A stretch of 64,000 nt of DNA, taken from contig DRFQ01000009.1 in assembly GCA_011050465.1 (NCBI GenBank), positions 334-64,333 on the forward strand. Reading direction: 5' to 3'. Made by a program: the position numbers and the translations under genes. The notes under the pieces were generated by a model. That model was not told the origin of the DNA. It searched no databases and saw nothing but the letters and a program-made list of their open reading frames with translations. Source of the DNA: Candidatus Nealsonbacteria bacterium (GTDB lineage Bacteria; Patescibacteriota; Minisyncoccia; Minisyncoccales; RBG-13-36-15). Shown piece by piece: positions 1 through 64,000 of the stretch (positions within the stretch are counted from its first letter, which is position 1; the number at the start of each line of letters is the position of its first letter).

Positions 1-1160
1 ATATTGAGAATATTATTAGAAAAGAAATGAATAGTATCGGCGGGCAAGAAATTCTGATGCCGGTTTTACAACCAAGATTTCTTTGGGAAAAGACCGGCAG
101 ATGGTCAAAGGGGATAGGCAAGATTATGTACAAAACCCTTGATACCTCTGGTCAGGAATTAGCTTTGGGTCCCACTCATGAGGAAATATTAACCAATATA
201 ATTTCAAAACATATAAAGTCTTATACCGATCTTCCTTTGTATGTTTATCAGATTCAGGCCAAATTCAGGAAAGAACTAAGGGCAAAATCAGGTTTATTGA
301 GGTGCCGGGAATTCGGGATGAAAGATTTATACAGCTTCCATACTTCAGAAAAAGATTTTAAAAAATATTATGAAATTGTAAAAAAGTCCTATCTTAAGAT
401 TTTTAAGAGATGTGGGCTTAAGATAATTGTTACTGAAGCCTCGGGGGCTGGCTTTACAAAAGAATATACTCACGAGTTTCAAGTTCTGTCTGAGGACGGA
501 GAAGATAGTGTTATTTACTGTTCAAGACATCATTTCGCCCAAAACAAAGAGATAGCCAAGCTTAAAAAAATAGGTCATTGTCCAGTTTGTAAAAACAGCC
601 TTAAAGAAGGAAAATCTATTGAAGTTGGAAACATTTTCCCTTTAGGGACGAAATATTCCAAAGATTTCAATGCTCATTTTATTGATCAAGATGGCAAGAA
701 AAAATTAATTATTATGGGCTGTTACGGCATAGGATCTACCAGGATCATGGGAGCAATTGCTGAAGTGCATTATGATAACAAAGGAATTATTTGGCCAGAA
801 GAGGTAGCTCCCTTTAAGCTTCATTTAATTCCCGTTGAAGATTCGCCACAAGTTAGAAAAGCAGCTGAAAAGCTATATCGAGATTTATCCTCCTTCGCTC
901 CCAAGAAGATGAGCTACGGAGGATCCACCGAAGCCTCTGGCGTAGGTGGACAAAGACAAAAAATTGAAGTACTGTACGACGATAGGAAAGGAAGAAGAGT
1001 GGGGGAGAAATTTGCAGAAGCCGATTTAATCGGTATTCCTTACAGGATTGTAGTAAGTGAAAGAACGTTGAAGAGAAAAAGCATAGAGATAAAGAAAAGA
1101 GATGAAAAGAAAGTTCAATTGGTTAAGATAAAACAATTATCACAATTCTTAAATGACTAA
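1..1160 (+). CDS. proS: Prolyl-tRNA synthetase, 5-prime end cut by the window edge
   Basis: The frame is open from nt 3 (IENIIRKE before the first Met). Class II motifs are present: GPTHEE, FRKELRAKSGLLRCREFGMKD, and the C-terminal anticodon-binding LYDDR..GEKFAEADLIGIP. There is no INS editing domain. It contains a 63-nt GC-rich insert at 888-950. Confidence 0.9.
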   Translation, partial: IENIIRKEMNSIGGQEILMPVLQPRFLWEKTGRWSKGIGKIMYKTLDTSGQELALGPTHEEILTNIISKHIKSYTDLPLYVYQIQAKFRKELRAKSGLLRCREFGMKDLYSFHTSEKDFKKYYEIVKKSYLKIFKRCGLKIIVTEASGAGFTKEYTHEFQVLSEDGEDSVIYCSRHHFAQNKEIAKLKKIGHCPVCKNSLKEGKSIEVGNIFPLGTKYSKDFNAHFIDQDGKKKLIIMGCYGIGSTRIMGAIAEVHYDNKGIIWPEEVAPFKLHLIPVEDSPQVRKAAEKLYRDLSSFAPKKMSYGGSTEASGVGGQRQKIEVLYDDRKGRRVGEKFAEADLIGIPYRIVVSERTLKRKSIEIKKRDEKKVQLVKIKQLSQFLND

Positions 1161-1283
1161 TAACTAATTTCTAATGACCAATCAAATCCTAATAACTAAT
1201 GACCAATGACTAAAATTTTTAGAAATTATATATTTAAAAATTAGGCATTGATTAGAAATTAGGTTAATTAGAAATTTTCGAGT

Positions 1284-2336
1284 ATGCTTGAAAAATTTAT
1301 CTCCCGTTTCTTAGAAGATATAGCTATTGACCTAGGAACTGCCAATTCGCTGGTTTATGTTCGGGGACGAGGCATTGTTATAACAGAACCTTCAGTAGTA
1401 GCAGTTAATCAAAAAACCGGACAGATTTTAGCTATCGGAAGCGAAGCAAAAAAGATGGTTGGACGAACTCCGGCCCATATTATTGCTACTCGGCCTTTGG
1501 TTAATGGGGTTATTTCTGATTTTGAGGTTACAGAACAAATGTTGAGATATTTTATCGAGAAAGCTCAAAAGAAGAAAATGTTTATTGGTCCTCGACCAAG
1601 AGTAATTATCGGTATTCCTTGCGGAGTAACTGAAGTTGAGAAAAAATCTGTCCAAGACGCAGCTCAAAACGCTGGCGCCAGAAAAGTTTTCTTAATTGAA
1701 CAACCAATGGCAGCGGCTATCGGGGCGAAATTACCGGTCCAGGAAGCTGGAGGAAACTTTATTGTTGATATTGGAGGAGGAACAACCGAGGTGGCGGTAA
1801 TTTCATTGGGAGGAATGGTTCTCTCTAGAAGCTTAAGAATAGCTGGAGATAAACTCAATGAAGATATAATTCAGTTTGCAGAACAAGAGTATAAACTTTT
1901 AATTGGGGAGAGAACGGCAGAGGAAGTTAAAACAGGTATTGGGTCTGCTTATCCTATGAAAGAAAAGAGACAGTTACCATTAAGAGGGAGAAACCTGGTA
2001 ACGGGCTTGCCGGAAGAAATTACTATTTCTGATGAAGCGGTAAGGAGGGCAATGGAAAAATCGATAAGGCAGATTGTCGACAATATTAAAATAACCATCG
2101 AAGAAACTCCACCAGAACTGTTGGCTGATATTATGAAAAAAGGAATATATTTGGCTGGAGGAGGAAGTCTTTTACGGGGATTAGACACTTTAATTACAAA
2201 AGAGACAAAAATGCCAACAGTTATTGTAGATGATCCTTTGACTGCTGTTGTCCGAGGAGCCGGGCAAGTTTTAGAAAACCTTGATGAATTACAAGAAGTG
2301 GTGGTCGAAACCGACTATTCAGAATCACCCCGTTAA
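1284..2336 (+). CDS. mreB: Rod-shape protein MreB (actin-like ATPase)
   Basis: Motifs DLGTANSLVY, DIGGGTTEVAV and YLAGGGSLLRGLD are present. The length is about 350 aa. Confidence 0.93.
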   Translation: MLEKFISRFLEDIAIDLGTANSLVYVRGRGIVITEPSVVAVNQKTGQILAIGSEAKKMVGRTPAHIIATRPLVNGVISDFEVTEQMLRYFIEKAQKKKMFIGPRPRVIIGIPCGVTEVEKKSVQDAAQNAGARKVFLIEQPMAAAIGAKLPVQEAGGNFIVDIGGGTTEVAVISLGGMVLSRSLRIAGDKLNEDIIQFAEQEYKLLIGERTAEEVKTGIGSAYPMKEKRQLPLRGRNLVTGLPEEITISDEAVRRAMEKSIRQIVDNIKITIEETPPELLADIMKKGIYLAGGGSLLRGLDTLITKETKMPTVIVDDPLTAVVRGAGQVLENLDELQEVVVETDYSESPR

Positions 2337-2470
2337 GAAATCCTAAATTCGAAATTCGAAATCCTAAACAATATCAAATAACCAAAATCCAAAACAGTTT
2401 TGAGTTTCGAACATTTGAATTTTGAATTTGTTTAGGATTTAGATATTAGTGCTTAGAATTTTCATTAAAT

Positions 2471-2758
2471 ATGATTTCCAAAAAAGAAGTAGAACATATC
2501 GCCAAACTCGCCAGGCTTGGTTTGACCAAAAGGGAAGTTATTAAATTCCAGAAAGAATTATCGAAGATTTTAGATTACATTATTAAACTAGAAAAAGCAG
2601 ATGTTTCTGGGATTGAGCCAACTTCTTATTCAATTTTACTTGAGAATATAACAAGAGAAGATAAAATAAATCTCCAAAAAGCAGAAACTAAAGAAGGTTT
2701 GATTAAGGCCGTGCCAGAAGAGAAGGAGAGATATGTAAAAGTTAAAAGCATTTTGTAG
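2471..2758 (+). CDS. gatC: Asp/Glu-tRNA amidotransferase subunit C
   Basis: A 95-aa protein with the VEHIAKLARLGLT...ILDYI pattern, immediately upstream of gatA. Confidence 0.85.
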   Translation: MISKKEVEHIAKLARLGLTKREVIKFQKELSKILDYIIKLEKADVSGIEPTSYSILLENITREDKINLQKAETKEGLIKAVPEEKERYVKVKSIL

Positions 2759-2770
2759 ATACTAAATGTT

Positions 2771-4255
2771 ATGGAATTATATGAACTTACTATTACTAAA
2801 GCTCACGAGAAACTTGTCAAGAGAGAGATATCATCTTTTGAACTTACTAAAGCTTTTTTAGAAAGAACAGAGGATTTAAATAAAAAAATTTCTTCATATT
2901 TAACAGTTACTTTCGACTCAGCGCTATCTGAAGCAAAAAAGATTGATGATTTAATTCGTCAGAGGAAAAAAATTAGTATGTTGGCAGGAATTCCTCTGGC
3001 TATTAAGGACAATATTCTAGTCGAGGGCGTGAGATGTACAGCAGCTTCAAAAATTTTAGAGGCCTATATTGCTCCTTACGATGCTACCGTGGTAAAAAGA
3101 ATTAAAGAGCAAGGAGCAGTTATCTTAGGAAAGACTAATTTAGATGAATTTGCCATGGGTTCTTCGACTGAGAATTCGGCTTTTGGGACAACAAAGAATC
3201 CTTATGACTTAATGCGGGTCCCTGGTGGTTCTTCGGGAGGATCAACAGCTGCCGTAGCAGCCAATATGTGTTGTTATGCTTTAGGCTCTGATACAGGAGG
3301 TTCTATCCGTCAGCCAGCTTCTTTTTGCGGGGTAGTTGGTTTAAAGCCTACCTATGGAGCAGTTTCTCGTTATGGCTTAATTGCTATGGCTTCTTCTTTG
3401 GATCAGATAGGGTTAGCAACAAAGACAGTAGAGGATGCTAAAATTGTATTTGAGGCGATTGCAGGGAAAGACCCCCTCGATTCAACATCGGTTGAATTAC
3501 CAAAACTACCCGCCAGAGGCGAGGCTCGCCAGAGGCGGCAAACTACAAACTACAGCCCACAGACTTTAAAGATCGGTGTCCCTAAAGAGTACTTTATTCA
3601 AGGAATGGATCCAGAAGTAGAAAGAATAATCCGGGATTCGATTGAGAAGCTCGAAAGTTTAAAGATAAAAATTGAAGAAATTTCTCTTCCTCACACAGAT
3701 TACGCTTTAGCCAGTTATTATATTATTATGCCGTCTGAAGCTTCAGCAAACTTAGCCAGATACGATGGCATAAAGTACGGACATTCTATAACCAGAGACC
3801 GGAAGGCAGAGGTCAAAAATTTATTAGATGTCTATCTAAGATCGAGAGAAGGAGGTTTTGGAGAGGAGGTGAGACGAAGAATCATGTTGGGCACTTATGT
3901 ATTATCTGCGGGTTATTACGAAGCTTACTATTTGAGAGCGCAGAAAGTCAGGACTTTGATTAAGAAAGATTTTGAAAAAGCCTTTCAAAAAGTAGATTTA
4001 ATTTTAACTCCCGTTTCGCCAACGCCAGCCTTTAAAATCGGAGAAAAAATTACCGACCCTTTAACCATGTATCTTTCAGATGTTTTCACCATTGCGGTCA
4101 ATTTAGCTGGTTTGCCGGCAATATCTATTCCTGTTGGAAAGATAGGAAAGCTCCCGGTTGGTCTTCAGATAATCGGGAAGCCTTTTTCAGAGAATACGAT
4201 TTTAGAATTTGGTCAATTTTTTGAAGAAAACCAAATATTTTTTGAAAAAAATTAA
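2771..4255 (+). CDS. gatA: Asp/Glu-tRNA amidotransferase subunit A
   Basis: Amidase signature GGSSGGSTAAVAA and GSDTGGSIRQPASFCG. A GC-rich in-frame insert lies at about 3509-3560 (PARGEARQRRQTTNYSPQ). Confidence 0.93.
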   Translation: MELYELTITKAHEKLVKREISSFELTKAFLERTEDLNKKISSYLTVTFDSALSEAKKIDDLIRQRKKISMLAGIPLAIKDNILVEGVRCTAASKILEAYIAPYDATVVKRIKEQGAVILGKTNLDEFAMGSSTENSAFGTTKNPYDLMRVPGGSSGGSTAAVAANMCCYALGSDTGGSIRQPASFCGVVGLKPTYGAVSRYGLIAMASSLDQIGLATKTVEDAKIVFEAIAGKDPLDSTSVELPKLPARGEARQRRQTTNYSPQTLKIGVPKEYFIQGMDPEVERIIRDSIEKLESLKIKIEEISLPHTDYALASYYIIMPSEASANLARYDGIKYGHSITRDRKAEVKNLLDVYLRSREGGFGEEVRRRIMLGTYVLSAGYYEAYYLRAQKVRTLIKKDFEKAFQKVDLILTPVSPTPAFKIGEKITDPLTMYLSDVFTIAVNLAGLPAISIPVGKIGKLPVGLQIIGKPFSENTILEFGQFFEENQIFFEKN

Positions 4256-4264
4256 AATCAGAGT

Positions 4265-4759
4265 ATGGAATTTTTCTTATCCCCCAACCCCACAATTATT
4301 TTAGTTTTAAAAATTGTTTTTGGTTCAATCTCTTTGTTTTTAATTATTAGTATTATTTATTTTATCGTTAAAAGTAATTACTTGATAACTGTTTATTTGC
4401 GTGATGTAACCGAAGTGTTGTCTTATAAGCCTTATGGAACGAGAAAAATTGTTAAACAGTGGAATAAGATTAAAAGCAGGTTAGATTTGTCCTCTGAGGC
4501 TGAACATAAATTAGCAGTAATTGAGGCCGATAATCTTTTAAATGAAACCTTGGAAAGAATGGGTTACGATGGAGATACCGTGGGTGAGAAATTAAAACAA
4601 ATTACGTCTATTAGGCTTCCCAATATTGATCAGATTCTAGAGGCTCACAAGATCCGTAATAATATTGTTTATGACCCTGACTATCAACTTTCTTTAGATC
4701 AGGGCCAGAGGGCTTTAGAAATTTACGAAAAAACTCTTCAAGAGCTACAAGTGCTTTGA
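4265..4759 (+). CDS. Hypothetical membrane-anchored protein
   Basis: N-terminal hydrophobic helix (IILVLKIVFGSISLFLIISIIYFIV). No recognisable catalytic motif. Confidence 0.5.
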   Translation: MEFFLSPNPTIILVLKIVFGSISLFLIISIIYFIVKSNYLITVYLRDVTEVLSYKPYGTRKIVKQWNKIKSRLDLSSEAEHKLAVIEADNLLNETLERMGYDGDTVGEKLKQITSIRLPNIDQILEAHKIRNNIVYDPDYQLSLDQGQRALEIYEKTLQELQVL

Positions 4760-4767
4760 GACTTCAT

Positions 4768-4935
4768 CCCCCCACCTATTTTGCCAGTTGACATACTGGA
4801 GACACACGATGGGCGAATAGCCCAGTCCACCGAAGGTGGGCCTCACTATTCATGAGAGTGTGTCGCAGGAATTTAACCTCTATATTTTGTATATTTTGGT
4901 TAAACTTAAGATTGAGTAGTAAAATAGGTGGGGGG
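4768..4935. other. Structured GC-rich element enclosed by a perfect 15-bp inverted repeat (candidate ncRNA or palindromic element)
   Basis: ccccccacctatttt (4768-4782) pairs with aaaataggtgggggg (4921-4935). Inner stems are gacacac/gtgtgtc, tgggc-gaata-gccca and ccacc-gaa-ggtgg. Confidence 0.35.
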
Positions 4936-4965
4936 TTGACCCTCCCGTCTTTTTCGTAATATAAT
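4936..4965 (+). promoter_or_regulatory. Sigma70-like promoter of the tRNA operon
   Basis: TTGACC (4936-4941), an 18-nt spacer, then TATAAT (4960-4965). The first tRNA starts 7 nt downstream. Confidence 0.6.
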
Positions 4966-4971
4966 GAACGA

Positions 4972-5043
4972 CGCGCCGTGGAGAAACGGTTATCTCGCCT
5001 GTCTCATAAGCAGGAGCAGTAGGTTCAACTCCTACCGGCGCAA
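4972..5043 (+). tRNA. tRNA-Met (CAU), initiator-like
   Basis: A cloverleaf was folded by hand, with anticodon loop CTCATAA. C1xA72 mismatch and an A11:U24 pair are bacterial initiator hallmarks, but the three G:C pairs of the anticodon stem are absent. CCA is not encoded. Confidence 0.8.
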
Positions 5044-5095
5044 CAATATTGTAAAGCAAATTTGACCGATAACTATTTTGGTAGAATTGGAATTT

Positions 5096-5168
5096 GCCGG
5101 TGTAGCTCAGTGGTTAGAGCAGGGCCTTCATAAGGCCAAGGTCATAGGTTCAAATCCTGTCACCGGCA
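5096..5168 (+). tRNA. tRNA-Met (CAU), elongator type (Ile2/lysidine type not excluded)
   Basis: Acceptor GCCGGTG/CACCGGC, D arm GCTC-AGTGGTTA-GAGC, anticodon loop TTCATAA, T arm ATAGG-TTCAAAT-CCTGT. Confidence 0.85.
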
Positions 5169-5321
5169 TAACGCCGGGTTCGTCCCGTCATTCGACGAGG
5201 CGTCCAGTCGGATGGCTGGGCGAGTCCCACCCTCGGCATAAAATTCGAATAGACCCGTGGTGTAGCCCGTTCGGATACTACGGAGCAAGCACGTTTTTCT
5301 GTCAATTTCGTACCAAAATTT

Positions 5322-5397
5322 GGGCGCGTGGTGTAGCCTGGTTTAACGCGCTTCCCTGTCACGGAAGAGATCGCCGGTTCAAATCCGGTCGCGCCCG
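5322..5397 (+). tRNA. tRNA-Asp (GUC)
   Basis: Acceptor GGGCGCG/CGCGCCC, anticodon arm CTTCC-CTGTCAC-GGAAG, T arm GCCGG-TTCAAAT-CCGGT, discriminator G. Confidence 0.9.
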
Positions 5398-5434
5398 CAC
5401 TTCGACAAGCTCAGTGCAAGACAAAAATTCATCT

Positions 5435-5443
5435 TGATATAAT
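5435..5443 (+). promoter_or_regulatory. Extended -10 promoter (TGATATAAT) for the sigma factor gene
   Basis: A perfect TGnTATAAT lies about 45 nt upstream of ATG 5490. An SD-like GGGAGTGAGAG precedes the start. Confidence 0.4.
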
Positions 5444-5489
5444 AAAAAAAACGAACGGCAGTACAATACCACAAGAAAGGGAGTGAGAG

Positions 5490-6296
5490 ATGTCGGACAG
5501 CACCTTAACAAATAAGAATGATAGCACTTTGGTACAAGCAGCTGAAATTCCACAGAAACCTAATTTTAAAGAAGTGTATACTCAGTACTACAGGCGTATT
5601 CTACGCTATATACAGGCAAGAACTAATAGCCTTGAGATCGCCGAAGATCTGACAGGAAAAGTATTTCTTAAAGCCCTTGAGAGCTACAGAAGATTTAGAA
5701 TGAAAGAAGGCCCAGAATCGCCCAGATTTTGGCTTTTTCGCATAGCCCACAATATCGTTGTGAGTTGGCAAAGAAAAAACGTTATAAGGTTTATCAGGCT
5801 CGATGAAATTGATCTACATATTCCCGATAATCTCGTCGATATCATTGAGAAGAAAGTTAAACGCACTTGGCTCTTGCAGGCAATAAAGAATTTAATATCC
5901 GGGCAGCAATTAGTAATTGCTTTGATTATTTTCTTCGGTTTCAAACTAAAACAAATCGCTAAGATTTTAGACGTTACAGAGGGTTGTGTAAAAACAAGAA
6001 AGCATAAAGCCATCAAAGTTTTGAGGCTGGCAGTTTCAGCTGATAGACTCGACAATAACGAGAATAATAGAGGAACCCTTTCTATTATTGATGTAATTGA
6101 AGCTGCAAAGCATGTTTTGGACTCTGGGCTGCCGCAAACCTCAGCGCCATTACATCAAGTCTTTTCTCTTGAAGTGGCAAAGATCCTGGAAGAAAGAGGC
6201 TACCGATTTCCGGATATTCTTAAGGTTTTATCATCTTTACCGGAAGATTTTTTCAAAGAAATTATTAAAGAGAATCCATACACGCTGAAAATATAG
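5490..6296 (+). CDS. Sigma-70 family (ECF-like) RNA polymerase sigma factor with a C-terminal extension
   Basis: Region 2-like FWLFRIAHNIVVSWQRK. Region 4 HTH LKQIAKILDVTEGCVKTRKHKAIKVLR. An extra C-terminal tail of about 80 aa. Confidence 0.8.
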   Translation: MSDSTLTNKNDSTLVQAAEIPQKPNFKEVYTQYYRRILRYIQARTNSLEIAEDLTGKVFLKALESYRRFRMKEGPESPRFWLFRIAHNIVVSWQRKNVIRFIRLDEIDLHIPDNLVDIIEKKVKRTWLLQAIKNLISGQQLVIALIIFFGFKLKQIAKILDVTEGCVKTRKHKAIKVLRLAVSADRLDNNENNRGTLSIIDVIEAAKHVLDSGLPQTSAPLHQVFSLEVAKILEERGYRFPDILKVLSSLPEDFFKEIIKENPYTLKI

Positions 6297-6376
6297 AACG
6301 AGATTGTTCAATTTATTTTGTAACTAGCTGAGTTTCAGTTATTAAAATCGTATTCAATAAAAGTAACTGAAAGGTA

Positions 6377-6405
6377 GCTGCCGAGCATAACTTGGCGGCT
6401 TTTTA
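6377..6405 (+). terminator. Intrinsic terminator after the sigma factor gene
   Basis: gctgcc-N11-ggcggc stem followed by TTTTTATTTT. Confidence 0.55.
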
Positions 6406-6458
6406 TTTTATCCGTATCACTTTTTGTTTAGAGCAAATTCCATTACCCTTTCTAAAAT

Positions 6459-6486
6459 ACAAAAAGTGGCGGCAGCGGCCGCCACT
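6459..6486 (-). terminator. Intrinsic terminator of the Xer-like gene
   Basis: The minus strand reads agtggcgg-ccgctg-ccgccact followed by TTTTTG. Confidence 0.55.
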
Positions 6487-6506
6487 TTGACTTCAGTGGC
6501 TTAGTT

Positions 6507-7382
6507 TTAGATTTGAAGTCTTTCCCGGAAACGATCTACAGAGTGTTGGTGAGTATGACCAAGTAATTGCTGGAGTTTCTCAGAAGAAACCCCAAGGGCT
6601 AATTGTCGAGCAGCAAAGTTGTATCTTAAGGCCCGTGGAGTTACTTCATTTTTTAGGTTAGCTGAATGAGCGCATTCTCGGATTATCCACCAGACACCAT
6701 TACGGGTCAGTCTCTCGCCGCGTTGATTAAGAAAAAGGGCCTTTTCTTTGAGTGCTTTTTCGGATCGGCCACTAATCAGTTTTAGCCTTGCTTTCTGTAT
6801 ATATTCAGATAGAGCCAAAACTACCCGGAAAGGAAGAGAAATTTTTCTTATATTTCCCCGGTGGCAGATTTTGATTTCGGGATATTCTGCACCTAAATCA
6901 GCCATTTCTAAGTCTAGCGATACTAATTCCGAAGGCTGTATTCCAGTAGCCAGGAATAGTTCTATCATTGCCGAATCTCTAATTCCTTTTGGAGTAGCAC
7001 GTTTGGCTAAAATTTCCAGAAGTTTTTTTATTTTTTTATCGGTTAAAACCTCAAAAATTGTTTTTGGGCTTTCTCTATAAAAAGCCATTTCTTCCACAAG
7101 ATTCTCTTTTATCAGTTTTTTGGCTTTCAAATACCCAAGGAAAGACCTTAGAGCGGCAAGCCTTCGATTTATTGTTGCGCTAGCTATATTCTGTTCCTTC
7201 AGCCATTCGTTATAATCCCTAATGATTTTTGAGTCCATTGTCTTTACGGTTGGCTGTCCTGGATGATTGGCGCAGAATCTTAGGAACTCACTTAAGTCCC
7301 GTCGATAGCTCAAGAGTGTATTATTAGCTGCTGCTTTTTTTGTTTGCATAAAGACGAGAAATTCCTTGATCAGCGTTTCCAT
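6507..7382 (-). CDS. XerC/XerD-like tyrosine recombinase homologue with degenerate active site
   Basis: N-terminal core-binding pattern (NTLLSYRRDLSEFLRF) and C-terminal LRYNFA and LLGH boxes. The Arg-I context reads ATGIQPSEL (Q where R is expected). No Tyr follows LLGH (THQHSVDRFRERLQI-stop). Confidence 0.75.
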   Translation of the reverse strand: METLIKEFLVFMQTKKAAANNTLLSYRRDLSEFLRFCANHPGQPTVKTMDSKIIRDYNEWLKEQNIASATINRRLAALRSFLGYLKAKKLIKENLVEEMAFYRESPKTIFEVLTDKKIKKLLEILAKRATPKGIRDSAMIELFLATGIQPSELVSLDLEMADLGAEYPEIKICHRGNIRKISLPFRVVLALSEYIQKARLKLISGRSEKALKEKALFLNQRGERLTRNGVWWIIRECAHSANLKNEVTPRALRYNFAARQLALGVSSEKLQQLLGHTHQHSVDRFRERLQI

Positions 7383-7480
7383 TGGATTTCACCTCCTATT
7401 AAGTTGTTCAAGAGCAATTCTTTTCTCAAGTTTATATTGATAGAAAAATCCTAAATTGTCAAATTTTCTAAAAGGGGAGC

Positions 7481-7510
7481 TTGACAGAGGTTCTTGAAAA
7501 AGGATATATA
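7481..7510 (+). promoter_or_regulatory. Sigma70-like promoter of a candidate small RNA
   Basis: TTGACA (7481-7486), a 17-18 nt spacer, then ATATAT/TATATA. Confidence 0.5.
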
Positions 7511-7517
7511 GATATAA

Positions 7518-7708
7518 GGGTGGTCCTCGAGACGTTTCGTCGTCGCACCTCCTGGGAACGCATTTCCCTCTAGCACCCCCTAGGGGCATACGTTCCTTTG
7601 TGGCGAGTCACGAGCTAGTTGCTTTCTTGAGGGTCACCCGACAGCTCTTATCATTTATTGCTCTTTTCGTAGTGTAATGGCCTTTCTCTTGCTGAGAGGT
7701 CATTTTTT
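7518..7708 (+). ncRNA. Candidate stand-alone structured small RNA (about 190 nt), identity unknown
   Basis: Own promoter. A GC-rich body with an 11-bp closing helix, gggtggtcctc (7518-7528) pairing with gagggtcaccc (7629-7639), and inner hairpins (ggaacg/cgttcc). Intrinsic terminator at 7678-7708. The ORF on the opposite strand (7389-7589) looks spurious. Confidence 0.4.
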
Positions 7709-7713
7709 CTTGA

Positions 7714-7741
7714 CCCTTCACCTTTAGCTAAAGGTGAAGGG
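7714..7741. promoter_or_regulatory. Perfect 28-bp palindrome (candidate operator) flanked by two TTGACC boxes
   Basis: cccttcacctttagctaaaggtgaaggg is its own reverse complement. It sits just upstream of the -35 of the pyrE-like promoter. Confidence 0.5.
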
Positions 7742-7770
7742 TTGACCATATCCTTCTAATCTGATAGAAA
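7742..7770 (+). promoter_or_regulatory. Promoter of the pyrE-like/pyrF-like operon
   Basis: TTGACC (7742-7747), a 17-nt spacer, then TGATAGAAA (extended -10 type). Confidence 0.4.
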
Positions 7771-7847
7771 CAAGAACAGGAGGCATTTCTTTAACAATTG
7801 AATAAGGGAAGATAAAGAGGACGCGATCAAGCAAGGAGGTAGACGGA

Positions 7848-8594
7848 ATGGGAATCGAGAATAACGCTTTGAATATTTTAGAGGCAGGGGCGGTAGAAAT
7901 TAGAAATGTTCCCCTGAAAGTAACGAATGAGGAAGTAGAAACGCTTCCTCGAGGAAAACAGCCCTTTCTCTACGCCTCAGGTAATTGGGGTCCCGGTTAT
8001 GTGATGATTAAAGACCTGGTTGGACGAAAAAAGACAATAAAGCTTCTCATCAAACAGTTAGCCATTAAGGTGGCAAGGGAAATTCCTCGCCTGGATTTTG
8101 TTGCCGGTAATGTTACCGGAGGAATAATCCCTGGCTGGCAACTTAGCGAAGAACTAGAACTGTTGCTTGGAAAGACCATACCCTTTGTTTACATCCGGGA
8201 AGCTCGGAAAAAGGGCGGACAGAAAGAGTTGATTACTGGGATTGCTGGCAATCCAGAGATTCCGCCAGGAGCCAATGGTTTGGTCGTAGAAGAATTGGTC
8301 AATTTCGCCCAGACTACTTGCAATAGTGCCGATATATTAAGAGAAGCAGGACATGTGGTTAATTACGCAGCAACTATTCTTTTTTATGATAATCCTGAGG
8401 CAATCAGAATTCTTCAAGAGCGTGGGATTGAGATGATATATCTTTTGACTCTACCAGAGCTCTTGACGGTGGCAGAAAAGCATCTGATTTTTTCTCAGCA
8501 AGCTATTGAGAGTTACCGGACATTTCTTACCAATCCGTTAGAATGGCAGATGACCAAAGGCCTAAGGCCAATCGAAAGAGGAGGAACTCTTTGA
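7848..8594 (+). CDS. Type I phosphoribosyltransferase, orotate PRTase-like
   Basis: PRPP-loop-like GLVVEELVNFAQTT (EE in place of the usual DD) and REARKKGGQKE. The SD AAGGAGG lies upstream. Confidence 0.65.
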   Translation: MGIENNALNILEAGAVEIRNVPLKVTNEEVETLPRGKQPFLYASGNWGPGYVMIKDLVGRKKTIKLLIKQLAIKVAREIPRLDFVAGNVTGGIIPGWQLSEELELLLGKTIPFVYIREARKKGGQKELITGIAGNPEIPPGANGLVVEELVNFAQTTCNSADILREAGHVVNYAATILFYDNPEAIRILQERGIEMIYLLTLPELLTVAEKHLIFSQQAIESYRTFLTNPLEWQMTKGLRPIERGGTL

Positions 8595-9307
8595 TGAATC
8601 AACCACTTTTTCTTGTAGCCCTAGACGGCTTAGCCGACAACGAAGAAGAAACCTTTAATATCGCTGATAGATTTTTATTGCATATAGAAGGACATTTCGG
8701 CTTCAAGGTTAACCTGGATTATCTGTTGAGCCCGAATAAGGATTTAAGAACAAAGATTAGAAATATTCAAAATTGGGGCAGACCATTATTCGTCGATCTA
8801 AAGATGTGGAATGGTTCAAGAACTATGACGTCAGTTCTTGAGACTTTAGTTGAGATGGGAGTAGAGTATACAAATATCTATGCTTTAGCCGACGATCTTC
8901 TTAAGAAAGCTCTTAGAGTAACCGAAGGAAGCAATACTAAAGTACTGGGTCTTACTGTATTGACCCACTATAATGATGCCTATTGCCGAAGACACTTCAG
9001 GAGGCCGTTCAAAGAGACGGTAAGGCATTTTGCTGAAGTTGCTATTGAGGCTGGTTGCCACGGGATAATTGTGCCAGGCACCACATTAGAGGTAGTTCGA
9101 GACCTTAACACAACAACATTGGTGTCGGGAGTTCGGCCCAGGTGGTATTCAGATACAAGGCATGAACAAGAAGTCACCCCAGGAGAGGCTGTAGATAAAG
9201 GTGCTGATATTTTAGTCTGCTGTAGCCCCATTTTTAAGAGCTTGGATCAAGTTGGAGCTCTTCAAAAAATTCTCGATGAAATAGCAGGACACTCCGTCTT
9301 GTTTTGA
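8594..9307 (+). CDS. Orotidine-5-phosphate decarboxylase-like protein
   Basis: LFLVALD, FKVNLD and FVDLKMWN resemble the OMPdecase Asp/Lys network. The start was chosen at the TGATG overlap (MNQPLF), with GAGGAGG 10 nt upstream. The track ORF starts earlier, at 8543. Confidence 0.6.
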   Translation: MNQPLFLVALDGLADNEEETFNIADRFLLHIEGHFGFKVNLDYLLSPNKDLRTKIRNIQNWGRPLFVDLKMWNGSRTMTSVLETLVEMGVEYTNIYALADDLLKKALRVTEGSNTKVLGLTVLTHYNDAYCRRHFRRPFKETVRHFAEVAIEAGCHGIIVPGTTLEVVRDLNTTTLVSGVRPRWYSDTRHEQEVTPGEAVDKGADILVCCSPIFKSLDQVGALQKILDEIAGHSVLF

Positions 9308-9379
9308 AGCCTAGGTGAAAGGCTAAAAACTCACTGGAAAAAACTGGTCGGAAAACAATAATTATACTATAATTTTAAA

Positions 9380-9405
9380 GTCGCTGGATTCAGCGACCTT
9401 TTTAT
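9380..9405 (+). terminator. Intrinsic terminator
   Basis: gtcgctg-gatt-cagcgac followed by CTTTTTATTT. Confidence 0.6.
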
Positions 9406-9563
9406 TTGTTTTCGAGTTATTCACAGTTTGATTTTTGCTTAATTTCAAGGTAAAATAAGAGTATAAAAGAGTTTTTTAATGCCCGGTAGAGAAATTTCGA
9501 AATTTCTTTCGGGCAGAAAGAAAATTTCAAAGAAATTTTTCATTCAAAATTCTTCTACGGGGT

Positions 9564-10613
9564 ATGCCAAATCTAAAATTGCTTCAAAAAAAGATTGAAA
9601 AAGATCTAAAAGAAGCTAAAAAATTGAGACAACTTGAAAACGTTTTCCAAAAATATTTAGGTAAAAAAGGCGAAATTACCGGGATTTTACGTTCTTTAAA
9701 AAACCTGTCTCAAACAAAAAGGATTAAAACTGGAAAAGAGGCGAATGAGCTTAAAAGCATTATCAAACAAAAAATAGAAGTTAAAACAAAAAAAATACGT
9801 TCCATTGAAAGGGTCGCCAAAGAAACAGGATGGATTGATATTACTATTCCCGGCAAAAAACCCTTGGCTGGCCATTTGCACCCTTTAACTTTAGTCAAAA
9901 GACAAGTTGAGGAGATATTTCAAGCAATGGGCTTTTCGGTGGTTGATGGGCCAGAAATTGAAACCGAATGGTATAATTTCGATGCCTTAAATATTCCCAA
10001 GGATCATCCGGCTCGCGACATGTGGGATACTTTTTGGCTAAAAGACAGTAAATTACTTTTAAGAACTCATACCTCTCCGGTCCAGATTAGATATATGGAA
10101 AAAAATAATCCTCCTATAAAAATTATTGTGCCCGGAAGAATTTTTCGTCACGAAGCAACTGACGCCTCCCACGAAACTAATTTCTATCACGTCGAAGGAT
10201 TAGTGGTTGATCAAGAAACTTCAACTGCCCATTTTAAATCTATAATCCAGGAGTTTTTCAAAAGATTTTTTTCTGGATCCTCCGAAGCTTTACGCAAAGG
10301 AGGACAAAAAGAAACTAAGATACGCATGAGGCCGAGCTATTTTCCGTTCACTGAACCTTCTTTTGAAATAGATATGAGTTGTTCGAATTGCCAGGGCAAA
10401 GGATGTTCAGCTTGTTCCCAGACCGGCTGGATGGAAATGATGGGAGCTGGAATGGTTCATCCTAATGTCCTCAAAGCCGCTGGTCTGAATCCTAAAAACT
10501 GGCAAGGTTTTGCCTTTGGGATGGGTTTAGACAGATTGGCAATGATGAAATATAAAATCAACGACATCCGCCTTTTTTATGGCGGTGACCTAAGATTTTT
10601 AAATCAATTTTAA
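9564..10613 (+). CDS. pheS: Phenylalanyl-tRNA synthetase alpha subunit
   Basis: FRHEATDASHETNFYHVEG, PSYFPFTEPSFE and GFAFGMGLDRLAMM. A GC-rich in-frame insert lies at about 10275-10312. Confidence 0.93.
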   Translation: MPNLKLLQKKIEKDLKEAKKLRQLENVFQKYLGKKGEITGILRSLKNLSQTKRIKTGKEANELKSIIKQKIEVKTKKIRSIERVAKETGWIDITIPGKKPLAGHLHPLTLVKRQVEEIFQAMGFSVVDGPEIETEWYNFDALNIPKDHPARDMWDTFWLKDSKLLLRTHTSPVQIRYMEKNNPPIKIIVPGRIFRHEATDASHETNFYHVEGLVVDQETSTAHFKSIIQEFFKRFFSGSSEALRKGGQKETKIRMRPSYFPFTEPSFEIDMSCSNCQGKGCSACSQTGWMEMMGAGMVHPNVLKAAGLNPKNWQGFAFGMGLDRLAMMKYKINDIRLFYGGDLRFLNQF

Positions 10614-10618
10614 AAATT

Positions 10619-11563
10619 ATGAAAATAAAAGAAATTTACAATCTGGCGATTAGAATGGGAATAGATAGTGATTTTCGGGGAAAAGAGGGGATCGAGAGAT
10701 TATTGAAAAGACTAAAAGAAAAATATGAGAAAATGGACGAGAATCAGAAAGAAGACTTTGATAAAGAGAGGTTAACTGTTCCTTTTTCTGATACTCGGAT
10801 TCTATTTGGAGATCCGGATAAAGAAATTAAAAAGATTTTAGTAGGTATTGACATTGATGGGGGAGAGCTTTTATTGGCCAAAGACCTGGGCGATATTGAT
10901 TTAGTATTGTCTCATCATCCAAGAGGAAAGGCTCTAGCCGGACTGGATGATGTGATGCAGCTTCAGGTTGATGTGCTTGTTCAATATGGCGTGCCAGTCA
11001 ATATTGCTGAAAAACTTTTAAGAAAAAGAATTGAGGAAGTGGCAAGAGGCATAGCTCCTGTTAATCATAACCGAGCAGTGGATATGGCTAAAATCTTGAA
11101 TATCTCTTTTTTGTGCATTCACACTCCTTCTGATAATTTGGTGGCAAGATTTATTGAAGAAAAATTAAAAAAAGACGATCCTCAAACTTTGGGAGAAATC
11201 ATTAAATCTCTCAGAGAAGTTCCAGAATACAGAGAAGCTATTAGAATTGGGGCCGGCCCCAGAATTTTCGTTGGAGATGAAGAGAATCGGACAGGGAAAA
11301 TTGTTCTTACCGAACTGACAGGGGGAACAGAGGGAGCAGCTGAAATTTATGAGAAATTGGCTCAGGCAGGAGCAGGAACGGTGATTGGCATGCATATATC
11401 AGAAAAGCATAGAGAGGAGGCAGAAAAAGCCCACATTAATGTGGTTATTGCCGGCCATATGTCTTCAGATTCCATTGGCCTGAATTTGTTTTTAGATGAA
11501 TTAGAAAAAAAGGGAATCGAAATCGTTCCCTGTTCAGGATTAATTAGGGTAAAAAGGGTGTAA
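10619..11563 (+). CDS. NIF3-family (dinuclear metal centre) protein, tentative
   Basis: DLVLSHHP and a C-terminal VIAGHMSSD resemble NIF3/YqfO metal-binding motifs. Confidence 0.5.
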   Translation: MKIKEIYNLAIRMGIDSDFRGKEGIERLLKRLKEKYEKMDENQKEDFDKERLTVPFSDTRILFGDPDKEIKKILVGIDIDGGELLLAKDLGDIDLVLSHHPRGKALAGLDDVMQLQVDVLVQYGVPVNIAEKLLRKRIEEVARGIAPVNHNRAVDMAKILNISFLCIHTPSDNLVARFIEEKLKKDDPQTLGEIIKSLREVPEYREAIRIGAGPRIFVGDEENRTGKIVLTELTGGTEGAAEIYEKLAQAGAGTVIGMHISEKHREEAEKAHINVVIAGHMSSDSIGLNLFLDELEKKGIEIVPCSGLIRVKRV

Positions 11564-11576
11564 CCGCTCGGCAACG

Positions 11577-11694
11577 AAGCTTCAAAGTACCGACCCTCAA
11601 AATCCCAGCGAGATTTTGGGGTCTGCGTTCTCGGCTCGTCGTCCGCCCTCGGCGGAACCATGCCGTCGAGCCTCCGAAAGCTACTTTGAAGCTT
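11577..11694. other. GC-rich structured element between the NIF3-like gene and pheT
   Basis: A 13-bp perfect outer stem, aagcttcaaagta (11577-11589) with tactttgaagctt (11682-11694), encloses three hairpins, including ccgcc-ctc-ggcgg. Confidence 0.4.
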
Positions 11695-11729
11695 GCTACC
11701 TCGCTTTTTAAGAAAAATGAGAGAGAATT

Positions 11730-13835
11730 ATGAAATTTTCTTATAATTGGTTAAAAGACCTTATTTCGGGCAAACTGCCAGAGCCTGTCAAACTGGCAGA
11801 TCTTTTAAATATGCATAGTTTTGAGGTTAATGAAATAAAAAGAGCGGGTTCAGATTGGATGATAGATATTGATGTTTTGCCGAATAGGGGACCGGATTGT
11901 TTTTCTCATACAGGAATAGCCCGAGAAGTAGCTGTCATAACCAGCACGAAACTAAAAATTAACCCTTCGACAAGGCTCAGGGTTAATGCTGAGCAGCGTC
12001 GAAGCATTAAAGAAGAAAAATTTATTGAAGACAGAAATTCCAAAATTAAAGACTTTATGGGCGTAGATGTCAAATATCTGCGGGCTTGTCCTCGCTATAC
12101 TGCCAGGATTTTGCATGGAATAACAGTTGGTCCTTCACCAAAATTTATCCAAGAAAGATTAAAAGTTTGTGGACTGAGGCCAATTAATAACATAGTTGAT
12201 ATTACAAATTATGTAATGCTGGAGACTGGCCAGCCCCTTCATGCTTTTGACGGCGAAAAATTGGAAGGCCAAAAAATCATTGTTCGCTTTGCCAGAAATA
12301 ACGAGAAAATTACTACATTAGATGGGGAGAAATATGATTTAGATAGAAATATTTTAGTTATTGCAGACGATAGAAAACCTATAGCAATTGCTGGTATCAA
12401 GGGAGGAAAGATTCCGGAAGTTACCAAGAGAACAAAAATCATTATAATTGAATCAGCTAATTTTAACCCTCAGATTATTAGAAAGGGATCCCAAAGATTG
12501 AATTTAAAGACCGATGCTTCCTTGCGTTTTGAACACGGTATTGATCCCAACCTGACAGAGATAGCTGTTGATCAAGCAGCTTCTCTTATACAGAAAATTA
12601 CCGGCGGGAGAATACAGAAAGATTTGATTGATTTTTATCCAAAAAAAGTTTTATCGAAAAAAGTAAATTTAGACTTAAATTATGTCGAAAGATTATTAGG
12701 TGTAAAGATTTCGAAGAACGAAATAACCAAGATATTAAGAGATCTTGGGTTCAAAATCTCTCAACTCTCAAAACTTAAACTCCAGGTTGAAATTCCGACC
12801 AGAAGACTGGATATTTCTTTACCGGAAGATCTAATAGAAGAAATTAGTCGAATTTACGGCTACAAAAATATTCCTGCAACTTTTCCTTTAACTGTTTTGT
12901 CACCCCCAAGAAGAAATAATTTAATTTTCTGGGAAGATTTTTCAAAGAGAATTCTCAAAGAACTTAGCCTTACCGAAGTTTATAATTATTCTTTTTTAGG
13001 AGAAGAATTAAGAGAAACTTTCGGTTATAAAGTTAAAGAATTAATTGAGATAGAAAATCCAGCCAGCGTCAAACAAAAATATTTAAGGCCAAGCTTAATT
13101 CCCAATTTATTGGTTAATCTTAAAACAAACCTGAAGTATTTCGACAATATTAGAATTTTTGAATTAGGAAAAATATATAGAAAAAGGAGAATGACAGAGA
13201 AAAGAATGCTTAGCGTTGCTATTTTAAAAAAAGAAGGTGGTTCTCGTTCTCAATCAGAAATATTTCTTGAATTAAAAGGAATCATTGATGCTTTGTTAAA
13301 TCAATTAGGGATAAGTAATATCTGGTATGATTTCTACAAACCCGCCCCAACGGAAAGCAGGACATTTTTTTGGCAACTAAAAAAATCGGCTGAAATTAAG
13401 ATTGACCGAAAAGAAATCGGGTTTTTGGGTACAATTTCTCCCAAGATTTTAGACAAGCTAAAGATTACTGAGAATTTGGTCTTTTTCGAGATTGATTTTG
13501 ATGAATTAGCTCAATTATGTTCAGAAGAGCACGAGTTTAGGCCGTTATCTCGTTATCCTGCAGCGGTTAGAGACTTAGCTGTCTTGGTGCCCGGAGGAAT
13601 TTTGGTTGAGGAGGTTTTAAATATAATTAATGTGGTTGGCGGCAGGGTAGTCCGGGATGTAGATCTTTTTGATATTTACGAAGGGCAAGAACTGCCGGAA
13701 GGTAAGAAGAATTTAGCTTTCCATATTATTTATCAAGCCCAAGATAAGACTTTGAAATCATCCGAAATTGATAAAATTCATCAAAAAATAATAAAAGCCC
13801 TAGAAAAAAAGCCAGAATGGCAAGTTAGACAATAA
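11730..13835 (+). CDS. pheT: Phenylalanyl-tRNA synthetase beta subunit
   Basis: B3/4 domain (GQPLHAFD), B5 region, and a C-terminal FDX-ACB-like DLFDIYEG...LAFHI. A GC-rich in-frame insert lies at about 11959-12005. Confidence 0.92.
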   Translation: MKFSYNWLKDLISGKLPEPVKLADLLNMHSFEVNEIKRAGSDWMIDIDVLPNRGPDCFSHTGIAREVAVITSTKLKINPSTRLRVNAEQRRSIKEEKFIEDRNSKIKDFMGVDVKYLRACPRYTARILHGITVGPSPKFIQERLKVCGLRPINNIVDITNYVMLETGQPLHAFDGEKLEGQKIIVRFARNNEKITTLDGEKYDLDRNILVIADDRKPIAIAGIKGGKIPEVTKRTKIIIIESANFNPQIIRKGSQRLNLKTDASLRFEHGIDPNLTEIAVDQAASLIQKITGGRIQKDLIDFYPKKVLSKKVNLDLNYVERLLGVKISKNEITKILRDLGFKISQLSKLKLQVEIPTRRLDISLPEDLIEEISRIYGYKNIPATFPLTVLSPPRRNNLIFWEDFSKRILKELSLTEVYNYSFLGEELRETFGYKVKELIEIENPASVKQKYLRPSLIPNLLVNLKTNLKYFDNIRIFELGKIYRKRRMTEKRMLSVAILKKEGGSRSQSEIFLELKGIIDALLNQLGISNIWYDFYKPAPTESRTFFWQLKKSAEIKIDRKEIGFLGTISPKILDKLKITENLVFFEIDFDELAQLCSEEHEFRPLSRYPAAVRDLAVLVPGGILVEEVLNIINVVGGRVVRDVDLFDIYEGQELPEGKKNLAFHIIYQAQDKTLKSSEIDKIHQKIIKALEKKPEWQVRQ

Positions 13836-13939
13836 ATCAGAAATTCTAAATTCGAAATCGGAAACCCCAGAACTATAAATCTTTCGGATTTAAGTTCAGG
13901 GCAGGCAAATTCTAAATTTAGGTATTGCTTGCCCCGTAG

Positions 13940-16042
<2,103 letters not shown>

Positions 16043-16101
16043 AATTATGAAATATTAACGTTTTAACAGGTCCACTGCTAGCTCTGGATAGAGCAGAAAG
16101 G

Positions 16102-16131
16102 TTGACACCTAAGGTCAAGGGGGGCTATAAT
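16102..16131 (+). promoter_or_regulatory. Sigma70-like promoter upstream of secE
   Basis: TTGACA (16102-16107), an 18-nt spacer, then TATAAT (16126-16131). A hairpin aagccc-aaggt-gggctt plus a T-run follows at 16138-16156. Confidence 0.45.
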
Positions 16132-16197
16132 ATAAGAAAGCCCAAGGTGGGCTTTTTAAGATAATTTATTAATTATAGCCTTTTTTTTAATAAAAAT

Positions 16198-16383
16198 ATG
16201 CTCAGAAAAATTATAACTTTCCTAAAAGAAGTCAGATTAGAGATGAGAAAGATTAATTGGCCGACCAAACAGGAGACTTTAAGGTATACCATCATTGTCA
16301 TTGGTATATCGACAGCTGTGGCAATTTTCTTGGGAAGTTTAGATTTTATTTTCACAACTTTCTTAAGTAAATTTATCTTATAA
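16198..16383 (+). CDS. secE: Preprotein translocase subunit SecE
   Basis: A 61-aa protein with KEVRLEMRKINWPTKQE plus a single TM helix. It sits in the conserved position upstream of nusG. Confidence 0.8.
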   Translation: MLRKIITFLKEVRLEMRKINWPTKQETLRYTIIVIGISTAVAIFLGSLDFIFTTFLSKFIL

Positions 16384-16499
16384 AGAATAACCGAGCATAT
16401 AGTTTGGTTTTCGAAATAAAGTTAGATTTTAGAAAATTTGAGCGAAAACCAAATTATAGTCGATAAGAATACTATGTGCTCGGTGTTCACTTCGTTCGC

Positions 16500-17045
16500 A
16501 TGCCAAAACAAGAATTAACCCAACAAAAAAACTGGTATGTTTTGCACACTTATTCTGGATACGAAGACGCAGTCGCAAAAAGTCTAAGACAGCGGATCGA
16601 GTCTTTGGGCATGGAAGACAAAATTTTTAATGTCTTGGTTCCCAAAGAAAAAAAGATTAAAATAAAAAATGGGAAAAGAAAAGTGATAGAAGAGAAAATT
16701 TATCCAGGTTATGTCTTAGTCGAAATGGTTGTTACAGATGATTCTTGGTATATTGTTCGGAATACTCCCAATGTTACAGGTTTTGTCGGAGCGGGAACTG
16801 TCCCCGTCCCTGTTTCTTTTCAGGAGATAGAGATCTTAAAGAAAAGAATAGGAGTAGACACCCCTCATTTTCAAATTGATTTTAAAGTCGGGGATTCAAT
16901 TAAAATCACCGATGGTCCTTTTAAAGATTTTGATGGTCGAGTTTCTGAAATCGACGAAGAAAAAGGAAAAGTTAAAGTCTTTGTCAATATGTTCGGAAGA
17001 GACACATTGGTAGAATTAGATTCTTTACAGATCAAAAAATTATAA
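16500..17045 (+). CDS. nusG: Transcription antitermination factor NusG
   Basis: NGN domain NWYVLHTYSGYE and KOW motif GDSIKITDGPFKDFDGRVSEID. ATG 16500 is preferred over the GTG 16476 track start, which lies in a long intergenic hairpin. Confidence 0.92.
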   Translation: MPKQELTQQKNWYVLHTYSGYEDAVAKSLRQRIESLGMEDKIFNVLVPKEKKIKIKNGKRKVIEEKIYPGYVLVEMVVTDDSWYIVRNTPNVTGFVGAGTVPVPVSFQEIEILKKRIGVDTPHFQIDFKVGDSIKITDGPFKDFDGRVSEIDEEKGKVKVFVNMFGRDTLVELDSLQIKKL

Positions 17046-17048
17046 AAG

Positions 17049-17471
17049 ATGAAAAAAATAAAAGCCATCGTAAAGTTACAAATTCCTGCTGGCAAAGCTA
17101 CTCCAGCGCCTCCTGTCGGGCCGGCCCTGGCTCCACACGGTTTGAACATTTCTGAATTCTGTCAGAAGTTTAATGAATCCTCAAAGAATCAACAGGGATG
17201 GAAGTTGCCAGTTGAAATTACTGTTTACGAAGACAGAACCTATAATTTTGAGATAAAACAACCTCTGGCTTCCGAGCTTTTGAAGAAAGCAGCTGCTGTG
17301 GAGAAGGGATCGGGGGAACCCAATAAAAAAAAGGTAGGGAAGATTACTGAACTCCAACTGGAGGAAATTGCTAAGAAAAAAATGCCAGATCTGAATACAG
17401 ATGATCTTAAACAAGCCAAGAAGATTATTGAAGGCACCGCAAAAAATATGGGAATTGAAATAGAAAAGTAA
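17049..17471 (+). CDS. rplK: Ribosomal protein L11
   Basis: [26 protein letters not shown] is the L11 N-terminal signature. Confidence 0.95.
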
Positions 17472-17482
17472 CACCTCATACC

Positions 17483-18079
17483 ATGATTTTATCTGATTGT
17501 GATATCAAAAAATACATAAAAGAAGGAAGAATTAGAATTACCCCAAAACCTAATTTTCAAGACCAACTCGGCCCTTGTTCTTTAGATTTACGGCTAGGAA
17601 AGGTTTTCAAGACTTTCAAACGAGCTGAATTTCCTTTCATCGACCTAAAGGCAAAATTCCCTATTGAGAAAATAATGTTTGAGATTAGACCATCTCCGGG
17701 AAAACCATTGATTATGCAACCCGGGGATTTTATTATCGCTTCAACAGAAGAATCTATTGAAATTCCATCCGACTTAGTTGCTAGAATTGACGGCAGGTCA
17801 TCTCTGGGAAGATTGGGGATAGTTATTCATATCACTGCCGCCCGCTTTGACCCTGGCTGGAAAGGGAAAGCGGTAATTGAACTCGGTAACCTAGGCATTA
17901 TGCCGGTGGCTTTATATCCTGGAATGAGAATTTGCGCTATAACCTTTGAGACTCTTTCTAGTCCCGTTGAGGTGCCTTATTTAAAACAAAAGGATCACAA
18001 ATATGCTTACCAGAAATCTCCTCGTGCAAGCAGGCTAAATCAGGAAGAAGAATTCAAAAAAAAGAAAAAATCAATATAA
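17483..18079 (+). CDS. dcd: dCTP deaminase
   Basis: It aligns by eye along the whole length of E. coli Dcd: MILSDCDI..EGRI, LDLRLG, DGRSSLGRLGI, DPGWKG..IELGN with the catalytic Glu retained. Confidence 0.88.
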   Translation: MILSDCDIKKYIKEGRIRITPKPNFQDQLGPCSLDLRLGKVFKTFKRAEFPFIDLKAKFPIEKIMFEIRPSPGKPLIMQPGDFIIASTEESIEIPSDLVARIDGRSSLGRLGIVIHITAARFDPGWKGKAVIELGNLGIMPVALYPGMRICAITFETLSSPVEVPYLKQKDHKYAYQKSPRASRLNQEEEFKKKKKSI

Positions 18080-18160
18080 GCGATGTCACGGAGCGTGAAT
18101 CGCTTGAATTTCCGTCACTCGTCCCAGATGAAAATAAATTTTCACCCGTGGACATAAACT

Positions 18161-18856
18161 ATGGATAAGTGGAAAGACTTAAGGAAAAACTTGTTTCGGG
18201 CAGTAGAACCCAAGATTAAACTTGTTGCCATGACTCAACCGGTCGGTGAGTACAGGCATCTTTGTACTCCAGAAACTCTTCCTGCCTTTACAGCCAGGGC
18301 TTCTTATGAATCAAAAGGAACAAAAGAAGACGATATAAGGCTTAATAGAACCCTGATAAAGCTTGGCCACGACACTCCATTGCAAGCTGTCCAATTTGTT
18401 TTTTATTTTTCTGGGACAACCAAATCCCTACAGGCTCAGTGGACAAGACATAAAGTCGGAGTTGGCTGGACCTTTAGAAGTACTCGTTATATTTCGGCAG
18501 GTCAAAATTGTTTTGTTTATAATACTTATGATTACATAAATGAGGAAGAAAAAGTAAAAGAACTTTTGAAAATAGATGAAACAGTTGCCAAACAATCCAT
18601 TGATCTATATGAAAAAAAGAGAACCCTAGGGTCTACGAAACAAGATGCCAGAAAAATAATGCCAGTTTTTTGGGCAACTTCCTGTTATTTTTATGTTAAT
18701 GCCAGAGCTTTGCGTCATCTTTTTAAACTAAGACTGGACAAGGCTGCGGAATGGGAGATTAGAAGAATGGTCTCAATTCTTTTCGATATTTGCATGCAGT
18801 GGACACCTTCATTCTTCGAAGATTTTAAAGAATTAAGAAATAAATCAGAATTTTAG
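18161..18856 (+). CDS. ThyX-like (flavin-dependent thymidylate synthase family) protein, divergent copy 1
   Basis: The ThyX-motif region reads TRHKVGVGWTFRSTRY, compared with the consensus RHRxxSxxxxSxRY. Length about 230 aa. Confidence 0.55.
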   Translation: MDKWKDLRKNLFRAVEPKIKLVAMTQPVGEYRHLCTPETLPAFTARASYESKGTKEDDIRLNRTLIKLGHDTPLQAVQFVFYFSGTTKSLQAQWTRHKVGVGWTFRSTRYISAGQNCFVYNTYDYINEEEKVKELLKIDETVAKQSIDLYEKKRTLGSTKQDARKIMPVFWATSCYFYVNARALRHLFKLRLDKAAEWEIRRMVSILFDICMQWTPSFFEDFKELRNKSEF

Positions 18857-18871
18857 GCAATTCAACAAACT

Positions 18872-19411
18872 ATGATATTAGGGGTGGATAAATTATTAAA
18901 ATTAGTTAAGGAAAAAAAGTTGGTGGAAAATCTTTCAGAGAGAGAACTTAAAAGCCCCGAGGGGGCTGGTTTTGACTTAAGATTGGGAGAAATTTATGAA
19001 ATTTCAGGAAATGGATTTTTGGGCCGGGAAGAACGAAAGACGCCGAAAGCGGAGTTGTTGGCCAAATATAACCCTAAAAAGAAACAAAGCTTTATTTTTA
19101 AACCCGGTAAATATTATTTAATGAAGACTATTGAGAAAGTTAACACGCCAGGGAATATTTTAATTTTATTTAGACCAAGAACAACACTTTTCAGATCTGG
19201 ATTAATGCTTTTTACCGGCAATGTTTCGCCGGGCTATCAAGGAGAATTGACTTTTGGCATTGCTAATTTTAGTTCTTGTGAAATAAAAATTGAACTCGGG
19301 GCCCGAGTTGTTCACGCTATGTTTTATGAAGTGAGAGGAAAGACAAATTTATACCGGGGTCAGTGGCAGGGCGGCCGGGTCTCGACAAAGAAGAAAGAAA
19401 AACAGATATAG
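18872..19411 (+). CDS. Dcd/dUTPase-superfamily protein, divergent (dUTPase-like motif, no deaminase Glu)
   Basis: FDLRLGE, RTTLFRSGL and GNVSPGYQGELTFGIAN match the Dcd/Dut fold. The position of the Dcd catalytic Glu is Gly. Confidence 0.6.
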   Translation: MILGVDKLLKLVKEKKLVENLSERELKSPEGAGFDLRLGEIYEISGNGFLGREERKTPKAELLAKYNPKKKQSFIFKPGKYYLMKTIEKVNTPGNILILFRPRTTLFRSGLMLFTGNVSPGYQGELTFGIANFSSCEIKIELGARVVHAMFYEVRGKTNLYRGQWQGGRVSTKKKEKQI

Positions 19412-19441
19412 AAAAATTTGGAGATTTTTGTCTTCATACCT

Positions 19442-19470
19442 TTGACAAAAAACATGAGGGTTTATATTAT
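19442..19470 (+). promoter_or_regulatory. Sigma70-like promoter for the second thyX-like unit
   Basis: TTGACA (19442-19447), a 17-nt spacer, then TATTAT (19465-19470). The strong SD AAGGAGGG precedes ATG 19561. Confidence 0.5.
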
Positions 19471-19560
19471 ATAACCAGAGGAAAAGAATCAATAGAGGAG
19501 GTCTTTTCTTGAATTAAAGCTCTTTTATACGCCAAACTGGACCTCTGAAAGGAGGGTAAG

Positions 19561-20277
19561 ATGGAGATTCTTCAGAATGCGGGTTCTCACCGAATTTTAG
19601 CAATTATGGCGGGGTCAGCCGGAGAAAGTCCTCTTGAGTTAATTGAACTTGCCGGTCGAACCTCATATCAGTCCAGAAATAGGATAACCAAGGGATCTGC
19701 GACTAAGTTTGTACGGATGTTGCGAAAGATTGGCCATGAAAGCGTTCTTGAACATTCATCAATGACTGTCGAATTTAATAATGTCTCGAGGGGTTTTACC
19801 CACGAATTGGTGCGTCATCGATTGGTGGCTTACACCCAAGAGTCGACCCGCCGGGTGGACGAAAGTGATTTCGGGGTGGTTATTCCGCCGGATAGAGATC
19901 CCGATGAGAAATTGGTGACATTACAGATATTCGACCAGATAGGAGTAGTATCCATTCCTCATATATTTACTGTTTCTTTTGGTGAATGGATGAAATTAAA
20001 TGAACAGATGTACCGTGGTTTGAGGAAAGCAAGCTGGAAACCAGAAGATGCAAGACAAGTCTTGCCTATTGGCATAAAATCTCAAATCGTGGATACCTGT
20101 AATTTGAGGGAATGGCGGCATATCTTCAGGTTGAGATGTGCCAAGGATGCCCATTGGGAGATTAGACGAGTGATGGTTAATCTCTTGCGGGAAGTTCAAA
20201 AAAGAATACCGGTAATTTTCGATGATTTTGTTATCGCAAAAGATGGAAAAAGCGCCATACTGAGAGGAGGGGATTAA
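19561..20277 (+). CDS. thyX: ThyX-like flavin-dependent thymidylate synthase, copy 2
   Basis: RHRLVAYTQESTRRV is close to the ThyX motif but has Ala at the first Ser position. HWEIRR is shared with copy 1 (EWEIRR). Confidence 0.65.
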   Translation: MEILQNAGSHRILAIMAGSAGESPLELIELAGRTSYQSRNRITKGSATKFVRMLRKIGHESVLEHSSMTVEFNNVSRGFTHELVRHRLVAYTQESTRRVDESDFGVVIPPDRDPDEKLVTLQIFDQIGVVSIPHIFTVSFGEWMKLNEQMYRGLRKASWKPEDARQVLPIGIKSQIVDTCNLREWRHIFRLRCAKDAHWEIRRVMVNLLREVQKRIPVIFDDFVIAKDGKSAILRGGD

Positions 20278-20549
20278 TGGATACGTTTAAAGGCAGTCCC
20301 CAAGACACAGCTTTCCAGGAATGGTGTAATCGTTTAATAAGAAACAAGAGAATGATAGTAGCGGTTGCGACAGATGAGATTTCTTGCTATAAGGCCAGGA
20401 CAACTCTAAAAGAAGTATCTTCTTTTCAATTTTCTCATACCTTAGAAAACCTTAAGGAGGCAGTAGTTCATGTGACTACTTGCTGGGATCAGGGATGTAA
20501 GGTAATCTTTTCCCGATTTCTAGAAGGTAAGCAGTTGAAAGTCTCCTGA
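20277..20549 (+). CDS. Hypothetical protein (90 aa), translationally coupled to thyX copy 2
   Basis: TAATG overlap with the upstream gene. No recognisable motif. Confidence 0.4.
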   Translation: MDTFKGSPQDTAFQEWCNRLIRNKRMIVAVATDEISCYKARTTLKEVSSFQFSHTLENLKEAVVHVTTCWDQGCKVIFSRFLEGKQLKVS

Positions 20550-20565
20550 ATTTTTCAGGAGCCAT

Positions 20566-20605
20566 ACCCCGAACTGAGTTTTGCTCTGGTTTGGGGCTTT
20601 TTATT
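20566..20605 (+). terminator. Intrinsic terminator
   Basis: ccccgaac...ggtttgggg stem followed by CTTTTTATTTT. Confidence 0.5.
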
Positions 20606-20634
20606 TTCCTAAAATTTGTTAAGATAAAAAGAAG

Positions 20635-21039
20635 ATGAAAAAAGAGCTATTAATAGTTACAGCAGCGATAATTAAAAGGAGAGGAAGATATTTAATTACT
20701 CAAAGACTCGAAGGGAAACATCTGGCTAAAAAATGGGAATTCCCGGGTGGGGCCATAGAATTTGGAGAAGATCCTAAAAGATGCTTAAAAAGAGAAATTA
20801 AAGAAGAGATAGATATAAATATAAAAGTAGGAAAGTTTTTCGATTATTCTTCCTTTGTTTATGATGATCAAAGACATATAATATTATTGGCTTTTTTATG
20901 TGATTTCCTCTCGGGAAAGATAAAAAATTTCGTTATCAGAGATTATAAATGGATTACGCCCAAAGAGATGACTAATTATGATTTTTGTAAGGCCGACATA
21001 CCATTTATTAAAAAAATACAAAAACATGAACATTGCTAA
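20635..21039 (+). CDS. Nudix hydrolase (MutT/NudG-like)
   Basis: Nudix box GGAIEFGEDPKRCLKREIKEEIDI. Confidence 0.85.
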   Translation: MKKELLIVTAAIIKRRGRYLITQRLEGKHLAKKWEFPGGAIEFGEDPKRCLKREIKEEIDINIKVGKFFDYSSFVYDDQRHIILLAFLCDFLSGKIKNFVIRDYKWITPKEMTNYDFCKADIPFIKKIQKHEHC

Positions 21040-21682
21040 AATTATCGATCATACTAATATAAGGCCCGAGGCCACCGAAGAAGATATAAAGAAAACCTGC
21101 CAGGAAGCTAAAAAATATGGCTTTCGGGGAGTCTGTATTAATCCAGAATGGATAAAATTGGTCAGCGAAGAATTGAAAGGAACAGACATTAAGACCATTG
21201 TTTTGATTGATTCACCAATTGGTGATAGTCCGTATCCAGAAAGATTAAAAATTTGTCAAAAAGCTAAAACTGAGGGAGCTGATGAGTTGGATATCGTAAT
21301 TAATGTCCCCGCTGTAAAACACGAGAGATATGGCGAGATTTTAGAAGATTTGAAAGAAATTTCAAAAATTTTACCCACCAAAGTAATTATTGGTTCCGGG
21401 TATTTAACAGACCAAGAGATAAGAAAGGCTTCAGAAATTGTTAAAGAGGCGGGAGCTGTTTGCGTTAAAACTTCAACAGCTAAAGATCCTTTGGATCAGC
21501 TTGAATTAAAAGAAAAAGCAAAACACCTAAAAATAATGAGAGAGTCTGCTCCTGGCCTCGAAATTAAAGCTGCCGGAAACATTAGGAACCATCAAGACCT
21601 CAAAATGATGGTAGAAGCCGGCGCGGACATTATCGGAACAAGTTCGGGAATAGAGATTATTAGAGAAGCTAAAGAAGAATAA
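21026..21682 (+). CDS. deoC: Deoxyribose-phosphate aldolase
   Basis: IIDHTNIRPEAT, GVCINP, ADELDIVIN and CVKTSTA (Schiff-base Lys region). ATG 21026 (MNIAKIIDHT) is preferred over the track start 20978. Confidence 0.8.
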   Translation: MNIAKIIDHTNIRPEATEEDIKKTCQEAKKYGFRGVCINPEWIKLVSEELKGTDIKTIVLIDSPIGDSPYPERLKICQKAKTEGADELDIVINVPAVKHERYGEILEDLKEISKILPTKVIIGSGYLTDQEIRKASEIVKEAGAVCVKTSTAKDPLDQLELKEKAKHLKIMRESAPGLEIKAAGNIRNHQDLKMMVEAGADIIGTSSGIEIIREAKEE

Positions 21683-21684
21683 TT

Positions 21685-23235
21685 ATGACCTATACGCCAA
21701 TAGTTGGCCTGGAAATTCATGTTGAGCTGAAGACTCGATCAAAGATGTTTTGCGGTTGCGCGAATGATCAAAACGAAAAACATCCTAATAATAATATTTG
21801 CCCGATTTGCATGGGGCATCCCGGTACCCTGCCGGTGATTAACCGAGAAGCAGTTAGAAAAGTAATAAAAACAGGTCTTGCTTTACATTGCCAAATTTTA
21901 GAAAATTCTAAATTTGACCGGAAAAATTATTTTTATCCAGACTTACCCAAAGGATATCAAATTTCTCAATATAATCTTCCTCTTTGTAAAGAAGGCTATC
22001 TCCAAGTGACCCTAGGCAATTTCATCCCGCCCCGTTTACAAGAGGGGCGAGGCAGGCAATCGAAAGTCAGAATTAGAAGAATTCATTTAGAGGAAGATAC
22101 TGGAAAACTTTTACATCCAGAAGGCACTGATTATTCTTTGGTCGATTTTAATAGAGCTGGCATTCCTTTAATGGAATTGGTGACTGAACCCGATATAAGA
22201 TCAGCAAAAGAAGCCAGGAGGTTTTCAGAAGAATTGAGATTAATTTTAAGATATTTAGGAGTCTCTGATGTTAATATGGAAAAGGGGCAGATGAGAGTAG
22301 AAGTTAATTTAAGCCTACTCCCGGCCGAAAAAGCAAAACAAAGAATAAAAAGCGATAAAGAATTAGGAACAAAAGTAGAAATTAAAAATTTGAACTCATT
22401 TCGGGCAGTAGAAGGAGCCCTAAAGTATGAAACTAAGAGGCAGACTGAAGTTTTAGAATCTGGCAAGAAAGTTATTCAAGAAACGCGGGGTTGGTCCAAA
22501 AGCAGAGGAGTAACATTATCTCAGAGAGAGAAAGAGGAGGCTTATGATTACCGATATTTTCCAGAGCCCGACTTACCCCCTCTTCATATTACAGGGAAAG
22601 AAATTTCAGAGATTAAATCAGAGATTCCCGAGCTTCCTCAACAAAAAAGAGAAAGATTTGCCAAAGAATATAATTTGGACGAGAGAGATGTAGAAGTTTT
22701 TGTTCAAAACAAAGACCTTGGCGCATATTTTGAGAAAGTTATATCGGAACTTAAGGATTGGATAAAGTCGATAGAACTTAAAACCAAACTATCTGATAGA
22801 GAAATCAAGAGATTCGTTAAGTTAGCGGCAAATTATGTATTGACGGATCTTCAAAGGCTTTTAAAAAAGGCTTCGGTGGCGGGTGATGATTTTCCAATTA
22901 CCCCAGAGAATTTCGCTGAGTTTATAGCTTTGATTTATGAAGGAAAAATATCAAGCAAAATTGCCAAGCAGGTTCTTTTAGAAATGTTTAAAACAGGAGC
23001 CGATCCATCCCATATTATTAAAGAGAAAAAACTTAGCTTAATTACTGATGAATCAGAGATTGAGAAAATTATAAAAAACGTTTTAAATAAAAATCAGACG
23101 GCAATTAATGATTTCAAGGATGGCAAAGGAAACGCTTTACAATTTTTAGTTGGTCAGGTAATGCAGGAGACAAGGGGCCGGGCTAATCCCCAAACAGTAA
23201 AAGATATTTTAGAAAAAGAGTTGACAAAAACTTAA
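21685..23235 (+). CDS. gatB: Asp/Glu-tRNA amidotransferase subunit B
   Basis: GLEIHVELKT, CPICMGHPGTLP, IHLEEDTGK and a C-terminal YqeY-like tail. A GC-rich in-frame insert lies at about 22022-22060. Confidence 0.93.
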   Translation: MTYTPIVGLEIHVELKTRSKMFCGCANDQNEKHPNNNICPICMGHPGTLPVINREAVRKVIKTGLALHCQILENSKFDRKNYFYPDLPKGYQISQYNLPLCKEGYLQVTLGNFIPPRLQEGRGRQSKVRIRRIHLEEDTGKLLHPEGTDYSLVDFNRAGIPLMELVTEPDIRSAKEARRFSEELRLILRYLGVSDVNMEKGQMRVEVNLSLLPAEKAKQRIKSDKELGTKVEIKNLNSFRAVEGALKYETKRQTEVLESGKKVIQETRGWSKSRGVTLSQREKEEAYDYRYFPEPDLPPLHITGKEISEIKSEIPELPQQKRERFAKEYNLDERDVEVFVQNKDLGAYFEKVISELKDWIKSIELKTKLSDREIKRFVKLAANYVLTDLQRLLKKASVAGDDFPITPENFAEFIALIYEGKISSKIAKQVLLEMFKTGADPSHIIKEKKLSLITDESEIEKIIKNVLNKNQTAINDFKDGKGNALQFLVGQVMQETRGRANPQTVKDILEKELTKT

Positions 23236-23293
23236 TAAGATTTATACTAATTTTAGTACTCTGACTTGAACCTTAACAAAAGGAGGGGGGGGC

Positions 23294-23530
23294 ATGCTCA
23301 TCTGTCCGCGTAACGGAGAAAGACAAGTGATGGTTGATTATGATTATTTTACCTGTCTGACGTGTGGTTGGTCTGCACATGAAGATCAAGTAATGATTGA
23401 GGGAGATAAGATAATTGTTTGTGAGAATCCATTACTTATTCAAGAAAAAAATAACAACCAACAGAAGGTTTCAGCTGAACCAAAGAGAGCTAGACAAAGC
23501 AATCCTCGACATGGTAAATATCCGTTGTAG
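23294..23530 (+). CDS. Hypothetical small Cys-containing protein (possible zinc ribbon)
   Basis: A strong SD (AAGGAGGGGGG) lies upstream. CPRNG...CLTCG pattern. GC-richer than its neighbours. Confidence 0.4.
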   Translation: MLICPRNGERQVMVDYDYFTCLTCGWSAHEDQVMIEGDKIIVCENPLLIQEKNNNQQKVSAEPKRARQSNPRHGKYPL

Positions 23531-23572
23531 GAGAGGAAAACGGATAAGGTTCTCTCGAAAGGAGGAAGGACA

Positions 23573-23821
23573 ATGAGAGAGACAGTGATCAATGATGAAG
23601 GGATTTGGAGGGATGAGCCGCCGTTGTTCGGATCACCGCGCTATCCCATTCTATTTCCTTTTGTTATTTTTTGGGTTTCGGTAGCCGAGAGCTTCGTCGC
23701 CTGGGCAGCTTTGTTTGGGCATTGGCGAGTAAGACAGACGGAAATTCTCTTTGGCTCTTGCCGCCCAGGGAGTATGGAACAAGACCTTGATGCCGTAGAT
23801 GATTTGGTAAGCCGATTCTAA
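23573..23821 (+). CDS. Hypothetical small membrane protein
   Basis: SD AAGGAGGAAGG lies upstream. One hydrophobic helix (YPILFPFVIFWVSVAESFVAWAALF). GC-rich. The coding status is uncertain. Confidence 0.35.
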   Translation: MRETVINDEGIWRDEPPLFGSPRYPILFPFVIFWVSVAESFVAWAALFGHWRVRQTEILFGSCRPGSMEQDLDAVDDLVSRF

Positions 23822-23851
23822 AGATAGACGTTCTCGGAAGAAGCACATTGG

Positions 23852-23888
23852 AATAAGAGGTCCCCTAGGGATCTCTTATTTATTTTTT
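23852..23888 (+). terminator. Hairpin terminator between convergent genes
   Basis: aataagag-gtcccctagggat-ctcttatt followed by a T-run. It overlaps the miaA stop codon. Confidence 0.5.
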
Positions 23889-24794
23889 CAGAAATTCTTC
23901 AATTAATCTTTCTGCTTCTTCTAATTTTTCCAACCAATGGATTCTCTTGTCTTTTTTGAACCAAGTCATTTGACGTTTGGCAAAATGTTCAATTTCTTTC
24001 TCTAATCTTTTTAGCATCTGCTGATAATCTAATTTCCTCTGTAGATATAAAGATATGTATCTATATTCCAGACCAAATTCTTCTAATCTTCTCCAGGAAA
24101 GACCGGCCTTTTTCAGCCTTCTAGTTTCAGCTATCATTCCTTGTTTTAATCTCTTCAATAGCCTTTTTTTAATTAATTTTTTTATTTCTTGAGAGGACTT
24201 TTTAATCCCAATAATTAAAATCTCAAATTGAGGAGGTTTTTTCAATAGAGGCGGTACGGGTTTTTCTGTTTTAACTAAAATTTCCAACGCTCTAATTAGC
24301 TTTCTTTTATTTTGTCTGTCAATATTTCTGGCTCTCTGTGGGTCTATTTTTTTTAACAGTCCAAAGAGATCTTTGGCTTCTTCCTTTTCCAATTTTTTTC
24401 TTAATTTCCAATCAGGTTTTACTCTAGGTATCGAAATTTGATCAACGATAGCCTGAATATAGAATCCTGCCCCCCCAACCAAAAATGGATTTTTTCTCTT
24501 CTTTAAGATTTTTTTGATTGCACTCTGAGCTAATTTTTGATATTGAACGACTGTAAATCTTTTTTTTGGATAAGCAACATCCAAAAGATAATGGGGAATA
24601 CCTTTCATTTCTTTTTTCGTTATTTTTCCTGTACCAATATCCATTCCTCGATAAATCTGTCGGGAATCAGCAGAGACAACTTCGCCGTTGAACTTTTTGG
24701 CCAGCTCTATTGCCCAATGACTTTTTCCAGAAGCCGTTGGTCCCAGAATAACTATCAATTTATTTTTCATATCATTTCTCCTTTTAACCTCCAA
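23880..24794 (-). CDS. miaA: tRNA dimethylallyltransferase
   Basis: P-loop GPTASGKS, SADSRQIYRGMDIGTGK and GGAGFY. Confidence 0.92.
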   Translation of the reverse strand: MEVKRRNDMKNKLIVILGPTASGKSHWAIELAKKFNGEVVSADSRQIYRGMDIGTGKITKKEMKGIPHYLLDVAYPKKRFTVVQYQKLAQSAIKKILKKRKNPFLVGGAGFYIQAIVDQISIPRVKPDWKLRKKLEKEEAKDLFGLLKKIDPQRARNIDRQNKRKLIRALEILVKTEKPVPPLLKKPPQFEILIIGIKKSSQEIKKLIKKRLLKRLKQGMIAETRRLKKAGLSWRRLEEFGLEYRYISLYLQRKLDYQQMLKRLEKEIEHFAKRQMTWFKKDKRIHWLEKLEEAERLIEEFLKK

Positions 24795-26095
24795 GGAAAC
24801 GCATCAACAATTTTTATTTTAGTGAATTTGCCGATTAGGTTTTTTGGACCTTTAAATTCTATAGTTTTATAGTTCCGTGTTTTTCCATATAAATATCCGT
24901 GCCTGTCCCGCACCGAACCTGCCTGCCCCACACTTCTGGTGCGGGGTCGTTCCGTTTCTATTAATACATCTAATGTTTTTCCAAGGTATTTTTTATTTTT
25001 CTCTAAGGCAGTTTTTCTCAAAATATTGGTCAAAATCTTCCACCTTCTTTCTTTTTCTAAGCGAGGGATATCATCTTTGAAATTAGCAGCTTTTGTTCCT
25101 GACCTTGGAGAATATTGAGAGATATAAGCCATATCATATTTTATTTCTTTAAAAAGCTTAACTGTATTCTCAAATGCTTTTTCTTTCTCTCCCGGGAAAC
25201 CAATAATAACATCGGTAGATAGAGTAATATTAGGAATTTTTTTTCGGATTTTCCTAATTATATTTTTGTATATTTCCATAGTATATGGTCGGTTCATTTT
25301 TTTTAGAATTTCATCATCACCGGACTGGACAGGTAAATTTAAATATTCAGTCACTTTTTCGCAACTGGCCATAATATTGATTAATTCTGCCGAGAAGTCT
25401 TTGGGGTGAGAGCTGGTAAAGCGAATCCAAAAATCGCCCCCAATATCATTTACCATATTCAAAAGTTTCGGAAAATTAGCCCCTTTAAATTTATAGCTGT
25501 TTACATTTTGCCCTAATAGCCAGATTTCTTTGTATCCTCGTTTAATTAGATTTTGAACCTCGCAAATAATTTCTTTGGCTGGCCGGGAGATTTCGCGACC
25601 TCGAGTATAAGGGACAACGCAAAAAGTGCAGAAATTATTACAGCCTGTCATTATTGGTACGTAGGCAGAAAAATTATCGGAATGTTCGGGTTCAATCCTC
25701 AAATAAGACTCATTCTGTAATGCGCTGTCTTTAATCGTTAAATTGCTAAATTGCTTTATTGTTAAGAGTTTTTCTGGTAATTCTGGTAAATCATTGATAT
25801 CTAAAACTAAATTGAAATTCTTGGCAAATTTTCCTTTATCTTTTTTCAAGACGCAGCCTGTTATCACAGTCCTTAGCTCAGAATTTTTAGTTTTTAATTT
25901 TTGGAATTTTTTAGTTTGGCCCCAAATTCTATCAATAGCTGACTGCCTGACCGAGCAAGCATTAACCAGGATTAAATCGGCCTCATTCATATTTAAAGCT
26001 GGCTGATATTTAATATTTTCCAAAACAGTAGCAATTCTCTCACTATCTGAATGATTCATCTGGCATCCGAATGTAATAATCCAATATTTTTTCAT
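24767..26095 (-). CDS. miaB: tRNA-i6A37 methylthiotransferase (radical SAM)
   Basis: N-terminal FGCQMN, radical-SAM CNNFCTFCVVP and a C-terminal TRAM domain. The start is taken at MKKYWIITFGCQMN; the track ORF extends to 26125. A GC-rich in-frame insert lies at about 24895-24955. Confidence 0.9.
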   Translation of the reverse strand: MKKYWIITFGCQMNHSDSERIATVLENIKYQPALNMNEADLILVNACSVRQSAIDRIWGQTKKFQKLKTKNSELRTVITGCVLKKDKGKFAKNFNLVLDINDLPELPEKLLTIKQFSNLTIKDSALQNESYLRIEPEHSDNFSAYVPIMTGCNNFCTFCVVPYTRGREISRPAKEIICEVQNLIKRGYKEIWLLGQNVNSYKFKGANFPKLLNMVNDIGGDFWIRFTSSHPKDFSAELINIMASCEKVTEYLNLPVQSGDDEILKKMNRPYTMEIYKNIIRKIRKKIPNITLSTDVIIGFPGEKEKAFENTVKLFKEIKYDMAYISQYSPRSGTKAANFKDDIPRLEKERRWKILTNILRKTALEKNKKYLGKTLDVLIETERPRTRSVGQAGSVRDRHGYLYGKTRNYKTIEFKGPKNLIGKFTKIKIVDAFPWRLKGEMI

Positions 26096-26295
26096 AATTT
26101 GTTCATTCTTGCCCCGTAGCTCCACTGAAAGCGGATGGTATCGGGGTGACCGTAAGTGATGATGTGTATTTCATACAAGTCATTCTAAAACAGAAAAGCG
26201 GCCCTTTCAAGACCGTTTTTCTTAAGAACATTGTCCGGTAACCTTACTTGCTCCGCAAGAACAATCAGAACCTGTTTCACAATAAGATTCGCTTT

Positions 26296-27591
26296 TCACC
26301 TCATTATCTCAGGCCTTACTTCAAGAATTTTCCCACATATTCCTCTATGCTCTACCTCTATTCCTGCTATTTTAGCAAAACATCCATTACTGTAAGTGTT
26401 GCCATCTTTACCGCAGACCGGATCCCACAAAGCAATACAAGCTTCCTTTTCAAGAAATGGTGGTACTTCTGGTGCTGGGATGGGTAAGGGTCGAGTTTCC
26501 ACTTCTCCTGGAATTACACATTTTGGAGGCAGGGGACAGCCTTTGACATCTTTTTCAATAATAATTCTTCCTTTCTCACAGGGACCTGGATCAGTCCAGA
26601 CGAATTTAGGACATAGGGGAATACTTGATCTTTCTAATCCCTCTTTTACTTTCTCTAATATATTAACCTTGCTTTCGTCTAATCTTTTCTTTAATTCTAG
26701 GAGCCGGGGTGTTTCAGGGATTGCCCGGATTCCCGATCTAAGATTCTCTAAAATTTCAAGATGTTTTTCTTTTGCTCCAGAGATTTTTTCTAAATATTCT
26801 TTAAATCTCTCTTGATCTTCGGGCGACATTTTTTCTAAATTCCCCTGTAATCTTTTCAGAGAATTTTCCTGAGCCCTTCTTATTGCATCTTTTGCTTCCT
26901 CTGGCACTTTTTCCTCTAATTCTGATAAAATCTCCAGATTCTTAAAGTGCTTAAATTGACTTCCTTTTTGTGCTTCTAAAATATCTGTCAATTTTTCACC
27001 AATTTTTTCTCTTCTATCTTCTAATTTTAACATCACATCCCCGAATTTTTCTAAATGCATTTCTCTGGCTTCTTTTATTTTTTCAAAAGCTTGTTCTGGC
27101 ACTTGATTTTCTAATTTTTGTAAAAGTTTTTGGTGCAAGATTTGCTGGTGAATAAATTTATCTAAGAATTTATCAACTTTCGGATTTTCCTTTGCTTTTT
27201 CTCTTATTTTTTCAGTCTCTGATTTAACTCTTTCTATCTCTTTTTGATAATTACCCGTGGCTCTTTTAATTGCTTCAGGGTTTTTCTTTCTTTCTATCAT
27301 CTTTTTTACTTCTATCAATTTCTCATTGGCAAATCGAGATCTTAATTCAGACTTGGCTACCGAGTTGAAAGTAAGAAGAGATCGAATATCCCTGGCCCAG
27401 TTTTTTAGAAAATACAGAGGGTGATCTGGTAGAATCCGAGGGTCTCCCACGCCTAAATCTTGAGGTTGAATATCTTCGTCAAGATTAACCTCTTCAGTTA
27501 CATCAACAGGCGCTTCTTGGGCGAAAGCGATTGAACCTCCGACAAAGACAAAAAAAGCGCTAATTACTATTATTCCAATCAGTTTAGTCAT
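26296..27591 (-). CDS. Secreted coiled-coil protein (DUF5667-like N-terminal region) with C-terminal Kazal-like Cys-rich domain
   Basis: Signal peptide ending AFAQEA, LPDHPLYFLKNW, a long K/E-rich helical region, and a C-terminal CIALWDPVCGKDGNTYSNGC...HRGIC. Confidence 0.6.
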   Translation of the reverse strand: MTKLIGIIVISAFFVFVGGSIAFAQEAPVDVTEEVNLDEDIQPQDLGVGDPRILPDHPLYFLKNWARDIRSLLTFNSVAKSELRSRFANEKLIEVKKMIERKKNPEAIKRATGNYQKEIERVKSETEKIREKAKENPKVDKFLDKFIHQQILHQKLLQKLENQVPEQAFEKIKEAREMHLEKFGDVMLKLEDRREKIGEKLTDILEAQKGSQFKHFKNLEILSELEEKVPEEAKDAIRRAQENSLKRLQGNLEKMSPEDQERFKEYLEKISGAKEKHLEILENLRSGIRAIPETPRLLELKKRLDESKVNILEKVKEGLERSSIPLCPKFVWTDPGPCEKGRIIIEKDVKGCPLPPKCVIPGEVETRPLPIPAPEVPPFLEKEACIALWDPVCGKDGNTYSNGCFAKIAGIEVEHRGICGKILEVRPEIMR

Positions 27592-27664
27592 ATTAAAACG
27601 TAAATTAGTTTTTAAGATTATTTATTAACTCGACTTTTATTGTATTACAATACAAAATTTAATT

Positions 27665-29269
27665 TTAATGTATTTCTTCTTTTTTCTCTTTTAGGAAATA
27701 CCTCCATTGCTCTAAGAATTCGATGAAAAACTGGAACGGAAGCTCAATCAAAATGTTAAATACAATCATCAGAACGCTAACCCTTTCCCACTGCGAAGAC
27801 AGCCATTTTCCGACTTGGACAAGGGGAAGAGTTAAGAAATCAAGAGCCGAAGTTATTATTGTCTCTTTTTCCTCCTCAACCTGAAGCTCTTTGGCTCTGT
27901 GCCTGATTCTCGTTCCGGCAAAAAGAATTAACGACAAGAAAACAATAAATATTATAATTGACAGAATTCCAAAGTCTAATTTTTGGAGTCCCCAAATAAT
28001 AATGCCAAAAGAAACAAAAAAACTCAGCAGATAAAAAACAAGCAGAATTCCTTTCATAATGAGACCCCTTTTCGGGGATGGTCTTATTGGATAGATGTCT
28101 TTCTTTTTACCCTCATAAGCAATCTTCATAACCTCCCATATTACTTTTTGGAGATTTTCTTTAGAGGGCGGCCGGACGGTTAAAATCATTAAAAACATAA
28201 GCAGGGGAGGAATTAGAATATTTAAGCCCAAAGCAGAATAATTGAATTGGTGGGTTATGTATCTCTCAAAAGGAATCTCAATGAGCAGGACTATAAGCAT
28301 TTTTGTAGCAAAAATAGAAATAATACTATAGAGGGCGGCTCGAAAAAGCTTTTCTTTTAATCTCAAAGACCGTTTACCGTATGCCTCTTTCACTGAATCC
28401 TCTAAAGTTTCCGGCTGAGATATCTTCTCTCTGGCAGTTATTGGATTTTTAGTTAGAATATCACCCAGAATTAAATAAAGCGTATCATATTTTTCGCAGA
28501 CTTGATAGAATTTTTCACCTAAAGAGCTTTTTAGATCTTTTTCAATTCTCCTCCAGATTGAATAAATATCTTTGGCTATTTCTTCCAATTGTTCCTGAGG
28601 AAGATTCTGCCACAGGGGATAATAAAATTCCAAGAGATGATAGCTGATAATAGGAGAGTCTAATTTAAAAAGGGCTCTCTGGGCAGCAATATAAATTTGC
28701 TTTTGCTTTTCTTTCTCAGATATTCCTTTAATTACAAAAATTCCTTCTTTTACTTCTATCTTTTCCTTCATAAGCTCTGTCATATAGTCAATCAAAGCTC
28801 TTTCTCTCTGGGGAGGGTCAAGAACTTCTTCAATTTCACAAGCAGTAATTCCCAAAAGCCAACTAGAAAGCCGGGTTTTTATTTTTTCTTTATCAGGAGA
28901 AGGGCTGTTTCTTATGATAAAGATATACTTTTGAATTAGCTTCTGGACAATCTCAACTTTTTTTTCTTCAATGCTATCATTTAGAAAATGTCCGCCTCTA
29001 ATCAGTTCTAACACTAGAGGTCCGGCAATTTTTTCCCCATCTTCCATTAAAAAAAATCTTCTCTTCAGCACTCTCTCAATGGCCGTTTTCCTTAAAAGAT
29101 GTTCTTCTCTCCATTCAATAACTCCTCTTATTTTTTCGTAGAAAGCTGCTACCTTCGAGGCTATTTCATCAACATGCAAGACAGAAACTCCCTCTTTTTG
29201 TTGCAGAGATTGATGCCAACTTTGGTATTTTTGGATGAGTTCTTGGGTTTGCCGAGAAATTATTGCCAT
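27665..29269 (-). CDS. Hypothetical polytopic membrane protein
   Basis: A soluble N-terminal half with at least four hydrophobic helices in the C-terminal half. No motif recognised. Confidence 0.5.
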   Translation of the reverse strand: MAIISRQTQELIQKYQSWHQSLQQKEGVSVLHVDEIASKVAAFYEKIRGVIEWREEHLLRKTAIERVLKRRFFLMEDGEKIAGPLVLELIRGGHFLNDSIEEKKVEIVQKLIQKYIFIIRNSPSPDKEKIKTRLSSWLLGITACEIEEVLDPPQRERALIDYMTELMKEKIEVKEGIFVIKGISEKEKQKQIYIAAQRALFKLDSPIISYHLLEFYYPLWQNLPQEQLEEIAKDIYSIWRRIEKDLKSSLGEKFYQVCEKYDTLYLILGDILTKNPITAREKISQPETLEDSVKEAYGKRSLRLKEKLFRAALYSIISIFATKMLIVLLIEIPFERYITHQFNYSALGLNILIPPLLMFLMILTVRPPSKENLQKVIWEVMKIAYEGKKKDIYPIRPSPKRGLIMKGILLVFYLLSFFVSFGIIIWGLQKLDFGILSIIIFIVFLSLILFAGTRIRHRAKELQVEEEKETIITSALDFLTLPLVQVGKWLSSQWERVSVLMIVFNILIELPFQFFIEFLEQWRYFLKEKKEEIH

Positions 29270-29318
29270 ATAAACGCGTTAGTATTTAAACATTTTTCAT
29301 CCGGATTTATTAAGACAT

Positions 29319-31076
29319 TCAGATGTTAATATGTTTGAATGTCTTTTTTTTTATTTCTATCTTGACTTTTTCTAAAAATTTATTTAATTCTATCTGTCCG
29401 ATATCGCCTCTATTTCTTTCTCTGACTCTTACTGATTTTGATTTTTTTTCTTTATCACCAACAACCAATAAATAAGGAATTTTTTGAATTTCTCCCTCTC
29501 TTATTTTTTTAGAAACGGTTTCGGCCGTATCCCTGATTTCATATCTTAAATCCAAGGTCTCAAACTTCTTGCCAATTTCTTGTGCATATTTTCGGTGGCG
29601 AGATCCTACTGGAATTACCCAGGCCTGAACAGGGGAGAGCCACAAAGGAAAAGATCCCGCATAATACTCAATTAATATACCTATAAATCTTTCCAGAGCT
29701 CCTAAAATAGCTCTATGAATCATAAATGGCTTTTGTTTTTTACCCTTTTTATTTATATAAGAGATATTGAATTTTTCTGGTAGGTTAAAGTCAAGTTGGA
29801 CTGTTGTACATTGCCAGGGTCTTCCCAGAGAATCTTCTATTTTGATATCAATTTTTGGTCCGTAGAAAACTCCTTCGCCAGGATCTATCTGGTATTTCAA
29901 TTTTGTTTTTTTCAGGGCGTATTTCAAACTGTTGATGGCTTTTTCCCAATTTTTTAACTCTCCAGTATATTTTTTAGGGCGGGTGGAAAGATAAACCTCA
30001 TACTTTTTAAATCCGAATGTTTTTAATATTTTTAGAGTTAGACGTAAAACAGAAATTAATTCAGTTCCCAGTTGCTCTGGTGTGCAAAATATATGAGCAT
30101 CATCTTGGGTAAAGCCTCTAACTCGAACCAGACCGTGCAAAACTCCGGATTTTTCGTATCTGTAAACTGTTCCGAACTCAGAAAATTTAATCGGTAAATC
30201 TTTGTAGCTTCTAATCTTAGATTTATAAATCTTAATGTGAAAAGGACAGTTCATTGGCCTTAAATAATATTTCTCTTTTTCAATCTCAAAAGGGGAATAC
30301 ATGTTTTCTTTGTAAAAATCTAGATGGCCAGAGGTTTTAAATAAGCTTTCTTTTCCAATGTGAGGAGAACTAACCAACTGATAACCTGTTTTCAATAGTT
30401 CTTGATTAATAAAGTCTTCAATGATTTTCCTCAGTATTGTTCCTTTCGGATGCCATAAAGGCAACCCTGCTCCTACTTCAGGATCAAAAGAAAATAAATC
30501 TAATTTTTGGCCTAAAAGTCGATGGTCTCTTTTTTTAGCTTCTTCTTGCTTCCTGTGATAATCATCGAGTTCTTTTTTTGTTTTAAAGGCTACTCCGTAG
30601 ATCCTGGTGAGCATTGTCCTTGTTTCAGATCCACGCCAATACGCTCCGGCAATTTTGGTCAATTTAAAAGCGTCTGGAATCTCTTTCGCCTGCCCCGAAC
30701 GAAGTTGAAGGGTCGATTTAACATGAGGGCCCTTGCAAAGATCTACAAAATCGCCTGATTCATAAACAGACACTCTGTCGTCTTTTATTTCATTTATTAA
30801 CTCTAATTTATAAGACTGATTTTTGAATATCTTTCTTGCTTCAGTTTTTGGAATTAACCTTTTTTTGAAGGTAATATTTTGCTGAAGGAGGCTCCTCATT
30901 TTTTTCTCGATTTTCGGTAGATCGGCGGGGGTTAAACTTTTTGGCAGGTCAAAATCATAATAAAAACCATTCTCAATTATGGGGCCGATACCAAGCTTCA
31001 CTTCCGGATAGAACTGTTGAACAGAATGAGCCATTATATGAGCCAAAGAATGTCTGATTATCTCTATATTTTTCAT
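29319..31076 (-). CDS. thrS: Threonyl-tRNA synthetase (no TGS domain)
   Basis: HSLAHIMA (editing/SAD), RPMNCPFH, FGTVYRYEKSG, GFTQDDAHIF and an anticodon-binding C-terminus. Confidence 0.93.
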   Translation of the reverse strand: MKNIEIIRHSLAHIMAHSVQQFYPEVKLGIGPIIENGFYYDFDLPKSLTPADLPKIEKKMRSLLQQNITFKKRLIPKTEARKIFKNQSYKLELINEIKDDRVSVYESGDFVDLCKGPHVKSTLQLRSGQAKEIPDAFKLTKIAGAYWRGSETRTMLTRIYGVAFKTKKELDDYHRKQEEAKKRDHRLLGQKLDLFSFDPEVGAGLPLWHPKGTILRKIIEDFINQELLKTGYQLVSSPHIGKESLFKTSGHLDFYKENMYSPFEIEKEKYYLRPMNCPFHIKIYKSKIRSYKDLPIKFSEFGTVYRYEKSGVLHGLVRVRGFTQDDAHIFCTPEQLGTELISVLRLTLKILKTFGFKKYEVYLSTRPKKYTGELKNWEKAINSLKYALKKTKLKYQIDPGEGVFYGPKIDIKIEDSLGRPWQCTTVQLDFNLPEKFNISYINKKGKKQKPFMIHRAILGALERFIGILIEYYAGSFPLWLSPVQAWVIPVGSRHRKYAQEIGKKFETLDLRYEIRDTAETVSKKIREGEIQKIPYLLVVGDKEKKSKSVRVRERNRGDIGQIELNKFLEKVKIEIKKKTFKHINI

Positions 31077-31107
31077 ATTCTTATTTTATCACGAATGTAA
31101 AGAAAGT

Positions 31108-31132
31108 AAAAAAAACCGAGAACCGTTCTCGG
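31108..31132 (-). terminator. Intrinsic terminator of dnaE
   Basis: The minus strand reads ccgagaa-cgg-ttctcgg followed by TTTTTTTT. Confidence 0.65.
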
Positions 31133-31179
31133 AATTCATATCGCAATATAACAATTTAACAATGTAGCGATGTAACCAT

Positions 31180-34100
31180 TTAACTGGTTTCTATAATCTC
31201 TTCAATTTCCTCGCAGATTATTTTAGGGGTGCCTCCCCGGTTGTCTATTCTTCCCGAAATCAGAACAATTTTATTTTCCTGGAAAATAGTGGGATTTTTT
31301 TCAATGACTCTAGGAAAAGCAATAACCTCAATTCTATCGTGTTGGTCTTCTAAGTTTATAAAAAGCATCGGCTTCCCCATTTTGGTGATAACCTTTTTAA
31401 TTTTAGAAATGACTCCCCCCGTTTTTATAAATCTTCCAGCTAGACCCTTAGAGACCTTGGAAAGAGGCGAGACGTTTTCAAAGACTTTTTTGAAACCCTC
31501 TAAAGGATGGGAGGTGACGAAAAGACCCAAAAGCTCTTTTTCCCAGGTAAGTTTTTCTGCTTGAGAAAGCGGAGAAGCTTCTGAAAGGACAAAATTAGAG
31601 TTAGAATTAAAACTATGCCCTTCTCCAAACAGGCTTTTTTGTCCTTGATTTTTAGCTCTTCTGATCTCTCGATTATGTTCAAGTAACTTCTCTAAATTAG
31701 AAAGCAATTTATTCCTTTCTTCAAATTGATCAAAAGCTCCGGTTTTAATTAAACTCTCCAGAGATTTTTTATTTAAATCCTTAGAGTCGATTCTGGAGAT
31801 AAAATCTTGGATCGATTTAAAAGTTCCTCCTTTTTCTCTATCCTTGATAATTGCATCGACAACATTATGGCCAACATTTTTGATGGTCAAAAGTCCAAAC
31901 CTTATCTTATTTTCTTTTGGTACGACGCTGAAATTTCTAAAACTTTCATTTATATCAGGGGGAAGAATCTGAATGCCCATTTTCTTACATTCTGTGATTA
32001 AAAAGCCAATTCTCTCAATATCGGATTTTTCAGACGTTAGAAGAGCAGCCATAAACTCAATGGGATAATGGGCCTTAAGATAGGCTGTTTGGTAAGCAAT
32101 AGCAGCGTAAGCTGTGCTATGAGATTTATTAAAACCATAACGAGCGAAAGGTAAAATCCATCTCCAAATTTCTCGAGCAACTTCTTCTCTTATTCCGTTA
32201 TTTTTCATTCCTCTCATCATTTTTTCTTTCTGGGCAACCAATAAAGACTTAATTTTTTTACCAATTGCTTTTCTTAAAATGTCAGCTTCGGCCAAACTGA
32301 AACCTGCTAATTTCTGGACAATCTGCATTAATTGTTCCTGGAAAATACAAATTCCATAAGTAGATTTTAAGATTGGCTTTAAATCAGGATGTAAATATTC
32401 TACTTTTCTCTTTTTGTGTTTCCCCTTGATATAGTCTGGGATAAGTTCTATGGGGCCTGGTCTATATAGAGCTATCATGGCAATTATATCTTCAAATTCA
32501 GTTGGTTTCAGCTCTTTTAAATATCTTTTCATTCCGTCGCTCTCAAGTTGAAAGATGCCCGTGCTGTCTCCATGTTGTAAAAGTTTGTAAGTTTTTCTGT
32601 CATTTTGGGGAATGTTTTCGATATCTATCTTGGTATCTCGTATCACATAAATTCGGGCCAGACAGTCTTCAATAATGGTTAGATTTTTTAACCCCAGAAG
32701 ATCCATCTTCAAAAGACCAAGACTTTCAATAGACCCCATTTCGTATTGGGTAACAACAATTTTTTCGTTCTGGGTCGGGTGTTGTAAAGGCACAATATTT
32801 TCTAAGGGTTCTTTTGAGATTACCACTCCGCAAGCATGGGTTGAAGCGTGCCTGGCCACACCTTCTAATTTTTTGGCAGCATCTATTAGTTTTCTTGCCT
32901 GAGAATCTGTTTCATAGATTTGTTTGAATTCTGCCACTTTTTCCATGGTTTCTTTGAGGGTAAAAGAGAGGGGAATCATCTTGGCGATTCGGTCACAGTA
33001 AATATAAGGATAATTCATTGCTCTTCCTACGTCCCTGATGACGGCTTTCGCCGCCATTGTTCCAAAAGTGATAATTTGGGCAACTTTGTTTCGACCATAT
33101 TTTTGGGCAACATATTCTATTACTTCGTCTCTTCTTCGGTCGGCAAAATCAAGGTCTATGTCGGGAAGAGAGATTCTCTCTGGATTTAAAAATCTTTCAA
33201 ATAAAAGATTATATTTCAGAGGATCGACAGTGGTAATATCTAATAAGTAAGAAACCAGAGAACCGGGAGCTGATCCTCGTCCAGGGCCCACAATAATTCT
33301 GTTTCCTTTTGCCCATTTAACAAAATCCTGAACAATTAAAAAGTAAGAAGCAAAACCCATTTGTTTAATTATTGAAAGTTCATATTCTAAACGTTCAATT
33401 GTTTCTTTGGGCAACTTCTTATAACGTTTTTCTAGTCCTTGATGGCAAAGTTCTTTTAAATATTCATCTGCTGTCTTGTCTGCAGGAAGAGGGAACTGGG
33501 GAAGCTTTGTTTTTCCTAATTCAAATTGGAAGTTGCATAAATCGGCTATCTTCTGAGTATTTTCGATTGCTTCCGGCTTTGATTTGAAGGCAGCTGCCAT
33601 TTCGGTCTGGCTTTTTAAAGAGAAATCATCAGTCTTTAGCGTTAATCTTTCGGGATCATTAGAGTTAGCCCCGGTATTGATTAACATTAAAATATCTTGG
33701 GCTTCGGCATCTTCTGGTTTTAAATAATGGACATCCTGGGTGGCTACCAAAGGAATTTTTGTTTTCTTTGAAAGCGCTATTAAACCTTTATTGACAATTC
33801 CCTGTTCTTTTATTTTAGGGTGGTGTTGAATTTCCAGATAAAAGCTATCTTGGTCAAAAATCTCTTTGAACTTGAAAGCCAACTCTTCAGCTTCTTTTGT
33901 CTTTTTAGCTAAAATTAATCTGGAAATTTTACCCTGAAGACAGCCGGACAGACAAATTAATCCTTTTCCGTATTCTTTCAGTAAATCCATATCGACTCTT
34001 GGTTTATAATAAAAGCCTTCCAGGTGGGCTTTGGTAATAAGCTTTACCAGATTTTTGTAACCTTCAGCATTTTTCACCAAGAGAGTCAAATGATATCTTT

Positions 34101-34356
34101 TATCATCAATATTAGGTCTTTTCTGATCCATTCTTTCATAGGCCAGATAGGCTTCTACCCCCAGGATGGGTTTTAAACCTCGTTCTTTGGCTTTCTGATA
34201 GAATTCAACCGCTCCATATAGAGTTCCATGATCAGTTAAAGCAATCGAGTCCATTCCCAACTCTTTTACCCGATCTAAAAGCTCGTCGATCTTTGGCAGA
34301 CCATCGAGCAGTGAGTAGTGACTATGAACATGGAGGTGGGTAAACCTTTGAGTCAT
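31180..34356 (-). CDS. dnaE: DNA polymerase III alpha subunit
   Basis: PHP domain FTHLHVHSHYSLLDG, PDIDLDF, GLLKMDLLGL and a C-terminal OB fold. Length 1058 aa. Confidence 0.95.
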   Translation of the reverse strand: MTQRFTHLHVHSHYSLLDGLPKIDELLDRVKELGMDSIALTDHGTLYGAVEFYQKAKERGLKPILGVEAYLAYERMDQKRPNIDDKRYHLTLLVKNAEGYKNLVKLITKAHLEGFYYKPRVDMDLLKEYGKGLICLSGCLQGKISRLILAKKTKEAEELAFKFKEIFDQDSFYLEIQHHPKIKEQGIVNKGLIALSKKTKIPLVATQDVHYLKPEDAEAQDILMLINTGANSNDPERLTLKTDDFSLKSQTEMAAAFKSKPEAIENTQKIADLCNFQFELGKTKLPQFPLPADKTADEYLKELCHQGLEKRYKKLPKETIERLEYELSIIKQMGFASYFLIVQDFVKWAKGNRIIVGPGRGSAPGSLVSYLLDITTVDPLKYNLLFERFLNPERISLPDIDLDFADRRRDEVIEYVAQKYGRNKVAQIITFGTMAAKAVIRDVGRAMNYPYIYCDRIAKMIPLSFTLKETMEKVAEFKQIYETDSQARKLIDAAKKLEGVARHASTHACGVVISKEPLENIVPLQHPTQNEKIVVTQYEMGSIESLGLLKMDLLGLKNLTIIEDCLARIYVIRDTKIDIENIPQNDRKTYKLLQHGDSTGIFQLESDGMKRYLKELKPTEFEDIIAMIALYRPGPIELIPDYIKGKHKKRKVEYLHPDLKPILKSTYGICIFQEQLMQIVQKLAGFSLAEADILRKAIGKKIKSLLVAQKEKMMRGMKNNGIREEVAREIWRWILPFARYGFNKSHSTAYAAIAYQTAYLKAHYPIEFMAALLTSEKSDIERIGFLITECKKMGIQILPPDINESFRNFSVVPKENKIRFGLLTIKNVGHNVVDAIIKDREKGGTFKSIQDFISRIDSKDLNKKSLESLIKTGAFDQFEERNKLLSNLEKLLEHNREIRRAKNQGQKSLFGEGHSFNSNSNFVLSEASPLSQAEKLTWEKELLGLFVTSHPLEGFKKVFENVSPLSKVSKGLAGRFIKTGGVISKIKKVITKMGKPMLFINLEDQHDRIEVIAFPRVIEKNPTIFQENKIVLISGRIDNRGGTPKIICEEIEEIIETS

Positions 34357-34506
34357 ATTCTAATGGCTGATTCTAGAGATTATCCTATTATATAAAGTTT
34401 TTGGGCAAAAGAAAAGCCAATCTTTATATTGAACCAGAAATAATCTCTAATTGTTGCAGGGATTTACTTTCCCTAAAAATTTGCTAAAATGAGGCTGAAA
34501 AGAAAA

Positions 34507-35668
34507 ATGCCCAACACATCTTCCAGACTAAACGAACTTCAAGATAAACTCCATCATTTGATGGACTGTCTTTGAATTAGAGAAAAAGAAAGAGAAAATT
34601 AAAGAGCTGGAAAAAGAAAGAGAAAATCCTGATTTTTGGCAAAACCAGAAAAGAGCAGTCAGAATTAATCAAGACATCGCCCTTTTGAAAGAGGAAACAG
34701 AAAGACTCGAGAGTTTCAGAAAGGAACTGGACGATTTGGAAGAATTGAATAAATTAATTAAAGGAGAGGAGGTAAAAGACATTGAGAGCAAGATTGAATC
34801 TCTGGAAACAAAAATTAAAGAAGAAGAATTCAAAACTTTTCTCTCCGGAAAGTATGATAAATCTTCAGCTGTTCTTTCTATTTATGCAGGGGCCGGCGGA
34901 CAGGATTCTCAGGACTGGGCAACGATGCTGTTGAGAATGTATGAGAGATTTTGCTATGGCAGGGGATTTAGAACCAAAATTTTACATCAGTCTTTTGGCG
35001 AAGGCGGAGGGCCGGACGGAAGAATTGGGACGAAATCCGTAACCTTAGAAATTCAAGGGCACTATGCTTTCGGCTTTTTAAAAAAAGAATCAGGAGTTCA
35101 TAGGTTGGTTAGAATTTCGCCTTTTTCTCCCCAGCAACTTCGTCATACCTCTTTTGTTTTAGTTGAAGTTTTGCCGGAAATTGAAAAGGAGACAGAAGAT
35201 GAAATCAAAATCAAACCAGAAGATTTGAGAATTGATTTTTATCGAGCTTCGGGGCCCGGCGGCCAACATGTTAATCGTCGGGAAACAGCTGTCAGAATTA
35301 CCCATTTGCCAACCAACCTTGTGGCCTCTTGCCAGGCAGAAAGATCGCAGGGACAGAACAGAGAGAGAGCAATGAAGATGATTTATTCAAAACTTTATCA
35401 ATTGAAAGAGGCTGAACAGCAAGAAAAAATATCTCAGATAAAAGCCGCCGAACGGCAAGCTTCCCGCCTAAAGCGAGGTTCGCCCGAGGCGACGTCCGGA
35501 GGGCAGGGAAAAGCTATTTCAGCCAGCTGGGGAAATCAAATCAGGTCTTATGTCCTTCATCCATATAAATTAGTTAAAGATTTGAGAACCAATCTTGAAA
35601 CTTCAGACGTAGAAGGAGTATTAGACGGTAATCTGGGCCAATTCATTGAAGCCGGAATTAAAATATAA
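34507..35668 (+). CDS. prfB: Peptide chain release factor 2, with programmed +1 frameshift at 34570-34575 (CTT TGA)
   Basis: Frame 0 reads MPNTSSRLNELQDKLHHLMDCL then TGA. The +1 frame continues ELEKKKEKIKELEKERENPDFWQN..., then GGQHVNRRETAVRITH (GGQ) and WGNQIRSYV. A GC-rich in-frame insert lies at about 35444-35512. Confidence 0.9.
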
Positions 35669-35746
35669 TCTGAATATCACGCATTCCTTGGGTGTACATC
35701 TTATCCGGAGCATTCGGATGAGATTCGTAGATTCGGATCATACTTT

Positions 35747-36427
35747 ATGATTAATTTTCAAAATATTGCCAAAATTTATTCCTCAACCATTGTCGCCTTA
35801 GAAGACGTTTCTTTTAAGATAGAAAAAAAAGAGTTTGTTTCTATTGTTGGAAAATCAGGAGCCGGGAAAACAACCCTGCTTAAATTGCTTCTGGCCCAAG
35901 AGAAACCCTCTCGGGGAAAAGTTTTTTTTGATAATCAAGATGTTCATAAAATTCCTTCTTCAAAGATTCCCCAATATCGCCGGAGAATCGGCTCTATTTT
36001 CCAGGATTATAAGCTTTTCCCAAATAAAACCGCCTATGAAAATGTAGCTTACGTTTTAGAGGTTACCGGAGCTTCTGATTTGGAAATTTCGCAAAATGTT
36101 CCCCAGGTGCTGGAAATAGTCGGCCTGAGCCACAGATATTCTAATTTTCCTCCAGAGCTTTCAGGGGGTGAGCGTCAAAGAGTGGCTATTGCCAGAGCCT
36201 TGATTCATCGGCCGGACGTTATTTTAGCTGACGAGCCAACCGGAAACTTAGACCCATATCATACCCGGGAGATTATTCATCTATTGTCAAGGATTAATGA
36301 AATGGGAACAACAATCATTTTGGCTACCCACAATAAAGAGGTTGTAAACACCTTGTCAAAAAGGGTGATCACTATTGAGAAAGGTACGATACTTAGAGAC
36401 GATAAAATAGGAAGGTTTACTCTTTAA
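35747..36427 (+). CDS. ftsE: Cell-division ABC ATPase FtsE
   Basis: Walker A GKSGAGKTT, signature LSGGERQR and Walker B ILADEPTGNLD. It is followed by ftsX. Confidence 0.9.
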   Translation: MINFQNIAKIYSSTIVALEDVSFKIEKKEFVSIVGKSGAGKTTLLKLLLAQEKPSRGKVFFDNQDVHKIPSSKIPQYRRRIGSIFQDYKLFPNKTAYENVAYVLEVTGASDLEISQNVPQVLEIVGLSHRYSNFPPELSGGERQRVAIARALIHRPDVILADEPTGNLDPYHTREIIHLLSRINEMGTTIILATHNKEVVNTLSKRVITIEKGTILRDDKIGRFTL

Positions 36428-36440
36428 ATTAAAATTCCTT

Positions 36441-37349
36441 ATGTTTACTTCTTTAAAAAGGATTATTAAAGCAGGTTTCCTGAATTTTCGCCGTCAGGGC
36501 GGTTTTACCTTTGCTACGGTTTCTATTATGGTAATGACTATTTCCTTGATTACTTTTCTCTATTTTTTCCAGGGGATTGTTCAATATCTAGTTTTAAATC
36601 TTCAAGAAAAAGTTGACGTTTCAGTTTATTTTAAAAAAGACTCTCTTGAAATAGAGATTTTGGAGGCAAAAGAAGAAATTAGCAGGATTCCAGAAGTAAA
36701 GAGCATCGAATATGTATCACAGGAAGAAGCCTTGGATCGTTTCACCCAGAAACACAAAGACAATTCTCTCTTAATGGAAGCATTGGCTGAAGTAGGAGAT
36801 AATCCTTTATTGGCTTCTTTAAATATTAAAGCTTGGCAGGTAGATCAATATGAAGCTTTAGCTAATTTTTTAGAAGGCGCCCCTTTCCAGGATTTAATTG
36901 AGAAAGTAGATTATCACCAGAATAAAATTGTTATTGGGAAAATTTTTGATATTTCTTCTAATATTAGATTTGCCGGAATTATTTTTAGTTTAATTTTGGG
37001 AATAATTGCGATTGTTGTTGCTTTCAATACCACCAGATTAGCAATTTATAGTTCAGAAGAGGAAATTGCAACAATGAGATTGGTGGGCGCTTCCAACTGG
37101 TTTATCAGGGGGCCATTTCTGGCTCAAGGGATAATGGTAGGAATGATAGCCATTTTTATTACCATTTTGCTTGTTGCTTCAATAAATTTATTTTTGAGTC
37201 CAAAACTCGAAACCATTTTATCAGGATTCAGTCTTTTCGGTTATTTTATTAATAATTTTTGGACCTTATTCTTAATCCAGCTTACTGCTGGCATCGGCCT
37301 TAGTATAATTTCTAGTATGATAGCCATCAGGAAATATCTGAAAGTTTAA
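36441..37349 (+). CDS. ftsX: Cell-division permease-like protein FtsX
   Basis: One N-terminal TM helix, a periplasmic domain and three C-terminal TM helices. MRLVGASNWFIRGPF motif. Confidence 0.85.
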   Translation: MFTSLKRIIKAGFLNFRRQGGFTFATVSIMVMTISLITFLYFFQGIVQYLVLNLQEKVDVSVYFKKDSLEIEILEAKEEISRIPEVKSIEYVSQEEALDRFTQKHKDNSLLMEALAEVGDNPLLASLNIKAWQVDQYEALANFLEGAPFQDLIEKVDYHQNKIVIGKIFDISSNIRFAGIIFSLILGIIAIVVAFNTTRLAIYSSEEEIATMRLVGASNWFIRGPFLAQGIMVGMIAIFITILLVASINLFLSPKLETILSGFSLFGYFINNFWTLFLIQLTAGIGLSIISSMIAIRKYLKV

Positions 37350-37387
37350 ACATTCTGCCTCTTCGGTAGATACGCCGAGGAGGCGTA

Positions 37388-37461
37388 TGCGGGGTCGTCT
37401 AACGGTAGGACGGATGCCTCTGGAGCATTTAATCTAGGTTCGAATCCTAGCCCCGCAGCCA
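37388..37461 (+). tRNA. tRNA-Gln (CUG), CCA encoded
   Basis: U1-A72 acceptor TGCGGGG/CCCCGCA, D arm GTCT-AACGGTA-GGAC, anticodon arm GATGC-CTCTGGA-GCATT, T arm CTAGG-TTCGAAT-CCTAG, then GCCA. Confidence 0.9.
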
Positions 37462-37487
37462 TCATATGCTAAGTCAGGTGACCGAGA
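37456..37487 (+). repeat. Left direct repeat (att-like): cagccatcatatgctaagtcaggtgaccgaga
   Basis: It matches 46194-46225 at 30 of 32 positions and overlaps the tRNA-Gln 3-prime end. Confidence 0.85.
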
Positions 37488-37489
37488 TG

Positions 37490-37511
37490 CCCGGCATTGC
37501 CGGGTGTTTTT
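37490..37511 (+). terminator. Hairpin plus T-run downstream of tRNA-Gln
   Basis: cccggc-att-gccggg followed by TGTTTTT. Confidence 0.5.
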
Positions 37512-37581
37512 AGTTATTGACTTTTTTTGAAAATAGAACAGAATTAAGGATGAATTATTATTTATAAAAAGAAATTTATAT

Positions 37582-38043
37582 ATGAATTTCGAAAGCATTA
37601 TTAAGGGAAGAATTGCCAGTATTATTACTAGCTTAATGTTTCAAGACGCTGATTATTTAGTCGTAAATTACGGACATGAAAGTATCCCTGATCGCCTTGT
37701 ACAATTAGGCGTCTCAAAAGACGGTAAGGCCGCGGAAGTATTACTCACTAGCCCATCTTTTATTGTCATGAATAAAAAGGATCGTTCCGTTAATTTGCTC
37801 CAAATCAGATACCAAGGTGAGGGCGCTAGTGGTAGAAATATTATTTGGAGATATGAAAAAATGCAGAGATATTGGCCTGGTAGTCATTTATTATTAGTTC
37901 GTCCCAGAAAGCCTTACTTTTTTATAATGACCGTAACAAAAAATGGGCCTAAGCCCATTCCATTAATAGATTCTAAAATTTTCAATGTAGATAAGGGAAT
38001 AGTTTTGAAATTTGGGCAATTCGTTAAGAAGTTTCTTTCATAA
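37582..38043 (+). CDS. Hypothetical protein (153 aa), first gene of the element
   Basis: An intact ORF with no confident motif. Confidence 0.4.
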   Translation: MNFESIIKGRIASIITSLMFQDADYLVVNYGHESIPDRLVQLGVSKDGKAAEVLLTSPSFIVMNKKDRSVNLLQIRYQGEGASGRNIIWRYEKMQRYWPGSHLLLVRPRKPYFFIMTVTKNGPKPIPLIDSKIFNVDKGIVLKFGQFVKKFLS

Positions 38044-38066
38044 AAAAGCCCAAGATTAACGCGGTG

Positions 38067-38102
38067 CTTTGACTACACTGCCTACAGGCAGTGTAGTCAA
38101 AG
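38067..38102. repeat. Perfect palindrome, 17-bp arms with a 2-nt centre
   Basis: ctttgactacactgcct-ac-aggcagtgtagtcaaag. Confidence 0.9.
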
Positions 38103-38263
38103 AGGAGACATTTGTCAATACCAAATCCGTAGTCATTATGAATAACATCAATGAAACTGATATCGATAGCAATGATTTTTTGGAAGGAATAAGAGTCATG
38201 CTCAATTATATTTTATCAGAAAATAGGAGAAAGCGCAAGCGCAAAAATAGTTAGAAAGCAAAT

Positions 38264-38291
38264 AAAAACCGCTTTATAATAGGCGGTTTTT
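38264..38291. terminator. Bidirectional hairpin terminator
   Basis: aaaaaccgc-N10-gcggttttt, with A/T runs on both sides. It lies just past the recombinase stop. Confidence 0.55.
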
Positions 38292-38298
38292 ATTTTTA

Positions 38299-39615
38299 CT
38301 ATTTTTCCAGCAGGATTTTTTTGTCTTTTAGAATTAGTTTGCTTTTCAGAAAGAAGAGGAATTCTCTTTTTTCAACCAGCGTTCCTTCTCTGAGAAGATA
38401 CTTTGCGTAATTTCGTATATCGATATCAACGTTATTATTTTCTTTTTTATGGCCCAGTACTCCGATCCTGAATTTATTGAATCTTGTGATTTCCTGTTCT
38501 ATTCTTGATTTTACCCCTAACTCATCTAAATCAATTCTATCCATCAATTCTATCAACTCGTTGATTAAATTTGGTTCATTGACAGCAGGATTTTTACAAT
38601 CAATATTTCTGGCTTTCGTGCAGAAATAATAGACGTGGCGGTTTACACCACCATCTTTTAATTTTTTGAACTTTTCATCAGCTGATATTCCCGAACCGCA
38701 ATAGCCGCATTTAATCAGTTTCGTGAAAGCGAATTCTTTGCTCTCGGTTTTTGGAATAAAGTTTTCATTAAGCGTCGTCTGAACCCTATCAAATAATTCC
38801 TTATTTATAATCGGCGTGTGCTTGCCAATATACCACTTGTTACTTCCCACTGGATATTCAAACTCTCCGTAATAGAAGTGATTTCGGAGAATGAGATAAA
38901 TGTTGGCAAGCACAAGCAGCTTGCCGTTTTTAGTTTTGAATTTTATCTCTCTCAGCCAACGATATACCTTACGTCCGCTCCATTGTTCGCTTGCCACTCT
39001 TTCAAACATCTGCTTTATAACCGGAGCTCTCTTTGGGTCAATCCTCGCCTGGCACTTTTTATCAGCGTGTTTTTCGTTGAGGTAGCCTGTAGGAGCGACT
39101 CCCGGCCTAAGTCCCATCTCGCATCTGGTTCGCAGCCCTCGCTTCACATTTACCGCTTTGTTGTCATTCTCGAGCTTAGCTTGAGATCCCAATATCATAA
39201 GCATGAACTTTTCGTTCGGGTTATTAGTGAATCTTTGCCCGAATGTCCTTATTTCCAATAGAAGCTTTTTATCCATCAAATCTACGATAGAACCTAAGTC
39301 TCCGGCATTTCTGCTCAGCCGGTCTGGAGCCCAAGTTAAAATACCATTGTATTTTCCTTCTTTTATTTCAGCCAGCATTTGATTAAAAATCTCTCTTTGG
39401 CCGACTTCCTTTGAAGAATGAGATTCGCGCTTGATATCTACAACTTTGAGGTTGTCTTTTTCTGCCAAAACCAACATCTCTTTTACCTGCGATTCTATAG
39501 AAAGAGTTTGTTTATCTTCTGCTTCAGTTGATTTTCTGGCATACAGGCAGTAACGTATATCAACCTTAACAGGGGATTGAAAATTATTAAGTCGTTCTTT
39601 TGTCGCTTGTTCCAT
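38299..39615 (-). CDS. Large serine recombinase
   Basis: N-terminal resolvase domain (CLYARKSTEAEDKQTLSIESQ), a recombinase domain, and a zinc-ribbon CGYCGSG...YYFCTK. Length 438 aa. Confidence 0.9.
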   Translation of the reverse strand: MEQATKERLNNFQSPVKVDIRYCLYARKSTEAEDKQTLSIESQVKEMLVLAEKDNLKVVDIKRESHSSKEVGQREIFNQMLAEIKEGKYNGILTWAPDRLSRNAGDLGSIVDLMDKKLLLEIRTFGQRFTNNPNEKFMLMILGSQAKLENDNKAVNVKRGLRTRCEMGLRPGVAPTGYLNEKHADKKCQARIDPKRAPVIKQMFERVASEQWSGRKVYRWLREIKFKTKNGKLLVLANIYLILRNHFYYGEFEYPVGSNKWYIGKHTPIINKELFDRVQTTLNENFIPKTESKEFAFTKLIKCGYCGSGISADEKFKKLKDGGVNRHVYYFCTKARNIDCKNPAVNEPNLINELIELMDRIDLDELGVKSRIEQEITRFNKFRIGVLGHKKENNNVDIDIRNYAKYLLREGTLVEKREFLFFLKSKLILKDKKILLEK

Positions 39616-39753
39616 ATCCTTGAATAGTCCTTAATTATTATAATTCGACCTTTCAAGGAGAGGATGCCGCAACGGCTCTGATGAGTCCAGGCCCCATCAG
39701 TTGACAACTTTTCAACCCAAAATTCTTCACTAATTTCATGGATAGACAAAAAA

Positions 39754-39768
39754 CTGCCAAAATGGCAG
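39754..39768. promoter_or_regulatory. Palindrome ctgccaaaatggcag (candidate operator O1) in the divergent control region
   Basis: 6-bp arms. It shares the CCAAA(A)TGG core with the palindrome at 39823-39840. Confidence 0.4.
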
Positions 39769-39816
39769 AATTAAGGTAGTTTTAAGAGAAATCAAACTTA
39801 TTCACAGGTTAATCTC

Positions 39817-39846
39817 TTGACACCCGACCAAATGGTCGGGTATTAT
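39817..39846 (+). promoter_or_regulatory. Promoter of the lexA-like/hsdM operon with an embedded palindromic operator (cccgaccaaatggtcggg, 39823-39840)
   Basis: TTGACA (39817-39822), an 18-nt spacer made up of the 18-bp palindrome, then TATTAT (39841-39846). ATG 39853 lies 6 nt after the -10 box. Confidence 0.5.
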
Positions 39847-39852
39847 AATATA

Positions 39853-40500
39853 ATGACTATAAAAAAAGAAATTATTACCAGAAGACAAAAAGAGTTATTA
39901 TCTATTATTTACGAATATATTAAGGACACTGGATATCCGCCAACCTTTGAAGAAATGAGAAAAAGATTAAATGTGTCCTCAAACCAATCGATTATCGATC
40001 TTTTGGTAAAATTAGAAAAACAGGGAGTTATTAAACGAAATGAGTCTTCGGCTCGAGGTTTAGCAATGTTGCCTTTAGGATATAGGATGCTTGGCCAACC
40101 GTCACTTGCTGCTTTTTTAGGCATTACAAGTGCAGGAGCACCCATTGAGGCTATAGAAATATCGGGAGAATGGCAATCAGTTTCTTCGGATATTAAAAAA
40201 CTTAAGGACGAAGTTTTTCTTTTGAAAATTTCCGGTGATTCAATGATTAATGCCGGTATTGAAGACGGCGATGTTGTTTTAGTAAAGGATCAAAAAGAAT
40301 TTTCCTCTCGCGATATTGTCTTAGCTCAAGTAGGGGACGACTCGACTATCAAGCGTTTTATTTCAGAAGATACACCACCATATGTTTATCTTAAGCCGGA
40401 AAATCCAAAATATAATATTATTCTTTTTACCGAAGAAAGTCGACTTATAGGAAAGGTTATTTCTGTTTTTAAAAATGGCTATTGGAAGCCGGTTAAATAA
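39853..40500 (+). CDS. LexA-like S24-peptidase repressor
   Basis: N-terminal winged-helix region (LLSIIYEYIKDTGYPPTFEEM..SNQSIIDLLVKLEKQGVI), an Ala-Gly cleavage-site context (SAGAP), Ser in GDSM and Lys in TIKRF. Confidence 0.85.
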   Translation: MTIKKEIITRRQKELLSIIYEYIKDTGYPPTFEEMRKRLNVSSNQSIIDLLVKLEKQGVIKRNESSARGLAMLPLGYRMLGQPSLAAFLGITSAGAPIEAIEISGEWQSVSSDIKKLKDEVFLLKISGDSMINAGIEDGDVVLVKDQKEFSSRDIVLAQVGDDSTIKRFISEDTPPYVYLKPENPKYNIILFTEESRLIGKVISVFKNGYWKPVK

Positions 40501-40509
40501 TTAAAATCT

Positions 40510-42465
40510 ATGCCAACTAAAAAACTCAATAAAACCAAAGAAATAATTGATAAAATTTTTCGCGACCCAGAAATAACCTATGGTTTAAAAGAATTCGAAG
40601 AAATTGACTTCGAAAAAGTTTTAGAAATTACCGAGGAAAGTCGAGATAAATTTTACATTAAAGACATTAAATCAAAAAAACTAAAACTTGTTTTTGATGA
40701 ATCAAAAAAGCAGGGTAAACCCGAAGAAATTATTCGACAACTTTGGCTCTACAAACTTAATACTCAGTATAAATATCCTTTTGATCGTATAGATACAGAA
40801 AAAAGTATTCACTTTGGTCGAGAGATTCACGCCAAAGCTGCTGACATCGTTGTTTATAAAAAAGATAAAATCACGCCGTTTATTATCCTAGAGATTAAAA
40901 GTCCAACCGAAAAGAAAGGAATTGAACAACTTAAAAGCTATCTTTCTGCCGAAGGTTCAGAAATAGGGGTTTGGTCAAATGGTAAAGAGCGAGTAATATT
41001 ATATAGACCATATCCAAAAGAGTTTCAAGATTCTTTAAGTGATATACCTCGAGCCGATCAAACCATCGACGATTTATTTGAAATCAAAAAAACTTGGTCC
41101 GAATTAAATCCAAAATTTGATTTTGTTAGAATTATCAAACGTATAGAAGAATTAGCTCTCGCTGGTTCTGGAGCAAATGTTTTTGAAGAAATCTTTAAAA
41201 TAATTTATGCCAAACTCTATGATGAAAAACTGGCACGTGAGCGGCGCGAGAACCAAGAAGTGCTTTTTAGGAAATATCGTGATCCCGAGAAAACATTTGA
41301 GGTGATCAACGACCAGCTTTTTAAAAATGCAATTAAAGAATGGCCAGATACTTTTGAAGAGTCAGATCGTATTAAGCTTTCTTCAGCAAGGCTTAATATC
41401 TGTGTGCCATTTTTGGAAAATGTTCGTCTTTTTGAATTAGGGAAAGGCGAACTGGAAATTATTGATAGTGCGTTTGAATATTTAATCACGGAAGTTTCAA
41501 AAGGTAAAAAAGGACAGTATTTTACACCTCGGCATGTCATCAAAATGTGTGTAAAGATGACGAATCCTAAAGCTGACGAATATATTATTGATCCCGCCTG
41601 TGGCTCCGGCGGTTTTCTTTTACATACAATGTATTATGTTTGGGAGAAATTAACCACAGAGGCAGCAAAAAATGATTATGCAGCAAAGTACCTCTTTGGG
41701 TTGGATTTTGACGAGAATATGCGTCGTATTTCCCAGGCTTTAATGCTTATTGCAGGTGATGGTAGACATCATATTTTTAAACGTGATTCACTTGATGCTC
41801 GGGACTGGCAAGGAGTAGAAAGCGAGGAGGCACGAGTAGCGTTGAAGCCGCTTTTATTAAAATTGGAAAATCCATCTGAAGCAAAAGAAAATCAACTTAC
41901 TTATAGGTATTTGAATTTTGACATTTTATTGACCAATCCGCCTTTTGCCGGAGAAAATCCCGAGTCAGGATTGTTGCGCCAATATGAACTTGCTAAAAAA
42001 GATGGCAAATTAAAGAATAATGTTGAGAGGCACATTCTTTTTATTGAGCGTTCTCTTGACGTCATTCGTCCTGGCGGCCGAATGGCAATCGTCTTGCCGC
42101 AAGGCGTCTTAAATAATACTAATATGGAGTTTGTCCGAGAATATGTTCTTAGTAAAGCAAGGATTTTAGCCGTAGTCGGACTCCATGTTAACACATTTAA
42201 ACCTCATGCTGGAACCAAAACTTCTATTTTATTTTTACAAAAATGGAATGAAAAAGAAAAACCACCTAAAAATTATCAAATTTTTATGGCGGTTTCAAAA
42301 AAGCCAGGCAAAGATAATTCCGGAGATTATGTGTATAAAAAAGATGATAAAGGAAATTATATTCACGATGCCAAAGGCCGTAAAGTTTTAGACCACGACC
42401 TCGGTGAGATCGCCGAAGCATTTGTTGATTTTGCCAAAAAACAAAAATTTAGTTTTTGGGAATAG
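40510..42465 (+). CDS. hsdM: Type I-like N6-adenine DNA methyltransferase (HsdM) fused to an N-terminal HsdR_N/PD-(D/E)xK-like domain
   Basis: Motif I DPACGSGGFL and motif IV NPPFAG. The N-terminal region AADIVVYKKDKITPFIILEIKSP...QLKSYL...WSNG resembles the HSDR_N nuclease-like fold (D...ExK). Confidence 0.85.
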   Translation: MPTKKLNKTKEIIDKIFRDPEITYGLKEFEEIDFEKVLEITEESRDKFYIKDIKSKKLKLVFDESKKQGKPEEIIRQLWLYKLNTQYKYPFDRIDTEKSIHFGREIHAKAADIVVYKKDKITPFIILEIKSPTEKKGIEQLKSYLSAEGSEIGVWSNGKERVILYRPYPKEFQDSLSDIPRADQTIDDLFEIKKTWSELNPKFDFVRIIKRIEELALAGSGANVFEEIFKIIYAKLYDEKLARERRENQEVLFRKYRDPEKTFEVINDQLFKNAIKEWPDTFEESDRIKLSSARLNICVPFLENVRLFELGKGELEIIDSAFEYLITEVSKGKKGQYFTPRHVIKMCVKMTNPKADEYIIDPACGSGGFLLHTMYYVWEKLTTEAAKNDYAAKYLFGLDFDENMRRISQALMLIAGDGRHHIFKRDSLDARDWQGVESEEARVALKPLLLKLENPSEAKENQLTYRYLNFDILLTNPPFAGENPESGLLRQYELAKKDGKLKNNVERHILFIERSLDVIRPGGRMAIVLPQGVLNNTNMEFVREYVLSKARILAVVGLHVNTFKPHAGTKTSILFLQKWNEKEKPPKNYQIFMAVSKKPGKDNSGDYVYKKDDKGNYIHDAKGRKVLDHDLGEIAEAFVDFAKKQKFSFWE

Positions 42466-42470
42466 AAATT

Positions 42471-44369
42471 ATGAAATTATTTCTTAAAGCAATTGAATTC
42501 GAAGATTACAGAAATATAAAAAATGGCTCAAGACTAATTTTTGAGCCTATTACTACTTTAGTTGGAGCAAATGAGAGCGGGAAGAGTAATATAATTAGAG
42601 CCATACAATTGTTATCCGAGGATTTTAATGAAAATGACACGAAAATGGGCAGTATTAGGGCATCAAGAAACGAAATGCCATTACTTAGGTATTTTTTTGA
42701 ACTTAAAAGTAAAGACCTGTTCGGATATTTTAAACAAAGTATTAAAAATTTCAGGGATAAAAATCTGATTTGTTTAATCGTAAGTGGTGAAACAAATGAA
42801 TTAATGTTATCAGATCAACGTTTTTCATTAAGGGAAATTGAATATAGAAATCAATGGAAGAATACTAGTGGTCAGCCCATGAAATTTAAGGCTCGCAAAG
42901 GAAAAGAGATAGAATTACAACAAAACGAAAAAATTTTTGGGGATAATGATAATAAATTTGCTATAGCGAAACTAGCTAGAGAGAATAAAATAACGAAACT
43001 TACGACTGAAGAAATAGACTCAGATGTTATAGATAAAATTTTTAAAGATTTTCTTCCAGAAATAGAATACTGGGAATATGACCAAGATAAACATTATCTT
43101 CCAGACCATGTATTCTGGGATAAATTTTTAACAGCGCCAGATAACTTTTTACCAGTTAAAAATTTATTTTTAATTGCTTGCTCCGAAGGAAATCTAACAG
43201 ATTTTAATACTGCCTTATCTAGTTTTAAAGGTAAAGATCATGAGATTCAAAAATATCTTGATGATGTTAGTAAGTCGCTTAACAAAATTATCAAAAAAAC
43301 ATGGAAGCAAAGCAATATAGAACTACAACTTTTTTATCAAACAGATAAATTGAGATTTGATATATACGAAGGAGGTCGCAGAACTCCTCCAAGCGTAAGA
43401 AGCGATGGTTTAAAATGGTTTCTTTCCTTTTTGCTTGATTTTAGATCAAGAGGTGAGTTGCAAAATAAGATTATTTTATTTGATCAACCGGGTGAGAAAT
43501 TACACCCCGGTGGTCAAAAAGAGTTACGAGAGCGTTTTACAGAAATTGCTTTAAAAAATCAAGTGATTTTTGCAACCCAATCTCCATTTTTAATTGATCG
43601 TAATTCTTGGTCAAAAGTAAAATTTTTACAAAGAAAAAATGGAGACCCTGAAATTAAGCAACCTACTAAATATGATGTAAAGAACGATGAATTACTTCGG
43701 CATTCACTTGGGTATTCACTGGCAGATGTGGGACAAGCCAATGACTTTAATATTGTCGTAGAGGGTTATACCGACCAGTTTTTATTATTAGATATAGGAA
43801 GAAGACTTAATGAAATAGCGTCTTATTTAGAAAAGAAACCGATTATTAATTTAAATAAGATAGCTATCTTTGATTCGCGTGGATTTACCACAATTAAAAA
43901 AAGGGTTGATGAATTACTACAAGCTAATTTGCATGCCATCGGCCTTTATGATGGCGATGATGTTAGTAAAAAACGGTTCTCTCAAGATCGTAAATCTAAG
44001 AGATTTAGAAATCTTCTATTTTCCTTAGATGAAATAGTTGATCAGAATAATTATAAAACGATTGAGGATTTAGTCCCTGAAAGATTATGGGAGAAATCAT
44101 GCAAGGAATATTTTAAAAAGAATCGGTCTAAATTAACTAAGAAAAACTTTTGTCATCCTCGTTGGGGAAAAATTAAGGAATGGTACAAGAATAACTATAA
44201 TACCGAAATTACCCGAAAAGAGAAAGAGAGTCTATGGGAAGTTATTTTTGATAATTGGGATCAATATTTTGATAGCGTAAAAGATATTTCAAAAATTTCT
44301 GAGATTAATATAACAAAACAGGCATTAGAAAGTTTAGCTAAAAAAGTTGCTCGTGGAAAGAATAAATAA
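42471..44369 (+). CDS. OLD-family protein: ABC-type ATPase fused to a C-terminal TOPRIM nuclease domain
   Basis: Walker A GANESGKS, SDGLKWFLSF (signature-like), ILFDQPGEKLHP (Walker B region), and TOPRIM VVEGYTDQ ... GLYDGDD. The start is taken at ATG 42471 (MKLFLK). Confidence 0.75.
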   Translation: MKLFLKAIEFEDYRNIKNGSRLIFEPITTLVGANESGKSNIIRAIQLLSEDFNENDTKMGSIRASRNEMPLLRYFFELKSKDLFGYFKQSIKNFRDKNLICLIVSGETNELMLSDQRFSLREIEYRNQWKNTSGQPMKFKARKGKEIELQQNEKIFGDNDNKFAIAKLARENKITKLTTEEIDSDVIDKIFKDFLPEIEYWEYDQDKHYLPDHVFWDKFLTAPDNFLPVKNLFLIACSEGNLTDFNTALSSFKGKDHEIQKYLDDVSKSLNKIIKKTWKQSNIELQLFYQTDKLRFDIYEGGRRTPPSVRSDGLKWFLSFLLDFRSRGELQNKIILFDQPGEKLHPGGQKELRERFTEIALKNQVIFATQSPFLIDRNSWSKVKFLQRKNGDPEIKQPTKYDVKNDELLRHSLGYSLADVGQANDFNIVVEGYTDQFLLLDIGRRLNEIASYLEKKPIINLNKIAIFDSRGFTTIKKRVDELLQANLHAIGLYDGDDVSKKRFSQDRKSKRFRNLLFSLDEIVDQNNYKTIEDLVPERLWEKSCKEYFKKNRSKLTKKNFCHPRWGKIKEWYKNNYNTEITRKEKESLWEVIFDNWDQYFDSVKDISKISEINITKQALESLAKKVARGKNK

Positions 44370-44375
44370 CTACTT

Positions 44376-45737
44376 ATGGTTACTCATCTCATAATCCAAA
44401 AATCACAACTAGAAGGCGGTTTGCGTCTTGATGCGGAATATTATCAACCGGAATATTTAGAGTTAAAAAATAGATTGTGTAAAACCGAATCATATAAATT
44501 CTGGAAAGATATTAAAGGAAACTTTATTACGGGACCCTTTGGCTCAGAATTTAATGTTGAAAACTATGTTTTAAACGGGAAATATCGGTATGTTCGTGGA
44601 AAAGACGTTAAAGAATTTTTCCTTTCTGACGATGATAACGTATATATACCCCAAAAAGACTTTGAAAGACTTAAAAAATATTCATTAAAAGAAAATGATA
44701 TTTTAATTTCAGTTGTTGGAACGCTTGGAAATGCTGCTATTATTGATAATTCTGTTCCTCCAGCAATTTTTAGCTGTAAGAGTACAGTTTTTCGTAGCGA
44801 ATCGATAAATCCTTACTATTTTATTAGTTATCTTAATTCGCTTTATGGTCGAAAATTATTAGGCCGTAATGTACGCGGCGCAGTTCAGACAGGACTTAAT
44901 ATTGATGATTTGAGATTATTGCCAGTATTTATTCCACCAAAACAACAACAGGAATTGATTGGTTCGTTGGTCTCGAAGGCAAAGGAGGAATATGAAAATA
45001 CTAAATTATTTTATTCTCAAGCTGAAGATTTACTTTTAGAAGAATTGGGTTTAAAAGATTTTGAAGTCGGGGATGATTTGTCTTATGTTGTTAATCTTTC
45101 AGATTTAAAATTAGTTAACCGTATTGATGCCGAGTACTTTCAGCCGAAACACGAGAAATTAATATCAAAAATTAAAAACCAAAATATAAAAAAACTTGCT
45201 GATTTAGTTTCAATAAAAAAGGGGATTGAGATAGGAAGTGAGAAATATCAAAAAGAGGGAAAGTTATTTGTTCGAGTGAGCAATCTTTCAAAACAGGGGA
45301 TTATTGATAAGGATCAGAAATATTTAAGCGAAGAATTATATCAGAAACTAAAAAAAGATTTTGAGCCAAAAGCAGGAGAAATTTTACTAACTAAAGATGC
45401 AACTCCGGGCATGGCTTATTTATTAAAAGAATCAATTGAGGGAATAATTGCCGGCGGAATTTTAAGATTAAAACCCGAAACAAAAATCGAACCAGAATAT
45501 TTAGCTTTAGTGATAAATTCTATTGTTGGTCAATCACAAGTAGAACGAGATACCGGTGGTTCAGTAATTATCCACTGGCGACCAGAACAAATTAAAAATT
45601 GTTCAATTCCAATTTTACCTAAATCTACCCAGCAAAAAATTGCTGATTTGGTTCGCCAATCCCACGAAGCTCGCAAAAAAGCAAAAGAATCATTAGAACA
45701 AGCCAAACAAAAAGTCGAAGAATTAATTGAGAAATAA
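44376..45737 (+). CDS. hsdS: Type I restriction-modification specificity subunit (two target-recognition domains)
   Basis: Duplicated TRD openings RLDAEYYQPEY and RIDAEYFQPKHEKL. Conserved helical spacers (QQQELIGSLV, QQKIADLVRQ). Confidence 0.85.
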   Translation: MVTHLIIQKSQLEGGLRLDAEYYQPEYLELKNRLCKTESYKFWKDIKGNFITGPFGSEFNVENYVLNGKYRYVRGKDVKEFFLSDDDNVYIPQKDFERLKKYSLKENDILISVVGTLGNAAIIDNSVPPAIFSCKSTVFRSESINPYYFISYLNSLYGRKLLGRNVRGAVQTGLNIDDLRLLPVFIPPKQQQELIGSLVSKAKEEYENTKLFYSQAEDLLLEELGLKDFEVGDDLSYVVNLSDLKLVNRIDAEYFQPKHEKLISKIKNQNIKKLADLVSIKKGIEIGSEKYQKEGKLFVRVSNLSKQGIIDKDQKYLSEELYQKLKKDFEPKAGEILLTKDATPGMAYLLKESIEGIIAGGILRLKPETKIEPEYLALVINSIVGQSQVERDTGGSVIIHWRPEQIKNCSIPILPKSTQQKIADLVRQSHEARKKAKESLEQAKQKVEELIEK

Positions 45738-45748
45738 TCAAAAATATT

Positions 45749-46018
45749 ATGACAAAAATTAAAGTTAAAAAAATAACAGATGGTGACACCTTTCAGGGCA
45801 CAAGGGGTGGATTTTACCGCTTAGCTAATGTTGATGCTCCCGAAAAAAGAGAGCGGGGGTATCAAAAGGCCAAAGAAACCTTAAAAGAACTTATTGAAGG
45901 CGAAAAGCTTATTGTTAAAGTTGAGGGCACATCTTATGGTAGAAAAGTTGCAACCGTCAGAATACCAGGCGAAAAAACGAGTATTAATGAAAAAATGAGG
46001 CGTAGGGGTTATAAATAG
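45749..46018 (+). CDS. Small staphylococcal-nuclease-like (SNase/thermonuclease fold) protein
   Basis: ITDGDTF, YRLANVDAPE and SYGRKVATV match the SNase Ca-binding and catalytic residues. At 89 aa it is shorter than typical SNases. Confidence 0.65.
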   Translation: MTKIKVKKITDGDTFQGTRGGFYRLANVDAPEKRERGYQKAKETLKELIEGEKLIVKVEGTSYGRKVATVRIPGEKTSINEKMRRRGYK

Positions 46019-46193
46019 AATTTCCTCAGGTCGTTTTTAAAATGGTACGTCATACTATCCCAAATGGAACACCCCCTTTCTGTGTCCCATTTGTCCCATT
46101 TTAGCTTAAAAAGCCCCGACCGAGACGCCTAAATGGAACACGGCCAAAATCGCCCAAAACACCCTTAAAACTGGGGTTCAGAACTGAGGTACA

Positions 46194-46225
46194 CAGCCAT
46201 CCTATGCTAAGTCAAGTGACCGAGA
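46194..46225 (+). repeat. Right direct repeat (att-like): cagccatcctatgctaagtcaagtgaccgaga
   Basis: 30/32 match to 37456-37487. Confidence 0.85.
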
Positions 46226-46258
46226 CTTGTTCGATTTGAGTCCTGAGCCAGCAATATA

Positions 46259-47224
46259 ATGATTGATCAACTATCCAATTTAATAGTTAATCTGGACCTT
46301 GTCTTTCTGGCTATTTCGCCAATGGTTTTTGTGTTTAGCGTTACCTTGTTGGGCGACGCTATTGGACATGCGCAACAAGAGGAAAAAGCTGCCAGAGACA
46401 ATGATAAAATCACCATACAAAAAGATATAACAGAGGTGGAAACAGCCTTAGAAGAAACTAAAAGGAAGGGATATATCACCGACAAACTTGATGAAAATTT
46501 AACACGATTACAAAGTAGACGGCAGCAAACTGAAAAGAAAATTAGGGATATAAAAATTAAATATAGCGCTATTGATCTTAGAAATACTGTTGTATATCCT
46601 TGTTTTTCTTTTCTACTCTCTATTTTAATTGACCCGCTTAGAAATCTATCGGGAAATTTTGATATATCTTATTATTTAATTTTCTTTTCACAAACACTTT
46701 TATTTTTATACGGTTTTATAAAAATTTATAAAAGTCTTCAACTCGTACAACAGACAACCACCAAGAAAAAATCTGGAGAATACTTTAGGCATATAAAAAC
46801 AGCTTTTAAAGATGCGCTGGAAGAATATTATCAAAGCACAAAAGAAGAGGTTTCTGTAGAGTTTAAAGATATAGCTTTTCCGTTAAATATAGCGCCGTCA
46901 ACAGAATTAAATATTTTTCTAAGGACGGAGCTAATAAAAGGCTCTCTTCTAAGAAACGCATCTGTATGGTTTTATGTCGCTGATGGCTTAGAGTTAATTG
47001 ATCCTCCCGAAACTAGTAGTTGGAGGCAATCGGCAGACTATAACCCACCAAACATCCGAACAGTTAAAGTTGATCTTGGTGATTTAAGTATAGGTCAATA
47101 TATTCCAAGGACTCTAAAACTTAAAATGCCAACAATTCCAGGAAAATACTTACTTAGATATGTAGTCAAGGGGGATGGTTATTCTGGACCATCAAAAGAT
47201 TTAACATTATTGGTGACTGGATAA
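46259..47224 (+). CDS. Hypothetical membrane protein with coiled-coil and a C-terminal beta-rich domain
   Basis: One N-terminal TM helix, a charged helical segment, two to three TM helices and a C-terminal region of about 120 aa. No motif recognised. Confidence 0.45.
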   Translation: MIDQLSNLIVNLDLVFLAISPMVFVFSVTLLGDAIGHAQQEEKAARDNDKITIQKDITEVETALEETKRKGYITDKLDENLTRLQSRRQQTEKKIRDIKIKYSAIDLRNTVVYPCFSFLLSILIDPLRNLSGNFDISYYLIFFSQTLLFLYGFIKIYKSLQLVQQTTTKKKSGEYFRHIKTAFKDALEEYYQSTKEEVSVEFKDIAFPLNIAPSTELNIFLRTELIKGSLLRNASVWFYVADGLELIDPPETSSWRQSADYNPPNIRTVKVDLGDLSIGQYIPRTLKLKMPTIPGKYLLRYVVKGDGYSGPSKDLTLLVTG

Positions 47225-47352
47225 ATTCGTCCCTGACCGAGACGCGTCAATGAGACACGCCTCAAACCCCCTAATTTCCCCTTAAAACACAGGTTCTAGA
47301 CTAAGGATGTCAGCAACAGTCAGCGCAGTATCGAGGCCGACCGAGAGGCCTC

Positions 47353-47404
47353 AAAATCGCCAACCTGTCCGCCTCTGGAGGAGAAGGCGGTTTTTTGATA
47401 GAAT
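47353..47404 (+). repeat. 52-nt junction module (hairpin terminator plus TGATAGAAT extended -10)
   Basis: aaaatcgccaacctgtccgcctctggaggagaaggcggttttttgatagaat. A 50/52 identical copy lies at 61900-61951. Shorter variants lie at 48873-48903 and 62572-62600. Confidence 0.85.
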
Positions 47405-47410
47405 AGAAAA

Positions 47411-48001
47411 ATGAAACGAGTAAAAATTAACCCACCATATATTCCCTTAACTCAACAGAAATTATGTTGCGTGCCTTGTGCTATTCAGTGGATTTTGTTA
47501 AGAAGGGGTTTGAAATTAGTTGACCAAGAAACAATAGGAAATGCATTAGGTTTAATGGTGCCTAAAAAACACAAGAATTTATTTATTAGTAAGGTAAAAG
47601 TAGGAAAGAAAACTCCAAAAAGAGGCTGGGGAACTAATGAAACAGATGGTTCAAAAATGAACAGGTTTTTCAAAAAACACAGAATTCCGTTACGGGCCAA
47701 GAAGGTTTTTTATTCAGAAATTAAAGACGCGGCAAAGTTGATTATAGAAAGCCTGAAAAAGGGCAATGATTTAATGCCGGTTACTTATATGTCAATAATA
47801 GAACCTAAAGAGAAATATGGACACGCATTATTGATTAGTGAAATTATTTTAAGCAAGAAGCCGAAAGTTATTGTTGGTGACCCTCGTTTTCTTTCAAAAA
47901 AATTCTGGGAAGTTGACTTAGATAGGCTCATTAAAGGAATGAGCAAGAAGTTTGACGGAGAAGAAAGGGGAATATATATTTTTACCAAGCATAAAATATG
48001 A
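47411..48001 (+). CDS. Hypothetical protein, possible papain-like cysteine peptidase fold
   Basis: The Q..CC...C...W near the N-terminus and GHALLI later suggest a Gln/Cys...His arrangement. The evidence is weak. Confidence 0.35.
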   Translation: MKRVKINPPYIPLTQQKLCCVPCAIQWILLRRGLKLVDQETIGNALGLMVPKKHKNLFISKVKVGKKTPKRGWGTNETDGSKMNRFFKKHRIPLRAKKVFYSEIKDAAKLIIESLKKGNDLMPVTYMSIIEPKEKYGHALLISEIILSKKPKVIVGDPRFLSKKFWEVDLDRLIKGMSKKFDGEERGIYIFTKHKI

Positions 48002-48522
48002 AAATATATTTCGCTGCTCACGCAACATCAAAAGATAATGAAGCTGAAATTGCTTCTGGCTGGAAAGATGTTGAGTTGTCTGAATTGGGTATCCAACAAG
48101 CAAAAGAATTAGGCGAGAGGTTTAAAGATATAAAGATAGATTTAATCTGTTGTTCAGATTTAAAAAGGGCTGTAGATACAGTGAAAATAGCGTTTAATGA
48201 CAAATATCCCGTTATTGCAGATAAAAGGCTAAGAGAGCTTAATTACGGTGATCTCAATGGCAAGCCAAGCGAAGTTGTAGGTTATATGAAAAAAGAAAGG
48301 ATAAAAGAGTCCTTTCCTAATGGAGAAAGTTATGAGTTGGCAATGGTTAGAATTCACGAGTTTTATAAAGAGCTAAAAGAAAACCATCCAGAAAAGACAG
48401 TTTTAGTTGTTGGTCATCGTGCTACCCAATTCGGTTTAGATACGCTTGCTGGCGGTAAAACCCTTGAAGATTGCTTAAGCGTGCCATTTAAATGGCAGCC
48501 ATACTGGAAATACGAGTTTTAA
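47998..48522 (+). CDS. Histidine phosphatase (phosphoglycerate mutase) family protein
   Basis: YFAAHATSKDN (AHA in place of the canonical RHG), LSELGIQQA and VVGHRAT. ATGA overlap with the upstream gene. Confidence 0.7.
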   Translation: MKIYFAAHATSKDNEAEIASGWKDVELSELGIQQAKELGERFKDIKIDLICCSDLKRAVDTVKIAFNDKYPVIADKRLRELNYGDLNGKPSEVVGYMKKERIKESFPNGESYELAMVRIHEFYKELKENHPEKTVLVVGHRATQFGLDTLAGGKTLEDCLSVPFKWQPYWKYEF

Positions 48523-48535
48523 TTAAATAAAAAAT

Positions 48536-48856
48536 ATGAAGAAATTTAAAATTAGTAAGATTATTAGAAAAATTAAGAAATCTTGGAAGCCTATTGATGT
48601 AGTTGATTTTAACAACTATACATTAAGAATAGCGTTATTCAAAGGAGAATATCATTGGCATAAGCACGATAAGGAAGATGAATTTTTCTATGTTTATCAG
48701 GGTAAAATTTTAATTGAGACAGAATTAGGGAATATGATACTAAATAAAGGAGAAGGTTGCGTAATTCCCAAAAGAATAAAACATAAACCTTCGTCTAAAG
48801 TGAAATCATATGTGTTTATGATTGAACCAAAGAAATTAGCAAGTAGGGGAGACTAA
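48536..48856 (+). CDS. Cupin-domain protein
   Basis: HWHKHDKEDEFFYVYQGK ... IPKRIKHKP matches the two cupin motifs. Confidence 0.7.
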   Translation: MKKFKISKIIRKIKKSWKPIDVVDFNNYTLRIALFKGEYHWHKHDKEDEFFYVYQGKILIETELGNMILNKGEGCVIPKRIKHKPSSKVKSYVFMIEPKKLASRGD

Positions 48857-48925
48857 TTAAGCATAAGGCAATAAAAATCGCCAAGAAGGCGGTTTTTTGA
48901 TATTCGTCCGAGAGTTGCCTTGGGC

Positions 48926-48954
48926 TTGACTTATTTGCGGCAAATTGATAGATT
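48926..48954 (+). promoter_or_regulatory. Sigma70-like promoter
   Basis: TTGACT (48926-48931), a 17-nt spacer, then TGATAGATT. The SD AAGGAGG precedes ATG 48996. Confidence 0.45.
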
Positions 48955-48995
48955 ATTCTTAGCATCATTTCCAACAAAGAGGTAAGGAGGGTTAA

Positions 48996-49556
48996 ATGAT
49001 GAAGCCTCAAACAATAAAGAGAAGCTCGTTCCTTTATAGATACACAAAATGGCTTTGGGGAAGCTTTATTACTGATACAAACGTTGAAAACACCAAGAAT
49101 GCCTGCAACTTTCTTTGGGGTAGGTTAATTGGTGGAACTTTAATCTTGATATTCGGAAGCATCGTGCTCTTTGGGATAGTAGTTCCCATAGTCTGGTTTC
49201 TCGGCTACCATTTTATCCGCAAAGAAGACAAAAACAAATATACCAAAGACAGGATGTGCTACAATTATAAATTCAACGGGAAGACTTATCAAAGATTCGC
49301 CCCTTGGGAGATAGCAATAGCTATTAGCGTCCTAGGCGCGATTATCTACCTCTCTGCTTTCAATCAGTCTTTGGGAACTGACATTGGTAAGATAACAGGT
49401 CTCGCTGTTGCCTCACTAATCGGCCTCATTCTGATTCTAGCCTTGCTACTTACTGTTTTTTCCAGGGGTTGGAGAAGCACAATTGGCAAAGCCATCAGAG
49501 AAACGACCGCGACAAGACTCAAGAATGCCTGTCCTCCAATTAAATATGTAGATTAA
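48996..49556 (+). CDS. Hypothetical membrane protein
   Basis: Three or four hydrophobic helices. No motif recognised. Confidence 0.45.
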   Translation: MMKPQTIKRSSFLYRYTKWLWGSFITDTNVENTKNACNFLWGRLIGGTLILIFGSIVLFGIVVPIVWFLGYHFIRKEDKNKYTKDRMCYNYKFNGKTYQRFAPWEIAIAISVLGAIIYLSAFNQSLGTDIGKITGLAVASLIGLILILALLLTVFSRGWRSTIGKAIRETTATRLKNACPPIKYVD

Positions 49557-49712
49557 CAAATAGAAAATTACGCGAGCTTATCCTAAAAGCGGTGCGACAT
49601 CAAGTCAAACCGCCTTTTTGTTACTAAACACCCAACAATTCCCTTGATTGTTTCAACACAAGCTCCGGATATTGAACTAATTCTGCCCAGCTAATGGTTC
49701 TAACGTCGTCCA

Positions 49713-49725
49713 AGCCCCGCAGCCA
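49713..49725 (+). repeat. Exact 13-nt copy of the tRNA-Gln 3-prime end (agccccgcagcca)
   Basis: Identical to 37449-37461. It abuts the start of the 147-nt repeat. Confidence 0.8.
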
Positions 49726-49866
49726 AGCACAACTCGGTATCGAGGGCGACCGATTCCCGTACAAAATTGGTTCGAGTCCAGGTGCCGTCGCGGTACTAGA
49801 CCGAGGCGGTTCGAGTCGCAGCCCCCCAGCACCAGTCAGCGCAGTATCGAGGCCGACCGAGAGGCC
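49720..49866 (+). repeat. 147-nt direct repeat, copy A
   Basis: It differs from 51151-51297 at 5 positions by eye. It contains two degenerate tRNA T-arm-like segments (ggttcgagtcc, ggttcgagtcg) and ends in gaccgagaggcc. Confidence 0.9.
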
Positions 49867-50032
49867 TATTTTGAAGCTATTTTCTTGACGGGTCTAGGAC
49901 GTCCTAAACCCGTACCCGTCTAGGAATAGAACTCTACGAACAAAAAAGGAGCAGTTCGAGTAGTAGCGCCAGAGCATTTCTACGGATTTCTTCGGATTTT
50001 AAACTTTCAATTCTTTAATATAATTTATGTAA

Positions 50033-51091
50033 ATGGACAAATTAACTTTTAGAAAAAAGTTGGAAGGTCAATTAGAGCAATTCTACTCTGATGAAATACA
50101 AATCGCACCAACCCCGCAATTTACAAAACTATTGGAAAGGATGAAGTCTTTAACTCTAGCAGGTGGGAAACGATTTCGCCCTTATGTCGCTTTCTTAACC
50201 TACTCTTCATATGGTGGAAAAGATTTCGATAAATTACTACGAGTTGCCCTTTCTTCAGAGCTTCTACATAATTATATATTGATTCACGATGATATCATTG
50301 ATAATGACCTAGAGCGTTATGGGGTGCTAAACATAACCGGGCAATACCTCAAAGATTTTACCTCACTAGAAAATGATTCGGACAGATTAAGACTTGCAGA
50401 AGGAATGGCAATAATAGCGGGTGATATTGGACACTCACTCGCATACAAGAACTTATTAAGTATCGATTCTCTTGATGATAGGGAGAAAAAACAATTATGC
50501 AAGCTCTTAACTAACTGCAACATTGACCTGTTGGCTGGACAACAAATGGATACTCTTAATATTGAATTATTGATTGATGATTTTACATTAGATCGGTTAA
50601 TAACCACCTGCATGCTTAAATCCTCTTCATACTCGACGATAATTCCTATGAAAATGGCTGCGATTCTACTTGATTTAAATAATAGAGAAGTTAAACTAAT
50701 AGAAAAATTTGCCGTTCAGTTCGGAATACTTTACCAACTTGTCGATGACTACTCTGACTATTTTATTAATAAGACCGATTTCAATATAAAGGCCAAATAT
50801 AGAGATTTTAGACAAGGGAAAATAACTCATCCATATTTTGTGGCGCTAGAACTCGCAAGCGAACAGGAACGAGATTTTCTTAAAGAAAATTTTGGAAATA
50901 AAAAAATACCTCAAGACCAATTAGAAAGAGTTACAAATATCTTGCTAAATTGTGGAGCAAAAGACAAGGCGATAGAATTAATTTCCAAATATGCAGTGGA
51001 ATCTCAAAATTGCCTTAACAAATTGAATATTTCTAAGGAAGGAAAAAATCAAATGCTAGGGCTGATTGAGCACTATAAAACTGTTGTTTAA
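50033..51091 (+). CDS. Polyprenyl diphosphate synthase (trans-isoprenyl diphosphate synthase family)
   Basis: First Asp-rich motif LIHDDIIDND and second motif VDDYSD. Confidence 0.8.
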   Translation: MDKLTFRKKLEGQLEQFYSDEIQIAPTPQFTKLLERMKSLTLAGGKRFRPYVAFLTYSSYGGKDFDKLLRVALSSELLHNYILIHDDIIDNDLERYGVLNITGQYLKDFTSLENDSDRLRLAEGMAIIAGDIGHSLAYKNLLSIDSLDDREKKQLCKLLTNCNIDLLAGQQMDTLNIELLIDDFTLDRLITTCMLKSSSYSTIIPMKMAAILLDLNNREVKLIEKFAVQFGILYQLVDDYSDYFINKTDFNIKAKYRDFRQGKITHPYFVALELASEQERDFLKENFGNKKIPQDQLERVTNILLNCGAKDKAIELISKYAVESQNCLNKLNISKEGKNQMLGLIEHYKTVV

Positions 51092-51150
51092 CTTTTTTAG
51101 TATAGGTTACGGTATTTTATTGGTCCGAAATAATTCTCCGAAAATCGTCC

Positions 51151-51297
51151 CAGCCAAGCACAACTCAGTATCGAGGGAGACCGATTCCCGTACAAAATTG
51201 GTTCGAGTCCAGGTGCCGTCACGGTACTAGACCGAGGCGGTTCGAGTCGCAGCCCCGCAGCAACAGTCAGCGCAGTATCGAGGCCGACCGAGAGGCC
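51151..51297 (+). repeat. 147-nt direct repeat, copy B
   Basis: See copy A. Confidence 0.9.
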
Positions 51298-51359
51298 CTT
51301 TGTCTGAGGCGTACAGCCTCGGGGTTTTGTTTCTGTTTTTAGTTTGGTAAAATGAAATA

Positions 51360-54300
51360 ATGGCTAAAATTGTTAAAAATAAATTAGGGAATTTTTTGGC
51401 GATTTGCCTTATCCTTTTGATGGTGGCGGGTTGGATTTTTTCTGGCTGGCCACAAGTGTGGCACGATCCTCCTTTTCCTCCAAAAGTTGAAGACGTACAT
51501 GCTACAACAAGAACAATTGAGCAGCAGATAAATATTATTGACCAGGAGTATGAGTCGGAGGTGCTGGGTTCTTATAAGCCAACCGATAATAGTCTTGGCC
51601 TGATCCGTTGGGATAGTGCCAAATATCCTGGCGCTGTGGTTTATTTTGAAGCAGTAGCAATGGTGTTTGCCGAGACCGATACTGTCAAGGTAGCTCTTTT
51701 TAGCTCTGACGGAACACAAGTTGCAAATAGTGAAGTAACCCATTCTAGCGCTGGTAATTATACAAGAGTAAGATCTAGCGCCCTTACTTTGGGTACGCTC
51801 CCCAATTTGCAGAGCAATACCGATTATTCTGTAAGGGTAAAAGCCGTGAATGATTGGGTTTCGCTCAAAGCCGCCCGCCTCATAATTGTCCAGTCCGACG
51901 GCACAAAAATTACAGATACCGTTACTCAAATTGAAGCTGGGGATAATCAGTCTACGACGGCAACCTCAGGAAGTCCGAGCACCCTTGCAAACCCAAATTA
52001 TTATATGTTTGACAAGGATATGTTTTCAGGAACATACGGGACAGACATTAACGCTTATTTTGAGGCGTCTCTTAAAGCTTCAGCAATACTCTCCGCTGCC
52101 GCTTATTATTTCAACGCCTACGACAGCGGTACCGCCTGGACCAACGCCCCAGCGCAGATGGTTGACGGTTCAACGAGCAACTTCGCGGTAACCGGCGGCT
52201 CCGATGAAAATCAACGCAACACCGCAAGCACGTGCGACGCCACATGCGGTGCAAAAAGCGAGACAATCACAAAAGTGGAATTAAGAGTTTATGCTTGCCA
52301 AGATAACGCTGATAACGGATGGATTACCTTAACCCCGTATTTTTCCGGTTCATCGCAGGGAGACGGGCACACTTGGTCGGCGGTTCCCGACGGGAATAGC
52401 TGTGAAACCGGGGTTGCCGCCTGGAGCCCTTATTTTGACATTACAAGCGATACAAATGCTCCGGGCACTTGGGGATGGAGCGATGTAGAAAACCTTGATG
52501 TTAATGTGTTCGGTGACAGACAGGGAGGAGCCGATGTTATCCACGCGGCGCAAGTCGATATTCAAGTAACGTATGAACCGGGTACAACATCTACCGCATA
52601 CGCAGAGCTTTATAACCGCACCAATAGCGCAGTAGTTGGTAATAGTACTATTTCTGTGAATAGCACTAGTTGGACGCGAGTTCGTGGCGCAAGTGCTTTG
52701 AACTCGTCAGACAACTGGGATATAACCAATGATGATGAATATGAAGTGCGCATTTATTCTTCAAGCGGTTCTGACGCCGCCTATATTGCTAATGCTAAAA
52801 TTGTTATTGAACAGAGTATTTCAGGGGGTATAGATAAACTGGAGACGGTGCATCAGTATAATAATACGTTGGTAAGTCTCGGAGGTGATGTGGTAACTGT
52901 TTATGCTCAATTAACTATTTCAGGAGGTGCTGCCATCTCTGGTAGTAAGCAAAGTACTGGTAGTGGCAGTTATACGCGGTTGAGAAGCAGTGGTTTAACA
53001 TTATCTACTAATGATTTTGATGTTGAGTTAAGCGTGAACGATTCAGCATATACGGAACAAGGATTTATGAACAAATATGATTCTACTAATTGGGTGGGTG
53101 GAACTTTTGTATATTTATTTGAAACAATACTTAAAAATGTTGTTACAGTTAGAGAGGACTCCTCAACTTCCTGGCTTATCATTCAGATATCTGGGCTTGC
53201 TTCTATTATCGCAACTACTACCATTGGTGATGGTACTGACCCCAGTGATTCAACGGTTGCACCGGAAAGCGGGATTACTGATCTTGATGCAGTCACTTTC
53301 GTTACCAACACCGGCACTGATTCCATTACTGCCGTAACCGTTACTCTTGGGGCAGGTGATTCAGATAATTTGAGCGAGGTGCGGATTACAAACGATAATG
53401 GATTAACGACATATTTTTCCGCAATTTCCAGTCCCTCAAGTGACACACTCAATTTTAGCGGTGGCACACCAATACCGGTTACAGCTTCATCAACGCAGTT
53501 TAAGGTCAGAATCACTCCAGAAACTCACGCCAACATGCCAGCTCCCCAGGGAGCAGAATATGCTATAACCGGAACCATTACCGCTTTTACCAGTACCAAC
53601 ACCCAGGCAGGAACAGATACCGGCAGTGCCATGATAACCATTGACAACTTATCGCCCAATAACGCCACATCCACAAGTGGTAGTGTTACTTCAGATACTG
53701 AAATAACAATCAACTGGACGACTTCCAACAGTACCGATTACAATCGCTCAATCGTACTGCGGTGGCAAGCCTCCCTTCCTGGGGCCGATGTGCCAGCAGA
53801 AGGTACTAATTATAGTCTTGATGATACCATTGGCGGAGCAAAGGTGGCTTGTGTAGAGAATACCGGTACTTCTTCTACGGCCTACAGCGGGGTTGATGGT
53901 TCTGGTGCAGATGAGTGTAGCACTACCGCTTTGTCTGTCGGTACGCAATATTCATATAAACATTTTGAGAAGGATGATAACGGAAACTGGAATACAGGAT
54001 TTACGAACGCCAGCTCTCCTTTAACGACAACCGGCGGCGCAACTTTAACCTTTAGTATTTCCGACAACGATATATTCTTTGGTGATTTGAGCGCTTCGGC
54101 GTCTAAATGGGCAGATAATACCGCAGACGGAAGCACTACAGCAGTGGTTGCCCATACGCTCGCCGCCTCAACAAACGTCACCAACGGATACACCATAACC
54201 GTAAACGGAACCACGCTTACTTCGGGTGGTGATACCATTATTGCCATGGCTTCTGAAGCTATTCTTACCACCGGGCAAGAAGAGTTTGGTCTGCGCATTA

Positions 54301-54527
54301 CGGCTTCTGGCGGAAACGGTACGGTTGATGCTGATTATGACAATAGTCCAGCTGACAGCTATGCCCTCATTACTGGTAACTTTCCGGATGTGATTGCAAC
54401 AGACGCAGACGGCGATGACGTGAGCACCACATATTCGCTCTACTATGCAGCAAACATTACCGCAAACACCGAGGCCCACACCGACTACACTTCCAGCCTA
54501 ACCTACGTTGCAACCGGAAACTTTTAG
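51360..54527 (+). CDS. Large (1055 aa) Thr/Ser/Asn/Gly-rich cell-surface protein with N-terminal membrane anchor, internal repeats, FN3-like module and a C-terminal domain shared with the next gene
   Basis: TM helix LAICLILLMVAGWIF. A motif repeated three times (YTRVRSSALTL / WTRVRGASAL / YTRLRSSGLTL). ITINWTT...YSYKHF is FN3-like. The last 190 aa or so are paralogous to 54678-55817. It is GC-richer than the core genes. Confidence 0.7.
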   Translation: MAKIVKNKLGNFLAICLILLMVAGWIFSGWPQVWHDPPFPPKVEDVHATTRTIEQQINIIDQEYESEVLGSYKPTDNSLGLIRWDSAKYPGAVVYFEAVAMVFAETDTVKVALFSSDGTQVANSEVTHSSAGNYTRVRSSALTLGTLPNLQSNTDYSVRVKAVNDWVSLKAARLIIVQSDGTKITDTVTQIEAGDNQSTTATSGSPSTLANPNYYMFDKDMFSGTYGTDINAYFEASLKASAILSAAAYYFNAYDSGTAWTNAPAQMVDGSTSNFAVTGGSDENQRNTASTCDATCGAKSETITKVELRVYACQDNADNGWITLTPYFSGSSQGDGHTWSAVPDGNSCETGVAAWSPYFDITSDTNAPGTWGWSDVENLDVNVFGDRQGGADVIHAAQVDIQVTYEPGTTSTAYAELYNRTNSAVVGNSTISVNSTSWTRVRGASALNSSDNWDITNDDEYEVRIYSSSGSDAAYIANAKIVIEQSISGGIDKLETVHQYNNTLVSLGGDVVTVYAQLTISGGAAISGSKQSTGSGSYTRLRSSGLTLSTNDFDVELSVNDSAYTEQGFMNKYDSTNWVGGTFVYLFETILKNVVTVREDSSTSWLIIQISGLASIIATTTIGDGTDPSDSTVAPESGITDLDAVTFVTNTGTDSITAVTVTLGAGDSDNLSEVRITNDNGLTTYFSAISSPSSDTLNFSGGTPIPVTASSTQFKVRITPETHANMPAPQGAEYAITGTITAFTSTNTQAGTDTGSAMITIDNLSPNNATSTSGSVTSDTEITINWTTSNSTDYNRSIVLRWQASLPGADVPAEGTNYSLDDTIGGAKVACVENTGTSSTAYSGVDGSGADECSTTALSVGTQYSYKHFEKDDNGNWNTGFTNASSPLTTTGGATLTFSISDNDIFFGDLSASASKWADNTADGSTTAVVAHTLAASTNVTNGYTITVNGTTLTSGGDTIIAMASEAILTTGQEEFGLRITASGGNGTVDADYDNSPADSYALITGNFPDVIATDADGDDVSTTYSLYYAANITANTEAHTDYTSSLTYVATGNF

Positions 54528-54677
54528 TTTATAGGTTTTCCACAACCAGCTTATTGATGTTGTTGCTTGATACTGGTATTCTGTTATAATAAATAAAAAC
54601 CATAAAAAGGTTACGTTTCGTATCAGCCAATATAACTATTCCTTTCCCTTGGTCGATAAGGAATACAAAAACTGCCA

Positions 54678-55817
54678 ATGAACCAACTATATTTTATAAG
54701 AAGAAACATAGATATAAAAAAAGTCCTTACCAGCTTGGGGCTTATTGTCGCAGTGCTGGTGTTGTTGATAGCGCCGCCCGTGCAGATTGCAAGGGCAGCT
54801 ACCTTGCTGAACATGAGAGACACTCTCACTACCGTGAAGGCAAGTACCGTAACTGACCATGAGATTATATTCCGCACGCCAACGGGAGCTGATGAGTCCA
54901 CAGACACCATCATCATTGACATTGGAGCTACCGATACCTCGTGGAATACCAGCAGCTTAGCGATTGGTGACGTGGATTTGGCGCACTCAGCCGGTGCCCA
55001 GAGCGACTGCGACGCTCCAACATTCAGCAACGAGGAGACACTTGCAGCTTCCGCTACCGCCACCGATTGGCAACTGGACTTTGACACCACAAACGATATC
55101 CTTACCTTCACTGCCCCAACAGACGGCGTGGGAGCCGCTGCTATTGCAACTAACGCCTGTGTGCAGATACAGATTGGTACCAATGCTAGTGGAGGATCAA
55201 ACCAGATTACCAACAGCACTGCGGGCAGCAAGAATATAGACATTTTGGGTACCTTTAACGACACCGGTACCATAGTGGTAACGCTCATAGCTGACGATAT
55301 AGTAGTGACAACTGCCACGGTCGTTGCTTCTCTAACGTTTACCGTTGATGATAATGATATCTTTTTTGGCACCTTGGGCGCTGGGGCAGCAAAATGGGCA
55401 GATAATACCGCAGACGGAAGCACTTCGTCAGTCGTTGGCCACACCATGACCGTAGGTACCAACAGTACATCCGGCTACAGTGTTACTTACAACGGTACCG
55501 CGCTCACGTCTGGTTCAGATAAAATTTCCGATAGCGGCAACACCACCATTACCGGAGATGCGGACGGAACTCCCGGCTCAGAGGAGTTTGCCATTGGGGT
55601 TACCGTGAGCGACAACGCGACTATTGCTTCTGGATATGAGCAGGCCTCCAACAACTTCAAGTTTGTTGAAAGCACCACTGCCACACTTGTCTCTGAAACT
55701 ATTCAAACCGCCGCAGAAACAATCTCTGTCTACTACATAACCAACATTGCCGCAAACACCGAGGCCCACATCGACTACACTTCCAACATAACCTACATTG
55801 CAACCGGGAACTTCTAG
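54678..55817 (+). CDS. Secreted surface/fibre-subunit-like protein, paralogous C-terminal domain
   Basis: Signal peptide ending IARA-ATLL. The C-terminal domain (DNDIFFG..KWADNTADGST...TEAHIDYTSNITYIATGNF) aligns with the C-terminus of the 1055-aa protein. Confidence 0.7.
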   Translation: MNQLYFIRRNIDIKKVLTSLGLIVAVLVLLIAPPVQIARAATLLNMRDTLTTVKASTVTDHEIIFRTPTGADESTDTIIIDIGATDTSWNTSSLAIGDVDLAHSAGAQSDCDAPTFSNEETLAASATATDWQLDFDTTNDILTFTAPTDGVGAAAIATNACVQIQIGTNASGGSNQITNSTAGSKNIDILGTFNDTGTIVVTLIADDIVVTTATVVASLTFTVDDNDIFFGTLGAGAAKWADNTADGSTSSVVGHTMTVGTNSTSGYSVTYNGTALTSGSDKISDSGNTTITGDADGTPGSEEFAIGVTVSDNATIASGYEQASNNFKFVESTTATLVSETIQTAAETISVYYITNIAANTEAHIDYTSNITYIATGNF

Positions 55818-55861
55818 GAGCTCTCTTGCTCGATGCCGTGCTGGCGTGATAGCATAACATC

Positions 55862-56959
55862 ATGAAATTTTGGGTACTCATTGGCTTTTTTTTGGCTATT
55901 GGGGTAATGCTTTTACCTCAAGGAGCACAGGCTCTCACCGTTTCCCCGGTGCGGGTGGAACTTGCTGCCGACCCCGGAGCAAACGTGAAAGGCGTGATTT
56001 TGCTTATTAATGAACAGGAAGGAACCAGAACTTTTTATTCTTCTCTTGAAAATTTTGAAGCTCTGGGAGAAACAGGCACACCAACATTTATTGAAAGCGC
56101 AGAAGGACTGGCAACGTGGATTGAAACTGCTTCTCAAGTAACCATAGAGCAAGGAGAGAAAAAAGAAGTTCCCTACACCATTATAGTACCCCAGGACGCT
56201 GACCCCGGAGGCCACTTTGCAGCCATTTTCTGGAGCACTTCTCCTCCCCGAGCAGAAGAGGAAGGAGGGGTTTCTATTGGGGTTAAACTCGGTGTTCTCA
56301 TATTGCTCCGCGTAAGCGGAGAAATAGAAGAGGAAGGAGGACTTCTAGAATTTAACGCTCAAGATAAACAAAGCTTTTTCAGTTCGTTACCCATAACGCT
56401 TACCTACCGTTTTCAAAACGGTGGGGGTGACCGCGTGAAGCCAGAGGGAGAGATAACGATAAAGAATATATTTGGCAGAATCTCAGCTGTTCTCCCAGCA
56501 AACGAATCTGAGGGAAATGTATTGCCCCAGTCTATTCGGAAGTTTCAGGTGACCTGGGATATAACCCAGAAGGAGGGCGAGCTCAATACGAGGCAGGCAC
56601 AAAAGGATGATGAGAAAGTTGGATTTTTTGGAGCAGTCAAAAGACAATGGAGCGATTTTCATTTTGGTAGATATACTACTCAGCTAAACTTAAATTATGG
56701 GGCGGAAAATGAAAAAGCTGAAGCTGGCTTCAGCTTTTTTGTTATTCCCTGGCAGCTTCTGAGTATTATACTTTTTGTGGTGATGGTTGTTGGTCTTCTT
56801 AGTAAAATAGCAATAAAGAGATATAACCAATGGATTATCGCAAGGGCCGTACAGATGCAAGTACCTAAAGAAATCAACACAACCAAAGCGAGGAAGAAAA
56901 TAAAAACAAACCTTCGTAAAAACAAAAGAAGCCAAGTAAAACGAAGTATTAAAAGATGA
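55862..56959 (+). CDS. Signal-peptide protein with two beta-sandwich-like halves, a C-terminal TM helix and a basic tail (DUF916/DUF3324-like, chaperone-like)
   Basis: AQA-LTVSPVRVEL start, PGGHFAAIFW, then a C-terminal TM helix (LLSIILFVVMVVGLL) and a K/R-rich tail. The architecture resembles CscA-type partners of WxL proteins. This is an inference. Confidence 0.55.
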   Translation: MKFWVLIGFFLAIGVMLLPQGAQALTVSPVRVELAADPGANVKGVILLINEQEGTRTFYSSLENFEALGETGTPTFIESAEGLATWIETASQVTIEQGEKKEVPYTIIVPQDADPGGHFAAIFWSTSPPRAEEEGGVSIGVKLGVLILLRVSGEIEEEGGLLEFNAQDKQSFFSSLPITLTYRFQNGGGDRVKPEGEITIKNIFGRISAVLPANESEGNVLPQSIRKFQVTWDITQKEGELNTRQAQKDDEKVGFFGAVKRQWSDFHFGRYTTQLNLNYGAENEKAEAGFSFFVIPWQLLSIILFVVMVVGLLSKIAIKRYNQWIIARAVQMQVPKEINTTKARKKIKTNLRKNKRSQVKRSIKR

Positions 56960-57997
56960 ATGAAGCCTTTTATCAATTACTTTTTATCGCTAATAATTAT
57001 TCTCATTTTCTTAGGTGTAACATCTTTTTTCCATATTCACGCTGCTGAAGAAACTGTTACTATTTCAGCCACCGTAGAAGATTGCGGTAATGACGTTAAA
57101 GGAGGAGATGAACAATGCGATGGCTCTGATTTAAATGGGGAAACTTGTGTGAGCCGTGGTTTTACTGGTGGCACTTTAAGTTGTAACGATAATTGTACTT
57201 TTAATACTTTTGGTTGTAGCTCAGGCGGAGGAGGTGGCGGAGGAGCCTATATTCCGCCTCCGCCGCAAACTGCAGTAAATTTTAGTGGTAGGGCCTATCC
57301 ACTAAGCAAAGTTACCGTTTTAAAGGACGGCCAAGTAGCAATAACCACCATAGCAGGTCCTGATGCAAATTTTTATATTTCATTATCCGGTTTGTCTTCC
57401 GGTAATTATATATTTTCGGTTTATGGTGAGGATAATAAACAAAGACGCTCTAGTTTATTTACATTTCCAGTATTTGTTACCAGAGGTGCCATTACAACTA
57501 TCAGTGGTATTTTTCTTGCACCCACAATTGATGTTGATAAAAGCGAAGTGAAGCGAGGCGACAATATCGCTATTTTCGGGCAGAGCGCGCCTCAAGGCGA
57601 AATTACTATTTCTATTAATTCAGAAGAGGAAATTTTTGTAAAAACTAATACTGATGCAGACGGTATTTATTTATATAATTTCGACACTAGTCCATTAGCG
57701 ATAAGACAACATCTTACCAAATCAAAAGTTGCTGCAGATGGGATTATTAGTTCTTTTAGTAAAACGGTAACTTTTAATGTTGGAACCAAGACAGTTTTCA
57801 AAGAAAAACCAGAATTTTTAAAAGGCGATTTGAATAATGACGGTAGAGTAAACCTTGTTGATTTTTCTATTGCGGCCTATTGGTATAAACGGTCGATCAG
57901 CGCTGAATTTGCCCGAAAGGAAGCCGAGAGGTTAAATAACGACGGCAAAATTGATTTAGTGGATTTTAGTATTATGGCATTTTATTGGACAGGATAA
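56960..57997 (+). CDS. Secreted protein with Cys-rich module, poly-Gly/Pro linker, Ig-like region and C-terminal dockerin-like repeats
   Basis: CGNDVKGGDEQCDGSDLNGETC...C..NC.F..C; GGGGGGGAYIPPPP; GDLNNDGRVNLVDFSI and LNNDGKIDLVDFSI (two EF-hand-like dockerin segments, about 57818-57994). Confidence 0.65.
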   Translation: MKPFINYFLSLIIILIFLGVTSFFHIHAAEETVTISATVEDCGNDVKGGDEQCDGSDLNGETCVSRGFTGGTLSCNDNCTFNTFGCSSGGGGGGGAYIPPPPQTAVNFSGRAYPLSKVTVLKDGQVAITTIAGPDANFYISLSGLSSGNYIFSVYGEDNKQRRSSLFTFPVFVTRGAITTISGIFLAPTIDVDKSEVKRGDNIAIFGQSAPQGEITISINSEEEIFVKTNTDADGIYLYNFDTSPLAIRQHLTKSKVAADGIISSFSKTVTFNVGTKTVFKEKPEFLKGDLNNDGRVNLVDFSIAAYWYKRSISAEFARKEAERLNNDGKIDLVDFSIMAFYWTG

Positions 57998-58023
57998 GAA
58001 CTTCATTTGATTAATATTTCAAT

Positions 58024-58947
58024 ATGCAAAAACCAATAAAATTAAAAACCCCAAATTATTTCCTAATAATATTGCTAGTTTCGGTACTACTTTTTGTTGC
58101 CGGGCAGGTTTTTGCAGCTAGGGTCTTTATAGATTCTAAGAGTCAAGAAATGAAGATAGATGCTCAATTTGAAGCGAGTATTTTTCTCGATACAGAGGAA
58201 GCATATATTAATGCGATAGAAGGAAAGATTATATTTCCAGCAGATTTATTAGAATTAAAAGAAATAAGAGACGGCAATTCTATTGTTAATTTTTGGATTG
58301 AAAGGGCAAGAGTTGAATCTGCGGGACAAGTTATTTTTTCAGGAATTACTCCCGGCGGTTATATAGGAGAGAGGGGTTTAATTTTTTCTATTATCTTTGA
58401 ATCGAAAAAAGAAGGTAGGGGCATAATTGAGATTCATAGCGCCAAAACATTACTTAATGACGGAAAGGGCACAGAGGCGACGGTAACAACTTCTGATTTG
58501 CAATTTCTTATATCTGGGCAAATGTCACCTTCTGAAATTTCAATTCCTGAGATTGTAGATAGCGATTCGCCAGAACCATTTGAGCTAACTATTGCTCAAG
58601 ACTCAGAAATATTTGATGGAAAGTATTTTTTAGTATTTACTGCTCAAGATAAAGGAGCAGGGATAGATCATTACGAAATCTTAGAAGCTAGTCAGCGCGG
58701 TTCTCTGCAAGGCTTAATAAAAAAAGAAGAATGGCAAGGTGGAGAGAGTCCGTACGTTTTGCGGGATCAAAAACTCAAAAGCTATATCTATGTGAAGGCG
58801 ATTGACAGAGCGGGGAACGAAAGGATTGCCACATTGCATCCTCAAAATTCGCTAAAATGGTATGAAAATTATTTCGTTTATATTATAATCATAGTAGGCT
58901 TCGTCGTTATCTATATGCTATGGCGGATTCTAAGAAAAAGAAAATAA
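58024..58947 (+). CDS. Membrane-anchored protein with cohesin-like domain
   Basis: N-terminal signal/TM. A cohesin-like beta domain (FEASIFLDTEEAYINAIEGKIIFPADLLEL). GIDHYEI...AIDRAGNE module. C-terminal TM plus RKRK. Confidence 0.55.
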   Translation: MQKPIKLKTPNYFLIILLVSVLLFVAGQVFAARVFIDSKSQEMKIDAQFEASIFLDTEEAYINAIEGKIIFPADLLELKEIRDGNSIVNFWIERARVESAGQVIFSGITPGGYIGERGLIFSIIFESKKEGRGIIEIHSAKTLLNDGKGTEATVTTSDLQFLISGQMSPSEISIPEIVDSDSPEPFELTIAQDSEIFDGKYFLVFTAQDKGAGIDHYEILEASQRGSLQGLIKKEEWQGGESPYVLRDQKLKSYIYVKAIDRAGNERIATLHPQNSLKWYENYFVYIIIIVGFVVIYMLWRILRKRK

Positions 58948-60722
58948 ATATAGAACAAGGGCATCATTATAAACCCAATAAAAGCACTGAAAAATTTGGC
59001 TTAGGCTTCATTTTTTTATTGGGTATGGTTTTAACGATTATTAATTTGACACTGCCTAATTTTGTATTAGCGGCAGATCTGTATTTTTATCCTTCCGTTG
59101 ATTCTTATAATGTTGGCCAGATTTTTTCTGTTATTGTGTATGTTTCGAGTACTGACCAAACAATGAATGCGGCTTCTGGTGTCGTCTCTTTTCCTAAAGA
59201 CAAATTAAATGTTATTTCTATTTCTAAAAGCGAATCTATCTTTAGCTTATGGGTACAGGAACCAATTTTTTCCAACAGTATCGGCACAATTAATTTTGAG
59301 GGTATAGTGTTGAACCCCGGCTTTATAGGATTAACCGGGAAAATCCTTGCCATAAATTTTAAAGCAAAAAATACTGGAAATGCATCTTTAGCTTTTTCTT
59401 CCGGTTCAGTATTAGCTAATGATGGTAGGGGAACAAGCATATTAGAAGCTATGGATTCTGCAAGCTATACTCTAAACTCAGAAGAAGTTACCTCTCAAGA
59501 TGAGGAAGAAAAAGAGTATATTCCGCCTAAAATTGGAGTACCGATTGCTCCAACGGTTTCTTCATCTACCCATCCCGATTCTGAAAAATGGTATTCAAAT
59601 AATGACCCTGAATTCTACTGGAAACTGCCGTCTGATGTCACTGGGGTAAGCTTCTTGCTTTATAAGAGTTCCATTGCTAACCCAGGACCAATTTCCGATG
59701 GCATAATGGAATCTAAAAAATTTGAAGATATTGATGATGGCGTGTGGTATTTCCATATCCAACTTAAAAATAAATATGGTTGGGGAGAAATTACGCACAG
59801 GAAAGTTTTAATTGATACTGTTCCTCCAGAGTTGTTCGAGATTGAAACCCAAAAAGATGACCCACTAGATCCTCGACCAAAATTTCTTTTTACATCTACA
59901 GATAATACTTCGGGAATTAGTTATTATGAGGTAAAAATTGGCAAGGAATATTCAGAAACAGTATCAGCAGCTGATATAAAAGAAAAACCCTATCAAGTAC
60001 CGCCACAGTCCCCAGGAAAACATTTGATTGAAGTTAAGGCATTCGATAGGGCAGGAAATTTTAGTTCAGATTCGATTGAAATCGAAATTTTACCAATTGA
60101 AGAACCAAGTATTTTGAATTATCCCGAAAGAATTAGAATTGGGGAGATTTTAGAGATTGAAGGAAGGTCGTTACCTGAAACTTCGGTAATAATTTTTATT
60201 CAAAGAGAAGAGAAGGTGCCAATTTTAGAAGAAGTTAAGACTGATTCTCAAGGAGATTGGAAATTTGTTTATGAGAAAGCTTTAGTCCAAGGTAGATATA
60301 GTTTCTGGGCTCAGGCTAAAGACGGGAGAGAAGCATTAAGCTACCCTACTCAAAAATATTTTTTTGAAATTGGCTTACCTCCTTTTTTAAAACTTGGGAA
60401 AATAACAATAGAATATTTAACTACCGTGGTTACTCTATTTATTTTAATCGTTGCAACCGTCGTTATTATCTTTTATGCTTGGTATCGAATTTTACTCTGG
60501 AGGAAAAAACTTAAAACGGAAACTACGGAAGCGGAGAAGGCCCTCCGTAAAGCCTTTAGTTTTTTGAGGAAAAGAATTAACGAACAGATTAGAATGTTCG
60601 ATTCTCGGCCTGGTCTAAGCGGAAAAGAAAGAAGAATTCGAGATAGCTTAGAGGATAGCCTAAAGATTGCCAAAGAAATTGTTGCCAAAGAAATTAAAGA
60701 TATAGAAAAGGAATTAGAGTAA
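58920..60722 (+). CDS. Membrane-anchored protein with cohesin-like domain, Ig-like modules, C-terminal TM and a cytoplasmic coiled-coil tail
   Basis: FSVIVYVSSTDQTMNAASGVVSFPKDKLNV is cohesin-like. GISYYEV...AFDRAGN is the same module as in the previous gene. TM helix VVTLFILIVATVVIIFYAW. It overlaps the previous gene by 28 nt, and the start is uncertain. Confidence 0.55.
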   Translation: MADSKKKKINIEQGHHYKPNKSTEKFGLGFIFLLGMVLTIINLTLPNFVLAADLYFYPSVDSYNVGQIFSVIVYVSSTDQTMNAASGVVSFPKDKLNVISISKSESIFSLWVQEPIFSNSIGTINFEGIVLNPGFIGLTGKILAINFKAKNTGNASLAFSSGSVLANDGRGTSILEAMDSASYTLNSEEVTSQDEEEKEYIPPKIGVPIAPTVSSSTHPDSEKWYSNNDPEFYWKLPSDVTGVSFLLYKSSIANPGPISDGIMESKKFEDIDDGVWYFHIQLKNKYGWGEITHRKVLIDTVPPELFEIETQKDDPLDPRPKFLFTSTDNTSGISYYEVKIGKEYSETVSAADIKEKPYQVPPQSPGKHLIEVKAFDRAGNFSSDSIEIEILPIEEPSILNYPERIRIGEILEIEGRSLPETSVIIFIQREEKVPILEEVKTDSQGDWKFVYEKALVQGRYSFWAQAKDGREALSYPTQKYFFEIGLPPFLKLGKITIEYLTTVVTLFILIVATVVIIFYAWYRILLWRKKLKTETTEAEKALRKAFSFLRKRINEQIRMFDSRPGLSGKERRIRDSLEDSLKIAKEIVAKEIKDIEKELE

Positions 60723-60857
60723 ATTAGGATCTGAAGCCAACATCATATAGTTTGCCAAAATTAAACCTGCTATAATCAAAGCAGGTTTAAAGTCTACCTG
60801 AAATGTTAATTATATGCCAAAACCGGCACCTCAAAATACTCTTTGGTATTCATAAAA

Positions 60858-60888
60858 TAGGTTCGAACAGCGTTCACGCCCCGCAGCA
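60858..60888 (+). pseudogene. Degenerate copy of the tRNA-Gln 3-prime half (taggttcgaa...gccccgcagca)
   Basis: It shares taggttcgaa and gccccgcagc with tRNA-Gln 37438-37461, but the T stem is disrupted. It marks the far end of the accessory region. Confidence 0.55.
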
Positions 60889-60993
60889 CTTCGACAAGCT
60901 CAGTGCAGGCCACCTTGAGCGCAGTATCGAGGCCGACCGTGAGGGCTTCCCGTTAGGGCGACCGAGATGGATATAAGTAAAAAAAATCGCTAG

Positions 60994-61767
60994 ATGAACG
61001 ATTTTTTGTTAGGATTAAGATATATGGCAGACGAAGAAATTGAGAAACATAAAATAGCAGCCAAAAAATTAGAATTGGTTAAAAATGAAGCGCTTCGGTT
61101 TATTAAAAGGAACCTTGGCCAGGTTTCTGAATATGATGTTCACGAATTTATTCTTTCAGAGTTTAGAAAGAAAAATTTAATAACCGATAGAAATAATCCC
61201 ATTCAGATCGTGGCCGTTGATCAAGATACAGCAATTGTTCATTATTTTCCGCCAAAAAGAAAATCAAAAATTATCAAAAAGAATAATTTAATTTTAATCG
61301 ATATTTGGGCAAAATTAAAAGAGAAAAACGCTCCCTTCGCTGATATCACTTGGATAGCTTATTCTGGAACAGATATACCAAAAGCTATTGAGAAGATTTT
61401 CAATAAAGTGATTACTGCCCAAGATGTCGCTTTAAATTTTATTAAGGAAACTTTAAAGAACAAAAAACTTCCCAAAACAAAGAATGTTGATGAAGCGGCA
61501 AGGAATTATTTTAAGAAATTTGCTTTAGAAAAATATTTTCTTCACGGCTTAGGCCATAGTTTGGGAATTACCGAGTGTCATGGAAAATATTTCCGTTTTG
61601 GGGAGAAAAGTAAGGCTAAATTAAAATCAGGTATTCCGTTTACTATTGAGCCTGGGCTTTATTTTAAAAATAAGTTCGGAATTAGAAGCGAAATCGATTG
61701 TTATATAACTAAAGATTTTAAGCTAATTATAACTACCGAAGTCCAAAAAAAGATAGTCAAAATTTAA
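60994..61767 (+). CDS. M24-family metallopeptidase (Xaa-Pro/creatinase fold), short form
   Basis: HGLGHSLG, FTIEPGLY and the SEIDCYIT region are pita-bread fold metal ligand motifs. Confidence 0.7.
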   Translation: MNDFLLGLRYMADEEIEKHKIAAKKLELVKNEALRFIKRNLGQVSEYDVHEFILSEFRKKNLITDRNNPIQIVAVDQDTAIVHYFPPKRKSKIIKKNNLILIDIWAKLKEKNAPFADITWIAYSGTDIPKAIEKIFNKVITAQDVALNFIKETLKNKKLPKTKNVDEAARNYFKKFALEKYFLHGLGHSLGITECHGKYFRFGEKSKAKLKSGIPFTIEPGLYFKNKFGIRSEIDCYITKDFKLIITTEVQKKIVKI

Positions 61768-61899
61768 CCCAAAATGAGATACCAAAATATACCCTTAAGG
61801 ACTGTTTCATTTGTCTCATCCCGGCCCTCTATGCTGTATGTTTATCTATTTGCTTAGAGGGCGGGACACCCCGGCCGAGCCGCGTTATTTACGAACTTT

Positions 61900-61951
61900 A
61901 AAATCGCCAACCTGTCCGCCTGTGGAGGAAAAGGCGGTTTTTTGATAGAAT
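61900..61951 (+). repeat. 52-nt junction module, second copy
   Basis: 50/52 identical to 47353-47404. Confidence 0.85.
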
Positions 61952-61962
61952 TAAATAGAATT

Positions 61963-62538
61963 ATGAAAATATCAAAGGCAGAATTTGTTAAAGGTGTTAT
62001 AGGGAACGATTACAGCCTGGAAGGCAATTTACCGCACGTCGCTTTTTTTGGCCGTTCCAATACGGGGAAATCAAGCGTGATTAACTCTTTAGTCGGCAAA
62101 AAAGATCTTGTAAGAACAAGCAAGATGCCGGGGAAAACACGAGAAGCGAATTTTTTCCGCATCAATGATTCTTTCTATTTTGTGGATTTTCCCGGATATG
62201 GATATGCAATGCGTTCGAAACTGGAGCGCAACAAAATAATCAAAAGGATTTTTTGGTATGTGGAGTTTTCCAATACGAGGCCCAAAGCAGTTTTCTTAAT
62301 TATTGACGCTCAGGTTGGTTTGACTGATTTCGATCGGGATATGATAAAAATTCTCGAGGCAAATAAACATCAAATTGTCATCATTGCAAACAAAATTGAT
62401 AAATTAACTAAAGACGCCGCGGGAGAACAGCTTTCCTCGATTCAAAAAGAAGTGCGAGATATACCGGTTTTGGGATATTCGGCCAAAACAAACGAAGGGA
62501 AAAACGAATTAACTAAAAAAATTGCGAGTTTTGTATAA
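61963..62538 (+). CDS. engB: Ribosome-biogenesis GTPase EngB/YsxC
   Basis: G1 GRSNTGKSS, TSKMPGKTR, DFPGYGY and NKIDK. ATG 61963 is preferred over the track start 61942. Confidence 0.88.
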   Translation: MKISKAEFVKGVIGNDYSLEGNLPHVAFFGRSNTGKSSVINSLVGKKDLVRTSKMPGKTREANFFRINDSFYFVDFPGYGYAMRSKLERNKIIKRIFWYVEFSNTRPKAVFLIIDAQVGLTDFDRDMIKILEANKHQIVIIANKIDKLTKDAAGEQLSSIQKEVRDIPVLGYSAKTNEGKNELTKKIASFV

Positions 62539-62609
62539 AATAAGCTGACCGAGCCGCGATTTACGAATTTTAAAATCGTCAATCTGGCGATTTTTTGATA
62601 TCCAAAAAC

Positions 62610-62638
62610 TTGACAAATTCAGAGAGATATGCTATGGT
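62610..62638 (+). promoter_or_regulatory. Sigma70-like promoter
   Basis: TTGACA (62610-62615), a 17-nt spacer, then TATGGT. Confidence 0.35.
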
Positions 62639-62842
62639 GTAGATGTAAGAGAGAGCGGGTATTTTAATATTAAATTTGTCATAGACGGCTCTCTCCAGGG
62701 CCGTTTCTTGTTTAGAGAATAGAACTTTGGAAAATAAATAAGGATTGTAACAATTGAGACGCTAGTCCTTCCGAAATTTCTCTTATCAAAAGAGAAGGGA
62801 AGTTTCGGACGGAAAGTAGCAAAAGAATGAAGGAGAGATTAG

Positions 62843-63100
62843 GTGAAATTCTTTGAGATATGGATGAGGACGGCGGATCGATTCGCCTCGGACACGAGAC
62901 AAGCTATCCGAGATAATGTCAAGATGAGGGGGACGGCAATAGTAGGATCTATGCTAGTCTTCCTCGTAGGTGCCGGTGGAATTATGATGGCACGAGGCTT
63001 CGACAGCTCTATGGTTGCATCAGTGTTCTCGATCATCAGCATTCTTGGACTCATGTCCATCGTCATCCTCGTCCTTTTGCCAGGCAAGCAAGGGAGGTAG
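62843..63100 (+). CDS. Hypothetical small membrane protein (GTG start)
   Basis: SD AAGGAGAG. Two hydrophobic helices. It lies in a GC-rich patch. Confidence 0.35.
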   Translation: MKFFEIWMRTADRFASDTRQAIRDNVKMRGTAIVGSMLVFLVGAGGIMMARGFDSSMVASVFSIISILGLMSIVILVLLPGKQGR

Positions 63101-63294
63101 CGGTGCTAGCCCGAAATCCTGGGCATTATGCTTCGCTCCGGCGAAGCAGGGTAATTGTTAAGGAGGACCACACCAACATCATCAGGTCCTCCTCCACTCA
63201 GAATTCATTAAACCTTAGTGGGTTGTGAGTGGAGAAAAGAACGAGTTTCCGCAGAAATGCGGACTCCGAGTAATCTTGGAGAGAGAGGAAAAAA

Positions 63295-63510
63295 GTGAGA
63301 ATCAGAGAGTCACGCACCTTCAAGGTTTTGGAGGGACTAAACCGAGAAATCGGGAACCTCCATGCCCTCGTCATACTAACCGTCTTCTTGTTCTTTTACG
63401 GGCTTGGATGGTGGTTGTTTGGCGAGAATGGCATGCTTCTGGGGCTTGTAGTCCTTCCATATGCGGCATATGTTATGCACAGTGCCGTACGGAGAGTGCG
63501 TCAGCGCTAA
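63295..63510 (+). CDS. Hypothetical small membrane protein (GTG start)
   Basis: Two hydrophobic helices, followed by the hairpin agagctcgc-ttcg-gcgggctct. It competes with the overlapping ORF 63225-63635. Confidence 0.3.
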   Translation: MRIRESRTFKVLEGLNREIGNLHALVILTVFLFFYGLGWWLFGENGMLLGLVVLPYAAYVMHSAVRRVRQR

Positions 63511-63765
63511 GGGCTTCGGCTCAAAAACAAGAGCTCGCTTCGGCGGGCTCTTCATGTTTCTATCTATCTTTTAGATGGGTTTTTGTTTTCAATCTGTCAA
63601 CAGACTTGTTATCCGCCTTTATTTTTTTAGGTTGACTAATTGTTTTTTAAATGTTAATCTTATATATAAGATAGTTGCCTAATGAAAATTTAGTCGAGTT
63701 TATTCGGGAAACTAAACTTTAGGATAAAACCTTAAAACATTAATTAAATTAATTTATATCTAATT

Positions 63766-63963
63766 ATGGAAGGAACAATTAAAACTCTTACAGAAAGAGG
63801 ATTTGGATTTATTACTGTTGATGGCGAAGAGAAAGATCTCTTTTTTCACGGTAATGAACTTAAGGATGTAAAATACGAAGAGTTGAAAGTAGGTGACAAG
63901 GTATCTTTTGAGAAGGCTACTTCTGACAAAGGACCCAACGCAGTAAACGTAACTCGTATTTAA
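63766..63963 (+). CDS. cspA: Cold-shock domain protein
   Basis: GFGFI (RNP1) and LFFHG (RNP2-like). Length 65 aa. Confidence 0.9.
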   Translation: MEGTIKTLTERGFGFITVDGEEKDLFFHGNELKDVKYEELKVGDKVSFEKATSDKGPNAVNVTRI

Positions 63964-64000
63964 GAATCGATACTTCGGCAGACTCAGTATCAACCCTGAG

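Follow-up and report, generated by a model that had tools for sequence, protein, structure and literature searches.

Probable tandem array of integrated DNA segments, with a large serine recombinase, at the 3' terminus of a patescibacterial tRNA-Gln gene

Tandem integration at conserved genes

In staphylococci, large serine recombinases (LSRs) of the Ccr type insert SCC and SCCmec at the 3' end of rlmH (orfX) without inactivating the gene. Direct repeats of the att site bound the tandem SCC cassettes, some of which have no recombinase of their own. Within tRNA genes, tyrosine integrases usually use one of two sublocations, the anticodon or the T-loop. Known LSR targets are mostly protein-coding genes, and tRNA genes are absent from a large LSR survey. 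In Prochlorococcus, tRNA genes carry tandem genomic islands known as tycheposons; of 937 tycheposon-like elements, 910 have tyrosine recombinases, and a minority carry an LSR (bioRxiv 10.1101/2020.12.28.424599).

The DNA analysed here, called the window, is a stretch of 64,000 nucleotides from a Candidatus Nealsonbacteria bacterium. In our reading, to which we give a probability of roughly 0.75, integrated DNA segments stand in tandem from 37462 to about 61.9 kb, with the 3' terminus of a tRNA-Gln(CTG) gene as their anchor. As a tandem integration array, the region (37.4 to 61.9 kb) is a known kind of arrangement; its likely builder is an apparently undescribed family of LSRs that targets tRNA termini.

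The array shares with the tycheposons integration at a tRNA gene, partial tRNA copies as separators, a pile of degenerate remnants, defence and niche cargo, a streamlined genome and, in the mechanism proposed below, newcomers that displace older elements outward. Unlike most tycheposons, however, it carries an LSR, its boundary lies at the tRNA terminus and not within the gene, its repeated unit includes the left-end motif of the element, and near-identical recombinases adjoin different tRNA species. We do not class it as a tycheposon of the usual kind: the hallmark deep-branching tyrosine recombinase is absent from the region. With SCC, the array shares an LSR that adjoins the 3' end of a gene which stays intact, tandem cassettes bounded by direct repeats, and cassettes that have no recombinase, but the target is a tRNA end instead of rlmH, the right end of the element mimics that target, the host belongs to a different phylum, and one recombinase gene replaces the ccrAB pair.

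The tRNA-Gln anchor and segment 1

The intact tRNA-Gln gene (37388 to 37461, plus strand; ARAGORN, and Rfam tRNA with 60.9 bits) ends in AGCCCCGCAGCCA, at the position given in a preliminary description of this DNA, and provides the intact tRNA gene expected at one border of a tRNA island. It lies 39 nt downstream of ftsX (36441 to 37349), an order kept in most of 80 related genomes. The array comprises at least five segments delimited by composite junctions, and in the ORF list every long ORF between 46259 and 62538 reads along the plus strand, as had been remarked before.

Segment 1 is a putative integrative element with inferred boundaries at 37462 and 46199 that contains an LSR, LexA, and a methylase/OLD-ATPase defence module. 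Between the first junction and the LSR gene lies a 153-residue ORF (37582 to 38043, plus) with no match in Pfam, PHROGs, NCBIfam or PADLOC and no homologue in other LSR loci. The LSR gene (38299 to 39615, minus; 438 residues) is convergent with the tRNA. It is followed on the plus strand by lexA (39817 to 40500; Pfam, and TIGR00498 above cut-off), a type I-like methyltransferase with HSDR_N (40510 to 42465; Pfam, PADLOC MTase_I), an OLD/AriA-like ATPase (42456 to 44369; Pfam, PADLOC Old/AriA), HsdS (44376 to 45737; Pfam, PADLOC Specificity_I), and an SNase fragment (45749 to 46018; Pfam). PADLOC also gives mad2/3/5-like matches in this cargo (39817 to 46018).

The LSR has the domains that define such enzymes, an N-terminal resolvase catalytic domain (Resolvase, PF00239, 2e-20), a recombinase domain (Recombinase, PF07508, 1e-14) and a zinc ribbon (Zn_ribbon_recom, PF13408, 1.5e-7), all above gathering scores. 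The scan of 21 ORFs between 37.5 and 62.5 kb revealed no other recombinase. At a distance of 838 nt from the tRNA end, the gene occupies the tRNA-proximal side, near the border as expected of an island integrase; here the enzyme is of the serine type. Its best NCBIfam matches, CcrB (E = 6e-38) and XisF, are below cut-off, and membership in the Ccr group of SCCmec was rejected on the scores for CcrB (130.7 bits against a cut-off of 900), CcrC (52.5 against 900) and CcrA (51.4 against 700). Among solved structures, that of the SPbeta integrase YokA is the closest. The three-domain architecture is that of the phage serine integrases (A118/LI, SPbeta, Bxb1, phiC31), with which identity is nevertheless only about 26%.

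Composite junctions

According to the preliminary description, copies of the tRNA end punctuate the region. Such copies do recur, but the marks are not bare tRNA ends: each is a composite junction whose left half looks like a T-arm and acceptor and whose right half is a conserved left-end motif, ATGCTAAGTCAGGTGACCGAGA or a 4-nt-longer variant. Junction J0 (37437 to 37490, plus) consists of the T-arm and acceptor 3' strand of the tRNA itself, a 7-nt linker, CCATCAT, and the type-1 left-end motif, ATGCTAAGTCAGGTGACCGAGA; a terminator hairpin (37489 to 37512) follows. The right end of the LSR element, RE1 (46050 to 46225, plus), ends in the tRNA-end mimic GGTTCAGAACTGAGGTACACAGCCA, after which a second type-1 motif completes junction J1 (46175 to 46225). 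A 32-nt repeat of J0 (37456 to 37487) recurs here, at 46194 to 46225, with 93.8% identity and contains, as reported earlier, CAGCCAT, with which it begins. A second right end, RE2 (47231 to 47351, plus; repeat families D1 and D5, right-end alignment), carries the mimic GGTTCTAGACTAAGGATGTCAGCA and then the type-2 motif ACAGTCAGCGCAGTATCGAGGCCGACCGAGAGGCC, which together make junction J2. Beyond it, a 52-nt terminator-like sequence (47353 to 47404, plus) is 96% identical to 61900 to 61951 (repeat D6), just upstream of engB.

The junction at 49696 to 49867 (plus) is more elaborate, with a long tRNA-Gln-end mimic (49696 to 49725), a type-3 motif, a truncated right-end arm, a second mimic (49808 to 49831), and a type-2 motif. 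Positions 49808 to 49932 are about 90% identical to the tRNA-Gln end and trailer of two relatives (L021 and L041). A second copy of this junction (51140 to 51298, plus) contains a 147-nt repeat (51151 to 51297) that is 96.6% identical to 49720 to 49866 and opens with CAGCCAAGCAC at 51151, where the match had been seen before. The distal junction, J5 (60858 to 60967, plus), has a long tRNA-Gln-end mimic, a 22-nt trailer that tRNA-Asp also has in identical form (5397 to 5418), and type-2-like and GACCGAGA motifs. Its mimic, which had been described as a degenerate T-arm plus acceptor copy at 60858 to 60888, indeed reads TAGGTTCGAA, 10 nt, and GCCCCGCAGCA; the same 5-nt-longer arm is found at 49696 to 49725 and beside an LSR element at another locus (L144).

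Enrichment of the tRNA-end matches had been left for examination, and they proved to be far above chance. The exact 13-mer of the tRNA-Gln end, already reported at 49713 to 49725, has a one-mismatch copy at 51251 to 51263; there are 3 matches with at most two mismatches against 0.42 expected, a count reached in none of 100 shuffles. GTATCGAGGSCGACCG has 6 matches (0.18 expected) and GACCGAGA has 8 (1.2 expected), exclusively on the plus strand of 37.4 to 61 kb, with no occurrence of either in window positions 1 to 37 kb. Direct repeats of the 3' part of the tRNA, the usual repeats of a tRNA island, lie at 46175 to 46199, 47292 to 47316, 49696 to 49725, 49808 to 49831, 51239 to 51262 and 60860 to 60888, all in the same orientation. 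In the junction consensus, a conserved block extends from position -29 to about +27, counted around the linker that follows the discriminator base. GGTTC and GGTCACC are equally distant from the tRNA terminus; overall dyad symmetry of the site is weak.

It is highly improbable that these repeats are instead functional tRNA-like RNA elements, that is, processing or terminator signals in a long co-directional operon. Such a function would suit the intergenic position of all copies on the coding strand, the terminator hairpins after some of them, and the trailers, which between distant relatives are better conserved than the neighbouring proteins. However, the repeats match no Rfam family, their predicted folds are no better than those of shuffled sequence (z = -0.28 and -0.42), most T-arm copies are unable to form a T-arm, and the motifs, which do not occur in the remaining 37 kb of the window, track a recombinase gene.

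Cargo of the outer segments and the right border

Segments 2 to 5 share the end types of segment 1 but carry no recombinase. Segment 2 encodes a predicted membrane/coiled-coil protein of 321 residues (46259 to 47224, plus) with no family match in Pfam, PADLOC, NCBIfam or PHROGs scans. Segment 3 (47411 to 49556, plus; Pfam, NCBIfam, PHROGs) encodes a 196-residue ORF with no assigned family, a histidine phosphatase, a cupin, and a 186-residue membrane protein, while segment 4 (50033 to 51091, plus; Pfam, NCBIfam) encodes a polyprenyl synthase and lies between the 147-nt direct repeats. The cargo of segment 5 (51360 to 60722, plus; Pfam) comprises two proteins with a Pam-pilin-C domain (1055 and 379 residues; 59.2 bits, above cut-off, and 39 bits for NCBIfam NF058581), a 365-residue ORF and a 307-residue ORF, both with no assigned family, a Big_6 plus dockerin protein, which lies between these two, and a Big_13 protein. 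The GC content of this segment, 44 to 50% against about 36% elsewhere, is foreign.

Short co-oriented cassettes of one to few unrelated genes, stacked at a fixed site close to a recombinase gene and ending in a conserved, recombination-site-like sequence of about 120 to 175 nt, recall integrons. Here, however, the recombinase gene lies within a mobile segment and not on a fixed platform. Integron membership was rejected: the region has no IntI tyrosine recombinase, and the right-end fold (z = -0.42) gives no attC-type folded single-strand site.

Core genes had been thought to resume after 60.9 kb with an M24 peptidase and engB. This clearly holds for engB (61942 to 62538, plus; TIGR03598 above cut-off) but less so for the M24-family peptidase (60994 to 61767, plus). 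The latter is no methionine-aminopeptidase equivalog, with only weak NCBIfam matches to Xaa-Pro peptidases, and a fragment resembling an element right end follows it (61773 to 61826, plus). For these two reasons engB is the first clearly core gene, and the right border of the array is probably engB, at about 61.9 kb, and not the peptidase. The interval 60994 to 61951, with the peptidase gene, the right-end-like fragment and the distal copy of the 52-nt repeat (61900 to 61951, plus), is possibly a last, degenerate cassette. engB also lies to the right of LSR arrays at two other loci (L107 and L112). As a separate point, against import, the genes for polyprenyl synthase and the M24 peptidase might belong to the host and have become enclosed by junction remnants.

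The same site in relatives

Every relative compared has different DNA after ftsX-tRNA-Gln, the variable presence expected of an island, and the 23 kb seen here is present in no relative examined, a finding that spares the earlier proposal its own counter-case of identical content. In the relative L015, the tRNA-Gln is contiguous with a sequence of about 125 nt that is found in the window at 49713 to 49835, 12 kb from the tRNA (93.5% identity over 123 nt). Together with the variable relatives and the recombinase at the tRNA-proximal end, this junction supports the original suggestion of successive site-specific integrations at tRNA-Gln.

Pseudo-tRNA ends recur after ftsX-tRNA-Gln in relatives. 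Six more genomes (L102, L105, L108, L110, L113 and L119) have LSR homologues at this site, and three (L044, L053 and L061) have more distant LSRs. The layout in L105 is the same, tRNA-Gln, cassette, LSR element, right-end junction, cassette and right end, and the RE1 arm and junction form the right end of its LSR element as well. Cassettes of 0.9 to 2.4 kb with this kind of right end and unrelated cargo follow tRNA-Gln in L015, L019, L034, L040 and L187, and in the first four of these RE1 is conserved. Contigs of metagenome-assembled genomes break off in the first 1 kb downstream of the tRNA in 25 of 80 cases, about four times as often as upstream, beyond ftsX, where 6 of 80 do so (p = 9e-4).

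The order of the array is reproduced in independent assemblies. Among contigs of the population, which all share this one order, there was no empty site of the same species and no strain variant without a segment, and no excised circle or excision product was seen among the assembled contigs. Two short repeat-bounded contigs (L097 and L180) were dismissed as evidence for circles because assemblers yield such contigs at repeats. This uniformity would fit the idea that only segment 1 was truly integrated, the other tRNA-end copies being decaying scars and local duplications and most of 46 to 61 kb being immobile. So would the lack of a recombinase in segments 2 to 5, the ability of local duplication to yield the 147-nt repeats, and a polyprenyl synthase gene about 10 kb from tRNA-Gln in L013. 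We consider this unlikely, however. Apart from a weak HisPhos match, the 10 kb around ftsX in 80 relatives contain no homologue of any protein from segments 2 to 5, the five genomes above carry cassettes with the same right end and unrelated cargo at the site, segment 5 differs in GC content, and the junctions retain their full two-part architecture in a single orientation. The pair of the 307-residue ORF and the Big_13 protein of segment 5 (u307/Big_13) does lie upstream of ftsX in L072.

The recombinase family at other tRNA genes

A tblastn search gave LSR homologues at 80 metagenome loci, 63 to 88% identical, and the top database matches are 77 to 93% identical. At 38 of the 71 loci with enough sequence, a tRNA gene lies within 2 kb beyond the LSR stop codon, oriented as in the window. 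These tRNAs represent nine amino-acid types, and the LSR homologues convergent with them are 65 to 93% identical. The type-1 motif abuts the tRNA end at 59 of 80 LSR loci but at only 2 of 83 ftsX control loci (p = 1e-23); it stands at a fixed distance of 29 nt from GGTTC, with 93 matches on the plus strand and 5 on the minus strand. Right-end mimics agree with the tRNA present at the locus: with Gln they read CAGCCA, with Lys (L136) GGGGCAC and with Trp CCTGCA. A type-2-like motif lies beside a more distant LSR (65% identical) in L176. LSRs of this unusual type are very widespread and lie exactly at the 3' termini of many tRNA genes of different kinds.

These associations bear on whether a classical tRNA-targeting tyrosine integrase, now lost or encoded elsewhere, made the array, the LSR being unrelated cargo or the enzyme of its own element alone. 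Direct repeats of 32 to 147 nt with the tRNA 3' end are typical of islands made by such enzymes, which most tycheposon-like elements carry, and the type-2 and type-3 junctions have no direct tie to the LSR of the window. Nevertheless, we regard this origin as quite improbable, given that none of the 21 ORFs has a tyrosine integrase domain, that the type-1 motif accompanies the LSR over nine tRNA types, and that the element boundary falls just after the discriminator base and not inside the anticodon or T-loop.

A possible mechanism

For an LSR-built array, the sequences suggest how exchange might proceed. The attachment site of a circular form of segment 1 would join the right end, with its mimic of the T-arm and acceptor 3' strand, to the left end, ATGCTAAGTCAGGTGACCGAGA; the chromosomal partner would be the real tRNA end and its trailer. 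The conserved site would span about 51 bp, beginning with the T-loop GGTTCGA and reaching to GACCGAGA; at its centre, the presumed crossover position, are the 7 nt that immediately follow the discriminator base. A crossover at this point would not disrupt the tRNA, and a new terminator would come from the element. Segments 2 to 5, and perhaps the M24 gene, may have arrived by the same type of site-specific exchange, either as independent cassettes mobilised in trans or as remnants of earlier elements, and later arrivals would push earlier segments away from the tRNA.

At about 50 bp, some 25 bp to either side of its centre, the putative site would resemble those of phage serine integrases in length, and the two spacing classes of the outer motifs, 4 to 5 nt apart, recall the 5-bp shift of the zinc-ribbon motif between attB and attP (PMC3783163). 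The array differs from the phage systems in its weak symmetry, in the long identity between junctions, and in that no recombination directionality factor was identified in it. Classical LSR attL and attR sites share few bases, a short core only, whereas J0 and J1 share 32 nt (94%) and the composite junctions 147 nt. Such long identity is explicable if the left end of another element comes after the junction that follows the element, but it is still atypical. A structural model for LSRs disfavours pairings other than attP with attB (PMC3783163). Repeated insertion beside a tRNA that is already occupied would call for looser pairing rules.

On the reading preferred here, an ultra-small patescibacterium has about 24 kb of foreign genes stacked right behind a tRNA-Gln gene, and the sole recombinase among them is an LSR, not the usual tyrosine integrase.

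The tRNA-Gln anchor and the copies of its 3' end

An intact tRNA-Gln(CTG) gene, ending in TAGCCCCGCAGCCA, lies at 37388-37461 on the plus strand. ARAGORN and Rfam agree on this gene, whose end the preliminary description had placed at 37461, with partial copies of that end recurring downstream. The exact 13-mer copy that it reported, AGCCCCGCAGCCA, is present at 49713-49725, and a second copy with one mismatch is found at 51251-51263; at up to 2 mismatches this motif has 3 matches versus 0.42 expected, a number reached in 0 of 100 shuffles. Self-comparison recovers the 32-nt repeat noted at 46194 (37456-37487 and 46194-46225, 93.8% identity). It also reveals that the tRNA-end piece noted at 51151 is the start of a 147-nt repeat (49720-49866 and 51151-51297, 96.6% identity), one copy of which lies on either side of a polyprenyl synthase gene, and that a 52-nt repeat is common to 47353-47404 and 61900-61951. 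The copy at 60858-60888, described as degenerate, has both the T-loop decamer and the acceptor decamer of tRNA-Gln, separated by 5 extra bases. Two linked motifs, GTATCGAGGSCGACCG (6 matches versus 0.18 expected) and GACCGAGA (8 versus 1.2), occur only on the plus strand and only within 37.4-61.0 kb, with none in the first 37 kb of the window. The long ORFs from 46259 to 62538 are likewise all on the plus strand, as had been stated. Coordinates, repeats, and enrichment over chance together bear out the observation of recurring tRNA ends. Tandem islands at tRNA integration hotspots are well-established biology, and such a hotspot is by itself ordinary.

The junctions have two parts. The left half of each is a copy of the tRNA end, in which a T-arm-like GGTTC... 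precedes a stretch ...CAGC(C)A that resembles the acceptor. To its right is a motif from a small related set, always ending in GACCGAGA: type 1, TCATATGCTAAGTCAGGTGACCGAGA, is present at 37462 and 46200, while types 2 and 3, which are 4 nt longer (for example, ACAGTCAGCGCAGTATCGAGGCCGACCGAGA), are present at 47311, 49726, 49832, 51164, 51263, and about 60915. Each half comes in two lengths. From GGTTC to the acceptor end, the left arm is either 25 or 30 nt (37437-37461 versus 49696-49725 and 60860-60888), and from CAGC to GACCGAGA the right half is either 20 or 24 nt (the halves at 37462 versus 47311). These classes are reminiscent of serine integrases, whose attB and attP half-sites differ by a 5-bp shift. 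Assigning attB-type and attP-type labels to the junction halves from the 4-5-nt spacing was tried and rejected, as the pattern misfits a simple attL/attR scheme. Exact-pattern scans gave no match to the 26-mer GGTACTAGACCGAGGCGGTTCGAGTC in the genome contigs database, nor to the type-2 21-mer or a 27-mer of RE (the conserved right end of the elements) in the viral contigs database.

Repeats of this kind might instead represent a structural RNA, a reading that is disfavoured. Rfam, run with gathering thresholds over the whole window and in E-value mode over 46.0-51.4 kb, returns four tRNAs alone, and neither the composite junction (tRNA-end mimic plus left-end motif) nor RE1, the first right end in the window, folds better than shuffled sequence.

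Several other features of these repeats were seen. A family of terminator-like hairpins (AAAATCGCCAA...GGCGGTTTTTTGATA) lies 3' of several genes within and past the array (47372-47401, 48874-48903, 61919-61948, and 62572-62601), and the same design closes the cassette of the relative L187 (4630-4662). The 22 nt located 3' of tRNA-Asp (5397-5418; GCACTTCGACAAGCTCAGTGCA) recur without change as the trailer of the distal junction (60886-60907), a trailer that also closes the insert of another relative, L015 (13473-13494). T-arm-like pieces are present in the spacer between tRNA-Met and tRNA-Asp (5170-5320). Other tRNAs of this genome may be further targets. There are also copies of tRNA 3' ends in which the T-loop is split by a hairpin-forming insert of 30-50 nt, CTTGGTTCG[ccTGCCCCGTAGT...GGGG]AATCCAAGCCCCGCAGCA; these occur in L187 (3647-3722), L033, L016, L013, L026, L051, and L107, perhaps at 5176-5240 of the window, and recur directly after tRNA-Gln in several relatives.

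Variability of the site among relatives

The contig that holds the window is from a marine-sediment metagenome, and its FtsX points to Nealsonbacteria-like Patescibacteria. Most of 80 species-level relatives keep the order ftsX-tRNA-Gln(CTG), and the DNA 3' of the tRNA is different in every relative examined. It consists of a single inositol-phosphatase cassette in L187 (FtsX 81% identical), a GIY-YIG ORF in L186 (79%), HTH/DegV/EF-P genes in L013 (76%), a 2.4-kb insert in L015 (73%), inserts of 1.1 to 1.6 kb in L040, L019, and L034, a LexA-methylase-HsdS module 62% identical to that of the window in L065, and genes for large serine recombinases (LSRs) in L053, L061, and L044. In no relative does the 10 kb downstream of ftsX encode any of the proteins of window segments 2 to 5. 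In L015, tRNA-Gln runs directly into sequence that corresponds to window 49713-49835 (93.5% over 123 nt); therefore, about 12 kb intervened in the window. Similarly, window 49808-49932 is about 90% identical to the tRNA-Gln end and trailer of L021 and L041, whose FtsX is only 53-57% identical to that of the window.

In 25 of 80 genomes the MAG contig stops no more than 1 kb past ftsX/tRNA-Gln, compared with 6 of 80 for the upstream side (p = 9e-4), an excess expected of a strain-variable, repeat-rich site. Two short contigs, L097 and L180, have the repeats at their ends. An assembly artefact is excluded as the source of the array, since independent assemblies are concordant. Exact-protein look-ups for population variants gave one gene order throughout, whether the query was FtsX, M24, polyprenyl synthase, or the 321-aa protein. 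Among ftsX-bearing LSR loci compared with the 80 ftsX loci, the closest candidate pair of empty and occupied sites is 64% identical in FtsX, too distant for alignment of the flanks. Neither an excision product nor an empty site from the same species was seen, and this counts most against an integration reading.

The region is best read as a tandem integration array at the 3' end of tRNA-Gln, a reading to which we give a probability of roughly three in four. The preliminary description had likewise taken the 23 kb after tRNA-Gln to be the product of successive site-specific integrations; this is supported by L015, by the differences among relatives, and by the presence of LSRs at tRNA ends. The relatives do not share the same 23 kb, and the tRNA ends are enriched.

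The recombinase and its family

The LSR of the window (438 aa, 38299-39615, minus strand) contains resolvase, recombinase, and zinc-ribbon domains. It is about 26% identical to studied phage serine integrases, its nearest solved relative is the SPbeta integrase, and its best NCBIfam match, CcrB, is far below cut-off. A database search returned at least 8000 homologues; the best 120 of these are 77-93% identical and come from several candidate phyla, the named sources including Nealson-, Portnoy-, Staskawicz-, Nomura-, and Shapirobacteria. At 65-93% identity the family extends across much of Patescibacteria. Unlike the LSR, which stays at 77-93% across its best 120 matches, FtsX falls to 60% identity within its top 30, and thus sequence comparison indicates that the LSR gene is spreading horizontally. 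A prophage origin was considered and rejected: IMG/VR holds only 5 weak-to-moderate LSR matches, and PHROGs yields next to nothing for the unknown ORFs. Two LSR copies are present within 10-20 kb on some contigs (L107 with L110, on the same contig Ga0316229_1000190; L156; L154), each 74-84% identical to that of the window; therefore, several elements of the family can coexist in one genome.

A proposed attachment site at tRNA termini

Of 80 metagenome LSR loci, 71 have enough flanking sequence, and 38 of these have a tRNA gene within 2 kb past the LSR stop codon, in the arrangement seen in the window. Nine kinds of tRNA are represented: Gln (CTG and TTG), Arg, Lys, Asn, Glu, Gly, Leu, Trp, and Met. 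The type-1 motif lies directly 3' of the tRNA, always 29 nt from the GGTTC of the T-loop, and 64 distinct junctions give the consensus GGTTCGAnTCC..G...CGCAGCCAnCAnATGCTAAGTCAGGTGACTGAGAnGCAT. This motif is found in 59 of 80 LSR loci versus 2 of 83 ftsX control loci (p = 1e-23), and its matches lie on the tRNA strand in 93 cases and on the opposite strand in 5. The array could also have been built by a tyrosine integrase acting in trans; however, no such enzyme has support in the region, and type-1 junctions clearly track the LSR.

Near-identical LSRs are found at different tRNAs, Leu versus Arg (94% identity) and Glu versus Lys (93%). In such pairs, similarity starts immediately after the discriminator base. 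Therefore, the element boundary is the tRNA terminus, and the T-arm is the common part of the targets. At its far end, the element has a conserved RE of about 120-175 nt, whose last 25-30 nt mimic the 3' terminus of the tRNA type at the site, with CAGCCA for Gln, GGGGCAC for Lys, and CCTGCA for Trp. The arm of RE1 in the window (GGGGTTCAGAACTGAGGTACACAGCCA) is identical to the RE arm of a 5.3-kb LSR element in L105, which occupies the same ftsX-tRNA-Gln site and is flanked by small cassettes, as in the window.

From these features, the attachment site would span about 51 bp, from GGTTC to GAGA, and be centred on the 7-nt linker after the discriminator, with putative boxes at the T-loop GGTTCGA and at GGTGACCGAGA. 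Its dyad symmetry is weak. The size matches that of serine integrase sites, which are composed of 25-bp half-sites (PMC3783163).

Segments, cargo, and the right border

Segment 1 (37462-46199) encodes a 153-aa unknown ORF, the LSR, LexA, a type I-like methyltransferase, an OLD/AriA-like ATPase, HsdS, and an SNase fragment. Next comes segment 2, which extends to 47316 and has a single unknown protein of 321 aa; segment 3, to 49725, has four small genes; and segment 4 (49868-51150) carries the polyprenyl synthase. Segment 5 (51299-60857), with a GC content of 44-50% versus about 36% elsewhere, encodes two proteins with CPR Pam-pilin C-terminal domains together with Big_6/dockerin and Big_13 surface proteins, and has the appearance of an imported module for pili and surface adhesion. 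The 1055-aa and 379-aa proteins within it (51360-55817) both end in NCBIfam CPR_Pam_pilin_C (59.2 bits, above cut-off, and 39 bits), and their genes have a common 89-nt 3' end of 87% identity. Among 21 ORFs scanned, no recombinase domain besides that of the LSR was found. The 321-aa ORF at 46259 was considered as a hidden tyrosine integrase and rejected, being a membrane/coiled-coil protein with no family match.

In the defence cargo (40510-45737), the OLD/AriA/GajA-like ATPase lies between the type I-like methyltransferase (with HSDR_N) and HsdS, in the place of HsdR, and PADLOC reports matches to mad2, mad3, and mad5 of the MADS system. Two contigs, L008 (an NCBI MAG) and L009 (a Logan run), which were possibly assembled from one sample, both stop at codon 371 of 453 in hsdS (44376-45737), a hint that strains differ in the second target-recognition domain. 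LexA (39817-40500) is full-length (TIGR00498, above cut-off) and divergent from the recombinase gene; in L105 a LexA-like domain is fused to a methyltransferase at the equivalent position. LexA beside the LSR may serve as an SOS-type switch for the element.

Core-type genes, M24 peptidase and engB, had been said to resume after 60.9 kb. This holds for engB, a true YsxC equivalog, and is doubtful for M24, which is not a methionine-aminopeptidase equivalog. The M24 gene (from 60994) is followed by a fragment of RE sequence and then by the 52-nt repeat that also follows junction J2, and in two other genomes engB lies to the right of LSR arrays. Because of these features, the right end of the array is probably at about 61.9 kb.

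Cassettes without a recombinase

Short inserts behind tRNA-Gln in L015, L040, L019, L034, and L187, as well as segment 2 of the window, terminate in copies of RE that are 75-88% identical over about 100 nt. Each insert carries unrelated cargo on the tRNA strand. As judged from their sequences, these inserts fit the pattern expected of mobilisable cassettes, and resemble SCC-like elements without ccr, cis-mobilisable elements, or integron cassettes; alternatively, they may be decay products of full elements. The 147-nt repeats around the polyprenyl synthase gene would be the product of recombination between two similar composite junctions, with local duplication as the alternative. One RE-ended cassette behind tRNA-Gln (L019, 11857-12531) encodes a 224-aa protein that, by sequence appearance, resembles a Y1 transposase of the IS200/RAYT type.

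Comparison with known systems and implications

SCC composite islands, which are made by Ccr serine recombinases, are similar to the array, but the LSR of the window falls below the Ccr family score cut-offs. The array also differs from integrons, having neither their IntI nor their attC sites. The best-described tandem tRNA islands are the tycheposons of Prochlorococcus, in which partial tRNAs lie between elements and newcomers push older ones outward (bioRxiv 10.1101/2020.12.28.424599). The array is alike in phenomenon and differs in lacking the tyrosine recombinase by which tycheposons are recognized. Classical LSRs use a short shared core and pair only attP with attB (PMC3783163), rules that do not predict the long shared junctions of the window or repeated insertion beside an occupied site. 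In the literature searched, no description of serine recombinases at tRNA ends in Patescibacteria was found; a large LSR survey does not mention tRNA, and a study of Patescibacteria genomic islands mentions neither recombinases nor tRNA. Thus, the hotspot is of an ordinary kind, and the phylum-wide serine-recombinase system behind it is apparently undescribed.

A broader proposal, possible if rather doubtful, is that a highly conserved, very widespread clade of Patescibacteria LSRs uses the T-loop and 3' terminus of tRNA genes as a half-site and builds arrays of trans-mobilised cassettes as a main route of gene gain. One half of the attachment site would then be the near-universal T-loop plus 3' terminus, a target that would let near-identical LSRs hop between tRNA species. 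Recombinase-less cassettes that end in a tRNA-end mimic would be mobilised in trans by the LSR, together giving arrays that resemble integrons or SCC. Such arrays could be a main source of defence systems, pili, and metabolic genes in these reduced genomes.

The unusual part is the machinery, a serine recombinase with a site that has the tRNA terminus as its apparent centre. Should this mechanism prove right, it might yield a compact integrase with a predictable, conserved landing site, useful for the very limited genetics of Patescibacteria and possibly as a genome-engineering tool. It would also account for the exchange of defence and surface genes among ultra-small symbiotic bacteria, in which few mobile elements are known.

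Follow-up and report, generated by a model that had tools for sequence, protein, structure and literature searches.

A serine-recombinase element at the end of a tRNA-Gln gene in Patescibacteria and the probable origin of its 32-nt flanking repeat

How does an element whose sole recombinase is a large serine recombinase (LSR) come to be flanked by a 32-nt direct repeat? The question is raised by an 8.7-kb segment in the genome of an uncultivated Patescibacteria (CPR) bacterium, a group whose mobile elements are poorly described. The segment lies within a 64-kb stretch of DNA that was analysed as a whole and is referred to as the window. A first-pass annotation had taken it for an integrative element with a large serine recombinase as its sole recombinase and defence-type cargo, and had explained the repeat either as the relic of a tyrosine recombinase or by an enzyme with unusual 32-nt sites. 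Our analysis confirmed the integrated element, its recombinase and the type of cargo, and led to a different explanation of the repeat.

An integrated element at the end of tRNA-Gln

The two copies of the repeat were recovered at 37456-37487 and 46194-46225 and agree at 30/32 positions, as described before, with no equal match in 100 shuffles; a weaker similarity extends 19 nt further to the left. What had been missed is that the left copy starts inside the last 6 nt (CAGCCA) of a tRNA-Gln(CTG) gene, the 3′ end of which (..GCAGCCA) forms the left half of the attachment site. The ends of the element are organized as follows.

37388-37461, + strand: tRNA-Gln (anticodon CTG), the integration target (ARAGORN; Rfam tRNA, 60.9 bits)
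37456-37487, + strand: attL junction, the left repeat copy; CAGC of the tRNA, a short exchange region and the P′ arm CATCATATGCTAAGTCAGGTGACCGAGA
37462-46201: element 1 proper
37484-37510, + strand: terminator-like hairpin directly after P′, a 12-pair stem followed by a T run
46062-46141, two orientations: four copies of the motif AATGGRACA, bracketing the first GACCGAGA
About 46114-46201, + strand: conserved P arm at the right end of element 1 (nhmmer profile, E=4e-17)
46194-46225, + strand: junction of element 1 and cassette 2, the right repeat copy; the end of the P arm joined to the P′ arm of the neighbouring cassette

With only 6 of its 32 nt in the tRNA, the repeat is not a block of the tRNA gene itself; the rest represents the element-borne P′ arm. 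On sequence evidence, its 23-nt heart, TATGCTAAGTCARGTGACYGAGA (hereafter the core), is an element-borne attachment arm adjoining the 3′ end of the integrase gene, and not a target duplication. The hairpin directly after P′ would terminate the tRNA-Gln transcript inside the element, and in relatives a comparable hairpin separates the core from the stop codon of the integrase gene.

Integration is also supported by related genomes. In many Patescibacteria genomes an LSR relative with 72-94% identity adjoins this 23-nt sequence, with position and orientation unchanged, and two host relatives (FtsX 76-79%) have an unoccupied site, i.e. a tRNA-Gln gene without core, P arm or LSR (L106/L107 and L109).

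Integrase, repressor and cargo genes

Pfam and PADLOC domain matches bear out the gene content listed in the first-pass annotation, except that LexA had been entered twice. They also agree with its statement that capsid, replication and conjugation genes are absent, as none of those families matched among the element ORFs. Genes and control regions are arranged in the following order.

37582-38043, + strand: 153-aa ORF in the slot between P′ and the integrase gene
38299-39615, - strand: large serine recombinase, 438 aa, 3′ end towards the tRNA and the P′ arm
39616-39708, - strand: integrase leader upstream of the start codon, conserved at the nucleotide level across the family
39754-39768: palindrome CTGCCAAAATGGCAG between the divergent genes, candidate operator or terminator
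39817-39846, + strand: promoter-like site TTGACA-18-TATTAT of the LexA operon (11/12 match)
39823-39840: palindrome CCCGACCAAATGGTCGGG between the promoter hexamers, candidate auto-operator
39853-40500, + strand: LexA-type repressor, 215 aa from ATG 39853 (mechanical ORF start 39817), with LexA_DNA_bind and Peptidase_S24 domains
40510-42465, + strand: HsdM type I DNA methyltransferase with an N-terminal, nuclease-like HSDR_N_2 domain (Pfam, PADLOC)
42456-44369, + strand: OLD-family ATPase/nuclease between hsdM and hsdS (Pfam, PADLOC)
44376-45737, + strand: HsdS specificity subunit with two target-recognition domains (Pfam Methylase_S, two stretches; PADLOC Specificity_I 3e-49)
45749-46018, + strand: SNase-like ORF, 89 aa (Pfam SNase 3e-8, profile positions 3-73 of 107; phrog_452 7e-15)

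The LSR comprises a resolvase-type catalytic domain with a serine nucleophile (Resolvase, PF00239, 2e-20, residues 24-168), followed by Recombinase (PF07508, 1e-14) and zinc-ribbon (Zn_ribbon_recom, PF13408, 1.5e-7) domains. S29 within Y25-A-R27-K-S29-T (YARKST) as well as C303/C306/C332/C340 are invariant among 33 homologues. Sequence and fold match the integrases SPbeta SprA, Bxb1 and phiC31 (Foldseek full-length, E 1e-11 to 2e-6), and the combined features identify the enzyme as a true LSR. In serine integrases a coiled-coil motif of the zinc-ribbon domain governs directionality; the AlphaFold2 model, which has a mean pLDDT of 63 and falls below 50 in the zinc-ribbon region, predicts helices at 347-421 and a beta hairpin at 427-436. 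Conservation of the leader was seen in an alignment of the window with L086, L088, L090, L040, L069 and L071. The slot between P′ and the integrase gene is variable, being empty or filled with unrelated genes in relatives; the 153-aa ORF has no counterpart in the other loci, and its product has no match in Pfam, PADLOC or PHROGs.

The divergently oriented repressor gene encodes LexA_DNA_bind (PF01726, 5.6e-16) and Peptidase_S24 (PF00717, 1.2e-24) domains, an Ala-Gly site (SAGAP), the serine in GDSM and the lysine in TIKRF. With domains, cleavage site and Ser/Lys dyad in place, the protein is assigned to the LexA/S24 self-cleaving type. HsdM matches N6_Mtase (6e-37), HSDR_N_2 (1e-19) and PADLOC MTase_I (2.5e-162). 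The protein encoded next to it combines an N-terminal ABC-type ATPase (AAA_21 and AAA_15, residues 10-381) with a C-terminal Toprim-type nuclease region (PADLOC Old 1.4e-21, residues 334-556 against profile positions 282-506 of 578), a composition that places it in the OLD family by sequence. HsdR was not found in the element with Pfam or PADLOC, and the OLD-family nuclease sits between HsdM and HsdS instead. Element 1 therefore lacks a full type I R-M set (HsdM, HsdS and HsdR); L088 and L112 have complete HsdMSR. The SNase-like ORF is probably a fragment, since in L112 a 335-aa SNase adjoins the type I R-M genes. From the repressor gene onwards, the five + strand genes overlap or lie 6-11 nt apart, which is consistent with one operon. 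Neither Pfam nor PHROGs revealed in the element the packaging or capsid genes of a prophage or PICI-like phage satellite. ParB-MTase, TerS and TerL adjoin the LSR in L040, L086, L088, L104 and L111.

Core and integrase across Patescibacteria

Exact copies of the 23-nt core occur in 81 other contigs, 40 from metagenomes and 41 from species-representative genomes, almost all of them Patescibacteria. Upstream of the core, the 85 occurrences elsewhere include tRNA-Gln (33), tRNA-Trp (2), P arms (9) and another arm type (12). We regard the core as neither a chance match nor a host feature. At 12 loci an LSR homologue is located to the right of the core (72-94% identity; one weaker partial match, 51%), in each case encoded on the opposite strand and pointing its 3′ end at the core; none is located to the left. 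As the core served as the query that yielded most loci, these statistics are ascertainment-biased. When six integrases were chosen without reference to the core (P0001, P0003, P0083, P0044, P0033 and L101), it was present 3′ of the LSR in 6/6 with 0-4 mismatches, in the closest cases about 45 nt from the stop codon.

In genomes with LSR relatives (72-94% identical) the host marker FtsX is only 37-56% identical, and in L054 and L082 LSR identities of 84-85% compare with 41-44% for FtsX. More than 120 LSR protein clusters, 77-93% identical, are distributed across CPR lineages. The family thus appears to move horizontally. No small gene is conserved with the LSR across the family that would represent a recombination directionality factor. 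Element 1 belongs to this family, whose conserved serine integrase probably inserts the elements exactly where the tRNA-Gln gene ends, stacking cassettes of defence genes at that site. The family, with an LSR of ~437 aa as its hallmark, is very large and apparently undescribed so far: a full-text literature search returned no paper naming both Patescibacteria and large serine recombinases, and a recent survey of Patescibacteria genomic islands does not mention integrase, recombinase or tRNA.

Position of strand exchange

A comparison of 28 unique P-arm junctions revealed that the sequence is conserved up to ..CAGC and divergent afterwards. What follows is the core, another tail type, or unrelated sequence such as terminators and gene starts; unrelated or other sequence is found after the P arms of L066, L041 (twice), L034, L007, L013, L063, L023, L019 and L108. 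The complete LSR element in L090 has the core at attL and none at attR, and at the naive sites L106 and L109 the sequence to the right of the tRNA is unrelated to P′. Judging from the junction divergence and the naive sites, attP and attB have little in common apart from a short crossover core. Since all 28 junctions diverge after ..CAGC, strand exchange would take place within a few nucleotides where the tRNA ends, an exchange zone of the size expected for a serine integrase.

With serine-integrase-like junctions, and no tyrosine recombinase in the element or in the scanned ORFs of and around related elements, neither of the two origins proposed for the repeat in the first-pass annotation is supported. 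Long repeats and tandem arrays have already been documented for serine-recombinase islands, which likewise speaks against that choice: ECC, a serine-recombinase island, has ~50-bp flanking repeats (PMC6222049), and tandem arrays of integrative elements are known in general (PMC7192596).

The dyad score of the reconstructed attP reached 41-45% at best, and no centre stood out clearly at the junction. The three copies of GACCGAG are direct and not inverted repeats, unlike the prediction for a symmetric integrase dimer.

A tandem array of cassettes

The P arm (~88 nt) mimics the tRNA-Gln 3′ half: the final ~25 nt (GGTTCAGAACTGAGGTACACAGC) correspond to the T-arm and the acceptor 3′ strand. The same arm was found in about 35 loci. 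The arrangement of the AATGGRACA motifs co-varies: L007, L090 and L108 have GTCTCATTT..AATGAGACAC at the equivalent place. To the right of element 1 the array continues with the following units.

46226-47315, + strand: cassette 2, integrase-less, with its own P arm at the end (nhmmer E=9e-22)
46259-47224: cassette 2 ORF, 321 aa, no family match
47232-47315, + strand: cassette 2 P arm (nhmmer)
47316-47350, + strand: variant P′-type tail ACAGTCAGCGCAGTATCGAGGCCGACCGAGAGGCC after the second P arm; the same tail follows the P arm in L006
49696-49866, + strand: composite att-like module of tRNA-Gln-3′-end-like pieces and GTATCGAGG..GACCGA tails
51151-51297, + strand: second copy of the 147-nt composite module, 97% identical
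60860-60967, + strand: most distal att-like module in the window, the array reaching about 61 kb

Positions 46114-46189 and 47231-47306 are 71% alike. At 21 other loci, too, the core is followed by a P arm without an LSR in between. The composite module, which in the host relative L108 comes immediately after tRNA-Gln, is found 12 kb downstream of this gene in the window. All 8 GACCGAGA, 4 CCCCGCAGC and 6 GTATCGAGG motifs of the 64 kb are on the + strand, at or to the right of the tRNA. Recombinase-bearing and recombinase-less cassettes are thus arranged in tandem with repeated att sequences between them, as in arrays of the SCC/ECC type.

This arrangement offers an answer to the initial question. 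The 32-nt repeat would exist because element 1 abuts an integrase-less cassette that has its own copy of the P′ arm. Probably it is made up of CAGC and the conserved P′ arm, the latter present in two independent copies, and is not a duplication made by recombination.

A model for integration and accretion

In our model, attP of the circular element would comprise, in this order, the P arm, a short exchange region and a P′ arm of ~28 nt (CRTCMTATGCTAAGTCARGTGACYGAGA) just 3′ of the integrase gene. The last ~25 nt of the P arm would imitate the 3′ half of tRNA-Gln, and the integrase would pair attP with the chromosomal tRNA-Gln 3′ end and catalyse an exchange within a few nucleotides after ..CAGC, i.e. 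the discriminator G and the first C of CCA. The tRNA would be left intact and gain an element-borne terminator. Since the target to the right of the tRNA apparently is hardly constrained, new elements could enter an occupied site and build up a tandem array, in which the newest element would be closest to the tRNA. A canonical serine integrase does not accept attL or attR as a partner for attP; therefore, we infer that tandem arrays need a relaxed choice of partner. Expression is probably under SOS control through the divergent LexA-type repressor, and the cargo consists of the type I methylase/specificity pair and the OLD-family nuclease.

Could the core instead have been in place before element 1 arrived? 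A single integration into a target already holding the 32-nt sequence, with one core in the host tRNA-Gln trailer and the same core in attP, would make the repeat a true att identity block, with exchange at or to the right of the core between unusually long homologous sites. It would account for the core at both ends of element 1 and for the many tRNA-Gln genes that have a core and no integrase in the 3-8 kb available downstream, several of which also lack a P arm there (e.g. L005, L050, L052 and L081), and it agrees with the variable sequence just right of GACCGAGA. However, the naive tRNA-Gln sites of the closest host relatives are devoid of the core, and about ten P arms, including that of the complete element in L090, run into unrelated sequence rather than the core. 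Moreover, core variants follow the subtype of the element and not the host: the same string of CCGTCT, ..GACTGAGA and TGCATACATG.. recurs in L068, L069, L077, L085 and L090, five hosts with different tRNA-Gln sequences, and in two genomes the core is located after tRNA-Trp. A pre-existing core is therefore quite improbable. Far less probable still is that the repeat stems from an earlier tyrosine-integrase island at the tRNA, the serine recombinase being unrelated to the ends. Tyrosine integrases are classically recognised by insertion at the 3′ ends of tRNA genes and by repeats derived from the tRNA (PMC4383910), and the second arm type (GGTTCTAACGTCGTCCAAGCCCCGCAGCCA) does look more like a displaced tRNA 3′ end. 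Yet the repeat overlaps the tRNA by only 6 nt, at all LSR loci with 80% identity or more the core has one fixed position and orientation relative to the LSR gene, and no tyrosine recombinase (Phage_integrase) was detected in the element, the scanned flanking and array ORFs or the gene tables of relatives.

Independent copies of the P′ arm thus remain our preferred explanation of the repeat. As to mobility, neither an excised circle nor an empty site was seen for this very element among the contigs with an identical FtsX, LSR or 321-aa protein, which stem from four assemblies and are all 100% identical to the window. This lack of polymorphism, together with the missing ParB-MTase/TerS/TerL module of relatives, the truncated SNase ORF and a directionality factor that was not recognised, would suit a fixed, decaying and immobile remnant, its integrase perhaps kept because it does something else, e.g. 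stabilises or rearranges the array. We consider such a remnant unlikely, because the LSR ORF is full length with all family-invariant residues intact and is 93% identical to a copy next to tRNA-Gln(TTG) in a different genome, both attachment arms are well preserved, and the repressor and its promoter are intact. The element may thus still be mobile.

More tentatively, the elements could constitute a phylum-wide cassette-accretion platform of Patescibacteria at tRNA-Gln. One conserved serine integrase would recognise mainly the tRNA 3′ half, mimicked by the attP arm, and be largely indifferent to the right side, so that elements could stack; the many integrase-less cassettes bounded by P′ and P could be excised and mobilised in trans. 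If this is true, the platform would be a main route of defence-gene exchange among these tiny-genome bacteria and a ready-made site-specific integration tool for Patescibacteria. The family combines a defined integrase with a defined attachment arm that hardly varies and a defined chromosomal target shared by many CPR lineages, and it might be developed into an integration tool for these organisms, whose manipulation is very difficult. It would explain the spread of restriction-modification and other defence genes among reduced genomes, and it apparently offers a concrete case of a serine integrase directed to a tRNA gene end by a tRNA-imitating attP arm. For annotation, long direct repeats at serine-integrase elements may be conserved att arms of tandem neighbours rather than crossover cores.

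Comparison with known systems

The element resembles SCCmec/ECC and tycheposon arrays by analogy. SCCmec, SCC and ECC, which use Ccr large serine recombinases, share with it the site-specific insertion at the 3′ end of a conserved housekeeping gene, long direct flanking repeats, cargo without transfer machinery and tandem cassettes, and passages in the respective papers describe their recombinase genes as LexA/SOS-controlled (PMC6222049, PMC5397144, PMC5964201), a mode of control that would apply here as well. In contrast, the target is tRNA-Gln and not the rlmH 3′ end; a single recombinase replaces the CcrA/CcrB pair; the att sequences are unrelated, with an attP arm that mimics tRNA; and the host phylum is Patescibacteria, with the repressor carried by the element itself.

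Prochlorococcus tycheposons and PICI-like islands are likewise compact cargo shuttles at specific tRNA genes that leave partial-tRNA pieces. Repeated integration enlarges the islands, DNA damage induces tycheposons, some members have a terminase small subunit and are phage-satellite-like, and a minority of tycheposons use a large serine recombinase (10.1101/2020.12.28.424599). Tyrosine recombinases, however, serve 910/937 of them (10.1101/2020.12.28.424599), their shared hallmark replication genes are absent here, and the cargo is made up of defence rather than nutrient-acquisition genes. Where integrative elements accumulate in tandem at a single att site, successive integrations, a regenerated site and unrelated neighbours are likewise seen, but mostly with tyrosine integrases and a crossover core regenerated at both ends (PMC7192596), whereas the unit that recurs here is the P′ arm of the element itself.

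With the serine integrases of temperate phages (SPbeta SprA, Bxb1, phiC31, A118) the LSR has its domain architecture and fold in common, likewise an attP adjoining the integrase gene and an exchange that would be limited to a few nucleotides; relatives of the element carry TerS and TerL. Unlike those systems, the reconstructed attP shows no clear dyad symmetry, no directionality factor was recognised among family genes, the target is a tRNA gene end and insertion into an occupied site seems to be tolerated. With 438 aa, the LSR is among the smaller members of the serine integrase class.

Ends and gene content of element 1

Element 1, the 8.7-kb integrated element, is framed by a direct repeat for which the first-pass annotation had given an identity of 30/32. 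This could be confirmed, as 37456-37487 and 46194-46225 are equal at 30 of 32 positions and no such match occurred in 100 shuffles. Weak similarity of the two copies runs on for 19 nt leftward. It had not been noted before that a tRNA-Gln(CTG) gene (37388-37461) reaches into the left copy: its 3' end, CAGCCA, provides bases 1-6 of the repeat. The left flank is of housekeeping type (DnaE, RF2, FtsE, FtsX). The window stems from a marine-sediment Patescibacteria genome, and an Rfam scan of it returned four tRNAs and nothing else.

ORF and family searches of the element agree with the gene content claimed initially, including the lack of capsid, replication and conjugation genes, no family of these kinds being found in element 1.

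Genes of element 1 with assigned families
Minus strand: large serine recombinase (LSR), 438 aa
Divergent from the recombinase gene: LexA-type repressor
Repressor strand: type I methylase with an extra N-terminal HSDR_N_2 domain
Repressor strand: OLD-family ATPase/nuclease
Repressor strand: type I specificity subunit (hsdS)
Repressor strand: SNase-like ORF, 89 aa

The genes listed for the repressor strand overlap or are spaced by 6-11 nt, and HsdR is absent from the element. A 153-aa protein encoded in element 1 and the 321-aa protein of the adjoining unit gave no matches in Pfam, PADLOC or PHROGs, bar one marginal PADLOC match at 0.003. No assignment to the MADS defence system is made, because the PADLOC matches to mad2, mad3 and mad5 are far weaker than those to generic type I and OLD models. 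Two contigs from independent assemblies (L002 and L003) both stop exactly at 45488, in the second half of hsdS, which may indicate that the specificity gene varies between strains. For the release factor 2 gene (34685-35668), a product of 327 aa is called in some assemblies and one of 386 aa in another, a difference that fits the usual programmed +1 frameshift.

A core sequence shared across Patescibacteria

The repeat ends in GACCGAGA, which occurs eight times in the window versus 1.2 copies expected by chance. All eight are on the plus strand, at or right of the tRNA, and near them are pieces resembling the tRNA-Gln 3' end, followed by related tails of ~30 nt. An exact-match scan with TATGCTAAGTCARGTGACCGAGA for the core, the 23-nt heart of the repeat, led to 40 metagenome contigs, and a version permitting GACYGAGA to 41 contigs of species-representative genomes. 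Almost all of them belong to Patescibacteria, namely many Parcubacteria/Paceibacterota lineages and Saccharibacteria. Out of 85 core copies, 33 lie 6-7 nt past a genuine tRNA-Gln, 12 follow a shorter tRNA-like arm, nine an arm of the type found at the right end of element 1 (P arm, 46114-46201), and two a tRNA-Trp. The latter, a tRNA-Trp(CCA) in two genomes (L029 and L058), has a 3' end (..CCCTGCCA) that resembles that of tRNA-Gln. The gene content right of the core is extremely diverse and much of it is defence-like, with AIPR, HATPase_c_3, DUF4145, DUF4238, methyltransferases and a DEAD-box helicase among the genes. Neither core nor P arm matched a described RNA family when the window was scanned with Rfam. 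Folding of the core into an RNA hairpin (TATGC..GCATA) was considered and rejected, since the 3' partner is missing in many copies, including both in the window.

Linkage of the serine integrase to the core

In 12 core loci, homologues of the LSR (72-94% identical; one is a weaker 51% partial match) are located right of the core. All of them run on the strand opposite to the core and point their 3' end at it; none is located to its left. As these 12 loci come from a sample selected for the core, they were complemented by a second sample that started from the LSR protein (n=6; P0001, P0003, P0083, P0044, P0033 and the viral contig L101). The core, with 0-4 mismatches, is found 3' of the LSR gene in the same orientation in 6/6 of these loci, four of which adjoin tRNA-Gln and two the shorter arm. 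In the most compact loci the stretch from stop codon to core is a terminator hairpin alone (~45 nt).

The LSR family comprises more than 120 clusters, 77-93% identical; their members have 435-440 aa throughout, and every cluster comes from a CPR lineage. The window protein has S29 as serine nucleophile (in YARKST), a recombinase domain and a zinc ribbon with four cysteines, none of which varies among 33 homologues. The integrases SPbeta SprA, Bxb1 and phiC31 are matched over their full length in sequence searches as well as in fold searches. Since the quality of the model is modest (pLDDT 63), a coiled-coil motif is no more than suggested. Where loci carry both genes, the LSR is 84-85% identical to that of the window versus only 41-44% for the host marker FtsX, which implies horizontal movement of the integrase family.

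The P arm and the proposed site of strand exchange

A profile built of the ~88-nt P arm (CCCCGACCGAGACGCGTCAATGAGACAC...CCCTTAAAAC..GGTTCTAGACCGAGGATGCCAGC) detected this arm in about 35 loci. Of its final 23 nt, 14 agree with the T-arm and the 3' acceptor strand of tRNA-Gln (counted by eye). When 28 unique P-arm ends were aligned, conservation proved strong up to ..CAGC and then collapsed. The core follows in 11 cases; elsewhere there are other related tails or unrelated sequence such as terminators and gene starts (L066, L041 twice, L034, L007, L013, L063, L023, L019 and L108). Contig L090 holds a complete integrase element with a core on the tRNA side and no core past the right-end arm. In the close host relatives L106/L107 (FtsX 76%) and L109 (FtsX 79%), the latter sharing the DnaE-RF2-FtsE-FtsX-tRNA order of the window, tRNA-Gln is followed by unrelated sequence, and these sites are without core, P arm or integrase. 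A third relative, L108 (FtsX 73%), has different cassettes at this site.

Taken together, the P-arm junctions, L090 and the sites in L106/L107 and L109 argue that the core belongs to the element, as its P' arm, and not to the host, and that exchange takes place within a few nucleotides past ..CAGC, at the discriminator/CCA position of the tRNA. Judged from these alignments, the partner sites have almost nothing in common beyond the exchange point, which is normal for a serine integrase. The left repeat copy would then consist of CAGC and the P' arm of element 1, and the right copy of the P-arm end of element 1 (..CAGC) and the P' arm of the following unit, cassette 2 (46226-47315). With P' arms from two units, the 30/32 identity would reflect family-wide conservation of P' rather than a duplication event. 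Accounted for in this way, a 32-nt repeat is not the oddity for a serine recombinase that it had initially been taken for: only the first few nucleotides precede the exchange, and the remainder is conserved P' arm.

Some features of the arms fit less readily. A search for dyad symmetry in attP and attB gave no clear centre. Across the attP reconstructed from P arm and P', GACCGAG occurs three times in direct orientation, at the P arm 5' end, in a pseudo T-loop and in the P' core, which is unexpected for a symmetric integrase dimer. In the window the motif is located at 46118 and 46218, and the pseudo T-loop copy is seen in P arms of relatives. About 60 nt of the P arm are conserved beyond the requirement of a half-site. 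The pseudo T-arm was discarded as an RNA structure, because it pairs in some copies and not in others. At 46062-46141, the first GACCGAGA of the P arm is enclosed by AAATGGAACAC and GTGTCCCATTT(GTCCCATTTT), which together make up an inverted repeat. In relatives, its place is taken by GTCTCATTTGTCTCATTT ... AATGAGACAC, so that the two arms co-vary; the repeat could be a protein-binding site or a hairpin.

A probable array of cassettes behind tRNA-Gln

The 76 nt at 46114-46189, immediately before the right repeat, reappear at 47231-47306. Hence, the short unit 46226-47315, with a single 321-aa ORF, ends like the 8.7-kb element: a P arm of its own (47232-47315, E=9e-22) closes it, and a variant tail comes next. 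At 21 other loci a core is followed by a P arm 0.55-6.6 kb on with no integrase between them, which indicates that integrase-less cassettes are common. With more att-like modules at 49696-49866, 51151-51297 and 60860-60967, the array appears to comprise five units or more and to reach ~23 kb from the tRNA; part of it has raised G+C. The module directly after tRNA-Gln in L108 sits 12 kb downstream of tRNA-Gln in the window. This distance fits a putative order in which newcomers enter beside the tRNA and older units are displaced outward. Canonical serine integrases are not known to use occupied sites, and arrays would therefore imply a relaxed choice of partners. To locate the distal end of the island, genes found past the empty site in relatives (HTH_17, DegV, EF-P, Fmt) were sought, and none is present in the window.

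Relatives, regulation and mobility

In several family members, genes for a ParB-methylase, TerS and TerL (phrog_38, 2e-72) adjoin the integrase gene on its upstream side, and some members are called viral. Because of these packaging genes and viral calls, the family probably derives from phages or phage satellites; members with the three genes and without capsid genes (L040, L086, L088, L101-L104, L111) suggest that part of the family is phage-satellite-like. By comparison, the element of the window is reduced and lacks packaging genes. The cargo of relatives is likewise of defence type: complete type I R-M systems (L088, L112), an MmeI-like enzyme with a PLD-SNF2 protein (L086), and a large AAA_11/AAA_12 helicase-like protein inside the element of L111, which also has a UvrD/PD-(D/E)XK helicase farther upstream and a reverse transcriptase beyond the integrase on the far side.

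The LexA-type protein retains the Ala-Gly site and the Ser/Lys dyad. The repressor gene has a promoter-like site (11/12 match) with the palindrome CCCGACCAAATGGTCGGG inside it; another palindrome is situated toward the integrase gene. In SCCmec, LexA represses the ccr recombinase genes (PMC5397144), and with this precedent it is reasonable to infer that the integrase is derepressed in an SOS-type manner. A leader of ~90 nt upstream of the integrase start codon (39616-39708, minus strand) is conserved at the nucleotide level in L086, L088, L090, L040, L069 and L071. It holds a CTGATG..CATCAG hairpin and a stretch, GAGGATGCCGCAAC, that resembles the P arm end, and could be an autoregulatory site or a cis-RNA.

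Contigs from four assemblies that encode an identical LSR, FtsX or 321-aa protein are all 100% identical to the window, and none contains an empty site or circle junction. No small ORF common to the LSR elements emerged as a candidate directionality factor.

Comparison with known systems

The closest analogues are SCCmec/ECC, which resemble the present system in having a serine recombinase, an insertion point at a conserved gene's 3' end, long repeats at the flanks, cassettes in tandem and control by LexA (PMC6222049, PMC5397144), and the tycheposons and PICI-like islands, likewise sited at tRNA genes (10.1101/2020.12.28.424599). That integrative elements can form tandem arrays is known in general (PMC7192596). 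In full-text searches we found no paper naming both Patescibacteria and large serine recombinases, and a recent survey of Patescibacteria genomic islands mentions neither integrase, recombinase nor tRNA. The element itself is ordinary in principle; worth pursuing are the phylum-wide family, the tRNA-mimicking arm and the cassette array.

Further repeats in the window

A 147-nt repeat (97% identical; 49720-49866 and 51151-51297) flanks a polyprenyl synthetase gene (50033-51091). It consists of pieces resembling tRNA 3' ends plus GTATCGAGG..GACCGA tails, and the same module is located right after tRNA-Gln in L108. The trailer of tRNA-Asp, CTTCGACAAGCTCAGTGCA (5399-5420), recurs at 60889-60907 and right after a P arm in L108 (13477-13495); it may be the attachment tail of another, tRNA-Asp-targeting element family. 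Near-identical terminators, AAAATCGCC..GGCGGTTTTTTGATA, are present at 47353-47404, 48874-48903, 61900-61951 and 62572-62601, and also past the att junctions of Patescibacteria contigs that are unrelated (L015, L031, L066). Finally, two adjacent ORFs of 1055 aa and 379 aa without family matches share 89 nt at their 3' ends (54439-54527 and 55729-55817, 87% identical), a likeness that points to a putative common C-terminal module.

What the first reader, a model, noticed from the sequence alone, without database searches (positions are those of the whole stretch)
39754..39855. Defence operon under a LexA-like repressor with paired CCAAATGG-core palindromes and a leaderless start
An 18-bp palindrome (cccgaccaaatggtcggg) fills the spacer of the TTGACA/TATTAT promoter. 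A second palindrome with the same core (ctgccaaaatggcag) lies 55 nt upstream, toward the recombinase gene. The lexA-like ATG is 6 nt after the -10 box, implying a leaderless mRNA. hsdM follows 9 nt after the repressor stop. Expression of the methylase/OLD/S/SNase genes would thus be tied to a self-cleaving (RecA/SOS-type) repressor instead of the small C-proteins usual for R-M control.
Basis: inference. Interest (0 to 1): 0.6.

Follow-up and report, generated by a model that had tools for sequence, protein, structure and literature searches.

The report
LexA-headed restriction-modification operon on mobile island
A DNA-damage-sensing repressor gene (lexA) is the first gene of a restriction-modification defence operon carried on a small mobile island, and the same lexA-then-DNA-methylase arrangement recurs in 34 of 35 related candidate-phyla-radiation bacteria, which suggests these tiny bacteria wire their restriction defences to an SOS-type switch.

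Summary
The core observation holds. An 18-bp palindrome (39823-39840) fills the 18-nt spacer of TTGACA/TATTAT. The lexA ATG (39853) lies 6 nt after the -10, and the next gene starts 9 nt after the lexA stop. The second palindrome (39754-39768) exists but is not a LexA-type site: it scores -6.5 bits against 27.4, is not conserved, is of an ordinary kind, and looks like a minus-strand terminator hairpin.

Comparative data change the picture. The spacer palindrome (core GAC-yAwwTr-GTC) and the 6-9 nt gap from -10 to ATG are conserved in about 37 Patescibacteria lexA promoters. In 34 of 35 evaluable loci, lexA is followed directly by a DNA methyltransferase or R-M module of at least seven kinds. 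Four of these are LexA-methyltransferase fusion proteins. None of 60 other lexA loci shows this (p = 5e-25).

The window's "hsdM" is a type IIB-like nuclease-methylase fusion with a separate S subunit and no HsdR. An OLD-like ATPase sits between them as variable cargo.

In this genome the operon lies on an 8.7-kb serine-recombinase element inserted in tRNA-Gln.

Whether this LexA also controls a wider SOS regulon could not be tested. The key prior paper (Sánchez-Osuna et al. 2017) was not readable.

The parts
37388..37461 (+). tRNA-Gln (CTG). Its last 13 nt (37449-37461, AGCCCCGCAGCCA) form the left copy of the island's direct repeat (attL core).
   Evidence: ARAGORN, Rfam tRNA at 60.9 bits, repeat search.
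37462..46197 (.). Integrated element 1 (~8.7 kb). It holds ORF153, a large serine recombinase and the lexA-RM-OLD-S-SNase operon. Its right end carries a decayed copy of the tRNA 3' part (46171-46197).
   Evidence: Relative L232 has tRNA-Gln followed directly by the sequence found at window 49726 onward. Junction alignment.
37582..38043 (+). ORF153, with no family match.
38299..39615 (-). Large serine recombinase (Resolvase + Recombinase + Zn_ribbon_recom; best NCBIfam hit is CcrB, below cutoff), transcribed divergently from lexA.
39754..39768 (-). It is a small 6+3+6 hairpin followed by a T-run on the minus strand. It is not a LexA box and is locus-specific.
39798..39806 (+). DnaA-box-like 9-mer TTATTCACA (one mismatch to TTATCCACA), 10 nt upstream of the -35. 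Its position is conserved in lexA promoters of the clade.
39817..39846 (+). lexA promoter: -35 TTGACA (39817-22), an 18-nt spacer that is the operator itself, and -10 TATTAT (39841-46).
39823..39840 (.). Predicted LexA operator CCCGACCAAATGGTCGGG (clade consensus ccCGACyAwwTrGTCGGG).
   Evidence: Scores 27.4 bits with a matrix built from other genomes. Conserved in ~37 lexA promoters.
39853..40500 (+). lexA (215 aa): LexA_DNA_bind + Peptidase_S24, with Ala94-Gly95 cleavage site and Ser130/Lys167 dyad. The mRNA is predicted to be leaderless.
40510..42465 (+). RM subunit (651 aa): an N-terminal PD-(D/E)xK nuclease domain (HSDR_N_2; D112, E128, K130) fused to a gamma-type N6-adenine methyltransferase. 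Type IIB-like.
42471..44369 (+). OLD/AriA/GajA-like ABC ATPase (632 aa), sitting in the variable cargo slot between the RM and S genes.
44376..45737 (+). Specificity (S) subunit, 453 aa, with two target-recognition domains.
45749..46018 (+). Short SNase-like ORF (89 aa, partial domain). It is the last gene of the tight cluster and is not conserved in relatives.
46198..49712 (.). Element 2 of the tandem island (ORF321, ORF196, His_Phos, cupin, ORF186). It begins with the same left-end sequence as element 1.
49713..49725 (+). Right copy of the 13-bp direct repeat AGCCCCGCAGCCA, followed by the ancestral flank of tRNA-Gln.

Best explanation
This is a LexA-headed, self-repressed defence operon. 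A strong sigma-70 promoter has its whole 18-nt spacer occupied by a two-fold symmetric operator. A LexA dimer bound there would exclude RNA polymerase. Transcription is predicted to start at or next to the A of the lexA ATG, giving a leaderless mRNA. It would then run without a terminator through four more genes: a type IIB-like nuclease-methyltransferase (RM) gene, an OLD-like ATPase/nuclease gene, the S subunit gene and a short SNase-like ORF. The gaps between these genes are 9, 5, 6 and 11 nt.

Negative autoregulation by LexA would hold R-M and defence expression low and constant. It would also give a burst of expression when the cassette enters a cell that has no repressor. RecA-stimulated self-cleavage at Ala94-Gly95 after DNA damage would derepress the whole operon. 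Such damage could come from phage attack or from self-restriction.

The arrangement is not a peculiarity of this locus. In Patescibacteria this LexA clade, with its operator and leaderless promoter, is a stable 'head' behind which R-M cassettes of many types are exchanged and even fused to LexA. In this genome the unit is carried on an 8.7-kb serine-recombinase element integrated in tRNA-Gln.

Shown: the sequence features, their conservation, the gene linkage, the fusions and the island boundaries. Inferred: LexA binding to the box, the transcription start, co-transcription and RecA-dependent induction.
For: - **LexA identity and catalytic residues:**
- **Operator:** it is conserved between -35 and -10 in lexA promoters of 57-88% and 45-56% identical LexAs from Parcubacteria, Microgenomates and Saccharibacteria. 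Many copies keep only the right half-site (CCAGAATAAATAGTCGGG). That fits protein binding and does not fit a hairpin.
- **Metagenome scan:** among 120 exact 18-mer hits, all 15 with promoter context precede lexA. The rest are terminator hairpins.
- **Leader length:** the distance from -10 to start codon is 6-9 nt in 31 of 37 promoters. There is a genome-wide peak at exactly 6 nt, and only 10 of 52 genes have an SD-like motif.
- **Operon continuity:** no terminator lies between lexA and the next gene.
- **Linkage:** 34 of 35 loci have a methyltransferase or R-M module directly after lexA, against 0 of 60 other lexA loci. Fisher p = 5e-25.
- **Fusions:** four independent contigs encode LexA_DNA_bind + Peptidase_S24 + N6_N4_Mtase in one protein.
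- **Cassette swapping:** close LexA relatives carry different R-M types, and L013 keeps a 63-aa remnant of the RM gene.
- **RM subunit:** its best solved-structure relative by sequence is RM.BsaXI (E = 1.9e-30). D112/E128/K130 are invariant in 18 homologs. No HsdR occurs in any of the 14 complete RM+S modules examined. Homologs on plasmids of cultured bacteria are RM+S pairs or single-chain fusions, without HsdR or LexA.
- **Island:** 13-bp direct repeats, an empty-site-like flank in L232 and a repeated left end.
Against: - There are no binding, transcript or cleavage data. Everything regulatory is inferred from sequence and conservation.
- Weak promoter-like matches exist inside the operon, at a frequency expected by chance. 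Internal promoters could therefore uncouple downstream genes from LexA.
- The box was found only at lexA promoters, so there is no independent second target to confirm that LexA, and not another factor, reads it.
- It is not established whether this is the cell's only LexA or whether it controls repair genes.
- The L211 locus has a 243-nt gap before its methyltransferase, and L018 has no methyltransferase, so the linkage is not absolute.
Confidence: 0.72

Rival explanations
1. Ordinary chromosomal SOS LexA with passengers. On this view the gene is the host's global SOS repressor, autoregulated as everywhere. The R-M cassettes merely accumulate in a recombination or insertion hotspot at its 3' side, with no selected regulatory meaning.
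For: - The LexA and its operator are clade-wide and highly conserved. Hundreds of homologs at 70% identity or more appear.
- R-M types are swapped behind a stable lexA.
- L086 and L087 share upstream synteny and an orthologous tyrosine recombinase, as expected for a resident gene.
Against: - A mere hotspot does not explain the 0-16 nt or overlapping junctions in most loci.
- It does not explain the consistent co-orientation, or the absence of terminators.
- It does not explain the four in-frame LexA-methyltransferase fusions.
- In the window, lexA lies inside an integrated element rather than in the core chromosome.
- No box was seen at any other gene in ~350 kb of CPR sequence around lexA loci, nor at four recA/ssb/recR/dnaB regions.
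Confidence: 0.2
2. Co-location without co-regulation. On this view the RM, OLD and S genes are expressed from their own internal promoters, and LexA represses only itself.
For: Several 9-of-12 promoter-like matches lie within 41194-44743 on the plus strand. The genome is AT-rich, so weak promoters are easy to form.
Against: - Those matches occur at chance frequency: 31 found against 33 +/- 6.6 in shuffles.
- Intergenic gaps of 5-11 nt leave no room for promoters.
- Conservation of tight or overlapping junctions, plus the fusions across the clade, argues for co-expression.
Confidence: 0.08
3. The spacer palindrome is not a LexA site. It could instead be the target of another protein, such as the recombinase, the methyltransferase or a controller, or it could be a structural DNA element.
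For: There is no direct binding evidence. The same 18-mer occurs as terminator stems in unrelated bacteria.
Against: - It travels with lexA whatever the downstream R-M type and whether or not a recombinase is present.
- It lies upstream of the transcribed region.
- Half-site degeneracy destroys hairpin potential in many orthologs while the right half stays invariant.
- Its size, symmetry and promoter overlap are typical of LexA boxes (established knowledge; NAR 2021, PMC8565304).
Confidence: 0.05

Closest known systems
LexA autoregulation through an SOS box overlapping its own promoter (E. coli CTGT-N8-ACAG; Gram-positive CGAAC-N4-GTTCG)
   Same: It has a winged-HTH plus S24 self-cleaving repressor, a palindromic operator of about 14-18 bp inside its own promoter, and the Ala-Gly / Ser / Lys residues.
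   Different: The box sequence differs (CGAC-yAwwTr-GTCG; same 14-bp span as the Gram-positive box but different half-sites). The promoter is leaderless. The operon partners are R-M/defence genes rather than repair genes. No second regulon member was found.
Sánchez-Osuna, Barbé & Erill 2017, Environ Microbiol 19:3465 (SOS network of Patescibacteria)
   Same: It deals with the same superphylum and the same regulator. It very probably defined a LexA motif from lexA promoters.
   Different: I could not read it. I do not know whether it reports this motif, the R-M linkage or the fusions. Later papers from that group, searched here for the terms 'restriction', 'methyltransferase' and 'methylase', mention no R-M link.
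Controller (C) protein-regulated R-M systems (PvuII, AhdI, Esp1396I)
   Same: A small regulator gene heads the R-M operon. It is autoregulated at an operator in its own promoter, and at least C.PvuII transcripts are leaderless (my knowledge, not checked here). The logic includes an establishment burst in a naive host.
   Different: C proteins are Xre-type HTH activator-repressors with no peptidase domain and no DNA-damage input. No C gene or C-box is present here.
Methyltransferases with an N-terminal DNA-binding region that repress their own R-M operon (M.SsoII, M.EcoRII, M.MspI; my knowledge)
   Same: The LexA-N6_N4_Mtase fusions (L025, L131, L170, L196) likewise join an operator-binding domain to the methyltransferase.
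   Different: The DNA-binding module here is a complete, cleavable LexA.
DNA-damage-responsive regulators of defence systems: CapH/CapP (CBASS), CapW/BrxR WYL regulators (my knowledge)
   Same: Defence operon transcription is kept off by a repressor that is inactivated after DNA damage.
   Different: The protein families are unrelated. Here the canonical RecA-dependent LexA would be used, and the controlled systems are R-M.
Type IIB R-M enzymes (BcgI, BsaXI; single-chain AloI/CjeI)
   Same: The RM subunit has an N-terminal PD-ExK nuclease and a gamma N6A-methyltransferase, with a separate two-TRD S subunit and no HsdR. The best solved-structure match by sequence is RM.BsaXI. Plasmid homologs are RM+S pairs or single chains.
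   Different: Double-sided cleavage is untested. Extra cargo genes (OLD-like, NYN, KAP NTPase, DUF3800) are inserted between RM and S.
S24 repressors of mobile elements (phage CI, SXT SetR; my knowledge)
   Same: A self-cleaving repressor carried on an integrative element ties element genes to the host SOS signal.
   Different: This one is a true LexA (TIGR00498) rather than a CI-type HTH_3 repressor. It controls R-M rather than excision, transfer or lysis.

Membership tests
LexA (TIGR00498) | N-terminal LexA winged-HTH domain plus C-terminal S24 peptidase domain, scoring above the curated cutoff | tested here: met
   Pfam LexA_DNA_bind 58.7 bits and Peptidase_S24 86.9 bits. TIGR00498 147.8 bits against a cutoff of 110.95.
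LexA (TIGR00498) | Ala-Gly cleavage site and Ser/Lys catalytic dyad | tested here: met
   A94-G95, S130 and K167 are invariant in 23 homologs and aligned with the E. coli and T. maritima LexA motifs.
LexA (TIGR00498) | Palindromic operator in its own promoter (autoregulation) | tested here: met
   The palindrome is conserved between -35 and -10 in ~37 orthologous promoters. Binding itself was not tested.
LexA (TIGR00498) | RecA*-stimulated self-cleavage | not testable with these tools
   Needs biochemistry.
LexA as SOS master regulator | The same box upstream of DNA repair or TLS genes (recA, uvr, dinB and others) | tested here: inconclusive
   No other site in the 64-kb window, in ~350 kb around 38 lexA loci, or in four CPR recA/ssb/recR/dnaB regions. 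No whole genome known to carry this LexA could be scanned.
Type I R-M | HsdR translocase-nuclease subunit together with HsdM and HsdS | tested here: not met
   M-like and S genes are present. No HsdR occurs in the window or in any of the 13 relatives with a complete RM+S module.
Type IIB R-M (BcgI/BsaXI-like) | One polypeptide with a PD-ExK nuclease and an N6A methyltransferase, plus a separate (or fused) S subunit | tested here: met
   RM.BsaXI is the best solved-structure hit by sequence, E = 1.9e-30. D112/E128/K130 are invariant in 18 homologs. The S subunit has two TRDs. RM+S or single-chain homologs without HsdR occur on plasmids.
Type IIB R-M (BcgI/BsaXI-like) | Cleavage on both sides of a bipartite site | not testable with these tools
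   Needs enzymology.
MADS (methylation-associated defence system) | MAD2, MAD3 and MAD5 above curated cutoffs, together with the other mad genes | tested here: not met
   MAD2 scores 300 against 720, MAD5 168 against 400, and MAD3 28 against 420. No other mad genes are in the operon.
C-protein-controlled R-M | Small Xre-type C protein and C-box | tested here: not met
   No such gene lies in the operon. The regulator is LexA.
OLD-family nuclease | ABC ATPase domain followed by a TOPRIM domain | tested here: inconclusive
   AAA_15/AAA_21 are clear. The PADLOC Old model scores 74.9 bits over residues 329-551. TOPRIM is seen only weakly, in the L017 homolog.
tRNA-integrated genomic island | Direct repeat of the tRNA 3' end, a recombinase gene, and an uninterrupted site in a relative | tested here: met
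   A 13-bp direct repeat, a large serine recombinase, and the L232 flank matching window 49726-49870. Tandem structure shown.

The most novel reading that the evidence does not exclude
In candidate-phyla-radiation bacteria, this LexA clade has been taken over as the general controller of restriction-modification systems. R-M and defence cassettes would be its main or only regulon. Cassettes of unrelated types would be plugged in behind one conserved leaderless promoter-operator-lexA head, sometimes fused to LexA itself, and the unit would move on integrative elements. Restriction and modification in these organisms would then be DNA-damage-inducible through RecA, which would be a transcriptional counterpart of restriction alleviation and of damage-triggered defence activation.
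Probability: 0.4. Interest if true: 0.85.

Novelty: new variant of a known kind. Interest (0 to 1): 0.7.

Why it matters
R-M systems must be regulated tightly. The known solutions are C proteins, autoregulating methyltransferases and antisense RNAs. A clade-wide use of the SOS repressor itself as the head gene of R-M operons would be a new regulatory solution. The evidence for it here includes LexA-methyltransferase fusion proteins and swapping of unrelated R-M types behind one conserved promoter-operator.

It would link genome defence, self-restriction damage and the DNA-damage response directly in a huge, uncultured part of bacterial diversity.

It also offers a compact, portable part: a 55-bp leaderless promoter/operator plus lexA. 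And it gives a concrete, testable prediction for cultivable Saccharibacteria and for metatranscriptomes.

If the 2017 Patescibacteria SOS study already noted the linkage, the value shrinks to four things: the fusions, the cassette-swapping evidence, the type IIB reclassification and the mobile-island context.

Tried and rejected
1. **Second palindrome as a LexA operator.** Rejected. It scores -6.5 bits, is not conserved, is of an ordinary kind, and looks like a minus-strand terminator.
2. **Other boxes in the window.** GACCAAATGGTC with up to 3 mismatches gave 45 matches against 43.5 expected. The best other matrix hit is 16.9 bits, inside an ORF at 55616-55633. I do not regard it as a site.
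3. **Extra sites in L009 (16.8 bits, inside a gene) and L132 (nested inverted repeats, wrong centre).** Discounted.
4. **Phage origin.** No relative of this LexA lies on IMG/VR contigs. The 16-mer box hits in viral contigs are terminators.
5. **MADS membership and MANTIS similarity.** Rejected.
6. **Classical type I R-M.** Rejected for lack of HsdR.
7. **General linkage to recombinases.** Not found. Only L086 and L087 share a tyrosine recombinase, and the serine recombinase is unique to the window.
8. **Regulon test through recA.** The L024 recA promoter has different palindromes. Three other CPR recA loci have no room for a promoter and no box. However, those genomes are not known to own this LexA.
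9. **Rfam on the island and the structured spacer at 49.6-49.9 kb.** Only the tRNA was found.
10. **Literature.** Sánchez-Osuna et al. 2017 is not held. Searches for LexA with R-M in CPR found nothing.
Full report
**1. The observation**

- TTGACA is at 39817-22.
- The 18-bp palindrome CCCGACCAAATGGTCGGG is at 39823-40 and fills the spacer.
- TATTAT is at 39841-46, and the ATG at 39853 lies 6 nt later.
- The lexA stop is at 40498-40500, and the next ATG is at 40510.

In a consensus scan of 37300-47500 this is the best sigma-70 match, with 11 of 12 positions.

The second palindrome CTGCCAAAATGGCAG is at 39754-68 as stated, but it is a different object.
- Its arm sequence and arm spacing differ from the first palindrome.
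- It scores -6.5 bits with the operator matrix, against 27.4 for the spacer palindrome.
- 6+3+6 palindromes occur 38 times in the window against 29 +/- 5 in shuffles.
- It is missing from every relative, including L086, whose operator is identical.
- On the minus strand it is a hairpin followed by TTTTTTG.

**2. Whose genome, and is it a LexA?**

The window is a 37.8% GC contig of a Parcubacteria (Nealsonbacteria-like) organism from marine sediment. The identical locus occurs on several assemblies. The rest of the window is housekeeping.

The 215-aa protein has LexA_DNA_bind and Peptidase_S24 domains. It passes NCBIfam's lexA equivalog cutoff. It aligns end to end with T. maritima and E. coli LexA, with Ala94-Gly95, Ser130 and Lys167 in register.

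**3. The palindrome is the clade's lexA operator**

I collected lexA loci from GTDB species representatives, from contigs encoding close homologs, and from a metagenome scan for the 18-mer.

In about 37 promoters the same layout recurs:
- TTGAC(A), then ccCGACyAwwTrGTCGGG, then TAtnAT;
- then a start codon 6-9 nt later in 31 of 37 cases, exactly 6 nt in 16.

G4, A5, G13, T14 and C15 of the 18-mer are invariant. The centre is A/T. The left half is often degenerate (AGAAT) while the right half stays intact. That pattern fits a protein site and does not fit a hairpin.

In the metagenome scan, all 15 sites with promoter context sit directly before a lexA gene. The other ~105 are ordinary terminator stems in unrelated bacteria.

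So the conserved signal is GAC-N6-GTC, not CCAAATGG. Conservation between relatives starts about 55 nt before the ATG and ends at it.

**4. Leaderless start**

Only 10 of 52 genes in the window have an SD-like motif. There is a sharp peak of -10-like hexamers ending exactly 6 nt before start codons: 8 genes, several with an extended TGn, against about 1 at other distances.

Leaderless initiation is therefore likely for lexA, but it is a habit of this genome and not a special device of this operon.

**5. The unexpected part: lexA is almost always followed by R-M**

Of 35 loci with enough downstream sequence, 34 have a DNA methyltransferase or R-M module directly after lexA. Gaps run from -23 to +42 nt, apart from one of 243 nt.

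| Module after lexA | Loci |
|---|---|
| ~650-aa nuclease-methylase family found in the window (S subunit seen downstream in 14 of the 19) | 19 |
| 615-628-aa N6_Mtase plus a half-size S | 4 |
| Eco57I-type methyltransferase plus DpnII or Tsp45I endonuclease | 3 |
| 252-aa protein plus N4/N6 methyltransferase | 2 |
| Different N4/N6 methyltransferase behind a 63-aa remnant of the 650-aa gene (L013) | 1 |
| Dam-like D12 methyltransferase | 1 |
| LexA_DNA_bind + Peptidase_S24 + N6_N4_Mtase fused in one 477-497-aa protein, followed by an HNH or a DUF6996/6997 protein (L025, L131, L170, L196) | 4 |

As a control, I examined 60 other lexA loci from the same scan. They come from Firmicutes, Actinobacteria, Bacteroidota and others, and include CPR LexAs with a Gram-positive-type box. 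None has a methyltransferase downstream. Fisher p = 5e-25.

On a LexA tree the R-M types are interspersed. The window (650-aa type) is sister to L086 (N4/N6 type), and next to them is L087 (Eco57I-type methyltransferase plus DpnII). So cassettes are exchanged behind a stable lexA head.

**6. What the downstream genes are**

*The "hsdM".* It has an N-terminal HSDR_N_2 domain whose D112, E128 and K130 (PD-(D/E)xK) are invariant in 18 homologs. Its best solved-structure relative by sequence is the type IIB enzyme RM.BsaXI. No HsdR is present in any of the 14 complete RM+S modules, counting the window and 13 relatives. Homologs at 41-46% identity on Klebsiella and cyanobacterial plasmids occur as methylase+S pairs or as one long chain, without HsdR and without LexA. 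MAD2 and MAD5 of MADS are the nearest curated families, but the scores are far below cutoff. I therefore read the module as a type IIB-like RM+S system.

*The cargo slot.* The slot between RM and S holds variable cargo:
- an OLD/AriA/GajA-like ATPase in the window and in L017;
- NYN plus a KAP NTPase in L089, and NYN in L006;
- DUF3800 in L009.

*The SNase-like ORF.* It is short and is not conserved in relatives.

**7. Mobile context**

The last 13 nt of tRNA-Gln (37449-61) recur at 49713-25.

In relative L232 (FtsX 73% identical), tRNA-Gln is followed directly by sequence ~90% identical to window 49726-49870. In L231, ftsX-tRNA-Gln is followed by unrelated housekeeping genes.

A decayed copy of the tRNA 3' part lies at 46171-97. 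It is followed by the same left-end sequence that follows the intact tRNA.

The insertion is therefore a tandem pair:
- **Element 1** (37462-46197) holds ORF153, a CcrB-like large serine recombinase and the whole lexA operon.
- **Element 2** (46198-49712) shares the left end.

Recombinases are not generally linked to lexA-R-M units elsewhere, and no relative lies on IMG/VR contigs.

**8. Mechanism proposed**

LexA bound in the spacer would block RNA polymerase. The leaderless polycistronic mRNA would make LexA first and the R-M/defence proteins after it. This gives a burst of expression in a naive cell and low, constant expression afterwards. RecA-stimulated cleavage would derepress the operon after DNA damage.

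The fusions argue that LexA and methyltransferase act together.

Which physiological logic applies is inference. The candidates are boosting defence during phage attack, raising methylation after repair synthesis or self-restriction, and helping the cassette establish in a new host.

**9. What stays open**

I could not scan a whole genome that owns this LexA.

No second box was found in the window, in ~350 kb around 38 lexA loci, or in four CPR recA/ssb/recR/dnaB regions. In those regions recA sits in an rpoBC-ftsK-HTH_25-recA cluster with almost no upstream spacer. This leans toward a small or R-M-only regulon but does not prove it.

The 2017 paper on the Patescibacteria SOS network could not be read. 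The motif, and possibly the linkage, may already be described there.

**10. Verdict**

It is a new variant of known kinds: LexA autoregulation, controller-regulated R-M, and damage-responsive defence regulators.

Noticed in passing
window 39798-39806; lexA promoters of L006-L025, L086-L089, L116-L227: A DnaA-box-like 9-mer (TTATCCACA) is perfect in 21 of 37 lexA promoters and has one mismatch in 11 more. It usually lies 8-10 nt upstream of the -35, and in five cases it is inverted, three of them 5-6 nt upstream. It also occurs upstream of the divergent LexAs L031 and L032, which carry a Gram-positive-type box. In the window the 9-mer is not a general promoter element: 24 matches with up to 1 mismatch against 15.7 expected, none perfect. 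This suggests DnaA input into lexA/R-M expression.
   Followed up: partly
L025 4989-6425; L131, L170, L196 (oriented coordinates): LexA-DNA methyltransferase fusion proteins of 477-497 aa (LexA_DNA_bind + Peptidase_S24 + N6_N4_Mtase). They are followed by an HNH endonuclease or a DUF6996/DUF6997 protein. L131 continues with two ThsB-like TIR genes.
   Followed up: partly
window 49726-49900 and 51190-51330; L232 11017-11200: A conserved, GC-rich non-coding element follows tRNA-Gln. It has two T-arm-like motifs (GGTTCGAGTCC / GGTTCGAGTCG) and repeated GTATCGAGGnCGACCGA units. It is present twice in the window, flanking the polyprenyl synthase gene. Rfam found no family in 37000-51000, which covers the first copy but not the second. 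It could be tRNA-derived integration scars or an undescribed RNA.
   Followed up: partly
window, whole: The genome is Shine-Dalgarno-poor (10 of 52 genes). It shows a sharp peak of -10-like hexamers, several with extended TGn, exactly 6 nt before start codons (for example at 29319, 47411, 51360 and 55862). This implies widespread leaderless mRNAs.
   Followed up: partly
window 38067-38102: A perfect 17-bp inverted repeat (CTTTGACTACACTGCCT / AGGCAGTGTAGTCAAAG, 2-nt loop) lies between ORF153 and the 3' end of the serine recombinase gene, inside element 1. A separate terminator-like hairpin lies at 38260-38295. Its function is unknown.
   Followed up: no
L013 1557-1772: A 72-aa ORF is a remnant of the N-terminus of the 650-aa RM gene (51% identity over 63 aa). 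It is left between lexA and a different methyltransferase, a fossil of in-situ cassette replacement.
   Followed up: yes
L024 9480-9545: Upstream of a Parcubacteria recA lie two overlapping palindromes, TTCGTGAATATTCGCGAA and CGCGAATTTAATTCGCG. They are unlike the GAC-N6-GTC box and unlike this genome's own lexA promoter, and may be the operator of another regulator.
   Followed up: no
L234, L235, L236, L237: In several CPR lineages recA lies in a conserved rpoB-rpoC-ftsK-HTH_25(RodZ-like)-recA cluster, with about 20-30 nt or an overlap before recA, next to a divergent rpsR-ssb-rpsF cluster.
   Followed up: no
L031-L033: Other Saccharibacteria and Peribacteria LexAs (~40% identical) have TTGACA-...TGAACG... 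promoters resembling the Gram-positive box and no methyltransferase downstream. So two LexA types exist in CPR.
   Followed up: partly
window 51000-56000: GC content jumps to 0.44-0.51, against ~0.35 elsewhere. The region holds a run of large proteins without any Pfam domain (1055, 379, 365, 345 and 307 aa; a following 600-aa protein has only a faint Big_13 hit). It may be another acquired region or a cell-surface gene cluster.
   Followed up: no
window 17483-20277: There are two dCTP deaminase-like genes and two thyX genes in tandem (dcd-thyX-dcd-thyX).
   Followed up: no
L132 (oriented) 1390-1470: A nested inverted-repeat structure (ttgacaagaat...ctccgacgtttcagtcggag CCCGACCATAGCGTCGGG ...attcttgtcaa) lies between two large genes, 2.4 kb upstream of lexA. 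It resembles the box only in its arms.
   Followed up: partly
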